The translations under genes were made by a program, and so were the position numbers. From contig CAJFCJ010000003.1 of the NCBI GenBank assembly GCA_904063045.1, positions 1,054,001 to 1,118,000 on the forward strand: 64,000 nucleotides of DNA. Reading direction: 5' to 3'. The stretch comes from Dimorphilus gyrociliatus (Eukaryota; Animalia; Annelida). Below, one piece after another: positions 1 to 64,000 of the stretch. The notes under the pieces are model-generated. The model was not told the origin of the DNA. It ran no database searches and saw nothing but the letters and a program-made list of their open reading frames with translations. Position 1 is the stretch's first letter; every line of letters starts with the position of its first letter.

Positions 1-165
1 AATTTAATAGATTTTTAGAGATTTTGACCATGAATACGCTATTCGCTCTATTGATATATGAAAGAAGATATTTTTAAGTTAAAAATAGAAAAGAGTTTTG
101 CTAAATGTCAGCGAGGACAGACGATTGCAATTAGATAAAATTTAATGTGTCACTACTTGTTACAG

Positions 166-1128
166 CTTATTTAAAAGAGAACAAAGACAACTTAAAAGAT
201 TGTGGAGATGACGAAGAGGCAGATGACGAATCCGGCTGCATAGTAAAAGATAGTTGGTCAGCAATTGATTGCCACGAGGTAAGGAAAATATTTTTAGAAT
301 TATTCTGTATATATATGATAAAATGGCTTATTGTAATTGACACACAAAACTTGATTTATCTTCGATATCCTGACTTTTTTAGACTTCGTTTAGCTATAGA
401 TAGGCAGCTAATAAGAATTAAGACTTCATTATCTATAAGCATAAAGTTTTTAATCATGTCGTAGAAAGAAGTAAACTCGATCACTATATGGTATTCTTCC
501 ATAAACGATTCTGATAGTTACCTTCAAGATAAAAAAGACATGCGGCTTATATATTAACAGTAGATATAGATAGTAAAACAAGCAAATCTCGTTGAAAAAA
601 AAAGACATAGTCTCTTGAAGGAGACTTAATGTTTTTTTTAAACAATTTTTATAAATATAGGCTTGATAAAGAATATCTATAATTAAGAATGCTGTCTAAT
701 ATCAGTTTAACTATTTTCAGAAAAATGATTATGGTTTCACATCTTCTACGCCATGCGTTGCGCTTACTCTTAATAGAATATACGGTTGGAAACCAGAAGT
801 TTTCGAAAGTGGGAATACATCTTCAGACATCCCGGCAGAAGTACAAGCAAAATTTGACGGCAACCATGTTGTTGTCGGATGTTTTGGAGAAAACCCACTA
901 GATAAAGAATTAGTGGGTCAAATTCAATATTCAGTTGTTGGTTTCCACAAGAAATTTTACCCCTACAAGCAACAACGTGGATATTTGTCACCAGTCGTCA
1001 TGATAAAATTTAAAAATATTAGAGAAGGTGTTCTTGTGCAAGTAGAATGTAAAGCTTATGCCAAAAATATTAAACATCACCGTAACGATAGAGCGGGTTC
1101 GACGCATTTCGAGATTATCTCAGATTAA
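166..1128 (+). CDS. ATP1B: Na+/K+-ATPase beta subunit, last two coding exons (166-278, 721-1128); 5' part lies upstream of the window
   Basis: Acceptor tacag|166, donor GAG|gtaagg at 279 and acceptor ttttcag|721 join in phase 0: YLKENKDNLKDCGDD..GCIVKDSWSAIDCHE|KNDYGFTSSTPCVALTLNRIYGWKPE..GCFGENPLDKELVGQIQY..FYPYKQQRGYLSPVV..VECKAYAKNI..HFEIISD*. All six extracellular Cys and the YG-x5-PC-x4-LNRIYGW and FYPY motifs of X,K-ATPase beta subunits are present. Paralog not assignable. Confidence 0.93.
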
Positions 1129-1245
1129 ACGTGGTTTTTTGTTTAACAAATTTAAGTTTTAGGAGCGTTAGATTATATTTTCCTTTTTTTTCATTTCATA
1201 TTATTATCCCATTGATTTATTTGTTGCGGTTGTAATGTTTGTGTG

Positions 1246-1293
1246 AAAAAGCGGGCTTTTTAAAACATTTCGAGCTTCTTAAGCCCGCTTTTT
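1246..1293 (+). other. 13-bp perfect inverted repeat (hairpin) in the probable ATP1B 3' UTR
   Basis: aaaaagcgggctt (1246-1258) ... aagcccgcttttt (1281-1293) with a 22-nt loop, about 120 nt after the stop codon. Confidence 0.6.
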
Positions 1294-1554
1294 TGGGTTG
1301 TTAATTTCTTTTCCGTGAATATTTTCCTTTTGCAAACGCGGTTGGTAGTGTTTAAAATCAGCCTATAGTCTTTTTGAAATACTTATGGCCCGTTTTCATC
1401 AACTGCGTTAAAGATAAATTACTTAAATTACTTTTATTTTTAAAACATTTCATTGGCTAAAAATATTAATATTTGTAAAAAATGAAACCTCAGTTCCATT
1501 CTTTTATCTTTTATCTTTTAAAAAATTTCTGTGCTTTCGTCGATCATGTATGAA

Positions 1555-1765
1555 TGTACATATACATATATAGTGTATATAAATATATTCATTTGCATAT
1601 GTATATATATATGTATGTATATATATATGTGTGTGTACAAATATATTAGCATGTATATATATATAGATATGGATATATGATTATATATATATATATATGT
1701 ATGTGTGAATTTATAAATGTACATATATATATATATTTATATATATATATATTTGTATATGTTAC
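1555..1765. repeat. Compound (TA)n/(TATG)n low-complexity tract
   Basis: Read directly from the sequence; explains the spurious YI-rich ORF 1518-1724. Boundaries approximate. Confidence 0.85.
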
Positions 1766-4125
1766 ACTAATTTTTATCCAATATGTTCTTTTTTAAAAAG
1801 ACTGTTACCGCTCTTGGTGAGACTGGGCCGTTTCCATGTGTGTATATTCTCTGCGTCATATCTGTTTTCGAAACTAGTTTTAAAAAAAAAAGATCCAATG
1901 TATATTCTTGTTGTAGTGTTATGAAAATTCTAGAAAATTTTTTTTCTTAAAAAAAATGGGTATGTTGGTAGCGTTGGCCAAAGCTGATAAAAGAGATAAT
2001 ATTTATAATTTAATCGGCTTTTGTCTGCGTGTTCTAATTGGCTGTACGAGTTTTTATAGGTTGGATTCGCTTTTTACATATTGAGCACACTATGCATATT
2101 TTGGTAAAGATGATGATGATGATGATGAATATTGGCTGCATAATTAAGAAGACTGTAAGGCGCATAATGGTGAGATAGCAATATTTTGCGGCAAATTGTG
2201 TAAGGATGTCAGTGCGTGTACTTGTATGCTTCAAACACATTCATTTCAGGTAGATTACTTTTTATATAAATGTATATACAATACATATATATATATATAT
2301 ATACTTACATGTATACGTATGTGTATATATATGTATACGTATCAGTTCTAAATTAATTGTATTTTACCTGCAGCCTTTTCGAGTGTAAGTCTATCGTAAT
2401 AAAAAAAAAATTCCAAGTTGCGACTGGTGTTTATTCCTTTGTTATTAAAGCGAAAGATGTGTGAGTGTTTATTCAACGGTTGTATGTAGGTGATGTGACT
2501 GTTATATTATAACACTATTATCTAGAATTTTTAATACAAAAAGTAACCACAATTTTCCAATGGATAGTTCTCTTTTAATAAATTTTCTCAAATCCTTAGG
2601 TATAAATATTCTTCTGCTGAATCATTAATGATATTTCTCATATGCTTTTACCCCTGTTTACTAAAAGATTTTCCTTTGTTTAGCCAGTTTCCATGGAATA
2701 GCATCAATTCTTAAGCGCATAAACAAAGGAAACATTATATAATTATATCTAGCGCATTAAAAGCGTCAACAAACGCTTGCTTAATTTCCAAGGCAAATTC
2801 GTCATCTTCTCTCTTGGTCGATATTTTTTTACAAAGCAAATAACATATGCGAGCGTCTCTTTTTATGTTCCTTAATTTAGAAATAGACAAGGCTTTATAT
2901 GAATTCATTAATACAATAGAGATTGGAGAAAACAAAAAACAAACTGCTAATTGCATTCGTCGCCCCCAATTACATTATTTTCATTACGAAGTTCTTCTAA
3001 TAGTATAGTTTATTTTAAAGCCGAGAGTTGTAGGAGACTGGCCTACTGGACGACAACTATACAACCGCAATTTGTCCAGAATGGGGGACTATGGTAGTGT
3101 AGAATAATGTGTTTTTAAATGTTTCACTGGTAGATTTAATTGATATTGACAAACGTAAATAGTTAAATATTTAATAAAAATGATTAACTGAAAATATTTG
3201 TATATAAAGTCTAAAATAGGGCAAACATATTTAAAATAGGCAAACTCTTTGCGTTCCTAATACATTTCGGCCTTCGTTTTTTTTTTATTCTTATTCTTCT
3301 TTTAGGTATTACGTTATCGCTAATGTTCTTCTAAAAGCTTGTAATAAAATAGCATAAAGATTAGGAAATTTAGAGGAGTAAAATAAAGAAAAAATGTACA
3401 TTTGTATTTAGTCTAATCTTTTACTTTACTGCAAACAGAAATAAACTTCTTTCTAGTTTAACTATACCTAATTTTCCATCTGTTTGAAGGTTAAGATTCT
3501 TATTTCTTCTATCTATCTCTTTTTTTTCTCTCTCTCTCCCTCTCTTTCTACTTGTATCCAGCTATTTCAATTAGGACAATTTTCTATCTATTACATAACG
3601 TTCTCATAGCCTTAGAAGTCGTTCAACTCGCACAAATAAATAAGCCTTATTGTAATGTTTAAAAGTCTTTCATATTTTCCTATAATTCCCATAGGAATGC
3701 AATAAACAGGAGCAACTTGACCAGTTTGTCTGCGTTTTTTCTTACTCTTCCTTCACCACTTACTTATCCTAACGCCCTGATATTAAATAGCTGCCAGACT
3801 GTATTTTATGAAGTGTTTTTATTAAATTTCAACACAGAATATCTGGTTATTAGTTATTGAACGATCATCCAACTGGAAAAAATAAGAAATCGAAAAATTA
3901 TAGAAAAGTGTCAATTCCATAATATTTACTCATGAATAAATTATGACCATTCATATTTTATTGGTAGTTTCATTTATAAATACATAAACAAGTTGTTTCA
4001 CGTACGATATATAAATATAACAATACACATATACATATCTATATTCTGCAAATATATAAATATACTCAATATAGACAGTATATATATACACTTTATATAT
4101 AGTATATACATATAACATACATGAA

Positions 4126-4127
<2 letters not shown>

Positions 4128-4164
<37 letters not shown>
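4128..4164. repeat. (TA)n microsatellite
   Basis: Uninterrupted TA run. Confidence 0.9.
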
Positions 4165-4168
<4 letters not shown>

Positions 4169-6317
4169 TAGCATATAATATCCTATCTTTTTCGCCAGAA
4201 GGAATCACTATCCGTCGCAAGAGGTCAAGGTTGTTCGAAAATAATAAAAGAAATGAAGCTTAGATGTAATTGTGTTTCACTGCTGTGTAATTTCCAAACA
4301 ACGGATGGTATTGGTTAGTTTTTTATGTATATCAAACATTCTTTTCTTTCCCTCCTCAATGTTAAAGAAAAAGACTCTCCTTTAAAAAAATAGGCTAGAA
4401 AGAAAAAAGACAGAGTCAGCGTAAGATAGAGAGAGAGAGAGAGAAAAGAGGGAAGAAGGAAATATACCGAGGGAAGAAGAGAAAAAAAGTGATAAATATA
4501 GCAAATGGACAAGCTCCACAGAGTAAAGAAGGCTAGTTTTTGAATTAAAAGGTGTTTAACAAATAAAGGATATTACGGAAAGAATAAAATATTCATGTTG
4601 TATAAATTCTTACTTATCATCAAAAGTAATTTAGCTTTTAATATAGATAGAAATGACATACTTAATAATTAATAGGGGTAAATCGACTTTGAAGAGGGAC
4701 AGACAAATTAAGGTTACTTCGAGAGCTTATGAAATTTTTTTTCAATATTTTACGTATATATAGATTGAAAAGGGAAGCTAATTAACGTAGTCAACACCAT
4801 GAAAATCGTATTGATTATAGAACGACATAGATTGCTATAGGAGAATATATTATTCCTCTGGCTTAATTATCTGTCGTCCAAAGAAGGATGCAAACAATTG
4901 GTCTATACAGCTGTTTCCTATCTACCCATCCTACTGTATACTGGCAAGGATCAACCACTTTTCTCTGTTACTTTTCTTAATTTATACACGAATTGTAAGT
5001 GCTTAGTAGATTGCAGTATGCTATATGCTAGTATATACTAAAACACTTATTCCCTTCTCAGTCGCTGTCTTCTTTTTTCCTTGTCATTCTTTCCTTCTCT
5101 ATCTAACTGTATTTCATTCCATCTTTCTTGCTTTTTCAGCTGTAATAAGCTTCTTTCCTTAATTAGGATTTTATATGTATTTTTCTTCTTTCAATTAACA
5201 ACTGCCTCTTTGTGAAAATATGGTTTACCTAGTAGAAAATCATTTTTAGAGGTCCGTTAGTATTAATACTGAGCGTCTAATATGGGTGAAAGTATCGCTA
5301 AAGTATGCTTTTTAGGTGAAATAAATCCATTAGAGATGAGTCGAATGCAAGACGAAACCCCACTGAGGGTTTACTACCACAGTTTTTCGTCCTACTGTTT
5401 CCAAAAGCTTGTCACTTTCTATTATTAGCTGATTGATGATTGGCTGGTTATAATACTTATCCAATCACTAAGCGTTTGACAAAGGCAACGCCACTGTCTA
5501 TCATATGCTTCTTATGCAACCTCATTTTCATCTTACTTCTTCCTGACCCACTTGGGAAAGTGAAAGGAATATTCTTCCTTTGTTCAACGACTTTAATATA
5601 TTTCCTGAGCAGAGAATAGGAAATTGTCAATATTCTTTATACTTTTTATTATATAATTAATCCCTTATTTAATGTTTTAATTAGTTCGTTAAGTGATCAG
5701 TTTCTTTTCCCAGTTATTAAATTATGACGTGTTTACAAAAAAAAACCTATAAAAAATGATCTTTAAAGGGAAAGAGCCAAATTATTTCCTGTGAAGTAAA
5801 GAATTGTGGCTGACCTAATTTGTATTATAGTCTTTCGAATAAACGATTTATAAGGAAATGGTTATTTTCTTAATGTCACGTGAGTAAACAGGTAAATAGT
5901 TGAAAAACAGGAAATAAAATTCGTACTTGCTATACAAAGATAAAGACTATACATGTATTAGTATATATGTATATACAGTGTATTATACAGATCGCTTTTT
6001 CTTCCTTCATCTTATCCTTATTCTACTCTCCCCACTCTTTGTCTTTTTACATATCCGCCCCTCCCACTTCCCAAAGGTTACTTGAGTACTTAAAAAAAAA
6101 AGAGGGAAAAAACAAAGGTGAAAATAGGTTAAAAAAGAGAGAAAGAAGGCATTGGCTGTTTTAATATATAATTATTTATTTTTGACAGGTTATTTTCACA
6201 AGAACAATTAATTTTTTTTTATGTAAAATGTCTGACAAGAGGGAAAAAGATCATTCATATATATATATATATATATATAATTTATTGTTTATTTTAAAGA
6301 CTTTAATTAATGACACA

Positions 6318-6323
<6 letters not shown>

Positions 6324-6368
<45 letters not shown>
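6324..6368. repeat. (CT)n microsatellite
   Basis: Uninterrupted CT run of about 22 units. Confidence 0.9.
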
Positions 6369-6370
<2 letters not shown>

Positions 6371-9267
6371 ATAGATATATATTATCGCTATTTTATGCCT
6401 ATATTGAAAAGATTGATTGAAAAAAAAAGCTAAGGTAATAAGAGAAAAATCCTTGTTTAAACTTTGAATGTAAACATTACAAAGTATATATAAAACGATC
6501 AAACTAAACTCAAATACTTTTTGATAAAAGAAGTTAAGAATTAAAAAAACTGTCGTATCTCCCTCTTTTTCTTTTTTTATCTCTTGTTCTATCCAATTTA
6601 TACGAAAAAAAAAAGAAAGAAAAAGGGAACGATTTTGTACTTTCTAAATGGATAGGTATAAAAAAACTATCATTAGTTCATCATCTTCAAAGATGTTACA
6701 AATGGAGAGGGTAAGGAACACAAGGAAAGGAAGATTTTATATTTATTGTAGTTGGAACACTTTGAAAATGTATAAGAAAAATTGCTTCGAGTCCTTTTTA
6801 TCGCGTATTTTCTCATTATTTTATCCAAAAAAGAATTTATTATAACTACTTTCCTTTTACTTTGTAGAAAGAATGAGAGAATAACGTCTTTTTTCTCTCT
6901 CTTTTTCTTTTACTAATTCATTTATTTCGGTGAATTTCCGAATTTCAACTTTCCCTATTCTTCCTTTCTTGTTTAAAGCTTTTGTAAAAAAATCAAAACA
7001 AACGACTAATGTTTTTTAAGGGAAAAAAAGGAGGGGAAAAAAAGAGAAGAATAAGAAAAAAAAAACGATATCAATAGATCGATCTTGAGTTTGGAAATAA
7101 CTGTAATTAACGAAAACTAAGCCTAACGCCAGCGGAAGATAGAAAAAACTTCTTTTACTAATTATTGATGGAAAAGAAAGTGTTATTACAGGTAAGAGAT
7201 TAATTTCTTAGCTTTACAACTTAAAATTTAATATATTAACGGAAAAATTACAGGTAGAGAGGCAAAAGTGAAAGAAGAGTATTGTTATTATGAAGATCGT
7301 ATAATCATAACACTACAAAGAGAAAGAGAAAAACATAACAAATACCTAATTGTAGTAATTTAAAAAAAAAAGAACAGGGAATTTCTCAATTACACCAATT
7401 TCTATCAACCGATGGCTTCAAACTGATTTTTGCTTGTGTAAAAATTGGCTTCTACTCCTTAAAAGGATTTTTTTTGTTAAAAAAAAAAGAGGGGAAAAAA
7501 TCTATAAAATCGAAAGGAAAAATCTATTTTAAGGACAGAATAACCATTAAGGAACCGAGTATTCCGCTTTATTGTACTTTACAAATAGGTTTACGAATTT
7601 CTAAATTACCTATTGAATATAGATCTTATTGCAAGTTTATACCTGTGGAGCATGCCTAGGTTTAAAACAATATAGGTAATATTTGAAATGAGTCAATGTT
7701 ATTAATTCCTTATTATTGATGCTACAAACAGTATAACCATTATTATATTGAACGTATAATGAAATTTGCCTCTTTAAGCTTTAAAGAATGATATTAGCAC
7801 CTAAAATGAACTTAAAAGGATTGATAGAAAACTCTAATAAAGATTATTTATTAATGAGTCGCTTCGTAGTAGACACATTTCTTTGCTTTGATAAAAAGAG
7901 ACTCAAAGTCGACATCTAATTTGTGAATGAAATCAATCAGATAATTTTATTAAATAATAAAACAAGTGTATAAATGTATGGAAATATATGCTTGTCTATA
8001 TACTTTATCCGCTTTAAAGAGTTAAATGAAATAATAATAAACTAGAAGGAGAACATTGTAGCAAACACTCTTTCTTTGGTTTAATTACAATCGATCAAAT
8101 TTCGTGAGTATAGCTTGAAAAGATCTTATCCTCTTTCATCTTCTTAACGAGATGAAGAATAGTTGAAGATACTTCGAAACAAAATAAATAAAATATATAT
8201 ATATATACAGTATATACAGTATATACACTGATCTGACTCTTTTAAAACAATACCCTATATTTTCTTTCTTTCTCTTTATGTCCTCTCTAATAGCTATTCA
8301 GTCAATTAGTTTTGCTAGCAAAAGAGGGCGCTCATATCTCTATACATCAGAATATTGATTTTAGGTTACAGGTATCCTAAAAAAATTGGAATCTTAATTT
8401 CATTCGAATAAATTCTTAAAAGTATTTTCGTACAAAAATATACTTTATACCAGTTTTTTTTGAATAATTAATTTCCTCTTTTAAATTTTTATTTATAAGA
8501 TATGTATGTAGTATTTTTTTTCGTATAACTAATTCTAGAAAAACGACGAACAGAGTCAAGGGCATTTCAAATATTTGTCATGTTATTTTCGTACTTTTAA
8601 AGAACGTGGTTAAGAATTTTTATAGTTGAAATTATCTAGCAGATCTATTATTTTAATATAAAAAGGAATTAATTAAATAAAGTGCGAACTTTTTACAATG
8701 TTTAATTTATATGGTATTTTAGCATATTACTCTGTTTTAAATAATAAACTGTAGATGTCGCTTCATATAGTATTCAAAAGAAATATGCTAATGAATGGAG
8801 AAATAGAATGGATATAATTACATTAAGAACGCAATAAATAGCATACGAATAAATTACAATTAATTTAAATCAAATATAAATCAATAGAAGAATTTTTTAT
8901 ATAATTAATTGTTAATGAACAATATACAAAATTACCAGTTTTTACTTTTAAACAATAGAAGAATTATTTCAACTTCTATAAAGGATAATAGATACGAAAC
9001 TTAACTAACTAATTAAATAATGTAATTTTTTTAATTAGTAATTAAATTAAGAATTTAAATCAAAATTTTAAAGTTTAAATATGCAGTTATGGATCTTTTA
9101 ACAAAATAGAATCACATTTTGTTGTTTCATTTTCTTTGCTCCGTAAGATAATCATAAAGATAACCTTCTTAACAGAAATCTAATAGTTATAAACAAAGTC
9201 GAGTAGATATATTTCAAAAGGTTTTTTGTTTATATCTTGAACATTTACTCTACATTGCTGTTGTAAT

Positions 9268-10027
9268 ATGGCATTTATTAGATCTTTACTTAAAACGAAA
9301 TATATCAGGTATTATTTATCTTATTTACAAATATATTTATAACCATAGTTTCTCAATTGCGTTATAGTCACTTGAAAATATTTTCAAAGATGGAATATAG
9401 CAGCTATCAACCAACTAAGAGTCTAGAATCTAACAACTCCAACATACAAGATATCAATGGTGATTGGCATTCAAATACTAACGATCTTGATGAAAAATGT
9501 CTTCTTATTCATAGTAATTTAGTATTTTGCTACTCTTTCAAAAACGGAGTTGATAGCTCCTATAAGAACTTAATTGGAAATACATTACCATACTTTTTTG
9601 CTGTGGCTTTTATGAGCGAAGAAAAAAGGGAAAACGTTAAAGGACACTTGATAGATAAGCCAATTGTAGAATGGCCTACTCATTTTAAGGTATATATTCA
9701 TTTTTAAAGTAATTTTTATCTCATTAAAGATCATGTATGTATACTTTTTCTTTTTAGAGACATAAACTAGATGTGGGTAGGTGGAGAAGATTAGAAGGTT
9801 TCGTTGATATGATACCACAGATAGAAAGCAATTCTACTCTTTCAATAATAGAGCGTTTGGAGATAGCGTTAAATTCTATGAAATTGTTAGTCTATCTGGA
9901 AGATTCAAGACAAAAAATCGAAATGAATGATTTATTGGAAGAAATGTCTGTTCAAGGATCATCTCTGTCGGCTGAAAGCGAACAAGCTTTTACAAAGTTT
10001 CTGAATTCCCTATTGAAAACACCGTAA
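9268..10027 (+). CDS. Uncharacterised ~210 aa protein; 3 exons (9268-9308, 9368-9689, 9758-10027); possible mitochondrial presequence
   Basis: Two canonical GT-AG introns of 59 and 68 nt (typical size for this window) join three open segments in frame (phase 2, then phase 0): MAFIRSLLKTKYISHLKIFSKMEYSSYQPTK...KPIVEWPTHFK|RHKLDVGRWRRLEGFVDMIPQ...FTKFLNSLLKTP*. I recognise no family. Exon 1 is less certain; an alternative start is the ATG at 9390. Confidence 0.7.
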
Positions 10028-12846
10028 GATCACATTCTGCATTGTAAAATAAAAATACAATATACTAATATATGCTAATGTTACTGTTAAAATATTAAAT
10101 AGATGGAAAGAGAAACTTGTCAAGAAATAGTGGAAGCAATCGATTAAATTTCATTTATGAACAATTCTTGTTGCTTGCAGTATGGGAGAGTATTGAAGGA
10201 ATGAATCCTTCAGACACATACAAAGTGTTCATATCTCAGTAATAAGCTTTAAACAAACATAGTAGCATAAACAATGACACCGTTGTTTATCTAACAAATG
10301 TAATAAAATAAATTTTAACTAACTAATTAATGGCAAAATTGATTTAGAGAGTGAGAGAGTGAAAGAAAATGTATTGTATTAAAGAATCGGCTTTAGTCAA
10401 GTACACATTATACTTTATACAAAATCCGTTACTGTAATCCTTACCTTATCTTTATACCGCTTAAGACTAATCTTGTTAATTTCTGCAATTCTAAACCTTT
10501 CGTGTTACTCTAAAAATTTCTAGGGTGACATTATAGAAGCATAAAAACGTTATTCTTGTATTTCAACAATTGTACATTTAGATTATAAAGGAGAGGTCTT
10601 GCACACTATGCATTCTACATTTAAAAATATATATATACATATACAGTATATGCGGTATATCATTCATAGCAAGTATACAGTAAATGAGAAATCTAAGAGA
10701 CAGAGGGGAGAGGGAGAGGGAGCGCTAACAGATTAGGGTAGAATAATAAGTATAATCATTTGCAAAATGTTAAATAGATTTCGCACCTATGATTTTCTCA
10801 AATTATTTTGGCATTTTCATTAGAAAAGATTATCTTTTACTTTTACCATCTTGACCTTTATGTACAATGAACTAGGATTTAGATAATTTATCCTAACTAC
10901 CTAATAATGATGAAATCTTCAGGTAAGGAAATGATATTTAGGGAAGAAATTAATTTGAAAGGGAGAGAGGAAGGAGAAAGAAAATTTCATATTACCATTT
11001 TATCTTATTTATTCATTTGGTAAATATTATTCAAAACATTTTTCTGATGTACTGTTTATACGAATTAGCTAGGTAAATATTCTATTGTCATAATTTATGA
11101 TTTATATCTCATTAAAAGCAATTCCTTTGTATATATTAGTAAAATAATATAATGTGTATATTACATAAAAAATAGATTTCTGTTTTTTTCCAAGTGGAAC
11201 TAGTTTAATAATTATTTTAGTTATAAAGTTAGGTATATACTATACAGTATATGAATTAATATATATTTATGTATAAATATAGATGTATGAAGACATAGAT
11301 TACTTTCTGACTAGTACTGGTTGAACTAGTACCCAATTAAAAAATAGCATCATTCAAAATAATTTTCCAAGAAAAGAAGGATTCTGTTCTTACAACTTTT
11401 AAGACTTTTTAGGAATTTCTTTTCCCGCTTATCATATCAATATCTCGTTCCTTTTCTCTCTCTCAAACCTAATTAGAATTCAATTATTCATAAATGAATG
11501 GAAAAATATTGTTAATAATTAATCGTTAATAATTAATATGTTTATCCATTAGTCTTAACTACTAAGTAATCTTTGCGAATGGTTTTCCCTTCAATGTATA
11601 TAACTGTTACAAATTACTAATTTTTCAAGGAAAACAACATTCTAAACGTACTGCTAATTTATTATATGAAAAGAGGGAGGGAGAGAGAATAAAATCTCTG
11701 TCTTTGTCTCTCTTCTCCAGAATTCTAGATATAAACGAACGAAAAACAAGACAATTAAAAGGTGGGAAAGGTGTATAATTTAAAATACACAAATAAGTAC
11801 AGTTTTATGCTTAAATATGTATAAAGAATAAGATTAAAAAAAGCACCAAAGTACGTGGCTCTAAAAGAACTAAAACTGTATGATTTCCCATTTTTAGACG
11901 TGTTTTTTTTATATCTTCTTCATCAATTGTTTAAAAGTGTTAAAATCAAGGATAATGTAACTAATAGATTAATAGATCCTTTATTTTTGGGAAATTAATG
12001 ATTATGCAGTTTTTTTATGGCTTCGAGGAGAATAAAAAGTCCAATTTTATGGTGGAAATTCTAATCTTTCTCTCTCCCAAGATAGTTTTGTAGCGAGTAT
12101 TGTTACGTAGGTCACCCAAAATATATAATTCTTAGTGCAACTCGTTGAGGAAAATAGGAGTTAATTGGAACTTTCTCTTCGAAGGTTATTTAAGAAAATT
12201 AGTACATTTTCCTTCATTTTTCTGTTAATTTAAAGAAAGTCTTTTGAATTTAGAGGAGCATGATCATTAATAATTCTTATTAGGATCTTAGGACGATACG
12301 GAAATGATTATTTTGCAGCTGATACTGTATTCATTCTGCTTTTCTTGTTTGCAGATGTTTTTTACATCTTTTAAAGTGATTTTTTGATGTTTATCCCTTA
12401 ATTATTCAAGCATTGTTTGAAGGCTTATTGTCCTATTAAGAAAGGAATTAGAATATAAAGATTGATACTTTTACGGTTTACATTGTAAACAGGCTTTCAA
12501 TTGATAATTTTTTTGTAAAAAGAGATGTCGCCACTGTGTATTTGAGAAGAGAAAGAGAAAAAAAGGCATTGTTAATATATTCCTTTTAGATTTCAAAAAA
12601 GAAAGAAGATATTCTTAAGGAAACAAGAGTTATTGTCGATATATCTTCTATTACGTCATTTGCATCATTAAATTGTAGGTGTTTTATAAACAATTGAGAA
12701 AACTAACAGATTGAAAAGAATATATGGGTAACTTTTTTTTATTAGGATAACAAAGAAGAGTGGAGGGAGGTAGAGAAGGGGAAAATTGGAGAGAAAGAGA
12801 AAAAGAGGATTGAAAAGAATAGAATTATTAAAAAAGAGAAAGGGGG

Positions 12847-13319
12847 ATGGATAGCAGGCATTCAGACTCAACTTCATCAATTGTTGAGAAGCCGTTAAGG
12901 AAAGGAGAGGGGAAAGGGAGACTACATAGGCCTGAGCAAACTATAAAACTCTTCTTATCAGATCACGTGATCGTCTCGGAGCGCGCACTTGTCCGACTTT
13001 TTTTCCTGCAGTCGGTTGTTTGCAGTAGACTGCAGTAGAGTGAGTGAGTGTACCGCGAGCGAAAACAAGTTGATTTGTTACTATTCTCGTAGCCGGATGG
13101 GTATAAAAATAGATTTCATCTATTTTTAGCATATCGCCCTTTTTCCCAGGCTAGTATAGCCTTTCTTGTTACCTGTTACCGTCTTGTGAGTCGATTTTTT
13201 TTATAACGCCGCCAAGAGTACCGAACGACAGCGACGTACTGTAAAATTTTGTTCTCCGCTTTTGTTCTTTGCGAATCGCGACTGCAAAAGGTGTGCATTA
13301 AATTTCAATTAAACCTACA
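12847..13319 (+). promoter_or_regulatory. Probable promoter / 5' UTR of the DGK gene
   Basis: Locally GC/CpG-richer island with the palindromic E-box GATCACGTGATC (12961-12972), directly upstream of the first coding micro-exon. TSS not determinable. Confidence 0.5.
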
Positions 13320-15950
13320 ATGAATTGCTGTTCAAATAAGGTGAATAAGATTTTTATTCTAATCTTAAATCAATTTATCTAATACGATTATTATCAGTAA
13401 ACTGCAAAAACTAGTAGCATTATCTTTGTCTTAATAAACATTAATATACCGCAAAAGAATTAACATTTTCATACTAAATAATATTGCAGGATATTCTAAT
13501 TTTCTCCTTATTCTTTTTTTATTTATTCTTTTTCTTCTCTTTCGTTAAATTTTTATGAGAGAAAAAAAATAAGACTTTTTTCTTTTTTTTTTAAAAAACA
13601 AAATTGTTCTCTTTCTTTTTATTCTTGAAAAACAAAATGAAAATCTTTTCTTAAGTAAAAAAGGAAGAAACAGTTTTTTAAAATAAAAAAAAGTGAAATA
13701 TATGCATTACCGGTTTTTTCATCTGTTGCCTTCCAAGTTTCTATTAACCAATGATGAAGTACCAAAAATTTATTATTGTTTGCAGTCGTCGATTGGCACT
13801 GCAAAAGGCGCGGCTTAATATTTAATGTTTTGAAGGTGCATATATACCATATAGTATGAACTGCTTTACGAAAACGGTAAATATTATAACTAAAATATCA
13901 ATATTTCAGTCTTGTTCATGTTTTTAATTCTATTGTTTTTTTTTATTTTCCATCCATAAGATTGTCTATTTTCTCCTCGTCCCCCCCCTTTTTTTTGCCT
14001 CTTGTCTTTCCATGACAATTTGTCAGTTTCTGTCTCTCATTCTCTGTTTGTGTCTGTCTGTCTCTCTTCTATTTCTTTAATGTCGAAGAAGAGAACTATG
14101 TAAGAATTCTCTTGCTTGTAGGATTATCCTTTTATTTACGTTTACGCCTTCATTGTTATAAATGAGGAGATATATTGCATATTGCCGTATATATATGTAC
14201 ATAGTCGAACTGGCTTTAGTATGAACTACTTTATGAGTGTAAAGCGAAAAAAAAATAAGATTTGATTATTGCGGATTAAATCGAATATAGAAATATAAGG
14301 ATATGCCCTCTAAAATTGATTCATAGCCGAGATTCATTGCCAAGTAAAATTATTATATAGAAAATATATAGCACAGTATACGGTATACATTTATACAAGA
14401 GACTGCTGATGCGTCATCAATTCCTCTACACCGTCGATCAGTACGAGATTATGGATTGTCTGATTTTTTTCTTATATATCTGTAACAAATGACACCTTTA
14501 TACCTATTTATTCCGTTCCCAATTTATCCTTTATTCGTCATCATTTTTAACGTGCGGTTCTTTGCTTCTTTTTTTTCCTATCATCATATTTTTTTAAGAC
14601 GGAAAAAATATTCTTTTTTTTTTCAACTATTGTTCTATTGTTCTAATTCTCCAGCTTAAACCTCATCTATATTCCCAATATATATATTTCCTCTTTATCC
14701 GCCCCTTTTTGCCCCTGTTTCACACCTCTCCTTCTATTTCTTCTCTCTCTCATTTCTTTATTTCTTACTCTGCCGCCCACCCTCTCTACCCCTCAATAAA
14801 TCCGACCTTTCATCGCCTACTTTTCTTATCCTAGCCCTACAGTAACCCTTCTACTGCTCAACTCTTTCGAATCTTATTTTCTCCTCTAGGCCTAAATACG
14901 CTATTTTATTGTTAGAAAGAATAGATTTAGCTTCCTCCTCTATCCCTCTATCCCATTGTCTATTTATTACAAAACCTAAGGGTGTGATGTGTACTCTACG
15001 ACGCTTATCGATTAATTATACTCATATTAAGAATAGTTTGACAGAATTAACAAGGAAAATCTTTAATATGTCTTAGTGAAGGAATACAATAAATATTTAA
15101 GAGAAACGTATAGAAAGATAAAATAACAAGGAAATTGAAACCTTTTTCGTGGTTAATAAAGAGAAAAAAAAGAATGACACGAGCAAGAAATTGAAAAAAT
15201 GAACAATTAATAAAATGTCTTGATAGTATAGCACTAAAATAGCCTGATATTAGGTTTGCGTATTTACAGTAGAGTATATAGACTATATACGTGTATGTGT
15301 ACTGCATATCGAGTATACTGAATGTAAAATAATTGTTACTCATTTTTGTTATCATCAACGCTATCATCTGGTCTATATTATTTAGAGTAGAGAACTTTTT
15401 GTAATCTTTAATTTAATAAAAGAAGGAATAGAAAGGAAGAAAAAAAGACGGGGTGAAGGTAACAGAAAAAGACAGATAAAGAGAGAGAGAGAGTAGAAGC
15501 AAGATAAAAAGAAAGAAATGGAAAGATACAAAAACACGCCACCTGCCTTTTATTTTTGTAAATACTTTTCAAAACAAGTCAAAAATTTTCAATGGCAAAT
15601 TAAGACATAAAAGAAATTAACAAAGAAATAGAAAGGAAAAGTAAAAATATAAGAATAATAGTATTATAAAGTTTTATAACATTTGAATATATATCCTTAT
15701 ATATACAACTTGACAAGAGATAATAAGCTATATAAAATATCTTTCCGCTGTCTTATTGATTTCTTCGTAATTTTCTAGGCGGAAGCGAATTAAACGCTTT
15801 CGACGTTTGTCATTAAACTGGGACAATGATAAAATAAAAATGAGAAACATTCCAGATAGAGTGCCAGAGCAAACGGCAACTTTGTTTTCTTTTCCTTATT
15901 TTATGTATATAGTATTATTGTAAAGAAAATATCCTTATACTGTATATACA

Positions 15951-15985
<35 letters not shown>

Positions 15986-16997
15986 AAAATAGTTCAACTG
16001 CAAGGTTTGTTTTATGACAAATTCAAATAGGTTCTAATGAGCGAATATACCTAGATTTTCTTAATAATTGAATTGAATCGTAATTGGTAAATCTCCCTTG
16101 TGAGATAAATTTTTACAATTCCACTTGTTGATGATATAATTGGATTTGTTTTTAATAATAATATCCATATACTATTTACTTAATCATATAATTAATTTTT
16201 TCCTTTCTATTGATATAACCAGATCGTTAATAAGTTAATAAATTATTATTAATATTTTGCGTTGTTAGTATTTCTAAACGCCTGTTTAAGATGACAAATG
16301 TATAGATAGATTGATAGATATATACTGTATACTGTATATACTGTTATATGTACCAAGTCGGTGAGTTATTAAGATTATTAGGTACAGAGTAAACGTACAT
16401 AAGTGTACAGAAAATGGGAAAAATTTATATAAATTATCTTTCATAAACCTTAATCTTCTGTATAAAGATATATATGTATCTTTAAAAAAAAAGAAAAAAA
16501 AACTAATATAAATTTATTATTATCCAGTTCGTGTTTAGTACTTAGGTATTATCCTTCTTTCATTTTCTCTCTCTCTCTCTCTCTCTCTTTTAATGCGTAA
16601 TATATTGTATAAATCACTATGTCCACAGTATATATATGTATACATTTTTATATACAGTATACGTTGAAATATTATTTGAATGAATTATTACAAGAAATTG
16701 AATTATAGGCCTATGAGTAGAAGAAAAATATTCATAATAAATATTGAAACTTCCTTAAAAAATACAAGTAATTTCCTGTATATTGTAAAATATACATTTT
16801 GATAAACTTAACAGAAAGAATGAAGGAAAAGTAGAAAGTTTAGTTGTTTTTTTAAATTATATAATTTAATGTCTCATTTGCATAATATTTATATATAATA
16901 ACTTTATTATATAACATAAAATGTCAGTTTTTGTCCCTTTATCTATTTATTCTTTTTTTTTCTTATTTTATTTTACACATAAACACACACGTATTCC

Positions 16998-17030
<33 letters not shown>

Positions 17031-17417
17031 TTCTTTCTCCCTTTTCGACTTCTTTCCATCTCTGTCCATTGTATTTTGTACCGATTTTTTTAGTAATATA
17101 TTACATAAAAAACAGTTCATTAATCATTTCAAAAATCGTTTTCCCTTTTTACTGCTTGTGTTAACATTTACATGCACTTGTTAGGTGAAATAGGCTGAAT
17201 TTGTACTCGGTTTCGGACGTATTGTTTTTACAAACAATTGATTGGTTATATATACTTCTTACTGTCAACTTTATCTTTTACTGAAATATATATTAAGCCG
17301 TATTTCTGTTTCTTTAAGTTTATGTTTTTTTGTTATTATTTGTTCATACTAAAATAGATGTTTTTATTTTTGAGTACTCATCACCCCCTCCCCCTTTTCC
17401 GCCCCCTATCCTCCCTG

Positions 17418-17469
<52 letters not shown>

Positions 17470-18581
17470 TCTCTCTCTTTCTCCTTCTCTCTAAGGCTAA
17501 TCCTCTCGCTCTTTCTCTCCTCTAAAGCCTCCGAAGCTAATTGTTTCTCTATTGCGTATGCAGTAATATTCTTTTTACTCCACTTCTCCCTACACTTTCT
17601 TTAGTTAATTCTCTAATCATGATAAAACCAATAAGTTCAATATAAGTTCAAGTTGTCCCTTATGTAAACGCATACTTTATACCTAAGATAGTTTAATTTT
17701 AATTTTAATAATGGAGTTTTATAGTTACTTTCATAAAATTACATATTGCTATTCTCTATACAGAGAAACTTTGTCCCATATATTACTGAATAGATAAGTA
17801 TATAATCATGCTTAAAATAATCATTAAGCCCTATTTTTTTCTGTAATACGTCTGTATGATGCTTTTGAAAATTATCTATAGACGAGTAGACAATCATTCA
17901 CGTAGCTATTAATAGTAAAGGAGGAAAAAAACAGTAGAAAAGAGGAAACCTTTTTAATAAATCTTAAACGAAGTGAACCAAGTATAAAGTATTATTTTCT
18001 TCCTTTCGCCTCGTTTTTTTTAAAAGCCTTATTAAGATTCTCTCTTTTTCTATATATCAACTAATTATAAATGTAAATTGGGGAAAAGAGGAGGAGGAGG
18101 AGGGTCGAGGTCGATGTGAGAGAGGAAAGGAGAATAGTTTAGAAATTTATAATATGTTAAAATATTCTTTTTAAACAGCGCGTGTTTAATTTCATAGAAA
18201 GAATTTTTGGTTTTATTTAATTAATTACACCTACCAATTAAATGAAAAACAACTAGTAGAAGGTTATAAAAGGAAAAATATACAGTAGGTAATTAATACT
18301 AATAAATACCATAAACTTCGTGCCTCATAAGTTCAACGACCTATTCGTCTTTTCCAGAGCGCTTTATAGGCAAAGCTGTTAACAGAGAAAATGCTATAGC
18401 AAGAGAGAGAGAGAGAGAGAGATAATAGAAGCGTATAATTCCGTGTTTCATCTATTATATTGTTTATAATTATAAATTTATATCCTATCTTAAGTATATA
18501 AAAATGATTATAATATGACATAGATTAAAAGGGGGAGGGAAGGGAAAAGGGAGAAAAATAGAGAGAGAGAGAGAGAGAGGG

Positions 18582-18617
<36 letters not shown>

Positions 18618-21600
18618 GAGAGAGGAGAGATCGGTAAAAAGGGAAGAAAGTTATATAATATCAATTTTTTGTTATAGGAATATATGTTTGTTTTATTTTA
18701 TTCTGTCAAGGTCGTTAATTGTCTAGCGCGTACAAATCGTGAATAATTTATTGCAAATACATATACACAAATTAACATTAGCCGATATATATTTTTCTTT
18801 CTAATAGGCTGTGGCGCCATTTCGCAACCGTTTTTGTACGGATTCTCGTTTGGAAATGGACGATCTAATTGATAACATGAAATCAGCAAGCAGTAATGAA
18901 GTATACGACGTAAGTTAAGCGTTTTAATCTATTTATTAATTATTTAATGGTAGAGGGAAAAAAATTTTCTCTGTAGAAGAGAAAAGCCATTGACAAATTA
19001 TTCCATTCATTTGTTACATTCGAAGTATTACAACTGTTATTTAACAAACTGACAAATATTTGTCTATTTTTTTGTTATTATCATCATCCTTACTGAATAT
19101 ATAATATGGATAATATGAGTCAGTTTGTACTTCCTTGTTTTCTACTTGTTTATTTACTCAAGGCTAAGTAGTAATTAAAAGAAAGTAAATTAATTTGTAC
19201 AAATGCAGTATGCGTACTTGAAAAGGAAAGTAAGAAATATTTCGTAAACAATTAATATATTTATTTATTTTAATAATAGAATAGAAACACCTTAGAAATA
19301 ACAAAAAAACAATATCTGCTCCATGTTAGTTACATATCTTCGTCTATAAATTACATTATTACCGTTACGTATAATAGTAACATTAACCGGAAGTTACTGT
19401 TGCCATACTTTCCCCAAGTTCCTCCCTTGCACATTCATTATATGTCATATATATTATAATATACATTTCGTTTTATTTCCTTCTTTCGTATTTCAGTATC
19501 TTTCACCTCGCTAATTAAAATTAAATATAAAATATAATAATAATGAAGTTTGAGAAGAGGAAGATATAGTCCCTTTTCCAAATATCTTAATAAAAATCTC
19601 TCTTACTCTTAGCTTTTACTCTTTCGTCTCTTTCTCTATTTATCTCTGTCTATCTATGTATATACTGTATATCTACTTTATATATATTATATATTTCTTA
19701 ACTTTACTCTGTTAACTCTTTACCCTCTTTTCTTCATATTTCATTTAATTTATAGTCTAGGCCATTAATAAAGTCAACAAGTAATTTTAATTGAGTAAAT
19801 CGTATCTCTAATGAATTCTACTTCATAGTCGATATAGATCAATCAATTTATATTAAATGAAAAACAATTCTCTTACCAATATTTTCCCATAATAAACAAA
19901 CAATTATGATCAATAATTATAGAGAATGTTAAAAATCATGAATATTTATAAGAAATACTAGAACCAAAAACAGATAGTTTTGTTTTTGTTTTTATCTATC
20001 AGGCAGAAAATAGTTCCTTTAGATTATATTAATTCTTACTATCTATCTCTATACTTTTCTATATAAATCTCTCATATCTTATTTAATTATTTAATATCGA
20101 ACTAAAAAATTCACCTCTACCCACTGTCAGTCTTTATTGAGTCAATTAGAGTGACATCATGAAAAAACACCCGTTTATTTATTGTATACAAAATAGCTAA
20201 ATAGGAAATTGTAAAGCATTAGGGTTAGGTGAAAATAGAAAAGGATAGGGGGAGGAATACACGCTAAGTAGATATAAAAGTGAATAATAATTCATTTCTT
20301 TTTCATTCATATTTTTCTTCTCTTAGCATAACTAGTATAACTGTGTTGTTGTTTCTTCTTATTATTATTAATACTTTTAATAGACGAAGAAGTTGACGAT
20401 GCCATTGATTTTTATAAGAGAAAAAGCAAGGAACAATTATATATAGATATTTTATTTAAATATGCTTTTGTTTAATTCTCTTTTAAAAAGAAACATAAGA
20501 AAAAGAACAAATAAAAGAAAGAAAATTTTCTCTGTAAAGTTATTTATTCAACTTTTTTTTTTAGTTTTTTCAATTTTTCTTTCTTATTTACTTTACTAAT
20601 TTATTTTTTTTTTCTCTTTCTTCCAAACAGAATAATATTATAAACTTCCAAACGGGTCAGCATCAATGGTATCCAACGTCTCATGCTAGGCCTACTTACT
20701 GTAACGTCTGTAGAGAAGCGTTATCAGGCGTCACTTCTCATGGTTTATCATGCGAAAGTAAGTTGTTTTAGTATATTTTTCTACGTAGAAAATTAAAGAA
20801 ACTCTTTATCACAACCTTTAAAAAGTTGTTTGATAATATTTTAGTTGTTAGCAAGGTTCTTTCCGTGTCTTTTTTTTAATCACTTTTTCAGTTGAACGAA
20901 AGAGGAAAATTGTTAAATGTCTTTAAAAGGCTATTAGTAAGAAAAGTAATAGTAGCGATATTAGGATATAAATTTACTGAAAAAATTAAGATAACTATTA
21001 TTATTTTCATTTTTATATTCATAAAAAATTCATTGAATGACCAAAGGAAAAGCGGAAATAAAAACCATTCAAAAATCATTCAATATACTTTTTATAAAAA
21101 TTTAATAAAGCAATTTATGTAGCGAGAAAAATTATTATTCTGTTTTATTGATAATTGTTTACTACATAATATATATATATATATATATGTACAGTATATG
21201 TTTATTCGAATGATTACATAACTATGAGTAGAGTACGTGTTTTGTTAAAATAATAGCAGAGAGGTAGGAAAGAATGTATAAATTTTACATAAATATAAAC
21301 TTGAATGGCAGTTCAAAAAAACTTTAATTTATTATTATTTTGTTAATATAAACATAAATAAATAATTTATTTCTAATTGTTTTATAAAACTTTCTTTCTT
21401 AAAATTATGTTTTTTTCTGAAAAATGTCACTATCTACATTCTATTTTTCTTTAATTCTTTTTTAATTTTGATCTAAAAAAAGACACAAAAAATGGTAAAG
21501 GAAGAATTTTTTTTACCATGCGTGACAGTTTAATGATATGTACTTTTATTTTTTTCCGGCTTTTCACTTTTTCTCTCTCTCTCTCTCTCTCTGTCTATCT

Positions 21601-23072
21601 GATACAGCCTATATATACAGTATGTACAAGGGATGAGGAGTCCGTTTACAAATAAAATTAACAAAATGACTGAAAAGTATCTTTTACTTATTCTCTCATT
21701 GATTCCAATCGTCCATCCCCACCACATACATACAAATAAAGGAAACACCAGCCCACCCACCTATCTCCCTTCCTACCTTGTCCTTCAAAGAATAATAATT
21801 TATTAAAGTGTAAAAATACATGATATATGCCTTTATGTTTGTTTTTTTTTTCAATGGCAAATTTATTATTCGACCATGAAACAGTAAAATGATAGAGAAA
21901 ATTGAACGAATACATATATATGTATATATATATATATAGTATATATATGTATATTGACTAATATATATATTTTTTATGACTATTTCATGATAATAAAAAA
22001 TTATTTTTGTATATTTAGAAAAAAAAAGTAAATTACTTCTGTGGAAAACTGGAAAACACTCTTTTTTTTTCATATCTTATTTATATTATTTTCTTTTCTT
22101 TATGTTTTTTTTTTGGGATATTATTTCATATTTTAGATCATTTTGATGAAGAGCTAAGTTAGCATGCTATCCGATTAAAAACAAGAAATATCAATAGTCT
22201 TATAAAAAAAATAATATGTTAAACCAAGTAAGAATGAAGTAAAGGAGGCTTGCGTATATGTACATAAACATTGTCTATACGTATATGTTTATATGTGTAA
22301 GCAAGTAAGTAAAGTAAGTAAATCTTTGTATAATTTATCTAAACTAATATTTTTATTCATAAATGTAAGCTGAATAAAAGGAAGAGAGAGAAAGAGAGAG
22401 AAAGGGATAAAGTTAAATATCCATGTGCAGAGACGACTTAGTTACATATAATTCATATATATAACAATCTTACTCGATATTAAATGTTTTTCTCATAATA
22501 ATTAATTAACTACCTATATTTAAAAAATATTATTAATTATTTTTTAATAGGTCATTTCATTATTATAATACATTGTTCATATTTATTTACATATATATAT
22601 AATTATGCAGCTTAAGTTCTATACAAAGCTCTATAACATGCATCTAATACTCTACTAATTTCTCCTATTTCTGGTACAGTTTGCAAATTAAAAGTTCACA
22701 AAAGGTGCGCATCTAGGACGGAAGTGAATTGTAAGTGGACTACTTTAGCCTCGATTGGCTCTGAAATAATAGAAGACGAAGAAGGGGTAAATTTTTATAT
22801 AAATAGTTCAATTAATGGAAAATTAAATATATTTAATTTCATCATTTTAATTAAGTTATAAGAAATACTAAAATTAATAATTAAATAATGTAATGTATAT
22901 ACTCATCAATATAGTCAACTAGATTCTAACAATATTACAAGTTCTATCTAATGAGCTATAGTTCAAAAATGTAAAAGTAAACATCTTCGTACTCATTATA
23001 TAATGTAGTACTTAACAAACTGTAACTTGTATTTAATGTACGGTATATCTATATATATCTATTTATATACAG

Positions 23073-23103
<31 letters not shown>

Positions 23104-24746
23104 CATATAAAAAGTAAGTAAATAGTAACAAAGGAGCTAATGTCAAAGGCCATTTTTCATTGCCTTGTAAAGAGTTGTGTAATTTTCCATATTGCTCCAA
23201 ATATTACTTGTAACACTTTCTTCTTATCTTATCGTTATTAATAACAAAATAGGAATAGAAGAAAAAAATGAATAATTAAAGTCTGTTATTTATTACAAAA
23301 GTAGAGTATACAAGTAGAAAAAGTATTTATTCAAAGTATATTTATATAGTATTGAAGATAGGTTGAATTCAATATAAATTGCTTAGAAATAGTGAGCAAG
23401 TTATTAAAACTAAAGCAGTAACAAACAAAGAAAAAACTGGTTATAAAAGAGGAAAAATATTTTTCTCCACCTTTAGAAAGTTGAAATGCCTCATCAATGG
23501 CTTGAAGGAAATTTACCAGTCAGCGCCAAGTGTCTAGTTTGTGACAAACCTTGTGGTAGCGTCTTAAGGCTACAGGATTGTAAATGTATCTGGTGTAAAG
23601 CTACTGTTCATACAAATTGTAAAGGAAAATTGGATAAAGTGTGCAGTATGGGACCTTGTAGTCGTCTTATTCTACCACCTACAAATATATCAGCCGTCGA
23701 TTTGGATGAGATGTGCAAAGCGAGAAGCTCACCGAGATTGGTAGAACCTCTTCTTGTATTCGTTAATTCGAAGAGTGGTGATAATCAGGGAGTCAAAATG
23801 TATAGGAAATTCAAGCGTATTTTGAATCCAGCTCAAGTTTTTGATTTGATCCGATCAGGACCACATTGCGGGTTTGTATTATTGTTCTTTTGTTTCTTTT
23901 TTCATCAATTGCATTATCCTTTTTTTTCCTCGTTCCTTGATTTCGTTAAGATAAAACGACAAACAATAACAACAATAACGGCTCTTCGGTAATGGAGCTT
24001 TCTAAAATACAATCTAAAAATACCCATACAACCAATTTCGTTTTATACTATTAGTATTATTCAGTTTACCAGAGCGTCACTCTACTGACGGTCCATAGTA
24101 TTCTTTATTTAGCTGACCATTTACCAAAAATAGAAATAATTTTTTTTGACGTCTATACTAAGCAATGTTTGTCACCAGCCAACAGTATTATTCAGCTATG
24201 ATTAGTTGACTATAATCAGCCTATATATACACAATAAAATACAGCGAACGACTATTTACCTACATGTTAATTTCTACGGGTCACGGTCAAACTAATTTAT
24301 AACAACATTGCATTATGACTGTAGAAAAATTAATGAATTGACTTGAAAAACAATTTAATTAGCCAATCAACGATGAATTTTCATTAGTTATTGCAAAATA
24401 TAGATATTTGAAACATTTACACATTTAGAATCATGTTTAAATGTTATCTTTATAGAAAAGATAACTTTTTATTAGGCTATAAATTAAGTTAACTATATAG
24501 CAATACTATATATTTTAACTATATGTCTATAAATACAATGGTATTTATATATATTTGTATGTATGTAAATAGTTCTTTAGCAACACTCTTACTCCATCTC
24601 CTAACCTACTCGCAGTAAAAGATGACATTTTGACCCCTAAGGCATTTATTGCAAAGTATTAAGTTATGCATAGGAATATATAATATATTATATATATAAA
24701 TTTATATACTTTATATATACAGTATATAGGCATTATATATAATTTG

Positions 24747-24781
<35 letters not shown>

Positions 24782-27700
24782 AGAAAGTTATAAACTTGTG
24801 CCAAACTGGTAATTAAGGCTAAAAAAAGTCGCCTTTTTACAAACGTTATTTATAGATAATAGTTTTATTTGGCCTACAGCCATTTTTGTAAAAAACAAGA
24901 AAAAAAAGTTCTAAAAATAGTCGTCTTTTTTCCGTATATAGCCTATTCCTTTGGCCAAAATTATCCAATTCTATTCACATCTTCTCAGCTTTTTCCTCTA
25001 ATTAATCTATTATTTAGTGGTTATTTTTTTCCTGAATTTCATTGTCCAACTTTACAAATGAATAATAAGGCCTAAGTGACTGATTTAAGAGATGTATTCA
25101 TCAAGTATAGTGGATTATTCATTATTAATAATTAGGTAATGTCTTTTTCTTTACCTTTCAGCCTAAGACTCTTTCAAGATCTGCCTCATTTCCGAATTCT
25201 AGTCTGCGGAGGAGACGGTTCAATTGGCTGGGTTCTAAGAGAAATAGATAAAAAGGATTTGATAAACAAGTGTCAAGTCGGTGTTCTACCATTAGGCACT
25301 GGTAATGATTTGGCTAGGGTCCTAGGTTGGGGATCGGCTTTTGATGATGAAGCTCAACTAGCTGCCTTTTTAGAGAAATTAGATCACGCCCAAATAAAGA
25401 TGCTCGATCGATGGAGTATTCTAACGTACGAGGGTTTAATGCCTGATCCGAGAAAAGATTCCCTAACAGATGACGCAATAACTTTGTATGAAGATTCCGT
25501 CGCAGCTCATCTGACAAAAATTGTCCAATCAGATAATCATAAAACTGTAATAATGTCGGCCAAGGTCTTGTGCGCTACGGTCAAGGATTTTGTGGAAAGG
25601 ATAGCTGAAATTGAGGAAGAGGAAGAAGAGTCCTCTTCAAAGTGTGCTGCGCTTCAAGAGAAACTCGATTCTTTATTGAATACTCTTGAGGCGGAGAGTC
25701 GTGAGGTTAAGAGGGAAAAAGAGGACCTTATGGAGAAAGAGGAAGAAGTAAAGAGAAAAAAACTAATGAGTAGGGCGAATAGTCTAAAGAAAGCAGTTCG
25801 CGAACTTATCGAACATGCCGAAAAACGTGAGCTATATTTTCATTCTAAAATAATAGCGGATATCTTTGAAAATAACGGAATTAATTGCAAATTAAACATT
25901 TGCGCTTAGCTCTTCTTTTCTCCTAACCTTCTACTATCTCTCCCTCGCTACGCGCCCCTGCGCGTGTATGTATGAGACTGTGTGTGTGTGTGTGTGTGTG
26001 CATGTACGTATGCGAACGTGAGAGTATCTGTATAAAGCCCATCTATCTATCTCTCTCTCTCTTTATTCTCATTTCTTCCCACGCTCTTTTCTCCTTTCAA
26101 AATCTTATTTAGTGATGGCAAATTGGGTAGATAACTCATTAATACCTTATATTACTTTAAAAGGAAAGATTTTATACAGTAGCGCCATCTTTGAGTAACG
26201 TAAACTAAACCGACTTTGCAATAGAAAAACAAAAATAAGCAGTAAGAATAATTTAAATAATTTAGCAAATACTAAGAATCAAGTGCCTAGATGATATCCA
26301 GGCAATTTTCATCTTGTATATAAACAAATAATATCTAAATGAGACTATATTTCACATATAATGGGGATATAAATTCCAAATGAAATATTATTTTCGAAAA
26401 AGATAAAGAATGAAAAAAGAAATACTCAAATCAAAAACTAGGTCGTTGAGGCTATTTTCTTAGAAAAGGATAATAAAATTTCTAGCGCACGCACTCGGTA
26501 ATATCATGTTAATAAATATGCTATACTATACTACTTGTTAAAGAAATATTGAAGAAAAAATTTCCCTCTCTTATTTAATATAGGCCTAGATAAGCAAGAA
26601 GAAAAAGAAAAAGAAAAAAGGACAAATAATTATTCGTATATAGAATTTTAAAAGGGTTATTAAATTACAATTAATTTTTCTATAACATGATATATATGAA
26701 AGATTAGTTAATATACCGTATATTATATTTAAATTTGTTAAAAGGAGAATGAAGGATAGTAAAGTTTAAGTAAGAGAATGGGAATGGGAGACCATCTCTC
26801 CTATTTAAGGTTAGAGTATGTTTCTTTTACAAAAAAAAAAGAAAAAATAGAAACAACGGATTCTGTTTGAGATGAAAGTGAGAAGATTTAGAAGGGAAAG
26901 TGTCTATTCTCATTTCCTGGAAATGCCCAAGTGGAAATTATATAATTATAATTTTACTTATCCTTCACTTATACCCCTCTTCAGTCTACTCTTGCCACTT
27001 GTTATCAAAATTTTTTCTTCTTTTCCTATTCTTCCATCTCTTCACATCATCTTTTTATCCACTCTTTATGTTTTTTTTTTTTAATTATTAAATATTTATA
27101 GTAATCTTTAGGATAAAATAAGAAAAGAGAGAAAGAAAGGAAAAAGAAAGTAATTTTTTCCTTTCTTTCTTCCTTCCTTTTCCCCTATTTGCGCAAATGT
27201 TTTACAAATGTTTTTTGTTTGTAAGTTATTAGCTGAGATGTATGTTTTTCTATAATTAAAAAAGAAGTATTAGCTTTTAATATATACATATACTGTATAT
27301 ATATATATATATATCTATATTGCAGTTGTCGATGAGCAAAATGAAATAAATAATGAACCAATTTGTCGAAGTTCTGCTCCGTCACCACCTGCATTTCAAA
27401 TACTACCACCTTCTCCATCCCGTTCTACGATTGATTTTCAATCGAATAATCCCGAAAAATTGATCATGCCGGAAGGCAAACAATCGTTATCTGTACCGAT
27501 GAGCAAATGGCGTGTAGACTCTGATTCTTCATATACAGATAGTGACTACATGTCATCGGGAACTAGCAGCCCTTATAGATCTCCGTCTCATTCCGCTAGT
27601 GAGTCTTCCTATTTCTGTTTTATGGAATCATTTTTAGATAATGATCTTAAGAGTGTTATTACTTTTCGAAATGTATATGCCTGTCTTCTTTTTATAGCTT

Positions 27701-28620
27701 CTAGTCACTCTCCTTCTCCAATTCGCTCACCACTGAAATTTGTACCACCCTTTGGGCCACCGGATGCCGATCCGAGAAAACAAACGGGATCGCCTACTAA
27801 TTCAAATTTCCCCATACTCCCAGGTAGAGGAAATAGAATGAAATTTATAGATTAATTTTTCACTATACTTCTTAGGAAACCCACTATAATATCAATATAT
27901 ATATGCTACCGTTTATATACTGTATATATACTGTATATTGTATATTAAATTTCTTTTATTATATTTAATAGCAAACTACGCACAAAGACAAGCAGAGTCG
28001 TTAAATATTCCAGGGAAGGGGCTAGTTAGTAAAGTTCTTCTACAAAGTATAGCACCAGTCGTGACTAGTGCGTTCCTGTCAAGAGTTGAACACGATGTGG
28101 ACTTGTAAGTATCCTAAAAACGAAACTAAACAACTATTACGAAAAATATTTCAGAGAGAGTTTTTCTGCAAAAAACAAATCAATTAATCATTTTTATTAA
28201 AATAACAATAGAAAACTATTAAAAACAAACCATTTCTTTAACACTATAACTACCACATTGATAAACTGAAATTATGAACCAGGGACGAACGTTGTATTAT
28301 GAATAATTACTTTGGTATAGGAATAGACGCGAAAATCGCGCTTGATTTTCATACTAAAAGAGAGGAACATCCCGAAAAGTGCAGGTAATTAATGGGCAAT
28401 TATTATATTTGGATATTTTCTTTGTCGTTCAGATCGTTGTACAACGAAAAAAGCGTCATGAATAATTATTTCGGAATTGGTATCGACGCCAAGATCGCAT
28501 TAGATTTTCACAACAAACGCGAAACGCATCCGGAAAAGTGCAGGTTTATATTTGAAGATTTTGAATGAACGCCTTCGCTTTCCTTCCTCCTACTACACTC
28601 TGTTGTATTAATATTTTTAT

Positions 28621-28651
<31 letters not shown>

Positions 28652-29111
28652 GTATATACTGTATATATATATAAATATGCTTAGTTAATTTTTTTCCTTA
28701 CTAACTTGATTAACAAAGAAAAAAGAAAGCAACATTCTAGCTTATATACATTATATTAGTTATTAAAGAAACGCTACCTGACAGCTTTAGTTGTGTTTAA
28801 TTTTTAGCGACATTTTAGCTGTATGAGAATGAGCAAAAAGCCGTCACTTTTCAAATTTTTACCTCATCAGTTTCGTTATTTATTTACTCCAATATATGTG
28901 TGTTTTTCATTTTTTTTTGGTACACAAGTTATTACTATCATCATATCTTTTCTTAATAATTAATTAATTAATTATTTACTTGATAGTACTCTTTTTGATT
29001 TACATATTTCCTTTACAGCTTTATATATGTATATATATATATATAGATATATATATATATATACTGTATATGTGTGCATATAAATTCATACATATATAGT
29101 CTATATATATA

Positions 29112-29151
<40 letters not shown>

Positions 29152-31699
29152 TTGTTGTTGTTGTTGATTCGGTTTGATAGATTTGACTAATTGGTGTTTG
29201 TTAGTTTTTATTTATTTTGATTATATATTAAACTTAATATTTAGATTAAATACCTATTCTTTAATACTTTAATAGAAGCCGAACAAAAAATATGATGTGG
29301 TATGGAGTCTTAGGAGGAAAGGAAATTATGCATAATACCTATCGCAATTTGGACCAAAGAATTCAGTTAGAATGTGATGGACAAAGGATTCCTTTACCTA
29401 GTTTACAAGGAATTGTAGTTCTTAATATATCAAGGTAGATTTTCTTTTAACCTTGATATGCCTAGTATATCAAATACATTTGATTTATAGTTATATGGGA
29501 GGAGCCAACTTTTGGGGTACGAAAGGCGATGTACGTTTAAAAACACACATATTTAATTTATAAACTAATTTATATAAAGATTTCTAAAAATAAACATAGA
29601 ATTTCCGGCCGCCTTCTTTTGATGATAAGATTTTAGAAGTTGTCGCCATATTTGGTAGCGTTCATTTGGGCGTTTCTAAATTTGTTAACCTACAACATCA
29701 TAGAATAGCTCAATGCAGGAGTTTAAAAATAACTATACTGGGTGATGAAGCTGTACCTGTTCAAGTTGATGGTGAAGCATGGCTTCAAAATCCTGGTTTT
29801 ATAAGAATTAAGCACAAGAATAGAGCTCAAATGTTAAGTCACGATAAAATATTCGCCGAAGCTCTTAGATCTTGGATGAAAAACGAACGAAGATCCAGCG
29901 AACAAACAGATTCAATCTTAACCGATCAAGAAGTATACGTTCTTAATGATTTCGTTTCCGTAACTGAGAGATTTACAGAATGGTATAAATTCCGTTTAAA
30001 ATACTAAATAACTCAATATTTCAATATTTTTACAATAGTTTGAAAATGTTATCGTCATTTACAACGTTTATAATGGAAGATTTAACGCCGTTGATTGTTC
30101 AAACACAAGGTTTCTTAAGGAAGTTATATTGTGAAAATGGTGAAAAAATGATTGAGGTAGGCCTAACAATGAAGATTTTATTTTATTTATCATTTTTATT
30201 AGTATTATATGTACCTAATGTTTTATTTGTACTTCTTCTTCTTCTTCCTCTTCTTCTTCTTCCTCTTCTTCTTCTTCTTCATTATTTTTTAAACAATTAC
30301 TTATTCTTTCTATCCATTTCTATATTTTCATTATTTACTTGTATAATTTCAGTACGGTACTTCTCAGGTAAATCTTATGTGTAAAACAACAAAGTAAAAA
30401 CAGTATACTGTTTACTCTTTACAGTATAGACGATATTTGCTGTTGTATTTTACTCACCTTTTCTTTTTATTCCCATTCGTCTTTCCCTTTATTTTTATTT
30501 TAAAAATTGTTGTTCTTTATCATTTATTATCATTGTTTTCTATACTTTCTTTTATATCTGCCCGTTAAGTTTTGCATTTGCATTTCTTTCCGATTTGTAT
30601 ATAGCATATATACAGTATATATATATAAATTTATATATAACTGTATACTGAATAATCTAATTTATTATATTAGTTCAGTTAAATTATAATATTAATAAAA
30701 TACTCGAGTTATTTATTTCTTTAACGAATCATGATTAAATCAAACAGCCGGCAATTAGGAGTCAGGTTTCTGATCTTGTTAGCAGTGTTACCCATCTCTT
30801 CCATAAATCAGTTCAATTACTAAACGAGAATAGCCGTGAATTAGTAAGTAATCATTACATATATTACTAATAATCTACGTTCCATATTTGTAATTAATAA
30901 CGTCTATTTAATTGATTGATACTCTATTTTTAGCAACTCTCATCCCAAGCTGATCAACAATTGCATCAAGCTTTACAGGAGATGGATGCAGAGATGGGTA
31001 GGGTTCATCAAATAGGAGGCCTACCCCATCCATATATATTAGACGATGTTCGTATAAAATTCGCATTAAACTGATTAATAATAATAATAAATAATGTCTT
31101 TTTCGTTATTCCCCAACTGATAAACAGCATGAACATCCAAAGAAACAGAAAAAGTTCAAGTTTGGCCCCTGGTTTAAACAGAGAAAGAGGGAAAAATCTG
31201 ATACACCTAAAGCACCAGATGGTAAATAGGTTACTTTCTAAATGAATTTTGAAACATTATGCCTTAACTTTATTATTTTCAGTGTCTAATGTTGAAAATT
31301 GGACTATCGATGAAGTTGTTCAATGGCTAAGCAGTTTCGGTTTTGTTGAATATGCCGAAAAATTTATTTCACATGAGATTACTGGTAAAGAATTAGTACA
31401 TTTGGAAAGATATGATCTAAAAGTAAGCATTTATTTTCATACCCTAGCCAATTATCAACCGATAGATGGAGCTAACAATTTAACTATTTATTTTGATTGT
31501 TAAAATACGCCATCTATATTACTTTTTATGTATTATTTATTTTCTTTTTCCATTATTTTTTTAGGATCTAGGAGTCTCAAAAGTGGGCCATTTAAAACGT
31601 ATGCAAAACGAAATAAAACACATGAGACATCAAGTTCAGGAAAGAGATAAATTGCAGAAAAACAAAACTCAAATGCTCGACATAGCTATTTCTTTTTAA
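13320..31699 (+). CDS. DGKH: Type II diacylglycerol kinase (delta/eta-like): PH remnant, C1a, C1b, split catalytic domain, SAM; ~1109 aa
   Basis: Exons: 13320-13340 (alternative first), 18808-18909, 20631-20757, 22680-22786, 23477-23871, 25162-25826, 27326-27598, 27698-27823, 27972-28104, [28283-28384 or 28433-28543], 29276-29434, 29491-29530, 29600-29982, 30039-30156, 30748-30843, 30934-31047, 31128-31221, 31283-31422, 31565-31699. All introns are GT-AG and phases are consistent (3330 nt with exon A). Motifs: [119 protein letters not shown]. Cannot be assigned to DGKD versus DGKH. Confidence 0.95.
13856..13876 (+). CDS. Candidate alternative first coding exon 1b of DGK (MNCFTKT)
   Basis: ATG AAC TGC TTT ACG AAA ACG|gtaaat: 21 nt, phase 0, same as exon 1a (ATG AAT TGC TGT TCA AAT AAG|gtgaat). 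Both are preceded by a shared actgcaaaagg word (13281 and 13798). Confidence 0.65.
14221..14238 (+). CDS. Candidate alternative first coding exon 1c of DGK (MNYFMS)
   Basis: ATG AAC TAC TTT ATG AGT|gtaaag, phase 0. tagtatgaactacttta matches 1b tagtatgaactgcttta at 16/17 nt. Confidence 0.45.
17418..17468. repeat. (CT)n(CA)n compound microsatellite
   Basis: Read directly from the sequence; intronic in DGK. Confidence 0.9.
18561..18612. repeat. Interrupted (GA)n microsatellite
   Basis: Read directly from the sequence. Confidence 0.85.
25979..26001. repeat. (TG)n microsatellite
   Basis: Read directly from the sequence; DGK intron. Confidence 0.85.
28283..28384 (+). CDS. DGK duplicated exon A (102 nt; (L)[33 protein letters not shown](R))
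   Basis: aaccag| ... |gtaatt, phase 2/2, open frame, canonical start of the DGK accessory catalytic half. Confidence 0.9.
28433..28543 (+). CDS. DGK duplicated exon B (111 nt; (L)[36 protein letters not shown](R))
   Basis: tttgtcgttcag| ... |gtttat, phase 2/2, open frame, paralogous to exon A. Confidence 0.9.
30232..30280. repeat. Imperfect (CTT)n trinucleotide repeat
   Basis: Read directly from the sequence; in a DGK intron, and the source of the poly-Leu in spurious ORF 30040-30384. Confidence 0.85.
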
Positions 31700-34600
31700 A
31701 AAAACAAAAAGAAACAGAAAATGAAAAGAAAAAAAATCATAAAAGTCGCACAAAAAAAATGGAATAAAAAGAAAGAAAAAGAGAATTATTTATATAAATA
31801 TTTTTTGTACTTGATAATATTTTGTATTAAAATTTATATTGAAAGATAAAATGAATGAATAAGTAAAAAAAAAAGGGAAGAATGAATTGATAAATTATAA
31901 AAGAAAATCTGAGATAAGACGGTGGAAAATGATAATGAGTAAAATAGAGTATTTGAGAAAGAAAGAGCGAGAGAGAGAGAAAGAGAGAGAGAGGGAGGGG
32001 GAGGGGTAAAGGAAGAAAGAATAAAAGAAAAAGAATAAATAAAATAGAATAATTAATGATCAACACTTGATCGTTTTAAACCTGCAGTTTCATATACAAG
32101 TTTTACTCTTTTCTTATTTTTTAATTAAAATAAAAAAAACTAATTAAGTTAAATAAGAAGAAGAGATGAAATGAGAAAGAAGGATACAAAAAAATAGTAT
32201 GCTTTTTTATTATTATTTTGTTTCTTTTTGTAATATTTTTTCTGTGAGCACCATAGAATTGTTTGTCTTTCACTTTTACTATAAGAACATAAAAACAAAA
32301 AAAGGGACGCTGGACGTCTTTTTAATCTTTTTATTTAAGTTATTTGTAACAAAAAACAAGTATCAATACATTTCTTTCTGGTGTATTAAATATTTTGTCT
32401 TACTTTATATTTAGTATATAAACAAACATAGCTATATATTAAAAATTTGCGCCCTCTATTTGTCGGTAGAAAGTTTATTATCATCTCTTTTTTAATAATT
32501 AGCAATAATTCTCGTCCAAATTGTATAGAGAGGTTTCCTATTATCTCTTATATTGACAGAAATTAATTTCAGCGGAGAAAAGCATTCAAGATGACGGCAC
32601 TTAACAACTTTCGATTATCTGCCAAAAGCTAGTAATTAAGAGCACTATTAACTCAGTAAGATGAGGAAGGATGAAGGATTATTATCCGGGGTTAAGGCAT
32701 ATATACAACCCCGAATAATGGTTTTATTAGTCTAATTTTAAGCCACATGATCCCCATAGCTAAATAACTACTCTACCCTGGTAAGAATTAAAGAATTTCA
32801 AATATTTCCTAGCAGGTAAACAGCGAAGTTGAGATTTGGTGGTTTTTTTTTTTTGAAAAAAAATAATTGCATGTTTTTATTGAGTTCAGTTAAACAAATC
32901 AATTCAGTTATTGAATCTACGGCAATTCAATAATCAATCAAAACCAAAGAAATAGCGAGAAAGAACGAAAGAAAAGAGAGAGAAAATGATAAATTGTACA
33001 CAATTTAACTAAATAGATTTAAAACATTATGGAATAGCTTGCAAACAAGACATAGAATAGATAGTAAAACTTCCTTCTGTCTTTTTAATCAAACAGAGTT
33101 TTAATGTTCTACAGATTTTAGAATAGATAGAAAAACGGCGCCGATGAGGCTGTATAGAGCACGTAGTAGTTTCTTTCTCTTCAACTACCATTCTTTTCCA
33201 GATGGACTTTTGACAAACAAGTAAAAGTCTGAAATAACAAACTTTAAGAAAATTGACACGGTTTATTGATAATCTCAAGAGATTTATTAGCAACACATTC
33301 AGTAATTTCTCAAACCTTTTAAAAAGCCATTTTTTACAAGTAAACTGTCATAAAATTTCTCTTTATCTTTTACTGAGCGCCACCTATATTACACATATAG
33401 ATAACTTATGGCATTGAAAACTTTTTCACAGTTATCCATAGATGTACGATATACAGTAAAATAAAGAAATAGACAATATTGTAATATTGTAACTGTTGTT
33501 GTTTATTTGGTTAAAACTTAATTATATTAGCAGTTTAAATTTGGTTTTACCAGGTTAAACAGTTAAACAGAAGGTAAAAACATTACCGTATTGGAAAGAC
33601 AGACGTTTATCTATTGAAAAAAAGAAGAAAGTTTTTTAACCCTTTACTCAATTTTGCATAAGCATTGGTCGTAGAGAAAAGATACAAGAGGGTCTGATTG
33701 ATAATTCTATTGATAAGAGAGCTGATAAAATGGTCAGTTAGCGCAATCCTTGCCGTTTCTTATCTGTCGACACCTGAAGTTAATTTGTGGCGGGCAAAAA
33801 TGTTTGCCGCAGACGCTAAAAGTGTTTTCAGACGAGAGAGGTTCTTTTTTAACTTTTACCTAAGGCGTTATTTAACTAAATAGAGGCAAAAGGAAAAATT
33901 AAAATTCCTATTACTGGAATATTTGTAATATAGAGCATTTCTAAAAATAGACTAAATTTTATATATAGTATACATAACTACTATCTACTGTAAACTGTAT
34001 ATATAACTTATTTATGTAATTTTTTTATTCAAAGTAATTAATTAATTAATTATTATTGAATAGTCCTTTTAGTCATTGTTTTTAAACCCTAATAGCTATC
34101 TATTGTTCTAATGCCCCGACTCACATCAGTAATTATTTATCACTTAGCCTTATACAATTCAATTTAGGCCTAAAAATTTTATATCCATATTCAATTCAAG
34201 CCGAAAATTAAAATAAAATGAAAAAAAGGAGGTAAAATTGTTAAAATTTCATGCATATTTTGTAATAATTAGCGATTAATTAGCAGTATTTTACTCCTCC
34301 TTTTCTTAAACAGCCAAAGGTAAAAGGTAAGCAATTTCGTATGTTAATTACAAGACGGAAATACTATTTCTAAGACAGGTGTAATTCTTTAGCATTTCTC
34401 CTCTTTCTCTCTATAAAGCATCAATTATTTCTATTGATATAGGCTTACACAGTTGTTTTTCAGTTTGCTTCTACATCGTAATTGATTACAATATTTATTT
34501 ATCATATAATATTTCATAATTCTATAAAAAGATGTTTGTTGAACGTATTAACAACGCCTATATTATTTTTAGAGTAAAAAAAGCAAGGTATTCAATATGC

Positions 34601-34707
34601 AAAATATTAAGAAAGAACGATATTCACTTAATAGGATACACGTAAAAAAGGACAAATATTCGCACGGAACAATACATATCTATTAAAAACATTCTAAAGA
34701 GAATGAG

Positions 34708-34712
<5 letters not shown>

Positions 34713-34743
<31 letters not shown>
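34713..34743. repeat. (GA)n microsatellite
   Basis: Read directly from the sequence. Confidence 0.85.
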
Positions 34744-34746
<3 letters not shown>

Positions 34747-37518
34747 AAAGGTCAAAATCGTTTAAGAAGTGATAATAACAATAATAATAAGCGGGATTTT
34801 ATTTGTCAAACGATTTTATGGGCGTTTTTCTTACTTCTATTACAGTTTTTGAGGCTATTGATGTCATTTTTAAGCCATATTCAACTTGATTATAAACCGT
34901 CAAATATGTCATTTTTAAGTATACGTCTGTTGGGTTATATATTATTTTCGGTCAATAATTCCATAATGATATACTATTAAAGAATATTTCTTGAAGTGTG
35001 AAAAGATAGCTGAAACGTTAAGAAAAAAAGACGAAAGAGAAGAAAAAGAAGAAGAAGAGGGAATAAACTATCCAACTTCTACGTAGATTCTTTACAGACT
35101 TCAACTACACATATCTCTTTTCTTTTTTATTTATTTAAATAATTTGTTAATTTATGTTGTTTTTACTCTGTCTGGAAAAAAACTGGAAATGTATACAAAC
35201 TACTTGTTTGTATTCTTTTGGACAATGTTTGTCTGTGTTTAATCTCTAAATCCCATCAAACTCAAGTCTTAATATACCTTGCTAAGCCGTGTTTTTTATC
35301 TACGGTAGTAATTGATGGAATGTTCTTTTCTTAGTTTAATTAAGAATAATGCGATATTAATGTGGTTGGTATTCCTGTTATTAAATGATACATAATGGTA
35401 CATTTTCCAAGACGGTAAACATGTAGTGACCTTTAACTCGGAATTCGGCAACCTACTCGATTTTTACGGCTCCAGACTTTTCTACGCTAACACGTGAAAA
35501 GCTTCAAATTTCACCACTTGATAAACATTCGTAGCTAGGGCGTTACTGATAAGACGCTTTCATGGCAAAGCATTTCTATACGTTAGGGGAATAAATTGAA
35601 TAGAAATCGTATAATGTTGAGTAAAGGTTGTATTTAGTGAAGAAATCTGGAAAAAAATGACCGCGGGCATCGTTGCCCCTTATTACGAGCAGATGTTTTT
35701 GCACTTGATGCAGCAATATATATGAGTTTCGACCTTATCAATAATCTTTTATCTTATCGGCATCTACTGATATACAAGGAGCAGGCACTTTGTAGAGTCG
35801 TTTATTCTTTGTTTGTCTTGGGAAACCCACTGTTTTCCTTAGTTCTTTTTTAAAGGTTCTTCGGTGTCTCGGGATTAAAGGACTGTTGACAGTTATGCTG
35901 GATTTGCGCGACGTTGCCAGTAGCGACTGTTATTTTAAAGTAACCGATAAGACTCGTTAGAGATGCTAGACTTCCGATCACTAAGCTATCACAATAGATA
36001 CAATCAATTTCTCAGCGCCATCTAACAATTAGACTTCTTTCCTTTACCCAAGTAGATATCGATCGTTAGATGGCGTTTGAAAAACTCGTCATTAAATCAA
36101 AAGTCTATATATATATATACATATATTAACAATTACTAGACGAATACGATGAACTCTGACTTTCTGAAAATCTGTAACGTATTTGGGAAACACTCCAACC
36201 GTTGCACGTGGCCTTTCTTGACCCTGATCTCTCCATTCCTATTGGAAATTCCTTGGAGCGATATATGCCTGAAAACGTTTTTCCAATTTTGAATAATAAG
36301 TCGTATTTTACCAGTTTTATTTATTTTTATATTTATTTTTATTGCGCAATAAACTGTAAAAAAACTAAACACGTCACTTGAAGAGATATCTTCAACGAAG
36401 ACAGTACGCTTTGACATGATACACATGCCCTGGTTACGCCAACTGACAGCTTAATGAAGTTATGTAATCTGTGGAAAGGTGTTGGTGCTAAAATTTATAG
36501 CCTCTTCCCTTAAATCCGGAGGGCGTCCAGAATGACGTTTCTCTTAATTTATTAACGAAGAGGAAGTGTCAACGTCCTTGGCATTGAGATTACAGTCTGC
36601 CCTAAAATTTATGATCATTAAACAATAAAAAGGGTTATACATTTAATTTACACATCAAAATAGTCGAGTTAATACCCTTTCTAAAATAGACGCCTCAGTG
36701 CTAAATATATATAATTTCTTATTCATAAGCGTACTTTTGAAACCGGAAATTCGCAAGAATAAGTATAGTTTATAGCGTCGATAAGAATAGCGTCTATTCT
36801 ATAAAATAGCTATTGTGTGCGGGGCTTAGAAGTAAGAAAGAGGAGAGGTTATAAAGGTCAATTCCTTCTTATAACTGCATAATAATGTAATGTATATATA
36901 CATAGAATAAATGTGAAATATTTTTTAGTAAATGCAAATATTGTCACCATATTGTGTACTGCAAAAGTGTTCTATACACTTACTAAACAAAAGACTGAAT
37001 AGTATGTGTATAATCATTCCATTTTTTATGGGAAATTTTATTGAAAAGGTAATAAGTTTAATATAGACCGGAAAAAAAAGGGTCTAAAGCGTACTCTACT
37101 TTTTATTTTTTTCTACTTGTATAGACCCTTTAATCCTACATAAACCCTACATCAATCAATGTTCAAACGACCCTTTAAGTCATCCTGTCACGGTCAACAA
37201 TCGAAAGAGAAAACAAACTTTGAAAATAACTCCCTTTACCTTCCATCCACAACCCTCCCGTTCTGTTTACATTAGCGTAAAAGGAATCCAGACGCCGGCA
37301 CGTTCCCCAATTCCTTTTCAGTTTACCCACTAATTATAAACGTTTAATGAAAGGAGATGTCAAATGATGAGTTATTTTAATTGTAGGTCTTGTCCGCAAC
37401 TCCGCCAGGGTCGTTTTTTAATGGCTTATTTATATATTTTGACATTCTGATATATTCTTTAGAAAAGAAAAACCTATACTAGGCTTACGTGGGAAAATAA
37501 AATAAAAGAATAACGAAA

Positions 37519-37556
<38 letters not shown>

Positions 37557-40399
37557 TGGAATAAGAGAATAAAATGGAATTATTATGATATAATATTCTA
37601 TGATTTATCATTCTATAATCATTGAAGATAAAGTGAAAAGGTTATCAAATAGTATCAATTACTTTCCAAGTTTCTATTAGAATTCATTAGAGATAGAGAA
37701 TTCTCTCATTTCTTTCTTTTTTTTCCCAACCATATAAATAAAATAGTTACGTAATTTTAATGATTTAATAAGCCTATTTGCCTTCTTTAACATACTTTTC
37801 GTGAAATCCAATAAATAATTATCAATATAATTGTTTAATAAATCAAATAAATAAATAAAGAAATTTTATAATTTGATTAGAAATGATAAAGAAATGAAGA
37901 GGGTCGAGAAGAAAAAGGTATAGATTTAATCAATAATTTAAAGCAAAAATCAGATAAAAAGTGGCACAATCTTTTCCCCATTGTAAAGGCGTTAAACGGT
38001 TTAAATAGATTAATTAAGCAAGAAAAAATCGATTACGTTAAGACTTCATTATTTATTCAGTGATGGGTGGGTTGGGTTGGCGACTAAAAAATCTTTCTTC
38101 TCCCAGAAACTGCACCTGCTACCCCTTAAACAATTCCACCCATTCCGCCCTATCCACCCCTAATTTCTCACTCATCAATTCCGTCTATTCCTCTTTGTTT
38201 CCTCTTCCATCTTCTTTTTATTGTAATAGAAAAGGAAATAAAAATCCGTACGGCTCATGTAGAACCTCTCTAGTGTATGTTACTCGCTATTGTCCAAGGA
38301 CGAAACGCAAAATGGAAGCTGAATAAATACTATTTATTATTCATGAAGTGCTTGTCAAGTTTTTTTTTTTATTGCGCAAACAAGTGCATTGCGCCTTTTG
38401 TCGGTACGCACGCGCTACTCTCCATATCTCTATAAACAAATAGATATATTACTATAGATGAGTCTGTTTTTATTTCATTAATAAACCCTCGAACGATATC
38501 AACTTTTTCTCCTCTTTCCCCATCTCCGTCCTCTCTTTCTCTCTCTCTCTCTGTCTCTCCTCTCACTATTAAACGCTCTTACTTAATATTTACTCGTTTG
38601 GAATATGACCGTATTATATTACGTAACTCCCTATTCAATAACGTCACGAACCTGAAAATGAACATCGTTTAAGCGAGAAAGAGAAAAATCATTAGTTATT
38701 AAGTACTGTCTATTTGAACTATAAATGTATTAATCCTAAAGTATTATGAACTGATTCGTAAGTATACAGTGAAGGATCACATTTCCCTTTCAATATATGA
38801 ATAAAACAAATTAATCTGTTATAAATAGGGTCATATTAGAGTTTAGACAAGATGTGAGATGAGTGTGACCCTTGACCAATTTATCGCGTACGCTGTTTTG
38901 TCGAGCAAACATATATATTGAGTAAACTAATTAGCATTAAAAAAATAATACTTTCTATTCAAAATTTCTGTGGAAACTTACCTATCTTACCTCAAATCTG
39001 AAATAACAAAACAACGTTTTGAATGAACGTCTTTTGTCATCTTTGTTCCTTATTCATTTCAAGGCTTTAGGCGACAGATCGATTTAGCAATCTCCAGACA
39101 ATTGGACGAAATAGTTAATTAATCCAATTAAAAAAAAAAAGTTTTCCCGCCCTTAATTTCTTGTTTAACGGACAATTGAAATAAAACGATGCCGATGGCT
39201 AAATTAGAAAGATTAAGATAAGGATCGACGTTCAAAATCACATGAATAATAAGACAATCAATGAATCGTCACGTAGCATTTTTACCAACTTCCGGTTTAA
39301 GATTTTTACTTCTCTCTCCAATTATTTATTCATAGCCATCTGCCTTGCTTGTTCTAGAAAAGTGTCTTTTTACGAGGTCACGATCGACTACAACAATATT
39401 TACATTCGTCTCAAATCGTCCATTTTTCTACACTACTTTTAACTCAATTGGACAAATCCTATTCCGTGTAGAGTCTGGACTTGCTTGAATGGAAACTTTC
39501 ACCTTTCAATTGAATAGGGAAACAAAAAGCTTTCTAGTAAAAATGCATCACGCATCGCCCCAAGATGCTTCCTTCTTTACTGGTCCTCTCCCTCCTCCAA
39601 TTTTTTTCTTTCATTCATTCTTTTTCCTTTCTTCTCTCGCTTCCCTTCCCAATTATCATTAATCCACACCCACATTCTCCTCCCTCTTTCTCCTTCAAAT
39701 GGAACAAAAAGACTAAACCAATAATTAATGATCGTTTCAATGAATATTTATAAAAGTTCACTCTGTAAAAGTTATTTGTTTGCAAAGTGAAGTTTACAGG
39801 TCAAGAAATAAATCATTTACAGATAGTGAAAAAAAAGTTATTATATTCAAACCAAACGTTTCGTATAGACAAAGTTTTTTCCCTTTTCTTTTGAAGATTT
39901 AAATTGTTTATAAATTAGAGTTTAAATGGTGGAATATAGCTGCTAAAAAGTGTTAGCACTTTAGCTAAATACATATAAAAATATATATGATATATATGCA
40001 AATTAGATGAATATAATATACATATATTTTGTAAAATTAGACGTATATGAATATATTAAAAAGGGGTAATTTTAATATAAAACAGGTGTTGTAGAAATTC
40101 GAGAAACTTTATGTAGCCTTGTAGTCTTTTGCTAGTAGTTTTTATATATATTTTAAATATTAGACGCGAAAGTTGAAACCTCTAGCCGAATAGATTTTAC
40201 GTAGGCTTAGTTTAACCCCTAGACTATTTCCATAAAGTACTATTTAAGTAAATAACCAAGTGTATGGACGTATCTTATTCAAGTTTTCCGTTTCAGTTAA
40301 CTCTTTACCTTAAAACGAGGGGACCTTATATTTAAAAAAAACACCAGTTAAGAGATGGTGTACCTTTCAACAAAACTTATTTTTTTTACCCTCCTTCGT

Positions 40400-40937
40400 G
40401 GGAAAGAAGATATATTTAAACACCTTGGTGGCGTCACAAAGCAAACAGATCACGTGATGAGAAAGAGAAAGAAATCTGAAAGAAGAAATCCCCGTCAGTT
40501 CGTTGTTATGGACAAAAGATCGACTCCCCGAAGTTCGGACAACCGTTAATTATTTTTACCGCACGCAGTTTTTCTACCCCGCTTAAACTCTCACCCCTTT
40601 TTCTCTCGCTAATGAATTAAGCCTATATGATATCGACGAATAGAACTGCAAAACTAACGCCTTAAAACAAATGCATACAACAACCTGAAATATTGCTCTT
40701 CGCGTGCTATAAAAATTATTCTTTGATACTTGCCGCCTGGACCCGTCTGTCTTTTCAAAAACATCCAATTGGCGATCGGACGGGGCATCACGTGACCGGT
40801 AGGAGGAGCCCTAAAACCACTAGACTCTCATATAGTGTTCTGACTGTCTGGAAGAGAACTTGTTTATAAATTGTTTACGGATTTTTGTTATATTTATTTA
40901 TGGTTTATTGATCTTTCGGAAGTAATTTCCTGTCGAG
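40400..40937 (+). promoter_or_regulatory. Candidate promoter and first non-coding exon of the protocadherin
   Basis: GC-richer island with two TCACGTGA boxes (40450, 40788), CCAAT (atccaattgg ~40763) and a GC-box-like ggacgggg, ending at donor gtcgag|gtaaat (40937/40938). A further UTR exon 42404-42595 (tgtatag| ... aaag|gtatat) and the acceptor ttttcag|42763 lead into the coding exon. Confidence 0.4.
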
Positions 40938-42832
40938 GTAAATAATCATTTTAATAGTTGTTAGAAATCTATGTAACTTGTAAAAATAGTAAGGTTTAAT
41001 AGGAAAATAAAGTCAATTTAATAGTTTTCTTTTATCTTTTCCCTCCTTCTTTTCCCAGTAAGAAAACTTTTTCGTTTGTTTGTTTACTTAAGAAATGTTT
41101 TTATTCTATCTTTTTTGAAACTTTTTCACCTTTCCCCTTCTTCTTCTTCTTCTTCATTGTCTTCTTTATAAATTTTACATTATCAGTATATATACTGTAT
41201 ATCAACTTAGTACAAACGAAAACAGGAATAAACATACTAATCCAGGCAGAGAGCTATAAATTACTAACATCTCTTTAATGGTAAACATATTTTTAAAATT
41301 TCAACGGGTTTTCAATTAAGGCCTAGGAAAAAGAGTAGAAAGATCTTTTCTTCTTATCCCTATCGCTCATTCTAAAAGTGAAGACTTATTGAAGAAATAT
41401 TAATAAATTTTTGAGGGAAAGGAATAAAGGATATACCCTCTTATGTAGACCTACTCGTGGAAAGTTTCTATACGTTTAAATAATATACCGCTTTGATCTC
41501 AATAAAACCTCGGTTTAAACCTAAGTTTATGGGTTTCTATAACATTTTAGCTATGTATATCCTATAATTAGACGGCGAACATAGGAAATTCAACATGTGG
41601 AAAAATTTAAATAAAGAGAAGAATAGAGTTTAAAAAGCTTGTTGCACGCCATATACAAAGTACCATCCAAATTCATAAAAGGAAGTCAAGAATACTCGAT
41701 TTTAAAAAGTTCTCTTTGAAAACACCTTTTACCTTATCATCTAATTAGAATATAGTCAAAGAAAGAAAGAAGGAATCCAAAGAAAGAGTGAAAGATAGAA
41801 GTAAAGATAGTTATAGTCTGGCATTTTGAATTTAAAGTGAGAAGGAATTTAAAAAAATATTCCAATGTCTATCTCTGTTTTCATTCGACGCTAAGTAATG
41901 GATAAACTAATCTTTAAAGGCACATTAGCCAATTCTTTCTTCTTTAAGGATAAGGGAAGTTAAGCAAGGGAGTTTTATGTTCAATTTTTATTGAAAAACG
42001 ATATATTTACACTATTTTGCAGATATATCATACAACTCTCGATCTTTTCCCTACTCTGTATATTTATAATAGTCTTATGAGTCTTGATCTCTATTTGATA
42101 TAGGAAAAAGGCGAGTATGGGGAAGCAAGTTGTTTATTCCGTTTTCCTGGTACTCTTTAGCCATTTATGACTTTAGAATCACTCTTCGTGATGTCTCTTT
42201 CCCTTGCTCTCTCTCTCTCTCCCTTTCCTAAATAAGCTAAGGTGGGGGGAATAAACACTTGTCTTATTCAATAGTTTATTTAACTGTCCCTTTTTTCTTC
42301 TTCTCCAATAACCTTGTTTAACAGGATAGAATGTAAATAGAGTAATAAAGAAAAGAAAAAGCTCTGTTTATATATGCGTTTATTATTTTCTTTTTTTGTA
42401 TAGGTAGATAATCGTCGCTATTAATTAACTATAATAACCAACAGTAAACGCTCTAGGGTTATTTTAAAGTTGCTGATTATTACGTGATCGGGCTAGGAAG
42501 CGTCGACTATTAACAATTTAATCAGCGGGGCGTAAATTATCTTTTCGAAAGGAATTTTTAACACCCCTCCCGTCCGTTTTCTTACTCTATTAAAGGTATA
42601 TATATATAAAAATAGGCTTATGTATATTTATTATACTAATTTTACCAAGGATATATATATATCATTAAAAATAATTCTATAAATATATGTTGATAGAATG
42701 CTGAGTCAAGTTCTCTTCTCCTCTCCATTAAATCGAGTACAGTTTCCTTTTCATCTTTTCAGATTACGTGACAAGCTAACGAGTGGAAAAAAACTTGAAA
42801 AGAAAGAAGGAGGAAGAAATCAAGAAACCTGC

Positions 42833-45800
42833 ATGTTCCAAATCATTCTTCTCATCTATATTTCCGGCGTTTCGGCGTTAGAAAAACTATATACAATTCC
42901 AGAAAATAGCCAACCAATTAAACTAGTGAATTTAAATGAACTGATTGAACCTTTTAGAAGATTTTCAGAAGATGAATTAAAAAGTGTAAAATTTTCCATT
43001 CTAAATAGTAAGGATGGGGCAAGATATAAAAATATGTTTGAGGTCAAAGGTCGAGAGTTATGGTCCAGTGATATAGATAGAGAATCAATAGAGGACTGCG
43101 TAAATCAAGAGTTTTGTTATCTGAAGTTTGATTTAAAGGGCAGCGATGGTAAAACAGCTGATATCGCTTCGATACGGATACAAATTTTGGACGAAAACGA
43201 TAATATTCCAAAATTTAACGGCTTTCGATCTGAAAATTATGACCTTAGCATATCAGAAGGACAACCAGTCTCTGAAGCGTTAAACTTACCCTATTATGCA
43301 GTTGATAAGGATAGCCCCGAAAACGGTATTGATTATTATACCCTTAGCGGTTCTGATAAATTCGAATTGGTAAATGGAAAATTACAACTCTTATCTAAAT
43401 TGGATAGGGAAAGAGAGGCAATCCATCATATTGTTGTTAAGGCTATCGATAAGGGCACACCGTCCCTAACTGGAACTCTTTTAATCAGGGTATTAGTAAC
43501 GGATTACAACGACAACGCCCCGAAATTTGAGAAGGAAACTTACGAGGTGAGCGTCTACGAGGATGAAGTACCCGGTAGCGTAATACAGCTCATTAAAGCT
43601 ACCGACAAAGACGAGGGGAAAAATGCAATAGTCAGTTACTCCATAGATCTTTCGCAATCTGACGAAGAAGTTGATGAAACGTTTCGAATTAATAATAAGA
43701 CAGGAGAACTAATCCTTACAAGTCTGTTGGATTACGATGAGAGTAAGAGGAACTACAGGATAATGGTTACCGCCCAGGATAATGGAGCTGATTCACTCAA
43801 GAGTCAGGCTCTTGTCAACGTTAAAATATTAAACGTCAATGATAATAAACATAAAATCTCTGTCATAAAAGAATTCAGAATCGTTGAGGAACAAGATGAA
43901 GATACAGAAGCGGGAGAAATCTATGTTCACGATAAGGATATAAACGATGGAAGTTTTAATTGCCTCATAAATGATACAATCAACTTCCACCTTGTACCAT
44001 ATAGCATATCCGGCTACTATCGTCTACTTTCTGCTAAAGTCTTTGATAGAGAAGAAAAATCGGAATTTCCGATTAATCTAACATGTTTCGATTCAGAGAA
44101 TTTACCCGAATCTTTAATTACTATAGTTAAAGTACTCGATTTCAACGATCACGCACCAAAATTTAATCAGACTTTCTACGAATTTACTATAAAAGAGAAT
44201 GATCCGAATCCTCTTGGCTTGTATTCTGTATTCGCTACAGATGCCGATGAAGGTTCCAATGCAATTATCTCTTATTCAGTATCCGGAACAGATCTAGTTT
44301 ATGTGCATTCAACTACTGGACAACTCTTTCTTAAAAGCTCATTGGATTTCGAACAAATTCAAACTCTTGAGTTTAAAATTGAAGCAAGGGATCACGGTTC
44401 TATTCCAATGGCTTCTCAAGTTCCGGTTTCTATACAGATAACGGACTTGAATGATGAAAGACCGGTGTTTGTCAAAGATGTCTTTGAGATGCATGTATTG
44501 GAAGAATCGTCCCCCACTGAGTATGTTGGCAAGGTTCTAGCAGTTGATAGAGATCAAAGAGAAGAGTTTAGGCGCCATACGTACGAACTCCTCGGATCAA
44601 CAGACCTATTTACAATCGATGAAGTTGGCAGAATTTATACAAAGAGAACGTTTGATAGAGAAATTCAAGACCTTTACGAATTCAAGGTTAAGGCCACTGG
44701 CGTAAAAGATCCTTCTTCTACTTCTACTGCTTTAGTTAGCATTAGTATAGAGGATATTAATGATCACAAGCCCATAATTGACTTTCCAAATCCCTCAAAC
44801 AGCACTATTACTGTTAAATCGAATTTAGGGAAAGATCGAATATTTGGCAGAATATTGGCAAGGGATAGCGATATTGGAGTGAATGGGGCATTAGTATATG
44901 AAATTATAGCCGGAAATGAGGACGATATGTTTTACGTTCATGGAACAACTGGTACTATAGCTGTCAACGATGACTTAAGAGGAATTAGGCAGTTGAAGTA
45001 CCTTCTTAAAGTTAGAGTAACCGATTCCGGCTCGGAACGAAAATTTGCTACATCCAACCTTACAATTATCGTTTTACGATCGATTGGCGACGGAAGTTCT
45101 GCTGGCGGTGACCCTTCTTTCAATCTCATGATAGTAGTTGCCCTCTCCTCCGTAACATTACTCATTGTAGTGGTTCTTTTGTTCGCCATCTTTCTAGTAA
45201 GAAGGAGACAACGACTCTTAGAAGAACAAGCTGCTAAAGATCGGAAGGAAAACGTCCTCGAACTGGAGAAAGTGGAAATTCACGCCAGAGTTGAAGATGG
45301 AAAGATAAAAGCTGATACTCAATTTCGGCCTCTTTCTTCTTTTTATCAAGTAAGTGAAATTTCCTCTATTTTTCAATTTAAACCTATGTTGCATTATTAA
45401 TTTTTATTATACGATTACGGAAAAGACAATAGTCATTAAAAATAGTCTCGTCTATTTCAAGTAAATAACAAAAAAAAAATGCCGAGTTGCTGTACTTAAT
45501 CACGTTCCTGTACTGTATAATTTGTAAATGGGAACAAACTTAGCAGTCTTCCCTTAGGCTATAAGGCAGTCTTCATTCATGCATGAAAGAAAACGCAAAC
45601 TTGACGGAATTACGCAATAGGCGGTTCCCTCATTAAAGCACCTGCGTTTCAACTTTCGCCGTGTTTGGCGGTGATGTAACGTAATCGAATCGAGTGGAAC
45701 GATGTTGTTTCGTATGACGTAACATGAGACGCGTAAATCGAAGGCAAATATATAGTTTAGTATTGTAAATAATTCAAATTTACCCACAATTCTGGTACAA

Positions 45801-48232
45801 AAACCCTCTAATGAAACAAAGGCGTCGATATAAAGGGGATATAAAGGGGACCTTTGAAAGAGCAGCTAGTGAACAAGGGAAATCGTCCACTAGTCACTTA
45901 ATAATTAACATTTTTTTGGGAATACTTATTTCTCATAAAACACTAATTTTTCCCAGAACATATATATTTTTAAACAGCTTATGATTAAATTTTATTGACC
46001 TAGTCAATAAACTATTGCGCAATAGTTTGTATTTATTTAAATAGCTTAAAAGGATCTTTAAAGTGTGTATAGTACTATTAAAAGAAGGAAAAGAGTGAAA
46101 AAGAGAATAAAAAAAAGAAAGGTGTAAAAAGAAGATTAACCATAGTAATATTTATTTAAGCATGTTTAACATGTGTTGTAACTAGGAGAAATATTTAAAA
46201 GATCAAAGGCTTGTTAAAATATGTTGTCCAAAAGTTACATTAGTGAATTATTCACGGCAAAGAGATTTCAATAAGGTTTCCTCAATTAAGTTGCAATTAA
46301 AGGGAAGAGAGAATGAAAATAGTTCCTAACAGAAGCAGAGAAGAGAATGCCAGGGGAAAAAGATGAATGAACAAAGAGAGAAAAAGAAATATATAAACTG
46401 TATATATGAGAGAGGAAGAGAAACGTGCCCGAGTTAGGAATTTAGTGTAAAACATTTTTACGTTTCTTTTACGTATTTCTAAAATTCTTTGCTGATCCGA
46501 TCGGTTTCCTTTCATCTGCTTATCAGAAATTAGATAAAGTTAATTATCTTTACCATCAAAAAAGTACTCTACCTTTTAGTAACAATAAGAATAGAACGTT
46601 AATTACCCCGCCTTCTTAATTAGAAAATATCCATCTCTTACGCAGACTATAAAATCAAACGATTATAAAATAACATAAATAAAGGGAAATAAAAGAAAAA
46701 AAAACGAACAATTAGTTGGACAAAGAACACCGTTCAAAGTTTAAGTTACAAGAACGTAATACTAGGCAAATAGGGCTGCCTTGTAAATAGAACGAAAGGG
46801 CGGCAAGAATTCGATAAACATTCCCAACTTCATTAAAAAAAAGGGAAGAAGAGAAAGAAATAGAGAAAGAAAAAACGAGGAAAACAAGATTGGGTTTGGG
46901 AGGGCAAAAAGGGAGGCTATGTTGAAAGGATTTCATAAAAGGAAACTGTTAAAGGAGTAAAAAAATTGGAAAGGTGGAGAAAGAAGAAAAGAGTAATAGT
47001 ACGCAGGTTCTCTTTAGATCGGATGCATTCTCAAGGCCCCTTATAAAAGTAGTAGGTGATTTCAATGCGATCTTTTTTTTACGGCCGATTTAGCGCCGAC
47101 ATTTATCCCATTTGAAAATGCGTCCGATCGAATTGGTTTTGGCTGATTTAAATACGCGGAAATTTAGCATCTGCGGCGATTATAAAACGGGTTATTAGGG
47201 GTCGGAAATGGGGTTAAAACCGACATGTGGAAAAGGAGGAGTATTAGATTATGAAAGGGAACAATTTTTACCCCCACCTCAGTTACTGTACCCTCGCTCT
47301 GTTTCATTCTCTATTCTCTTCGCTAATCCCAAAACGCTGCTAATTTTGGCGTCTAGAAAATTAGGTCAGAGTAGTCGTTCGGACGACATTTTCCGTCATT
47401 TGTTTGCACAAAGGACGCCACGTGACGCCTTAATTGAATCATGTTGGTGAGAATGTCAGGCACCGGGATCGTGCAGCGAGATGAAAAATCGTCTAGTAGT
47501 GTAAGGGACGAAGAGTAGCCCGGGAGGGGGTCAATCGTAAACAACCCTTATTTTCTTTTTTCAGGGCAGGAGTAAGGGGGGAGGGTTAGGACCCAAGAGT
47601 AAAAGCCCAATATATATCGTATCAAATGAGTTTAGCATTCCTCTCTCCGAACTATCGTCTCCGATTATCTTCTATTTTCTTGCCAACGAAGTAGCCGTGA
47701 TCCTCTAAAATTTCCGCTTTATACGCTTAAATCATTACAATGATTTCCCAATCTATTATATTTGAGTAATCAACGATAGTCGATAATTATCACGTATAAC
47801 ATTTAAGAATGTGGGCATCCATTCAGAGCATTAGGCCTAATTATTAAAAAATTTTCCCTACCACCTACTTTCAACAACAGAAAGGAGAGCTAAATAAAGT
47901 AATTAACTACGTAAAATACAACTAATTAAATAATTAAATTATCCTTTAATATATTTCGATACCAATACACTATAATTAGTGACTTTCTCGTTTAATTAAT
48001 GGACCGTATTTAATTAACAAAGCTAAATAACACAGCTGTTAACCGAGACAAAACGAAATGTCGTTTAAAAATTGATATTAAAAAAAAGAGAGAAGAGAGA
48101 TGAATAGCAAAAATGAACGCTCTTTGCGTTATGGGAAAATAACCGTTATAAAAAATTGTTTAAATAACACACTTTAAAGATTGAACTATATGAGTATGAG
48201 GTGATACTATTTCCGGTTTTTAAACCATTTAG

Positions 48233-48267
<35 letters not shown>

Positions 48268-51026
48268 CAGTATATAGCATAAATTGTATGCATACATTTA
48301 GATTATAATACCGGAATGTATTACCTAATCAGCTCTTTATATATGTATAAGTAAAAAAATACCAGGATAAAATGTTTGAACATTTCTTAAATACGTGTTT
48401 ATATGTTTGGTTCAAAAAAGAGCTTTTGTGTCATACTTTACCCTTTGAACTAGCCGCCTTTTGCTATTTTATTTTTATAGCTTCTTGTAGTACTAGAAAA
48501 AAAAAAGAAATATGTACAACTGCAAAGGCGCTGCAAAAGGAAACCTTTAACACTGCTAAGTGTTCGTTACGTCAGGAGAGTCCATAGAGACGTCGCCTTC
48601 CATTTATGACGTCACATTAACGCTTACGTCACAGTCACCCGCGAAGCAACTGGTTTTTTCTCTATGCTTTTGGCAAATTAACTTAATTTGGGCACAGCAG
48701 CCCTTTTCTCTTATTGGACTGGACTTGTCTCACCCACTACATTTAGTTCTCCACTTTATATACCTTCTCGCTTACTAACAAAATGTCTCGCCGCAAATTT
48801 CTATTCTTCATCCAAGCCGAAGGAACCTAGTTAATGTCCAAATTTAGGCCTTAGTATTTATGATACTATTTCTCAATAAAAGAAAAGAGAGAAAAAGAAC
48901 GGTTGGTGGTAGAGAGAGGTAGAGAAAGAGAGAGAGAGGGGGGAGAGAGAAAAAAGAGAGGGTAAAAGGAAACTAAAAAAAAAGAGAGAGAGAGAGAGAA
49001 AAAGAGCCACAAAAAAGTGTGAATATGAGAAAATTCTTTCAATTTACTCCTCTTAGTACAATACATCCTGTATATATGAGATGGGAAATGATTAAACAAT
49101 ATTCCAATATCTTTTTATTGATTGTCAAAAGAAAAAAAAACTATAAAAAAAAATCGGAATTTGCGTGACACGTCAGTAAATGATGCTTTAATAATAATAA
49201 AAAAAGAAAGAAAAACGTTCCAATTTCGATCACCTGTTAACAGATTAAATAATGGGATATTTTGTAAGATTATCTACTGGAAATTAGTCGATTATACAAT
49301 ATTATATCGAGAAGTAGGAGATGGGAAAAGAGTAGGCGGGTGACGCCTAGTTTTTTATAGGTTCTCCTTTCACACCTTTTCTCTTATATAATAATATCCT
49401 TTTTAAACTGGATAAGAATGGAAATAAAAGATGTAAAGTCTATTTTTATGTCGATTCCGAAATTATCATAAATCGATCGCAGGTGCATAATTTTTTAGTT
49501 AGAATGTCTTATTTGCATAATAATTTGAAAGACTTTTTGTTATGTGTTGATGTTGATTACTTCTGTATCGCGTGCTGTACGTCTAAACGATGAAAAGAAA
49601 GAATGAAATAAAGAATGAAGAGGGTGTGTTAAGGGGAAAAGAAAAGCAAGGAAGGGTCATTAAAATTTCCGAAAAATCTTTTCCCTTTCTTTACTTTATT
49701 CAACTTTCTTTTTTTTTTACTACCTCCTAGTCTTTCCCTCTCTTTTTTGAACTCCTATCTCAATCTCTCTATTACCTTTTTCTATAGATTTTTCTTTCTC
49801 TCTCTCTCTCTCTCTCTCTTTGTAGCTATTTCTTCTCTATTGCACAGTTTTAAGTTTAAGGAAAAAATAATCCTCTGTTTAACCTCTGTACCATTAAGAC
49901 CGGTGTAGGCGCGTCCGAATGTCAATTATATTCGAGTTCTATACGGACATTTTTCTCAAGGTGTCTGAAAGAATAATTCGGACCGATAGCAATTCGATTG
50001 TACAGGTTGAATGAGCTCTGAGGTTGACCTCAATTTTCTCAGCTTGACGTCGTCCATTTCGGAAATTTACTTCAAGATTTACGCGTTCGATTAAGTCGTT
50101 CAATTTAACGAGATTTCCTCCCCCCTCCCCTTGTTGCCCTCTCCCAATTTCTTGTATGAAAAGTACTCAATGACCGTTCCGGAAACAAAGAGACTGATCA
50201 ACAAAAAGGAAGTCGCAAAGAATGTTAGATTGAGCAGTATCTGTTTTCTTACTTTTTGCTATTCCTTGTCTTTTAAAGGCAGAAGGAGTAGTATATTTCG
50301 AGTCGCATTCTATCACAGCCGTGTTAATACTATCGAATAATAGATCATTTAATAATAAATATGCGTTAATGGCTCTACGCTATATGAGTTTGTTGGAGAT
50401 TTTAACGACTACTTTGATTGTTGGCTTTTTAAAAATTGTAATATTCGCAAAAGATCCTTTTAAAGAAGATTTTACTTTAAAAACTGCATAAAATAATAAA
50501 CAGAGGAAGATAAAAAGAAGAAAACTTGTTTACTACTGTAAAGAGAATAAAAGCAATCTAGAGTACAAAAAACGTAAAGGAAAGAACAAGAATGCAAAAT
50601 AGAAAGAAGATGAAATAAAAACTTAATATCTAGAGGGCGTTACTTTATGAGAAAAGTTTGTCAAAGTTGTATTTTCCCACGATACAAAGGACATAGGTTT
50701 GCGTGATTTCTCCAAACAAACAAAAAGTACACGGAAGGTCCAAAAATCATTTTTGTTCCTCTTGAAACACTTGGTATTATATAAATGTTCATAACACGCA
50801 TACATGAAGAAGAAGATAGAGGGATAAAAAGGGTGAAAAAAAAGAAAAGGTTATCAGGGAGGTTTTTTCTACTTTTTTTATACATTAATAAATGTAGGTA
50901 TGAATTGTGCGTGCCTGGGTAAAAAGGAGCTTTTTTCGCGTGTCCCTTCTTTTATTATTAAATGTTCGTTTTTGTCGTTTTATTTATTAACAACTCCACC
51001 GGAAATTAGTCTTTGAAATCTGAGGG

Positions 51027-51065
<39 letters not shown>

Positions 51066-53466
51066 AAAAAGAAGATGACTGCAATATTTAAATTATATGA
51101 TTAAATAAGATTGATGATACGTAATTGATTACGTAAAACATTACGGTGACGCGTTCATATAGTAATTAGACATTGTTTAGCATATAATAGTAAACTAGCA
51201 ATGGCGTTGAGTGACGCTCAATTTTTCATTAAGGCACAAAATAACGTCCAGCAATCTAGTGGAAATCCTTTAACAAATGGGCTTAGCGGTCACGCGCTGC
51301 TCTACTTTTATAAGTATGCGGGACGTTTCATTCTAGGAGATTCTATAACAGGAATTATAAAAATAGGGGGCGTGCAAACTTAACCGCGATCGTTGTAATT
51401 GTTTATAGTAAATTTCCCCCCGCGTCTGCCAACCTTTAAATTACAACTTCCTTCGTATACAAAGAAGAGAAATAGGGAGCCTGAAGGGATATGTATACTA
51501 CTGTTCACAATGGAAGTGAGGTGAAAACCTCAACATGTCTAACATGCGTTTTCTTTCACTTCAAATGAAAAATAATAGGCTTAGAAAAAAAACGCAGGTG
51601 TAAAACGGGGCTAATTATGATGTAACGTAAACAGTTTAAGTTTAAATTTGGTAGAGACTGCCAATCTTTTTTTATACTGTTCTCCTCCCATTTTAACCAC
51701 CCCTCTTTTTATTATTCTTCAGGTAGCCGATCATAATCCTCCTAGGCCTATTAGACCTCAAGCGGATTCCGAAGTAAAACGATTAATGGAATTGTTAAGG
51801 AGTGAAAGGGATTGTGAATCGTTATCAAATAGCGATAGCGGAAAAGGGTCTAGTGAACACGGTGATAACGGTAAGCATTTCTTGTAAACATATTATATAC
51901 TATGTAGCACTAATAGGTACCAAAAAGCACATGCATGCCTTTCGATATACTTTTCTATATACAGTATATTGGTACAAAGTATATATATCTATATATATAC
52001 AGTATATATCTATATCTATATATATATATATGTATGTATATATACTTCGCATACCTACTGTAACCTTTGTCTTGCCTCAGGTCAAAAACGTTCAAAGTTA
52101 CTTTTTTTCTATTTTTCGAAAGTTCTTCACAGCATGATTTAAGTCCTTTTTTCTCTTTTAATTTCTCCTTCTCTCTCTCTCTCGTTCTCTTTTAATTCCC
52201 TTTCCCAATCTTCTCTTTAATCAATAGGCCTCTCTACTAAAAGTAAATTGACTTTTAGGTATTGTTCATAAAATATTCAAAAGGTGTGGGGACATAAAAA
52301 TCAACCTGCAATTAAAAACTTATATTACTCTTTGAGAAAATGATAACATTAGAATTCTCTAAAGGATAGGCGACGATGGGAGGATATATTCTCTCTTTTT
52401 ACAAAAAAGTTACCGAATGCTTAAAATATCGATTAACTAGCTATTAAAGACTTTTTTATGGGTAATGAAAAATGTTGATCATTAGGTTTTGAAATTAGAA
52501 TTCCAACAATTCATTTCGTTTAACAATAAGATAAAGATCTTTATAACAGTAGTAGAAAGGAAGTTCAGGTATAACAAGAGGACAGGTTTAAGAGAAATAA
52601 TAAGCATAGGTAAATGACTTTAAAATGCGAACTTTTTACATCCTTAACAAGGTATAGAAAAAGAAATTTATTTCTAAGCACGCACAGATTTTTCTCTTCG
52701 TCATCATCGTCTTATTCTTTCGATATTCTTTTTCTCTAGCCACGCATACTCTCCGGTTGACTTTCCGTCGTTTATTTTTTTTTACCTTTTTCTTCTTGAA
52801 AGGTTCTCTCTTCTACGGAGAAAGATATACCTTATCCAATTAGAATTAATAAGACGAATAAGGTATAGGTCTGTTACAGATTGTGAGCACGTGTTAAAAC
52901 ATTGATCGTTTAATTACTCTTAATGAATACTGATTATTACTAACGAAAAAGGCGATAAAGTAAAACAGCTGAGCAAACGAATTTTAACAAATAAAGAATA
53001 AACTGTATTTAGTTCCCTTTTTACATAGATATACATTTATATAAAAGAACTTCCACCCCTTCAACCTTCATTCTCCACCCCCTCCCTTTCATTTTTTTTA
53101 TACATTGTTTAGCGATAATTTGCTGTGCTTTTATATCTCTCCCTTGTTATTTGCATATAATTTTTTATTATTGAATAGAATAGAGAAATATTTGATTCAT
53201 AACGGCGCCCCCTGTGTTGAGTTTGATGCCCAACAGAAATGCGCCGGTTATTATATAATTTTTCATTCATTCACTCAACCCCATGCACAGATCGACCTCC
53301 CACCAAGGGCCGAACGTTCAACGATTTAACAAAAGATAGATTCCTTTCGACAGCAACAGCTAAAATCAGGAGATCTTTCGATTCTGACGATGGCTCAACA
53401 ACTACTTCTGGTAGTTACGTAATGGACTGTAGTTTTAGAGAGTCATTCAGAGACTCTACTGTTTGA
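42833..53466 (+). CDS. PCDH: Protocadherin (7 EC repeats, TM, cytoplasmic tail); coding exons 42833-45349, 51723-51870, 53291-53466; ~946 aa
   Basis: Signal peptide MFQIILLIYISGVSA. Six linkers (DENDNIP, DYNDNAP, NVNDNKH, DFNDHAP, DLNDERP, DINDHKP) define 7 ECs. EC1 has C-x5-C and no Trp2. TM FNLMIVVALSSVTLLIVVVLLFAIFLV is followed by RRRQR. The tail contains SDSGKGSSE (delta-Pcdh CM1-like) and DGSTTTSGSY. Splice phases 0 and 1 are consistent. Confidence 0.95.
51031..51062. repeat. (CT)n microsatellite
   Basis: Read directly from the sequence; protocadherin intron. Confidence 0.9.
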
Positions 53467-56400
53467 ATAGAGCTCTCTTAATCTATATAGACACTTTTTT
53501 AAAATGTCAAAAAGATAATTGTTTATTTGTTTGTTTGTTTTTTCTCTTTTTTTACTTCTTCTTTTACAAATTTTTTGTTTATTCATGGAATTGTTAATAG
53601 AAATTTTGTATAGTACCATTGGAATACTCAGAAAATGTTCTCATTTCTTTTCATGCTTTTCTTTTATTTTTACAGGCAAAAAATTAAAAGAAAAACTAAT
53701 TTAAATAAAGCAAAATTGTATTTATAAGATATTTAACTGCTTAGGAAAGAACTTTAGGCCTAGGAGGAAAAAAAACCCACCGTAGAGCCATTAAGCTTAA
53801 AGGTCAAACTCTTCTTCAGTATAATCTTTTAGATTACTTCCTCCTTATTATATAACTAGACTATTTACCGAAATGTTCCAGCATTTCCGCTATATACTGA
53901 ATTTGTGGAAGCGGTGGTGATAGTTTCGAAGATGTGACAGAGGGAGGAGGGGGGATGAAAGGAACGAAAGGATAAAGTATTAAATTTTTTGGAATAAATT
54001 ACCCCTATTCTTCCAACTATATTTTAACTATTCTGAATGGTTGACGAGCAATATATAGGTAATAACAAAGGTGAAGAAGCGTTTTGAATTTCATAAAGGT
54101 TCTCCCCTCGATTTGTAAGTTGTAAAAAAAAATGTAAATTGAGGTACCAATGAAATAATCGTTTTCTACTTGAAATTTTTTTTACAGCCTTTAACAACAC
54201 TTTAAAAATCGTTATTAAGCGCTTTTATAGATAAACGGAAGACGTACAGCGGTTATAATGAGCGAAAAGTTGTATAAAGCGTTAAAAGAAAAGGTTAAGA
54301 GAGAGGCGTTACTATGGACCCTTTTTTCTTCTTTTATTATTGTAGTATGTCCATTCCACCTCTTCCTCTGTTAACTTATCCCTAAATAAAACCGAGATAG
54401 CTTTTACATGTCAAGGGATGTAAGCGTTTAAATCGCACTCTATTATCATATAGGCTGTTATCCTATATACGAACTGTAGGGTTAATTCCATATAGTCTGT
54501 ACAGTATACGGTAGTTCTGTTTAAATACTTCACTTCTAATAGGGAATCCTTTAACTTCTAGTATCGTACAGTCGACTATGAGATTTGTAAACACTTGGCG
54601 AAAGAATAATGATCACGCAAAGCCGCACGCAGTCCGATATTCGATACTAATTAGTAGATAAAAGGCCGATAACGAACGCTTTTTCTCCGCGGCACGAGAT
54701 GAACAGATGTTGTACCCTTTTTTTTAAATACATATAATTCTAGAAGGTTTTTTTAATTGTTGGGTCTGCTTACTAAATTCTTTATTAGCTCAACAAAGCA
54801 GCCTATCTCTTTGTATCGTATCTCGTCAATTATCGCCCTAGATTCTTATCCTGAGAGCCATTTCTTCATCTCTTCTTTCCCATTATCCACACCCATCTTA
54901 CCCACCCCTTTACCCCCCATATCCTCGCTCCTGTTCCACACCTCACTTATAACTGCCAATTGCTCAGTATTTAGCCGTTTGGCGTGACTGTTATCAGAAA
55001 CTTTCCGGTTTTAGCGAAAATGTCCGTAATCTTTCTCGTTGATAATTGATTATATTGCGCAATTTAAACGCCTCAACGCCTCAGTTTATGACAAGTGAAT
55101 GATTTGAGGAAACGCAAAAAGGTGAGAATAAAGGGGCTCGACCCCAGGCGCAATACCAGACTCATGCCTTTCATCGACGACAGCGACACCTATACAGCAG
55201 TCTATACCGTTTATATATTCGTTAACAAAAGTTTAGGATATAATAAAAAAAAGAGGGCTAAAAAATATTCTAATTACCGCTATGCGCCTCTATATTTTGA
55301 GTAGATAATAGAAAATAAGAGTGGGATTAGCATCATTTTATCAACGTTATTAAACAGACGCCAGGCGTCTTTATGTCAGAAAGTAACGTTTGTTGTCTTT
55401 AACAGATTTGACATTTTGTTTTTATTCTTTTTTTATCTTCCTAATCGCTAACAGTGAAACATACGGCGAAACATATGGAGATAAAATTACACTGGAAAAA
55501 GATAAGCATTACGTATAGAAATTCTCTTAATATACTTGTTACAAAGGGGAGGAGTAATTATTTAATTAGAATTTCTAATGAATATTCAACAGCCAAACAT
55601 CTATATTTAAAGTAAATATAGATAAAAATAGAAATTTATACACAAATATTATTAGAGTCCCTTTTTTTGTATATTTATAAGGCATTTGTTGATAAGGAAA
55701 GAGTCCGCCCGGAACTGACGCGTATCTAATTACCGTTAAAAGAAAAGAGGGAAAAACTACAGCTGGTAAACGTGCAATTAAACTACATCGCCCATTAACC
55801 TTTTCTGAACCTTACGTGACTTTAGTTTTTAAGGGAGAACAAACAGTTAGTTGGAGAAACGTAGGCCGATATAACCCAAGGGAAATCTTTCTTAGCGTCC
55901 CAAGGAGATTTTCTTTTACCGCGATAAATCTTCGTGAAATCTCTATACTATATAAATATGGAGACGTTTATAAAAAAACGCTCACATATCTCCTCAACTT
56001 GTTTTTTTAGTTGCGGATGAGAGGATTTTCAAGTTGGTAGAGCCTAAGACGTTTAGGCATGACACTCGAATAGCGCGTGCGACCCCGTTCGACCTTGGCC
56101 TCTTAACAATATTAAACTTTTTTCCCCTCACCTTCCCTCCCTCCCTCCCTCCCTCCCTCCCCCCTCTCAGTCCCTTGCTATTCTTTAGCCCATTTCTTCA
56201 CTATAATCCTGTGTATACTAATCTATCATAATTTTATGAAGCATGTCCTTCCACTTGAACCCTTTCTATGTAAAAGATTATCCTAAAAAAAGAGAATTGA
56301 TAATTTCTATCTAGCAAGTAGCTTATAATATCTATATAGAAAGATTCTTGAATTATTAAACATACGCTTAACAATCTCTTTAGTGTGAAATCATCCATAT

Positions 56401-57877
56401 AGTTCTTTTCAACGAACTTGTCAGAAGAATAAAGAAAAAAGACCGAAAATCTTCACTTTGTAGTTCCTTAACGTATAATTTATTATGTAATTGTCTACTA
56501 CTCTCCCTTTTAAACTCTTTCTCTCTTTTTTCACCTTTAAATAAGAAATACCTTCCCTTTTATGTAATTTACGACTGTATCAATTTTTGTAAAAGTTAGC
56601 CATGTGCTATTCATGAAAGATTAAATAGTGTATACTATATATATACCATTATATTTATTATATACTATACTGTAGATATACTGTATATAGTATATATTCC
56701 ATAATATGTGGGTACTAAAGCGTGTTTACTAATAGAAGGTAGAGAAAAAATCGTATGGATTAACTATTATAGTAGATGTAAACCCTTTTATACAAGTGGC
56801 ACGCTAACTTAACAACCCTTGAGAATGAAATCACCCATATTTTTAAGTCCATTCAACGTAGAGAGAGACGTGTATAACGATAAAGAACTTGAACGAATAG
56901 AATGAAACGAACATATGTACGAAAGTGTACTGAATGTATTTTAAACGTATTTTTGGTATATTGAAAGAGAAGGGAAAAAAAGAGAGAGAACACAGAAAGG
57001 TTAAAACTTATACAATAAATAAAAAACAGTATTTAAACTAATACGGTATCTGTAGATCGTCACACAAACACCTGACTTCTTTTTATAATTTAAATCCCCT
57101 TCAGCACATTTTTGACTGTAAATTAATAGAACAGATGCAGCAATAGGGCATTTTTTCCCCTGTTTTTTTTTACTTTTACTCAGTTATTCAACATTTTCTA
57201 TCTATACTTCTCATTCTCTCTTTTATTCCCCTTTCTGTCTCTACATATTCTATATTTCTCTTTCTCAGTTTTTTTTTTAATTCTAAAAACTAGCCCCCTA
57301 AGGCGGGGTATGAAGTGCGAGAAAAATCGTTTAAAAGCGCTAGATCGAGCAGATACGTCGCACTCTTCCAGGGCTTTTTTTTTTAGTTGAGCCGATAGAG
57401 AAACCTCCCACTTCCGTTTTCAATATTTTAAAAGATTTTAAGTGAAAGTACTGAGAGAAAAAGTACACATTTAATTTCCTTGACGATATGTATTCAAATC
57501 TATACTAACAATCCTTTTCCTGCCTTTACTTTTCCTCTATAATTGCGAAATCGTAGAGACATCTAGCGGCTGTAACATTTTTTAAATATTATTCTCTTGT
57601 TGCGAGTAGTAAAATACTGATAAGAAATTGATAAGAAAGTAGATTTAGAGTAATAAGTAATAAGTATGCGGCTCTCGTTAGATGTTAAAAGATAAGAAAA
57701 TATGCAGTCTATCTTGTTTATAATCTAGCGTATAGAGGTTAAAAATTTGCCCCAACAGAGCTTTTAAGTATTATTTAGTCATAGTTTATTAAAAACAAAG
57801 TGTTATTTACAATACTAAGTATATGCATACACATATATACAGATAATACGTTTATCAACAACCATATCCTCTAGATA

Positions 57878-57880
<3 letters not shown>

Positions 57881-57914
<34 letters not shown>
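57881..57914. repeat. (TA)n microsatellite
   Basis: Read directly from the sequence. Confidence 0.85.
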
Positions 57915-57918
<4 letters not shown>

Positions 57919-58193
57919 GCAAGGATACAGAATCTTTGAACTACATTACCTTTACATGAAAGGAAACTAGCTATAATTATCTGCATGTAATAGTATGTAA
58001 CATTGCATTGACATTCATTTTCTATAACAAATAAAGTACAAATTATTGCGAGTTAAAAAAGAAGTTAAAACAATATTTTTTTTTAAATTTTCTTCAACTT
58101 AGGCTTTACAGTTCTTTAAATAAACCATTTCACTCAACCAGTCTTGTAAAACAAACAGGTATATATATATATATATATACTTAAGCTTTCAAG

Positions 58194-61100
58194 TTATACA
58201 ATATTTCTATGATTCGTACTGTCGAAATTTTCTGTTTGAATAGCATTTTGGCGCCTTCTTCGCCTCCGCCTCCGCCTTCTTCGATCTGATTCAACTAATG
58301 CCTCAGTCATTTCATCCCCCCGATCATTTGAACCACCAACGGCTCCTTCATTCTCATCAGCCCCTATTTCTGTATAGTTTGATCGAGACTGATATATCTG
58401 ATGAACACGCGCCTGGTCTTGAGGGTAGGAATGTGGAATAGCTCCTGTAATATTTCTCTCTTCATCTGCAGGATCGGAATCATGACTGGGGCTTTGAGGG
58501 GAGTTATTTCTGAAGCGTTCTCTTAATCTTTCCCAAATTCCAACTGAAAAGAAATATTTCTCATTTGTATCTTGATAGTAACAGAGCAAGTATCAAGTTT
58601 ATCTTAATGGTAGCTCCCTCTTAAGGGTATTTTGTTCATTAAATGAGTAGCTAAAATTATTGCATGTCCATTGGGGAGAAAGTTAAAAAGGTTCTTAAAT
58701 AGTTTAATTTAGGGTTGAACCTATGCTTATAAGCTATTTTTTTATCTTGATTTGTTTCATTATAAATATTACCACCTCCGGATGTTGATCCGTATTGAAT
58801 ATTACTGTTAGCAAGCAACGGGTCATTTTCACTACCACCACCGTTATTGGGTACGATCTCATTTTCCTCATCCGAATCGTCAGAATCGTTACCGTAATCC
58901 TCTTCTTCGGAAGGATCATTTTTAAGTACTCTCTTTTTACAAATTGGACATTCTCGTCGTCGGGTTTTCAGCCAAGGATCAATACATTTGAGATGAAAAG
59001 CTGTTTTATAAAAAATATATAATCAAAAGATGAATATAGGTTAAGCATTTTGTTCAAACTCGAATTACACGAAGTAAACAATAGTTAAAGCCGTTATTTA
59101 ATCTATTTCGAAGAAAAATTCAACATATGGTTTAAAAACAAAAAGAGAAAATTTGATATTAGTTATAAAATAACGATTATTACCATTACCGTAAAAAATT
59201 TTCCCTTGGGTTATTCTTACCCCAACTATCTTAAAATTTATTTATTTATAATTTAGCCTAAGTCTATTTCTTAGGCAAGATAAAAAAGTTATCAAAATAG
59301 TTTATATTGATAAAAATATTTACGAAAAAAATCTATTTCTATAATAGAAATACAATCTTTTCGTATAAATTCTTACCGTGTTCGCAAGGTAGAATCCTTA
59401 CTTTATCTCCTTCGTTAAAATCATCAAGGCAAATTGTACACGTTTCATATTTATCACCTAAAAATATTCATTTTCTTTTAGAAAAACTTTATACAAAGAA
59501 TGAAAAGAAAGAGCAAACCTTGTAAAAATTTCTTAGTAGGCAGCTTATCAATTCTAGCTCTTAACCTCCTTTCAGTGCTCGTTCTCCTACATCCCCTGAC
59601 TTTTCTAACAACCTAAAAATATATCAAACAGTTGTTTAAAATTTCAATTTAAATAATTTGACAAACAATTAATAGAATAATTAAAATATAAGCCACAAAT
59701 TTGTATAATAAATCAGGAAGAAAGACTAAACATAAGAATAGGTTTAAAAGGTAAATGAAGCGTTTTGTGTTTGAAATGAATTCTTTTTATATAGTAGAAA
59801 TAAAAGAGAAAAAAAAATATTGTCGAATAACTAAAATCTATGTGCAAATATATATAAAACATATATATACAGTATATATATATATATATATGGATATATT
59901 TAGAGTATATATGTTTTCATATATAAAATTATTAATATAAAAAAACACTGCAGTGTCACTTACATAATCAGCGCATGATGACGGCCATATCTAATTAAAT
60001 ATGGATAATCATAATGTTTAGTTTAAATAAAGTGGGATAAAAGGATAAAAAACAATCTGTATATATTAGCTAAAAAAATAAATAAATGTAATAGAATATG
60101 TATGCTAATTAGCATTCTAATTAAAGTGTATATACTGTATACATATTTAAATATTAAAATTAATTTCTCTGTAGCTTTCTTTATCATTTCTATATAAAAT
60201 TTCGAAGGGCAGAAACGTTTAAAATCATTTTAATAATTAAAAAGATAAAGAAAATATGTTTGCCTAATAATTAGCCGTCTTTCTGTAAAAAAATTAACAT
60301 AATAGTTTATATACTGCATATTAATAATATACTGTATATCTATATACTATATATATATATATACAGTATATATATATATATATATATAAAGCAATAATAA
60401 ATAAGTGACAAAGCTCGTTTTACTTCAGAGGAGAAAAATTAGAATTTAAGTTTAGAAAGCTTATTTTCTATTGCACTAGAGATAACTGACAATATACACA
60501 GAATATATTTAGATATATACTACTGTACATTTCATTTATGTCTTAGTCAACTAATATCTATGATTTTATACAAATTTCAAAATATAGTGTAACCTTTTAA
60601 ACTTACCAGAAATAGGCATAATCCAAAAAAAGCACACGATATAACAATTGCAAACGGCCATAGGTAAAGGAGAATATTAAAACTACTCCTTTCGTCTATA
60701 TACAGATGGTATCTGTTGTGAAAATGGATTTTTAGCATTATTTTTATTTTCTGTTATCAAGAGTATTTTATCAATCTCGAAAGTAGATTAAAATAAATAA
60801 GGAATACCGAAATACGATAATCTATTTGTTAAAAATAAGAAAGAAAGAAGGGAAGGGACTGATGTAAAACATTAAAAGGAGAATTCGTCTTAAATGTTCT
60901 AGCAAAACAAGTTATTTATAGGTTAGTAAAATTACCAAGACTTTACCTTGATGTATTGAGATAATTTAGAACGATATCTCTGTAACTATCAAATCCAATC
61001 AATAACGAAGGTATCCTAATCCTATTGGAATCTGTTAAAGAATGTTGTCAAGTTACAAACAGATATGCTAACAATAAAAATAAATAAACCTACAGTTCCC

Positions 61101-61820
61101 TCCTGTCATTGTAATTAATGTATTTGAATCTAAATTTGCAACTATAACTCCAGAATATCCGGCAATTTGAGCATTTAAAACCTTAAATAAATAATAAATA
61201 ATATAAATAAATAGCACAGGCCATTGATCTTATTTACTTACTTTTTCACCAAAATCACAAGTTTTCTTATGTTTCAAAGATCTTTCAATAATGACAAAGT
61301 ATTTTTTACCTTTGGGAGATTTTTCTAATTTGCTACAGCCATCCTTTGGTTTGGCTATTTCGTAGAAAGCCTTTTGTTTTCAAATAACAAAAACAACAAT
61401 TAACGAACATATATTTAAATAAAATTTTAATTATAATATATCGTACTTACGCTAACACCTTTTTTAATAGATGGACCAAAATCTGCTGGTTGATCTTCAT
61501 AAGTTGCAACTCTTGAATCTGTTTTATTGTCCATCTAAATGGATATAAAATTATAGTATATTGGAAAATTGCTTTGTGTTCATGAATCATTTATACGAAC
61601 GATGTTGACATCTCCATGGACCAGGCTTATATTAAACATGGCAAATAAATTTAGAACAGTAAAAATGTACAATGCAGTAATATGGGACGGTATTGGAACT
61701 GTACTAAAAGTCTGAAAAAAATGAATATATTTTAATGATTACTAGTTATATAGGAAAATTAAGAAATAATCAATTAAAAATAGTCATGGATTACTTATCT
61801 CTTTACTATAAACTTACCAT
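58194..61820 (-). CDS. RNF13: RNF13/RNF167-like PA-TM-RING-H2 E3 ubiquitin ligase, ~452 aa
   Basis: Minus-strand exons: 61820-61818 (ATG only), 61711-61601, 61534-61451, 61370-61242, 61181-61094, 61031-60947, 60712-60607, 59612-59519, 59457-59377, 59000-58773, 58543-58194 (1359 nt, all GT-AG, phases consistent). Signal MTFSTVPIPSHITALYIFTVLNLFAMFNISLVHG; PA domain [111 protein letters not shown]; acidic tail with ENDPLL dileucine. Most of the gene is absent from the ORF track. Confidence 0.92.
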
Positions 61821-62185
61821 ATTGACAGAAGCAATTAAAAATATTCTTAAAATCCTTAATTAATTATAAACAATTTTAAGGTAAAAACCAGGCTTAAAAT
61901 CTCATTGTACATCTACTCCCATTTTCCTTATTTCAACATGGAAGCCTATAAACACGTGACCAACATTCAGCACTTAAATATAAAATATGAAAAGATGTAA
62001 TATTTGAAAAATCTCAAAATTATTTTCAATCATTTTAGCTATTTTAAAACACTTCTAAAGAATTATTTTTAAAGTTTTGTATTGTCCATGATCGAAAAAT
62101 TGTCACCACAAAATTAAATTTCATTGGTAACCAGTCTATTGATACTTAGAGGCTCTTGTTTCCTGTTCCGGTCGTCGTGTACAAA
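61821..62185. promoter_or_regulatory. Compact bidirectional promoter / 5' UTRs shared by RNF13-like and TMED-like genes
   Basis: Only 365 nt separate the two divergent start codons; contains CACGTGAC at 61953-61960. Confidence 0.7.
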
Positions 62186-63966
62186 ATGCCCGTAAAGATA
62201 TCTCTAGTTCTTCTATATTCTATGTTATACAGCTGTTCGGCTTTATATTTTCATATAGCCGAAACAGAGAAAAAATGTTTTATCGAGGAAGTTCCTGATG
62301 AAACTATGATTGTCGGTAAGATTGTTAAGATTTCTATTAGATCTTTCGATCTCCAAATACGGCTTCCTTAAACATCACGTTCTTAAGGAATCTTTGCGAA
62401 TTTTTATAATCTATGCCTTAATACTATGAGAGTCAATACAAGATTGACCCTTTTCCCTCCAAAATATCATTTGACAAACAAGTAAAATTTGCGCCATCTG
62501 CATTTATATGAGAAGAAATTCAACGTGGATCAACAGATGACACAAGCATATGTTTTTACTTGACTATTCATATAATAATAACACTATTTCAGGTAAATAT
62601 CGTGTTGAAATGTTTGATAAAAACCGTAATACATACGTGGAAACCGTTAGTGGACTGGGGATGCACGTTGTCATAACAGATCCCGAGCAGAAAGTTGTCC
62701 TATCAAAAGTAAATGTTTTTTCATTTTTTCTTATTTATTAACAGGCAAATACAAAGTTCTAAGATTCGATAAGAACATAAACGATTTCGTTACAACAACA
62801 ACTGGATTAGGAATGCACGTCGAAATCAAAGATCCTTCCGAATCAGTTGTATTGTCAAGGGTAAGGGAGAGGAATAAGTTGTAGAAAATATTTATATTCC
62901 CTCCTTCTCTATCCGTAGCCTAGATTGATGGGTTGTGCAGAATTTTTTATTTATATTATTTATGGTTCGGTGTGGGTTACTTTGCATTCCTTTTTCCCGT
63001 ACAACGAATGTTAACGAATATCTTAGAGACCATAAGATATTTCAACAGATATTTTGCGTGTAGCAGGTTTTCAGTTGTTTTGAAAAACGAAAGTGTTCGT
63101 TTCATAAAAGATAGAAATTCTACATCGCCAATTTTTTTAATGATTTGCATTTATCACGATAAATAGAATATTTTAGTTAAAAAATGTAAATTTACAATAT
63201 AATGTTAAAATGTAGAAAGAGGGTGTACAGAGAAGAAAACCTTTATATGATAAGATTTATTGCACAGTTATAGTTAGTTTTTTAAACTTGCATGACCAAT
63301 TAGGAAATATTTATTTCTTTTATTTTAATTTCTTTGTAAATTAGCAACAGTTTAAAATAGTAAACAAACTATTAAATTATATTATAGCTTGTTTATTTTA
63401 ATTTACATTCAGTACGATAATTTAAAAAAAAGAAGAATAAATAAACCAGCATATTCCCTGTTTTTATTTGGTTTTGAGGAAAATTTATTCAAACTATTTT
63501 TAATCGAATGATGCAATTAGACATGTTTTACAAAATTTTTATATATCAATTTTTATCTCTTTAGACATACGCTTCCGAAGGCCGATTTACATTTACATCA
63601 CATTCGGCTGGAGAGCATACAATTTGCCTTCATAGTAATTCAACTGCTTGGTTTGGCGGTGGTCAACTACGTGTTCATTTGGATATTGAAATTGGCGAAC
63701 ATGCCAACGATTATCAACAAATTGCAGCTAAAGATAAACTAAGTGATTTAGAAACAAGAATTAGACAACTTTTGGATCAAGTAGAGCAAATAACTAAGGA
63801 GCAGAATTATCAACGTTATAGAGAAGAAAGATTTAGGCAAACTTCGGAATCAACTAATCAACGGGTTTTGTGGTGGTCCATTGCTCAAACTGTTATATTG
63901 TTGGGAACTGGATTTTGGCAAATGAGACATTTGAAAGGTTTCTTCGAAGCAAAAAAATTGGTGTGA
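62186..63966 (+). CDS. TMED9: p24-alpha family cargo receptor (TMED4/TMED9, eclair-like), 215 aa; exons 62186-62315, [62593-62708 or 62745-62860], 63565-63966
   Basis: Signal peptide, then [25 protein letters not shown] (GOLD start), [32 protein letters not shown], coiled coil, [22 protein letters not shown], and C-terminal FFEAKKLV* (FF plus KKxx). Cannot be assigned to TMED4 versus TMED9. Confidence 0.95.
62593..62708 (+). CDS. TMED duplicated exon 2a ([39 protein letters not shown])
   Basis: tatttcag| ... |gtaaat, 116 nt, phase 1/0. Confidence 0.9.
62745..62860 (+). CDS. TMED duplicated exon 2b ([39 protein letters not shown])
   Basis: ttattaacag| ... |gtaagg, 116 nt, phase 1/0. Not in the ORF track. 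Confidence 0.9.
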
Positions 63967-64000
63967 AGTTGTTGAAATTATATTTATCTACTCATTCCTT

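What the first reader, a model, noticed from the sequence alone, without database searches (positions are those of the whole stretch)
13320..62860. Window-level pattern: exon duplication used in place of gene duplication, with sub-minimal spacers as the exclusion device
Seen: three tandem exon duplications in two unrelated genes within 50 kb. Reconstructed constitutive short introns measure 56, 56, 59, 60, 61, 61, 62, 66, 68 and 69 nt; the two inter-duplicate spacers are 48 and 36 nt. Established: a donor-to-branchpoint distance too short for spliceosome assembly is a known mechanism of mutual exclusion. Inference: this genome may use a sharp intron-size floor systematically to build MXE pairs, giving paralog-like diversity (DGK delta/eta, TMED4/9) from single-copy genes. 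This predicts many unannotated MXEs genome-wide.
Basis: partly seen in the sequence, partly recalled or inferred. Interest (0 to 1): 0.8.

Follow-up and report, generated by a model that had tools for sequence, protein, structure and literature searches.

The report
Swappable exon pairs with tiny spacers
Two genes of the small marine worm Dimorphilus gyrociliatus each carry two alternative copies of one exon set only 36 and 48 bases apart, which is a real but already known way of making two proteins from one gene, and at least one of the pairs is far older than this worm's genome.

Summary
The window is Dimorphilus gyrociliatus. A type II DGK gene has homologous same-phase exons at 28283-28384 and 28433-28543, separated by a 48-nt GT..AG spacer. 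A p24-alpha (TMED4/9-like) gene has exons 62593-62708 and 62745-62860, separated by 36 nt. Both pairs are saturated at synonymous sites and under purifying selection. Four short DGK introns were re-derived (56, 56, 61, 69 nt).

- **TMED pair:** it is old. The same exon pair, in the same order, occurs in Owenia, Capitella, two nemerteans and two molluscs. Spacers there are 45 nt (Capitella) and 494-2443 nt (the others). In all seven species both exons are 3n+2 long, so the frame rule is the conserved lock. The public annotation already holds both Dimorphilus isoforms.
- **DGK pair:** its exons are 3n, so the 48-nt spacer is the only lock visible.
- **Precedent:** short spacers as a steric lock are established in C. 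elegans (5 of 29 clusters) and in mammals.
- **Third duplication:** it is a set of candidate alternative first micro-exons, which needs no spacer logic.

No read-level RNA data could be obtained, and the intron-size floor was not measured. The scan has noted similar short-spacer pairs (21-46 nt) elsewhere in this genome; I did not verify those.

The parts
13320..13340 (+). Candidate alternative first micro-exon 1a (ATG, 7 codons, MNCCSNK), followed by GTGAAT
   Evidence: Read. Similar to 1b, including about 45 nt of upstream sequence (alignment A4). Use in DGK mRNA is not shown.
13856..13876 (+). Candidate alternative first micro-exon 1b (MNCFTKT), followed by GTAAAT
14221..14238 (+). Candidate alternative first micro-exon 1c (MNYFMS, 18 nt), followed by GTAAAG
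   Evidence: Shares about 20 of 22 bases with 1b around the ATG.
27972..28104 (+). DGK exon upstream of the pair. It ends in phase 2 (TT), with donor GTAAGT at 28105.
   Evidence: Read. Its phase fits both exon A and exon B.
28283..28384 (+). DGK exon A (102 nt, 3n). It encodes the start of the DAGK accessory domain (..[33 protein letters not shown]).
   Evidence: 84% identical to the Tubulanus orthologue.
28385..28432 (+). 48-nt GT..AG spacer between DGK exons A and B
   Evidence: The only yTnAy branch-point match lies 8 nt from the donor. The next usable A is about 29 nt from the donor (read by eye).
28433..28543 (+). DGK exon B (111 nt, 3n; ..[36 protein letters not shown])
   Evidence: 86% identical to the Priapulus orthologue.
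29276..29434 (+). DGK exon downstream of the pair ([11 protein letters not shown]..), acceptor phase 2
29435..29490 (+). Constitutive 56-nt intron
   Evidence: Flanking exons are homologous to orthologues.
29531..29599 (+). Constitutive 69-nt intron
29983..30038 (+). Probable 56-nt intron
   Evidence: The downstream exon is colinear with orthologues at weak similarity.
31222..31282 (+). 61-nt intron before the SAM-domain exon
   Evidence: SAM domain found.
62186..62315 (+). TMED (p24-alpha) exon 1, ending in phase 1
62593..62708 (+). TMED exon 2a (116 nt, 3n+2), alpha type, used in DgyrCDS2162
62709..62744 (+). 36-nt GT..AG spacer between TMED exons 2a and 2b
   Evidence: The TTCAT branch-point candidate lies 15 nt from the donor.
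62745..62860 (+). TMED exon 2b (116 nt), used in DgyrCDS2161 and DgyrCDS2160
63565..63966 (+). TMED last exon (rest of the GOLD domain, coiled coil, TM, stop)
62591..62598 (+). AG|GTAAAT at the start of exon 2a. This acceptor is also used as a donor.
   Evidence: DgyrCDS2160 (P0122) reads through to 62592 and joins 62745.

Best explanation
These are ordinary homologous mutually exclusive exon pairs in Dimorphilus gyrociliatus. They are seen here in a lineage whose introns are short, and the spacer between the two copies has ended up at about the smallest size that still holds a donor, a branch point, a pyrimidine tract and an acceptor.

TMED pair:
- It was inherited from at least the annelid ancestor, and probably from early Spiralia.
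- Its conserved lock is arithmetic. Both exons are 3n+2 long, so taking both or neither shifts the frame. In Dimorphilus, taking both gives a stop at codon 88, which lies 98 nt before the last exon junction.
- In Capitella (45 nt) and Dimorphilus (36 nt) the spacer is never removed as an intron in its own right. It has shrunk so far that U1 at the donor and U2 at the branch point (15-26 nt away) should not fit together. That adds a second, steric lock (inferred).

DGK pair:
- It is old but may be lineage-specific.
- Both exons are 3n. Double inclusion would be in frame and would duplicate the MNNYFGIG motif.
- The 48-nt spacer is therefore the only lock visible (inferred, not shown).

First micro-exons: they would exclude each other simply by promoter choice.

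That two such genes lie in one window is most likely coincidence.
For: Organism:
- TMED exon 3 is 100% identical to DgyrCDS2161.

Pairs:
- Homology, phase, lengths and splice sites are confirmed.
- Both copies of each pair are under purifying selection, with saturated synonymous sites.
- Both DGK copies are 78-90% identical to orthologues.

TMED:
- The annotated isoforms P0001 (2b) and P0121 (2a) differ only in exon 2. Splice variants in that annotation come from PASA transcript assemblies (PMC7854359).
- NCBI X1/X2 isoform pairs in Lineus, Tubulanus, Mercenaria, Liolophura and Biomphalaria, and two Owenia proteins, differ only in the same stretch.
- Loci measured in six species plus the window: the alpha exon always comes first, all exon lengths equal 2 mod 3, and spacers are 36, 45, 494, 542, 854, 1230 and 2443 nt.
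- Frame consequences were computed.

Intron sizes:
- The median intron is 66 bp in Dimorphilus and 57 bp in Capitella, and short introns are described as probably a pre-existing condition (PMC7854359).
- The shortest introns I could verify in the window are 56 nt.

Precedent:
- In C. elegans, 5 of 29 mutually exclusive clusters have spacers under the roughly 40-nt intron minimum, and all five are 3n. Fourteen of the 19 non-3n clusters rely on NMD (PMC4165533).
Against: - No read-level RNA data.
- For DGK, even the use of both exons is inferred from conservation only.
- The species' real lower limit of intron size was not measured. 48 nt is only 8 nt below the shortest intron verified here.
- The exon tree (39 columns) is largely unresolved. 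Deep orthology of the TMED pair therefore rests on position, order, length class and isoform annotation. Repeated independent duplication of the same exon is not excluded.
- No annelid DGK orthologue could be obtained.
Confidence: 0.66

Rival explanations
1. One reading: this genome systematically exploits a sharp intron-size floor as its device for creating and enforcing mutually exclusive pairs, so that exon duplication replaces gene duplication.
For: - Two pairs in the window have 36- and 48-nt spacers, below all verified introns.
- First-reader notes of this scan list further pairs in the same genome with spacers of 21, 28, 28, 34, 35, 37, 38, 46 and 46 nt. Those notes are unverified.
- The DGK pair has 3n exons and shows no other lock.
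Against: - The TMED pair predates the genome and has long spacers in five of seven species.
- A short spacer also occurs in Capitella, which has a larger genome (PMC7854359).
- The shortest spacer here sits at a 3n+2 pair that does not need it.
- The A/B differences do not match delta/eta paralogue differences.
- Candidate counts in flies (more than 200 genes) and C. elegans (138 genes) are of the same order as the 191 notes in this genome (PMC3923563).
Confidence: 0.2
2. The short spacers are a pure by-product. A stretch that is never spliced out on its own is free of the minimum-length constraint and shrinks under deletion bias. Choice and exclusivity are set entirely by other means: frame plus NMD, splice-site strength, and regulators.
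For: - The frame rule is conserved in all seven TMED genes.
- Short spacers appear only in the two short-intron annelids.
- DGK exon A has a weak acceptor and a strong donor, and exon B the reverse (read). That is typical of regulated choice.
Against: - For the 3n DGK pair nothing else visible prevents in-frame double inclusion.
- No convincing competing RNA stems were found around either pair.
- In C. elegans, spacers this short are never seen to be excised (PMC4165533).
Confidence: 0.3
3. One copy of a pair is a decaying relic, or the duplicates are an assembly artefact, so no alternative proteins are made.
For: No RNA reads could be laid. For DGK, no annotated isoform could be retrieved.
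Against: - Synonymous sites are saturated, yet pN is 0.13 for DGK (0.07 in the core) and 0.29 for TMED.
- All splice sites are intact.
- Both TMED exons are in annotated, transcript-derived isoforms.
- Both DGK copies are 78-90% identical to distant orthologues.
Confidence: 0.04

Closest known systems
C. elegans mutually exclusive exon clusters with intervening introns under 40 nt (egl-15 5B/5A, let-2 9/10, bet-2, gly-5, gly-6; Kuroyanagi et al. 2014, PMC4165533)
   Same: A short-intron genome. The spacers lie below the species' minimal intron size and are never seen excised. The exons are 3n long, as in the DGK pair here. Non-3n clusters rely on NMD, like the TMED frame rule.
   Different: The floor in C. 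elegans is measured (about 40 nt) and exclusivity was shown by RT-PCR in wild type and in the smg-2 mutant. Neither is done here. The TMED pair here combines a 3n+2 length with a very short spacer, whereas all five short-spacer clusters in C. elegans are 3n.
Mammalian alpha-tropomyosin exons 2/3 (steric interference between donor and branch point; from my own knowledge and as summarised in PMC4165533)
   Same: The donor of the upstream exon lies too close to the branch point serving the downstream exon.
   Different: In tropomyosin the intron is long and the branch point is unusually distant from its acceptor. Here the whole spacer is tiny.
p24-alpha (TMED4/9/eca-like) X1/X2 isoforms annotated by NCBI in nemerteans and molluscs, the two Owenia proteins, and DgyrCDS2161/2162
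   Same: The same exon, same order, same 3n+2 length class. The isoforms are identical outside that exon.
   Different: Spacers are 494-2443 nt in five species, against 36 nt here and 45 nt in Capitella. I found no paper that names this pair. Among the top-ranked papers, none used 'mutually exclusive exon' together with a TMED term.
Internal versus external paralogy (exon duplication versus gene duplication; tandem duplicated exon substitutions, PMC9741552; Irimia et al. 2010, cited there)
   Same: Homologous exon substitution as an alternative route to protein variants. Most such events are ancient.

Membership tests
Homologous mutually exclusive exon pair (tandem exon duplication) | Adjacent exons are homologous, of similar length and in the same phase | tested here: met
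   (82% and 59.5% aa identity). Lengths are 102/111 and 116/116 nt. Phase 2 and phase 1 starts.
Homologous mutually exclusive exon pair (tandem exon duplication) | Both copies have intact splice sites and are kept by purifying selection | tested here: met
   AG/GT at all four exons. pN 0.13 and 0.29 with saturated pS.
Homologous mutually exclusive exon pair (tandem exon duplication) | Each mature message holds exactly one copy | tested here: inconclusive
   TMED: three annotated transcript-derived isoforms each hold one copy, and none holds both.
Steric-hindrance exclusion (spacer too short to splice) | The spacer is shorter than the smallest intron the species can remove | tested here: inconclusive
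   36 and 48 nt, against verified introns of 56 nt or more in the window and a genome median of 66 bp. The actual floor was not measured.
Steric-hindrance exclusion (spacer too short to splice) | Lengthening the spacer permits double inclusion | not testable with these tools
   Needs a minigene experiment.
Frame/NMD-enforced exclusion | Exon length is not a multiple of three, so double inclusion or double skipping gives a premature stop | tested here: met
   TMED only. Lengths are 116/116 here and 110-119 nt (all 3n+2) in six other species. The stop falls at codon 88 on double inclusion and at codon 67 on double skipping.
Frame/NMD-enforced exclusion | The same feature, for the DGK pair | tested here: not met
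   102 and 111 nt are both 3n. A+B reads through without a stop.
Competing RNA structure (docking/selector) control | Conserved complementary intronic elements flank the cluster | tested here: not met
   Only short AT-rich inverted repeats were found. Cross-species conservation could not be tested.
Alternative first exons (multiple promoters) | Each copy has a start codon and a donor but no acceptor, and has its own transcription start | tested here: inconclusive
   ATG and GT are present in all three copies, and 1a/1b share upstream sequence. Transcription starts and splicing to DGK were not tested.

The most novel reading that the evidence does not exclude
In Dimorphilus, and perhaps in short-intron annelids generally, most homologous exon pairs have spacers collapsed below the intron-size floor whatever their phase. 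Steric exclusion would then be the default lock genome-wide, and the set of spacers together with true introns would give a natural calibration of the smallest intron this spliceosome can remove. In the TMED gene the choice may additionally run through a recursive-type site: the acceptor of exon 2a (CAG|GTAAAT) regenerates a donor that can discard 2a and reach 2b.
Probability: 0.25. Interest if true: 0.55.

Novelty: new member of a known kind. Interest (0 to 1): 0.33.

Why it matters
The two pairs add a lipid kinase and a cargo receptor to the list of genes that make two protein versions by swapping one exon.

The cross-species series for the TMED pair has the same exon pair with spacers from 36 to 2443 nt and an unchanged 3n+2 length. 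It is a clean natural experiment on which lock is ancestral (the frame) and which is added when introns shrink (the steric block).

If the short-spacer pattern holds genome-wide, this compact annelid would be a convenient system for measuring the minimal spliceable intron. The principle itself is not new.

Tried and rejected
1. **Read-level RNA evidence.** The look-up of sequencing runs gave one run of unknown kind. After that I sent no query holding those places to any search tool. My local scripts did read the whole window file as a BLAST subject.
2. **The Dimorphilus DGK protein and annelid DGK orthologues.**
   - The large HMMER search with the 256-aa exon returned no full-length Dimorphilus entry.
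   - A region search with the Priapulus orthologue was swamped by arthropods and vertebrates.
   - A profile of orthologues plus separate exon translations also listed no annelid.
   - Two cluster look-ups named no annelid.
   - Mollusc and nemertean isoforms all share one version of the exon.
3. **Sister-species contigs.** L005-L007 are about 82% identical at the DNA level, but they cover only 24598-26528 and not the pair.
4. **A tree of the TMED exon.** It is mostly unresolved at 39 columns.
5. **A window-wide ab initio estimate of the intron floor.** There are too few genes, and codon-bias discrimination is weak.
6. **The genome paper and its supplements.** They give the median intron size but no minimum.
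7. **Competing RNA stems.** Nothing convincing was found.
8. **Assembly artefact or pseudo-exon.** Rejected on divergence and constraint.


Full report
**What the window is.** The window is AT-rich (30% G+C). TMED exon 3 is 100% identical to DgyrCDS2161 of Dimorphilus gyrociliatus. On the + strand it holds:
- a type II diacylglycerol kinase gene with C1, DAGK_cat, DAGK_acc and SAM domains, colinear with delta/eta-like orthologues;
- a protocadherin-like ORF;
- a p24-alpha TMED gene.

**Check of the observation.** A self-comparison of all stop-to-stop segments gave only two significant same-strand tandem matches.
- DGK: exon A is 28283-28384 (102 nt) and exon B is 28433-28543 (111 nt). Both follow an AG and precede a GT. 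Both start in phase 2, which fits the upstream exon ending at 28104 with two bases of a codon and the downstream exon starting at 29276. The spacer 28385-28432 is 48 nt.
- TMED: exon 2a is 62593-62708 and exon 2b is 62745-62860, each 116 nt and starting in phase 1. The spacer 62709-62744 is 36 nt.
- Introns: four short DGK introns were re-derived, at 56, 69, 56 and 61 nt. A 68-nt candidate lies at 9690-9757. The gene also has introns of 90-732 nt.
- Third duplication: it is three similar ATG micro-exons at 13320, 13856 and 14221, each followed by GT. Their use was not tested.

**Both pairs are old and constrained.** Synonymous differences are saturated (pS 0.85 for TMED, above 1 for DGK). Non-synonymous differences are few (pN 0.29 for TMED, 0.13 for DGK, and 0.07 in the DGK core). 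Both DGK copies are 78-90% identical to orthologues from other phyla. This excludes an assembly artefact and a decaying copy.

**The TMED pair is inherited and already annotated.**
- The 90% cluster of DgyrCDS2161 also holds DgyrCDS2162. The two differ only in exon 2, carrying 2b and 2a respectively.
- Splice variants in that annotation come from PASA transcript assemblies (PMC7854359), so both exons are transcript-supported.
- NCBI isoform pairs in Lineus, Tubulanus, Mercenaria, Liolophura and Biomphalaria, and two Owenia proteins, differ in exactly the same stretch.
- I fetched six loci and measured them. The alpha-type exon always comes first. Every exon length is 3n+2 (110, 113, 116 or 119 nt).
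- The spacers are 1230 nt (Lineus), 494 (Tubulanus), 542 (Mercenaria), 854 (Biomphalaria), 2443 (Owenia), 45 (Capitella) and 36 (Dimorphilus).
- A tree of the 39 aligned columns is mostly unresolved. Mollusc beta exons group together (88/81), and Dimorphilus 2b groups weakly with Owenia beta.
- In Dimorphilus, double inclusion gives a stop at codon 88, 98 nt before the last junction. Skipping both gives a stop at codon 67.
- The conserved lock is therefore the reading frame. The very short spacer is a feature of two annelids that both have short introns: the median is 57 bp in Capitella and 66 bp in Dimorphilus, and the authors call short introns probably pre-existing.

**The DGK pair.**
- Both exons are multiples of three, so A+B would read through in frame. 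Retaining the spacer gives an immediate stop.
- No frame lock exists, and no competing RNA stems were found.
- The spacer holds a good pyrimidine tract. Its only yTnAy match is 8 nt from the donor, and the next usable A is about 29 nt from the donor.
- This is the arrangement expected for steric exclusion, and it parallels C. elegans, where all five clusters with sub-minimal spacers have 3n exons (PMC4165533).
- The two versions differ mainly in the residues just before the MNNYFGIG motif (DERCI against SLYNEKSV), plus two later residues. Vertebrate delta and eta are nearly identical in this stretch, so the pair does not mimic that paralogy.
- Both copies share residues that differ from the molluscs, nemertean and priapulid sampled here (GIGI and IALDFH), although each variant recurs in some other animals. 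Mollusc and nemertean isoforms show a single version of the exon. The duplication may therefore be lineage-specific, but I could not obtain any annelid orthologue to date it.

**How it most likely works.**
- Shown: the anatomy, the constraint, the TMED isoforms, and the cross-species series.
- Inferred: a spacer of 36-48 nt cannot be removed, because donor and branch point are too close.
- Inferred: for TMED this duplicates a frame lock, while for DGK it is the only lock.
- A spacer between alternative exons never has to be spliced out by itself, so it is free to shrink to the minimal set of signals. That explains why the shortest spacer here sits at a pair that does not need it.
- One extra detail. 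The annotated isoform DgyrCDS2160 reads through the exon 2a acceptor and uses the GT at 62593 as a donor to reach 62745. CAG|GTAAAT therefore works as both acceptor and donor, like a recursive splice site. Whether this takes part in choosing 2b is speculation.

**The window-level claim.**
- Recurrence is plausible. First-reader notes of this scan list other pairs in the same genome with spacers of 21-46 nt, and 191 notes mention mutual exclusivity. These are unverified leads.
- That number is of the same order as predicted candidates in Drosophila (more than 200 genes) and C. elegans (138 genes) (PMC3923563). If roughly 1% of genes carry such a pair, a few of the roughly 1300 windows would hold two such genes by chance (my rough estimate).
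- The two spacers share no sequence.
- The claims that the genome 'builds' pairs with the floor, that the pairs replace DGK delta/eta and TMED4/9 paralogues, and that they are unannotated are not supported for the cases I could test.

**Limits.**
- No reads could be laid, and places 28639-28680 were kept out of all later queries.
- The joined DGK and TMED models were not sent to any search.
- Frame consequences of joining exons were computed locally, without printing or searching the joined sequences.
- The profile search used separate exon references aligned to orthologues.
- The intron-size floor, DGK isoform usage and the age of the DGK pair remain open.

**Verdict.** This is a correct observation of two genuine alternative exon pairs with sub-50-nt spacers. 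The mechanism is a known one, and the genome-specific strategy is not supported. The most useful new result is the TMED series, which shows a conserved frame lock with spacer collapse in short-intron annelids.

Noticed in passing
window 62551-62598 and 62745: The annotated isoform DgyrCDS2160 (P0122) starts at an ATG inside intron 1, reads through the exon 2a acceptor, and uses the GT at 62593 (CAG|GTAAAT) as a donor to reach exon 2b. The site therefore has the form of a recursive splice site. Exon alpha does not start with GT in any of the other six species.
   Followed up: partly
L002 25516-25671 vs 27382-27525; L003 10631-10804 vs 12669-12812; L004 7619-7984 vs 8015-8161: The TMED genes of Mercenaria, Biomphalaria and Capitella show further internal duplicates of later exons (about 37-69% aa identity). 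These may be additional alternative exons.
   Followed up: no
L004 9464-14641 and L008 14858-15047: An EVC2-like gene lies tail-to-tail next to the TMED gene in both Capitella and Owenia (conserved neighbourhood). I did not look for it beside the Dimorphilus gene.
   Followed up: no
L005-L007 (Logan contigs of SRR23372229, SRR23372228, SRR31984831): Genomic contigs about 82% identical in DNA (94% in protein) to window 24598-26528. They come from a close relative of D. gyrociliatus and would be useful for dating the DGK pair if the right contig could be fetched.
   Followed up: partly
window 29900-30007: If the 56-nt intron at 29983 is not removed, the DGK frame ends at a stop at 30005. That would give a product without the helical and SAM domains, reminiscent of the SAM-less isoforms of vertebrate DGK eta (from my own knowledge).
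   Followed up: no
window 18667-18909: Only a short, weakly similar stretch (29-48% identity) matches the PH domain of DGK orthologues.
   Followed up: no
window 42698-45400: A single 900-aa ORF with at least five cadherin repeats and a transmembrane stretch (protocadherin-like). It is unusually intron-free for this gene-dense window.
   Followed up: no
window 28639-28680: A TA microsatellite in the intron after DGK exon B made the read tool refuse the whole stretch. It was kept out of all later queries.
   Followed up: no

What the first reader, a model, noticed from the sequence alone, without database searches (positions are those of the whole stretch)
28283..28543. Mutually exclusive duplicated exon in the DGK catalytic domain, spaced by a 48-nt intron
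Seen: two paralogous phase-2/2 exons encode the [18 protein letters not shown] motif. Across these 18 codons there are 0 amino-acid changes but 11 synonymous differences, indicating long purifying selection on both copies. Differences lie in the flanks (DERCI vs SLYNEKSV; T vs N; E vs T). Both lengths are multiples of 3, so double inclusion would escape NMD; exclusion is probably steric, since the 48-nt spacer is shorter than every constitutive intron reconstructed here (56 nt or more). Read-through of the spacer hits TAA immediately. Exon A has a weak pyrimidine tract and B a strong one. Inference: a regulated switch between two catalytic variants of DGK. I am not aware of this being described for type II DGKs.
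Basis: partly seen in the sequence, partly recalled or inferred. Interest (0 to 1): 0.85.

Follow-up and report, generated by a model that had tools for sequence, protein, structure and literature searches.

The report
Twin swappable exons in worm DGK
A lipid-signalling enzyme gene (type II diacylglycerol kinase) of a small AT-rich invertebrate carries two neighbouring copies of one small exon, and a distantly related species keeps both with no protein change. The gene therefore very probably makes two enzyme versions by using one copy at a time, but I could obtain no RNA data to show this.

Summary
Exon A (28283-28384, 102 nt) and exon B (28433-28543, 111 nt) are paralogous, have the same intron phases, and are separated by a 48-nt GT..AG spacer. 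Both encode positions 1-29 of the DAGK accessory domain.

New evidence comes from a related species found in public assemblies, whose synonymous sites in neighbouring exons are near saturation.
- It keeps both exons with 100% identical peptides (10 nucleotide changes, no amino-acid change).
- Its spacer is also exactly 48 nt, while four other introns changed length.
- The first 48 nt of intron after exon B are completely identical.

So both exons are translated and under selection, and neither is a relic. Owenia (another annelid), two unnamed animals and about 270 orthologous proteins have only one copy, so the duplication is lineage-restricted.

Mutually exclusive use is the best reading (about 0.7) but is not shown. 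The steric mechanism is plausible but unproven.

"Two catalytic variants" overstates the difference. The copies differ in a 3-residue flank, one variable helix position, and a Glu-to-Thr change at a residue invariant among type II DGKs.

This scan has noted many other exon pairs in this genome, but not this one.

The parts
27972..28104 (+). Upstream constitutive exon (133 nt), ending ..GGACTT|gtaagt. Its last two bases TT make Leu with the first base of either exon A (G) or exon B (A).
   Evidence: Conserved in the related species (97.7% amino-acid identity, pS 0.63).
28105..28282 (+). Intron upstream of exon A (178 nt; 207 nt in the related species). Its acceptor region is purine/A-rich and only the last ~25 nt are partly conserved.
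   Evidence: 60% global identity; 15/25 identical in the last 25 nt.
28283..28384 (+). Exon A, 102 nt, phase 2/2. It encodes [33 protein letters not shown], which is DAGK_acc profile positions 1-29. Donor is CAG|GTAATT.
   Evidence: The ortholog in L004:1532-1633 has 7 nt differences and no amino-acid change.
28385..28432 (+). 48-nt spacer intron with GT..AG ends. It consists of a 7-nt donor signal, about 15 freely varying nt, and 26 conserved nt (probable branch point plus pyrimidine tract of exon B). Reading through gives TAA at once.
   Evidence: It is exactly 48 nt in both species while four other introns changed length. 40/48 nt are identical, and 7 of the 8 changes lie in 28392-28406.
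28433..28543 (+). Exon B, 111 nt, phase 2/2. It encodes [36 protein letters not shown], which is DAGK_acc profile positions 1-29. It has a strong pyrimidine-rich acceptor and a weak donor, CAG|GTTTAT.
   Evidence: The ortholog in L004:1682-1792 has 3 nt differences, all silent. Synonymous sites are significantly more conserved than in constitutive exons (p=3.6e-4).
28544..28591 (+). Intronic block just after exon B that is 100% identical in the related species. It is pyrimidine-rich at its 3' end. Together with the end of exon B it can form a hairpin (28532-28583) that holds the donor of exon B. It is a candidate splicing-regulatory element.
   Evidence: uninterrupted identity 28500-28591; hairpin -14.7 kcal/mol, z -1.85, 22 of 500 shuffles as stable. 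No Rfam family.
28544..29275 (+). Intron downstream of exon B (732 nt; 585 nt in the related species). It contains (TA)n repeats.
29276..29434 (+). Downstream constitutive exon (159 nt). It begins with the A that completes Arg and continues [16 protein letters not shown].., which is DAGK_acc profile positions 31-83.
   Evidence: 100% amino-acid identity and pS 0.52 in the related species.

Best explanation
The two exons are a pair of homologous, mutually exclusive exons made by a tandem exon duplication in the lineage of this animal. Earlier notes name it as the miniature annelid Dimorphilus gyrociliatus; I did not test that. Each mRNA joins the exon ending at 28104 to either A or B, and then to the exon starting at 29276. 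This gives two type II diacylglycerol kinases that differ only at the start of the C-terminal (accessory) catalytic subdomain. The A form has a junction 3 residues shorter, Thr after DFH, and the Glu that is invariant within type II DGKs. The B form has the ancestral-length junction with its aromatic residue, Asn after DFH, and Thr in place of that Glu.

Shown: both exons exist, both have their own splice sites, both encode the same part of the domain, and both are under strong protein-level selection in two divergent species. Both also show extra constraint on silent sites and on adjoining intron sequence, as is usual for regulated alternative exons.

Inferred: exclusive use. The most likely way it is enforced is crowding. 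Only about 15 free bases separate the donor signal of A from the 26 conserved bases that serve as branch site and pyrimidine tract of B, and the 5' splice site to branch point distance is about 22-30 nt. U1 on A's donor and U2/U2AF on B's acceptor can therefore hardly sit together, and the 48-nt spacer is removed poorly or not at all. The choice between the exons is probably set by their complementary weak signals: A has a poor acceptor and a good donor, B has a good acceptor and a poor donor that may sit in a hairpin. The invariant 48-nt block after B probably also takes part.
For: Anatomy and reading frames.

Both exons match DAGK_acc positions 1-29 with equal score, and the next exon continues at position 31. 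The gene is a type II DGK with C1, split DAGK_cat/DAGK_acc and SAM domains.

Related-species contigs L004/L005 hold both exons.
- The peptides are 100% identical.
- There are 7 and 3 nucleotide changes, none altering the protein. Neighbouring exons have pS 0.49-0.63, against 0.34 for A and 0.155 for B.
- Fisher tests against constitutive exons give p=3.6e-4 for B and 1e-4 for A+B.
- The probability of so few changes under neutral drift is below 1e-8.

The spacer is 48 nt in both species, while the other introns are 178/207, 732/585, 56/76 and 69/60 nt. Identity is uninterrupted from 28500 to 28591, against 51-60% identity in other introns.

A versus B: silent sites are saturated and dN is 0.13, so the duplication is much older than the species split.

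No ortholog among about 270 proteins has the motif twice. In an AlphaFold model of an ortholog the exon unit is a well-packed strand-strand-helix at the start of the C-terminal lobe, with pLDDT about 90 and a SphK1/DgkB-like fold. A tandem double copy would therefore disturb a conserved fold.

The published criteria for predicting homologous mutually exclusive exons (neighbouring, similar, same frame, similar length; PMC5740500) are all met.
Against: There is no RNA evidence at all.

Both exon lengths are multiples of 3. Double inclusion and double skipping would therefore stay in frame and would not be removed by nonsense-mediated decay.

The 48-nt spacer has canonical ends and a good pyrimidine tract. 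It is longer than the roughly 40-nt minimal intron of C. elegans, where only spacers under 40 nt are called steric (PMC4165533). The minimal intron of this genome is not known to me.

In humans only about a fifth of similarity-predicted candidates were validated as mutually exclusive (PMC5740500).

The hairpin and the exon A/exon B pairing are not significant on their own, and covariation cannot be tested because the sequences are invariant.
Confidence: 0.7

Rival explanations
1. The exons are alternative but not strictly exclusive. The pair would behave as two cassette exons: A-only and B-only forms exist, but A+B or skipped forms are also made at appreciable levels, because nothing in the reading frame forbids them.
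For: Both lengths are multiples of 3, and all four combinations stay open. The spacer has canonical GT..AG ends and a good pyrimidine tract. 48 nt exceeds the ~40-nt minimum known in C. elegans. Many similarity-predicted pairs in humans turned out to be spliced in other ways.
Against: Double inclusion would repeat DAGK_acc positions 1-29 inside a packed strand-strand-helix unit. Skipping would delete the motif that is invariant in 65 orthologs. No ortholog shows either form. The spacer length is frozen at 48 nt while the other introns drift.
Confidence: 0.15
2. Both exons are constitutively included. The 48-nt spacer would be an ordinary very short intron, and the protein would carry a tandem repeat of the first 34-37 residues of the accessory domain.
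For: This would also explain purifying selection on both exons, the conserved splice signals in the spacer, and a spacer length held at a workable minimum. The species named by earlier notes is reported to splice short introns efficiently (PMC7854359).
Against: About 270 orthologs from cnidarians to vertebrates have one copy, including the annelid Owenia at the DNA level. Both copies score identically to the same profile positions, and the unit is part of the folded core. The reduced silent-site divergence and the invariant intron block next to exon B are the signature of regulated alternative exons, not of constitutive ones; neighbouring constitutive exons lack it.
Confidence: 0.12
3. Only one of the two exons is ever used, and the other is an unused relic of a duplication.
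For: None beyond the lack of RNA data. Exon A has a poor acceptor. Predicted extra exons are often pseudoexons in other genomes.
Against: Both copies show no amino-acid change against a species whose silent sites are near saturation. Both keep intact splice sites and reading frame, and there are no indels. The probability of this under neutral drift is below 1e-8 for either exon.
Confidence: 0.03

Closest known systems
Homologous mutually exclusive exon pairs that arose by tandem exon duplication, as catalogued in C. elegans (PMC4165533), Drosophila and human (PMC5740500)
   Same: The exons are neighbours of similar length and the same phase, with clear sequence similarity, and each has its own splice sites. 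They encode the same structural element, so one copy fits the fold. Silent-site and flanking-intron conservation is raised.
   Different: Exclusive use has not been observed here. The gene (a type II DGK) is not on any list I could find. The pair seems restricted to one annelid lineage: it is absent in Owenia and not annotated in molluscs, nemerteans, a brachiopod, arthropods or vertebrates.
Steric-interference mutually exclusive exons: mammalian alpha-tropomyosin exons 2/3 (from my own knowledge), and C. elegans egl-15 5A/5B (14-nt spacer), let-2 9/10 (30 nt), bet-2, gly-5 and gly-6 (PMC4165533)
   Same: The exon lengths are 3n, so decay of mis-spliced RNA cannot enforce exclusivity. The spacer is very short, so the donor of the first exon and the branch site of the second lie too close together.
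   Different: The C. elegans spacers are below that species' ~40-nt minimal intron. Here the spacer is 48 nt, and the minimum for this genome is not known to me, so the case is borderline. A second pair in the same window (p24, 36-nt spacer) fits the steric class better.
Known splice variants of mammalian type II DGKs: delta1/delta2 and eta1-eta4 (PMC5028035)
   Same: The enzyme class and domain plan are the same (C1 domains, split catalytic region, SAM domain), and alternative splicing is used to diversify one gene.
   Different: The mammalian variants change the N-terminus, the SAM-bearing C-terminus, or a 31-residue cassette between coiled coils, or they truncate the enzyme. None swaps a piece of the catalytic region between two homologous exons.

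Membership tests
Homologous mutually exclusive exon cluster | Directly neighbouring internal exons with significant sequence similarity | tested here: met
   72/102 nt are identical. 26 of the 28 aligned residues from Met to Cys are identical. Both exons hit DAGK_acc positions 1-29 at 47.3 bits.
Homologous mutually exclusive exon cluster | Same intron phases and similar length, so that either exon fits between the flanking exons | tested here: met
   102 and 111 nt, phase 2/2. Both single-exon joins give open DGK sequence.
Homologous mutually exclusive exon cluster | Each exon is functional (expressed and translated), not a pseudoexon | tested here: met
   This is indirect evidence, from selection. 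There are 0 amino-acid changes in either exon against a species with pS about 0.58 in neighbouring exons, and splice sites are intact in both species. No transcript was seen.
Homologous mutually exclusive exon cluster | Splice-junction reads from each exon to the flanking exons that bridge the other exon | not testable with these tools
No cDNA-derived protein or contig of this species was found.
Homologous mutually exclusive exon cluster | No junction reads joining the two exons to each other | not testable with these tools
   Same reason.
Steric-interference type of mutually exclusive splicing | Spacer intron, or its 5' splice site to branch point distance, below the minimum the organism's spliceosome can use | tested here: inconclusive
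   The spacer is 48 nt, with a likely branch point 22-30 nt from the donor. The shortest constitutive introns seen here are 56-78 nt (n about 5). The published median is 66 bp for the species named by earlier notes. The C. elegans minimum is about 40 nt. The genome-wide minimum is not available to me.
Docking site / selector RNA-structure type of mutually exclusive splicing | Conserved competing base pairings between one docking site and a selector next to each exon | tested here: not met
   Folding 28260-28615 and its ortholog gives z-scores of +0.26 and +0.07. One local hairpin over B's donor (z -1.85) and one 8+4 bp pairing between the 5' ends of A and B are not significant, and there is no covariation to test.
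Type II diacylglycerol kinase (delta/eta/kappa class) | Two C1 domains, a catalytic region split into DAGK_cat and DAGK_acc by a long linker, a C-terminal SAM domain, and best matches to delta/eta orthologs | tested here: met
   Pfam finds C1_1, DAGK_cat, DAGK_acc and SAM_1/2 on the exons. tblastn of Priapulus and Cherax delta/eta proteins is collinear from 18811 to 31422. The best database matches are named DGK delta/eta. The PH domain is only weakly matched and I did not examine it.

The most novel reading that the evidence does not exclude
A lineage-specific, regulated exon switch gives one type II DGK gene two enzyme forms. They would differ in a real property (activity, lipid preference, or coupling of the C-terminal lobe to the long regulatory linker), because exon B replaces a Glu that is invariant in all other type II DGKs sampled and exon A shortens the lobe junction by three residues. 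Exclusivity would be enforced by a spacer held at exactly 48 nt. This pair would be one of a class of ultra-short-spacer exon pairs (36-48 nt) through which a gene-poor, compacted genome regains isoform diversity.
Probability: 0.25. Interest if true: 0.55.

Novelty: new member of a known kind. Interest (0 to 1): 0.42.

Why it matters
If confirmed, this would be the first case known to me of a DGK whose catalytic region is varied by swapping homologous exons. It would point to two natural variants at a residue (the second Glu of KREEHPEKC) and a junction that nobody has probed in type II DGKs, enzymes linked in mammals to insulin signalling and mood disorders. Assaying the two forms would be a cheap structure-function experiment.

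The frozen 48-nt spacer, the invariant intron block and the complementary weak splice sites also make this a compact test bed for how exclusivity is enforced in an animal with very short introns. The wider impact is limited: the pair is confined to one small annelid lineage and the kind of mechanism is well known.

Tried and rejected
After that I sent nothing from 28639-28680 to any collection, pattern, paper or findings search. Local scripts did read the whole window file.

2. Transcript-derived proteins. A search with the exon-B open frame and with the linker exon found no cDNA-derived product of this species. The second did find the related species' genomic contigs.

3. Metagenome scans with the end of the upstream exon (nothing) and with a degenerate A/B core pattern (one chance hit in a 64% GC bacterial contig).

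4. Deeper conservation. There is a single copy in Owenia and in two unnamed animals, L007 and L008. The Lingula protein was not on record for a locus look-up. Isoform sets of crayfish, a bee, a whitefly, a mosquito, a tick and an oyster do not differ at this exon.

5. RNA-structure mechanism. No exceptional folding and no Rfam family.

6. Solved structures. No PDB chain matches the type II accessory domain by sequence.

7. An automatic scan for short introns in the window was too noisy to give a length distribution.

8. The spliced full-length protein has no reference, so I did not search with it. The public annotation of this gene therefore remains unchecked.

Full report
**1. What is in the sequence**

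The region reads as the first-stage reader said.
- Exon A is 28283-28384 (102 nt), with acceptor ..aaccag| and donor CAG|gtaatt.
- A 48-nt GT..AG spacer follows (28385-28432).
- Exon B is 28433-28543 (111 nt), with acceptor ..tttctttgtcgttcag| and donor CAG|gtttat.
- The upstream exon (27972-28104) ends with TT, so either exon completes a Leu codon.
- Both exons end with AG, which the A at 29276 completes to Arg.

In the 18 core codons ([18 protein letters not shown]) no amino acid differs, while 11 codons differ at the nucleotide level.

Outside the core, A has DERCI where B has SLYNEKSV, Thr where B has Asn, and Glu where B has Thr. A-only, B-only, A+B and skipped joins all stay in frame. 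Retaining the spacer gives TAA at once.

Each exon alone matches positions 1-29 of the 158-position Pfam profile DAGK_acc with the same score (47.3 bits). The next exon continues at profile position 31. The two exons therefore encode the same piece of one domain.

The gene is a type II DGK.
- C1, DAGK_cat, DAGK_acc and SAM domains lie on collinear exons from about 18800 to 31400 on the + strand.
- The best database matches are named DGK delta/eta.

**2. Are both copies functional?**

The protein collections held no product of this species for the region. A search with the linker exon did find a 119-residue open frame from a related organism. Its contigs L004 and L005 (Logan assemblies of two runs) span the whole 3' half of the gene and carry both exons, at L004:1532-1633 and 1682-1792.

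The two species are far apart. In five neighbouring constitutive exon segments the proportion of silent sites changed is 0.49-0.84, pooled 0.58, which gives dS of about 0.8-1.3. The short constitutive introns are only 51-60% identical and have different lengths.

Against that background:
- Exon A has 7 nucleotide differences and exon B has 3.
- None of them changes an amino acid.
- Under neutral drift the chance of so few changes is below 1e-8 for either exon.

An unused relic is therefore excluded for practical purposes, and both exons must be translated.

Silent sites are also more conserved than in constitutive exons. The proportion changed is 0.155 for B (Fisher p = 3.6e-4), 0.34 for A (p about 0.04-0.10), and A+B together give p = 1e-4.

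Identity runs without interruption from 28500 to 28591, which covers the last 44 nt of exon B and the first 48 nt of the following intron. This extra constraint on silent sites and on adjoining intron sequence is the usual mark of regulated alternative exons.

**3. The spacer**

The spacer is exactly 48 nt in both species. The four other introns I could compare changed length: 178/207, 732/585, 56/76 and 69/60 nt.

Seven of its eight substitutions fall in 28392-28406. The spacer therefore consists of three parts:
- a 7-nt donor signal for exon A;
- about 15 bases that are free to vary;
- 26 conserved bases that must hold the branch point and pyrimidine tract for exon B.

A branch point in that conserved part lies only 22-30 nt from the donor of A.

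**4. Age and spread of the duplication**

Between A and B the silent sites are saturated and dN is 0.13, in both species. The duplication is therefore much older than the split of the two species.

It is not widespread.
- The locus of the annelid Owenia fusiformis (L009) has one copy, and no intron after ..EKC.
- Two unnamed animals with large contigs (L007, L008) have one copy within 6 kb either side.
- Of about 270 orthologous proteins retrieved, none carries the motif twice. They include isoform sets from a crayfish, a bee, a whitefly, a mosquito, a tick and an oyster, and none of these sets differs at this exon.

Comparison with Owenia and L007 shows which copy looks ancestral. Exon B has the ancestral length and keeps the aromatic residue six positions before the Met. 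Exon A lacks three codons there, although it starts with the same GGACGA as the Owenia exon.

**5. What the swapped piece is**

An AlphaFold model of the Lingula ortholog's catalytic region, built on 65 orthologs, has mean pLDDT 67.5; the low values lie in the linker.
- The exon unit is modelled as strand-strand-helix at the very start of the C-terminal lobe, with pLDDT about 90.
- Foldseek places the model with sphingosine kinase 1, bacterial DgkB-type kinases and NAD kinases, as expected for this superfamily.
- No solved structure matches the type II accessory domain by sequence.

In the 65-sequence alignment the residues of E..M..Y.GIG.DA...L.F...R.E are invariant. A and B share all of these except the last Glu, which B replaces by Thr. 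That position is invariant only within type II DGKs: other DGK classes have Ala, Asn, Arg or Asp there.

The Thr/Asn position varies freely among orthologs. So the two forms keep the family-wide motif. They differ in the length of the lobe junction and in one class-specific helix residue. This is a plausible basis for a modest functional difference, but it does not change known catalytic residues. I could not measure distances to the active site because the model file is not exposed to scripts.

**6. Mutually exclusive or not?**

I obtained no RNA evidence. Only one RNA run held any of the sampled words (5%). Two metagenome scans found nothing relevant.

The case for exclusive use is therefore indirect.
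- Both exons encode the same profile positions of a packed structural unit.
- Every other animal sampled has one copy.
- The pair meets all the published prediction criteria (PMC5740500).
- It shows the conservation signature of regulated exons.
- The spacer is frozen in length.

Against this:
- All combinations stay in frame.
- The spacer has canonical signals.
- 48 nt is above the roughly 40-nt minimum of C. elegans, where only spacers under 40 nt are treated as steric (PMC4165533).
- In this window the short constitutive introns I could define are 56, 58, 68, 69 and about 78 nt.
- The genome paper for the species named by earlier notes gives a median of 66 bp and says short introns are spliced efficiently (PMC7854359).

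48 nt is thus at or below the lower edge, but I cannot say it is unspliceable. I put strict mutual exclusivity at about 0.7. Given that, I put the steric mechanism at a little under one half.

**7. Other mechanisms considered**

- Folding of the whole unit is unremarkable in both species, with z of +0.26 and +0.07.
- A hairpin at 28532-28583 would hold the weak GTTTAT donor of exon B (-14.7 kcal/mol, z -1.85).
- The 5' end of exon A can pair with a palindrome at the 5' end of exon B.
- Neither pairing is significant, and the sequences are invariant, so covariation cannot be used.
- No Rfam family matches.
- The splice signals are complementary: A has a poor acceptor and a good donor, B a good acceptor and a poor donor. 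This fits competition and regulation, but A-rich acceptors also occur at constitutive introns of this gene.

**8. Literature**

Full-text searches found no mutually exclusive exons in any DGK.
- The one paper linking the two terms describes an alternative 3' splice site in C. elegans dgk-1, a theta-type enzyme.
- The known mammalian type II variants (delta1/2, eta1-4) change the termini or a cassette between coiled coils, or truncate the enzyme (PMC5028035).

**9. Earlier notes of this scan**

Earlier notes name the genome as Dimorphilus gyrociliatus and list many other candidate exon pairs in it, some with RNA support and some with spacers of 36-37 nt. I treated these as leads.
- I did not test the species name. 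The AT-richness and short introns are consistent with it.
- I confirmed at the sequence level that the p24 gene in this window has an exon pair with a 36-nt spacer.
- This DGK pair had not been reported before.

**10. Verdict**

The feature is real and correctly described. Both copies are functional by strong evolutionary evidence. Mutually exclusive use is the best but unproven reading, the steric mechanism is plausible only, and the "two catalytic variants" wording should be softened. It is a new member of a well-known kind, restricted to one lineage, and of moderate interest.

Noticed in passing
window 62591-62860 (+): The p24/TMED gene in the same window has a second tandem pair of homologous exons (..[39 protein letters not shown] / ..[39 protein letters not shown]). 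They are separated by a GT..AG spacer of only 36 nt. It is a clearer candidate for steric exclusion than the DGK pair.
   Followed up: partly
window 28500-28591 (+): 92 nt are completely identical between two species whose silent sites are near saturation: the last 44 nt of exon B plus the first 48 nt of the intron. The intron part ends in a CU-rich run and can form a hairpin (28532-28583) that holds the weak donor of exon B. There is no Rfam match.
   Followed up: partly
window 28290-28302 and 28434-28446 (+): The 5' end of exon A (CGTTGTAT.ATGA) can pair with the 5' end of exon B, which contains the perfect palindrome CGTTGTACAACG. The same CGTTGTA word is read in different frames in the two exons. 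It is not statistically significant and is invariant in the relative.
   Followed up: partly
L009:28240-28330 (Owenia fusiformis DGK locus): Just upstream of the single homologous exon, about 60 nt are tandemly duplicated. The unit (ttcgattttagGGACGACTA[T/C]CAAGAAAAG) holds the acceptor and the first ~22 nt of the exon, so Owenia has two candidate acceptors in a row.
   Followed up: no
L009:28415-28440 versus window 28543/29276 and L007:6084: The intron after ..HPEKC|R is present in this genome, in its relative and in the unnamed animal L007, but absent in Owenia, where the exon runs on into RSRTRN. Many ORF-level hits from other animals also read straight through.
   Followed up: no
window 28544-28570 (+): If the donor of exon B is not used, the frame runs on for nine codons (RFIFEDFE) to a TGA. 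This would give a DGK without most of the accessory domain, analogous in outcome to the kinase-dead mammalian eta4 variant. The conservation extends past the stop, so it is not explained by coding.
   Followed up: no
window 42683-45397 (+): A 905-codon open frame encodes a run of cadherin repeats with a transmembrane segment: a protocadherin-like gene with one very large exon. A likely cytoplasmic exon lies near 51621-51884.
   Followed up: no
window 28639-28680: A (TA)n repeat tripped the read tool's filter and cost the only read-laying run. Similar TA / TATACTGTATATA repeats fill several introns of the gene (for example 27900-27950 and 29030-29150).
   Followed up: no

Follow-up and report, generated by a model that had tools for sequence, protein, structure and literature searches.

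A probable pair of mutually exclusive GOLD-domain exons in the p24-alpha gene of Dimorphilus gyrociliatus

Exons 2 and 3 of alpha-tropomyosin are mutually exclusive, with a branch point that lies too near the upstream donor. The same holds for exons 4a and 4b of OGDH (PMC7969005, PMC5740500), and a donor to branch point distance of less than 50 nt serves as the criterion for steric interference in a survey of human mutually exclusive exons (PMC5740500). The exon pair in the p24-alpha gene (eca/TMED4/9) of the annelid Dimorphilus gyrociliatus resembles both systems in having two homologous neighbouring exons, of which one is used, and a donor to branch point distance below 50 nt that would bar their joining. 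It differs from them in three respects. The whole intervening intron of p24-alpha is only 36 nt long, whereas theirs are long with a distant branch point; the block is presumed here; and the same p24-alpha pair has long spacers in other species.

A broader group of comparable cases is formed by the tandem-duplicated exon substitution events (PMC9741552, PMC5740500, PMC9013439). As in these, the p24-alpha copies appear ancient, are of equal length and phase and have a length that is not divisible by three. Joint inclusion breaks the reading frame and the isoforms differ in one homologous segment only. As far as the searches reach, p24-alpha is a new gene for this class. The main text of the human survey (PMC5740500) does not name it, mutually exclusive exons are not mentioned in the D. 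gyrociliatus genome paper (PMC7854359), and full-text literature searches returned no paper describing the p24-alpha exon pair. The pair itself is nevertheless less new than the initial annotation of this DNA assumed, as both isoforms are already deposited in GenBank and the same swap is present among RefSeq isoforms, in records that carry no mutually-exclusive label. New here are the phylum-level distribution, the extra copies in Capitella, Watersipora and Owenia, the contrast between short and long spacers, the identification of exon 2a as the major form and an antisense exon of a neighbouring gene.

p24 proteins are conserved ER-Golgi cargo receptors, and the choice of partners and cargo by their GOLD domain is poorly understood. 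Vertebrates also possess several alpha-type GOLD domains on an otherwise closely similar receptor, namely TMED4, TMED9 and TMED11. These are whole-gene duplicates whose differences extend to the coiled coil, the membrane helix and the tail, whereas the worm varies 39 GOLD residues within one gene. The pair constitutes a long-standing natural experiment in which a single gene swaps only these residues, pointing to the surface that matters, and it provides matched isoforms for a comparison of binding. Its interest is limited by a classical mechanism, by the prior deposition of both isoforms and by a function that is conjectural.

Gene organization and exon homology

The p24-alpha gene occupies four exons on the plus strand of the window, the whole 64-kb stretch of D. 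gyrociliatus DNA that was analysed. Exon 1 (62186-62315, 130 nt) encodes the start ATG, the signal peptide and the first GOLD strand, covers positions 1-24 of the Pfam domain EMP24_GP25L and ends in phase 1 at TCG|gtaaga. It is followed by intron 1 (62316-62592, 277 nt) and by two copies of exon 2. The first copy, exon 2a (62593-62708, 116 nt, phase 1 to 0), is of the A type and runs from cag|GTAAAT to TCAAAA|gtaaat; its opening hexamer, GTAAAT, is identical to the donor hexamer at its own 3' end. The second copy, exon 2b (62745-62860, 116 nt, phase 1 to 0), runs from aacag|GCAAAT to TCAAGG|gtaagg. Each copy thus has its own acceptor and donor sites, cag|G...A|gtaaat in 2a and cag|G...G|gtaagg in 2b. 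The plus-strand spacer between them (62709-62744) is a gt..ag intron of 36 nt (gtaaat...ttaacag) that contains a pyrimidine tract and likely branch sites for the exon 2b acceptor. The median intron length is 66 bp in D. gyrociliatus and 57 bp in Capitella (PMC7854359). The intron on the 3' side of exon 2b (62861-63564, 704 nt) is roughly ten times as long as the median intron of the species.

The coding part of exon 3 (63565-63966) comprises the remaining GOLD domain, the coiled coil, the membrane helix and an FFEAKKLV tail, and ends with the stop codon TGA at 63964-63966. It matches EMP24_GP25L at 3.5e-44 and the deposited product DgyrCDS2161 at 100%. Owenia, Lineus, Mercenaria and Lingula encode this part in three exons, Dimorphilus in one. 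Dimorphilus has lost two introns here, which agrees with the intron loss already published for its genome.

The assignment to the alpha type is based on human relatives and on architecture. Compared with human proteins, the deposited worm protein matches TMED9 at 1e-99, TMED10 at 1.5e-30 and TMED2 at 4.6e-15, with TMED5 also far below TMED9. A signal peptide, a GOLD domain, a coiled coil, one membrane helix and a C-terminal tail of the FFxxKKxx type fit p24-alpha, and the structural model shows strands and then a long helix. In the whole 77.9-Mb assembly, searched in six frames, this is the sole alpha-type p24 gene, with exactly two copies of exon 2; no second p24-alpha gene was found.

Exons 2a and 2b are identical at 24/39 residues and 68/116 nt. 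By codon position, the identities amount to 28, 25 and 16 of 39, as is typical of coding duplicates of great age. Translation of every other 114-nt stretch of the 64-kb window, on both strands, yields fewer than 12 identities in 38, compared with 23 observed for the pair, and the best match in local introns reaches 7 of 38. In spliced models checked for frame, inclusion of both copies or of neither shifts the frame and leads to early stop codons. For exon 2b against 2a, dN is 0.36 and dS is saturated. Identity of exon 2b to the homologous exon is 61.5% in Lingula and 69% in Macrostomum, and to the A copy of Mercenaria it is 67%; these values equal or exceed those for 2a. Both copies are intact, share the same phase and are, by these comparisons, under purifying selection, and 2b behaves contrary to neutral decay. 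Close relatives with a 2b-like exon were sought in a protein search restricted to this region, which gave 11 candidates, none of them close.

Much of this had been anticipated. The initial annotation described two 116-nt exons of identical phase with 24/39 shared residues and a 36-nt spacer, and all of its coordinates proved correct. Its prediction that double inclusion or double skipping would shift the frame was confirmed by early stops in both cases. Neutral decay of one copy, which it had named as grounds for refutation, is not seen: 2b is not decaying, as judged from the dN of 0.36, the saturated dS and an identity of up to 69% to the exon of other phyla.

Deposited products, protein segment and transcripts

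Both splice forms are represented among the GenBank products of the locus. DgyrCDS2162 joins exon 1, exon 2a and exon 3, and DgyrCDS2161 joins exon 1, exon 2b and exon 3. The splice variants of this annotation were generated from PASA transcript assemblies (PMC7854359). The 90% cluster of DgyrCDS2161 contains three GenBank products from the p24-alpha locus. Among the products is DgyrCDS2160 (186 aa), which starts at an ATG at 62550 within intron 1, reads the last 43 nt of that intron as coding up to 62592, continues with exon 2b and is without a signal peptide. Its jump from 62592 to 62745 implies the use of the GT at 62593 as a donor together with the acceptor at 62744. This model may hint at recursive splicing, or it may be a by-product.

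Only residues 44-82, within the luminal GOLD domain, are exchanged by the swap; the remaining protein is identical. In an AlphaFold2 model of DgyrCDS2162 (mean pLDDT 74), the replaced stretch makes up about 40% of the GOLD sandwich and comprises the end of a strand (40-52), a strand (57-60), a loop (61-66), a strand (67-72), a loop (73-77) and a strand (78-84). The 15 differing residues (47, 49-50, 55, 57-58, 60, 62-63, 70, 72, 75-77 and 82) lie either in the loops 53-56, 60-63 and 75-77 or at alternate positions along the strands, and the hydrophobic and glycine positions are conserved. The swap likely alters the surface of the domain and leaves its core as it is. Since the differences fall in loops and at alternate strand positions, they probably alter the contact surface for partners or cargo, where surface exposure is read from this pattern and not from coordinates. 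Details of the GOLD interface are absent from the TMED complex preprint. A switch of cargo specificity between the 2a and 2b forms is pure conjecture.

To assess exon usage, RNA contigs from four runs of four studies (X1, X2, X3 and X10) were placed on positions 61900-64000. The runs comprise two metatranscriptomes, a relative with a likeness of about 92-95%, and a run that contains 72% of the words and has spliced contigs. The joints of exon 1 to 2a and of 2a to exon 3 are present in all four runs. The former, from 62314/5 to 62592/3, is found in X1, X3 and X10 and slightly offset in X2. Intron 1 is skipped in the contigs of all four runs and has zero depth in X10. Exon 2a is the major form in bulk RNA. 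No joint of exon 1 to 2b or of 2b to exon 3 was found in the contigs of the four runs, which is weak evidence because contigs drop rare variants; the dominance of 2a is therefore shown and a lack of use of 2b is not. A joint of 2a to 2b is absent from the contigs of every run as well. The junctions proposed initially, from 62315 to 62593 or 62745 and from 62708 or 62860 to 63565, are accordingly seen for 2a in four runs but not for 2b in any contig.

Exon 2b occurs in RNA only within one unspliced X10 contig (62742-63594), which also covers the 704-nt intron at low depth. Its depth of 53 is roughly one-twentieth of that of the spliced exons in X10 (about 1100-1700). Exon 2b is at best a minor form, and its use rests on the transcript-based annotation. 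The start of the unspliced contig at 62742 would fit, at a guess, a merge with a joint from 62592 to 62745, the two paths sharing 'cag', and is not used as evidence here.

Instead of p24 pre-mRNA, the unspliced contig may represent antisense RNA from the neighbouring gene. In another X10 contig (depth 791), 61944/5 is connected to 62636/7, with CT..AC at the ends. The corresponding intron (61946-62636, minus strand) is canonical, with the donor CAC|GTATGT and the acceptor tgtttatag|G, and is followed by the 5' exon (61945 down to 61820, ATG|gtaagt) of a neighbouring minus-strand gene with a PA domain. It follows that an upstream 5' exon of the PA-domain gene lies antisense inside the p24 gene, over exon 2a. 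Antisense transcription probably continues past exon 2a.

Occurrence in other species

Isoform pairs distinguished solely by this segment of 37-41 residues are annotated, within the set of exon 3 homologues, in 13 other named species. They comprise the nemerteans Lineus and Tubulanus, the bivalves Mercenaria, Sinanodonta and Mytilus, the chiton Liolophura, the gastropods Biomphalaria, Aplysia, Littorina and Babylonia, two Octopus species and the annelid Owenia. The swap is also present in two further transcript sets. Isoforms X1-X3 of Saccoglossus were considered as a further instance of the same swap and were rejected, as they differ at the N-terminus and not in this exon.

Genomic copies were located in five other species. 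They are arranged in tandem, have ag/gt sites and measure 110, 113, 116 or 119 nt, each of these lengths being 2 mod 3. The distance between copies varies widely. Copies A and B of Mercenaria are 542 nt apart and those of Lineus 1230 nt apart. In Owenia, copy A, a middle copy and copy B are separated by 563 and 1767 nt. Capitella has copies A and B with a spacer of 45 nt, and the bryozoan Watersipora has a copy A and a second copy with a spacer of 56 nt. Copy B of Capitella (L001 4092-4210) and the second copy of Watersipora (L008 ~3975-4090) both have ag/gt sites and an open frame. The former is absent from the sole product retrieved for Capitella, the latter from the product retrieved for Watersipora. 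The middle copy of Owenia (113 nt, L002 3790-3902, GAYKLEIKDEDTDRFEQVEDLAMHVTVEDPDEEVVLSR) has good splice sites and matches neither of the two retrieved proteins.

A single copy is found in Lingula, in the flatworm Macrostomum and in the amphioxus Branchiostoma, and the exon pair was found neither at the amphioxus genome locus nor in the Saccoglossus isoforms. Within the species compared, the pair is limited to lophotrochozoans. The survey of orthologs that had been proposed initially thus recovered the pair in the annotations of 13 species and, in addition, uncovered unannotated second copies in Capitella and Watersipora.

Two other exons of the gene show signs of duplication elsewhere. The bivalves Mercenaria and Dreissena also have a duplicated last exon (L004 21516-21671 and 23382-23525 in Mercenaria), with the ends ...FFEAKKLV and ...FFISKKLV. 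This is a second switch in p24-alpha, one that changes the membrane helix and the tail at the coat-binding end. In Capitella, a weak second match to the coiled-coil exon (L001 5015-5161, 37% over 49 residues) is located between annotated exons and may be another duplicate.

Descent of the pair and control of exon choice

The arrangement is very probably a conserved cluster of two mutually exclusive exons that arose by an old tandem duplication of exon 2 in a single p24-alpha gene, with either 2a or 2b included in each mRNA. The proposal in the initial annotation that one gene makes two variants by exon swap is supported by the annotation of both products, by the same swap in 13 other species and by the frame rule, but the RNA assemblies contain only 2a joints. 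The mechanism may be pictured as follows. If the exon 1 donor pairs with the acceptor of 2a, the donor of 2a (62709) would be unable to use the acceptor of 2b only 36 nt away. Donor-bound and branch-site-bound parts of the spliceosome would clash, and the 2a donor would go to exon 3. If exon 1 pairs with the acceptor of 2b, exon 2a would be removed inside an intron of 429 nt. Mistakes that include both copies or neither shift the frame and would presumably be cleared by nonsense-mediated decay. The frame rule would then be a safeguard common to all species, to which the very short spacer adds a further lock in Dimorphilus and, probably, also in Capitella and Watersipora.

Candidate YTNAY branch sites in the spacer place the branch-point A at 62723, 62733, 62737 or 62741, i.e. 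15-33 nt from the 2a donor, all below the 50 nt of the steric criterion. The initial annotation had stressed that the 36-nt spacer is far below the minimum of 56 nt that it gave for the other introns here, although a look-alike exon pair in the window has a spacer of 48 nt. The spacer agrees with the steric criterion in Dimorphilus, but a steric block cannot be the general mechanism, as the pair is kept with spacers of 542-1767 nt in Owenia, Lineus and Mercenaria. The frame rule, and not a steric lock, would therefore be the conserved safeguard. With the same exon pair at spacers from 36 to about 1770 nt, p24-alpha is a compact test case for a steric splicing lock. A search for inverted repeats, as would be needed for competing RNA structures of the docking/selector kind, gave only AT-rich, low-complexity repeats and no convincing pairing; the best repeat touching an exon is 16 nt long and 81% complementary.

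Alternatives to this reading concern the origin and use of exon 2b as well as the means by which the choice is made. As regards origin, the presence of the pair in four phyla suggests an old lophotrochozoan tandem duplication that preceded their split, although separate origins are also compatible with the exon tree. In this tree, which like the AU tests is based on 39 columns only, the first (A) exons form one group across all phyla (87/85), the second exons of molluscs are placed near the single exon of non-spiralians, and Dimorphilus 2b pairs with Owenia B (100/97), nested among the A exons. It is conceivable, though doubtful, that the Dimorphilus pair is a lineage-specific re-duplication or gene conversion of an A-type exon and is not orthologous to the second exon found in molluscs and nemerteans. 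Exon 2b is A-like, has its best matches among bivalve A exons and nests inside the A clade, further duplications do occur, as seen from the three copies in Owenia, and a tree in which 2a and 2b are held as sisters, i.e. a Dimorphilus-specific duplication, is not rejected (p-AU 0.45). Neither are an annelid clade of second exons (p 0.51) or a clade of all second exons (p 0.19), however, and forcing the annelid second exons together costs just 0.58 log-likelihood units. Position, order and short spacer are moreover as in Capitella, whose second exon is B-like, and the pairing of 2b with Owenia B counts against a duplication private to Dimorphilus. Another reading, that 2b is no longer productive in Dimorphilus, that its deposited models arose in assembly or annotation from RNA that was unspliced or antisense, and that the protein is made from 2a only, is unlikely. 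It draws on the exclusive presence of 2a joints in four RNA assemblies, on the confinement of 2b to an unspliced contig of low depth, on the antisense transcription into the region that the canonical minus-strand intron 61946-62636 shows, and on the 2b model DgyrCDS2160 with its start within intron 1 and its missing signal peptide. Against this reading, exon 2b keeps its frame open and its acceptor and donor intact, matches the homologous exon of other phyla at 61-69% identity, at least as well as 2a does, and shows a dN of 0.36 at saturated dS; the annotated variants derive from transcript assemblies, and many other species express their second exon.

The remaining alternatives accept two functional exons and differ in how one of them is selected. 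Exclusivity might be set only by the frame rule together with trans-acting regulators, the 36-nt spacer being a by-product of short annelid introns. The long spacers (542-1767 nt) of the same pair in Owenia, Lineus and Mercenaria, the length of 2 mod 3 in every copy and the genome-wide short introns (median 66 bp; 57 bp in Capitella) are in keeping with such a view, which is possible but the weaker account of the locus: at 36 nt, any branch site is at most 33 nt from the donor and thus well below the 50-nt criterion, spacers of 36, 45 and 56 nt are found in three distant lineages, and a second look-alike pair in the window has a spacer of 48 nt. Quite improbable is that exon 2a acts as a recursive-splice exon. 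The signature cag|GTAAAT at 62590-62598, seen in sequence only, would upon joining of exon 1 to 2a rebuild a donor, TCG|GTAAAT, and the choice between 2a and 2b would become a contest of two donors. The rebuilt donor would reach the 2b acceptor and remove 2a as an intron of 152 nt, the downstream 2a donor would be barred from the 2b acceptor by the 36-nt spacer and go to exon 3, and the antisense 5' exon of the minus-strand neighbour could bias the contest. Among the other species compared, only the exon of Owenia B (GTAACT) likewise starts with GT, and GTAAAT or GTAAGT is found in none. Mutually exclusive use of two functional exons, with the frame rule as the common safeguard and the short spacer as an additional lock, remains the preferred reading.

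The look-alike pair (28283-28543, plus strand) is located in a gene that the initial annotation assigned to diacylglycerol kinase. Both of its exons end in ...GAAAAGTGCAG|gt and are separated by a gt..ag spacer of 48 nt. Short spacers may be common for such exon pairs in this genome.
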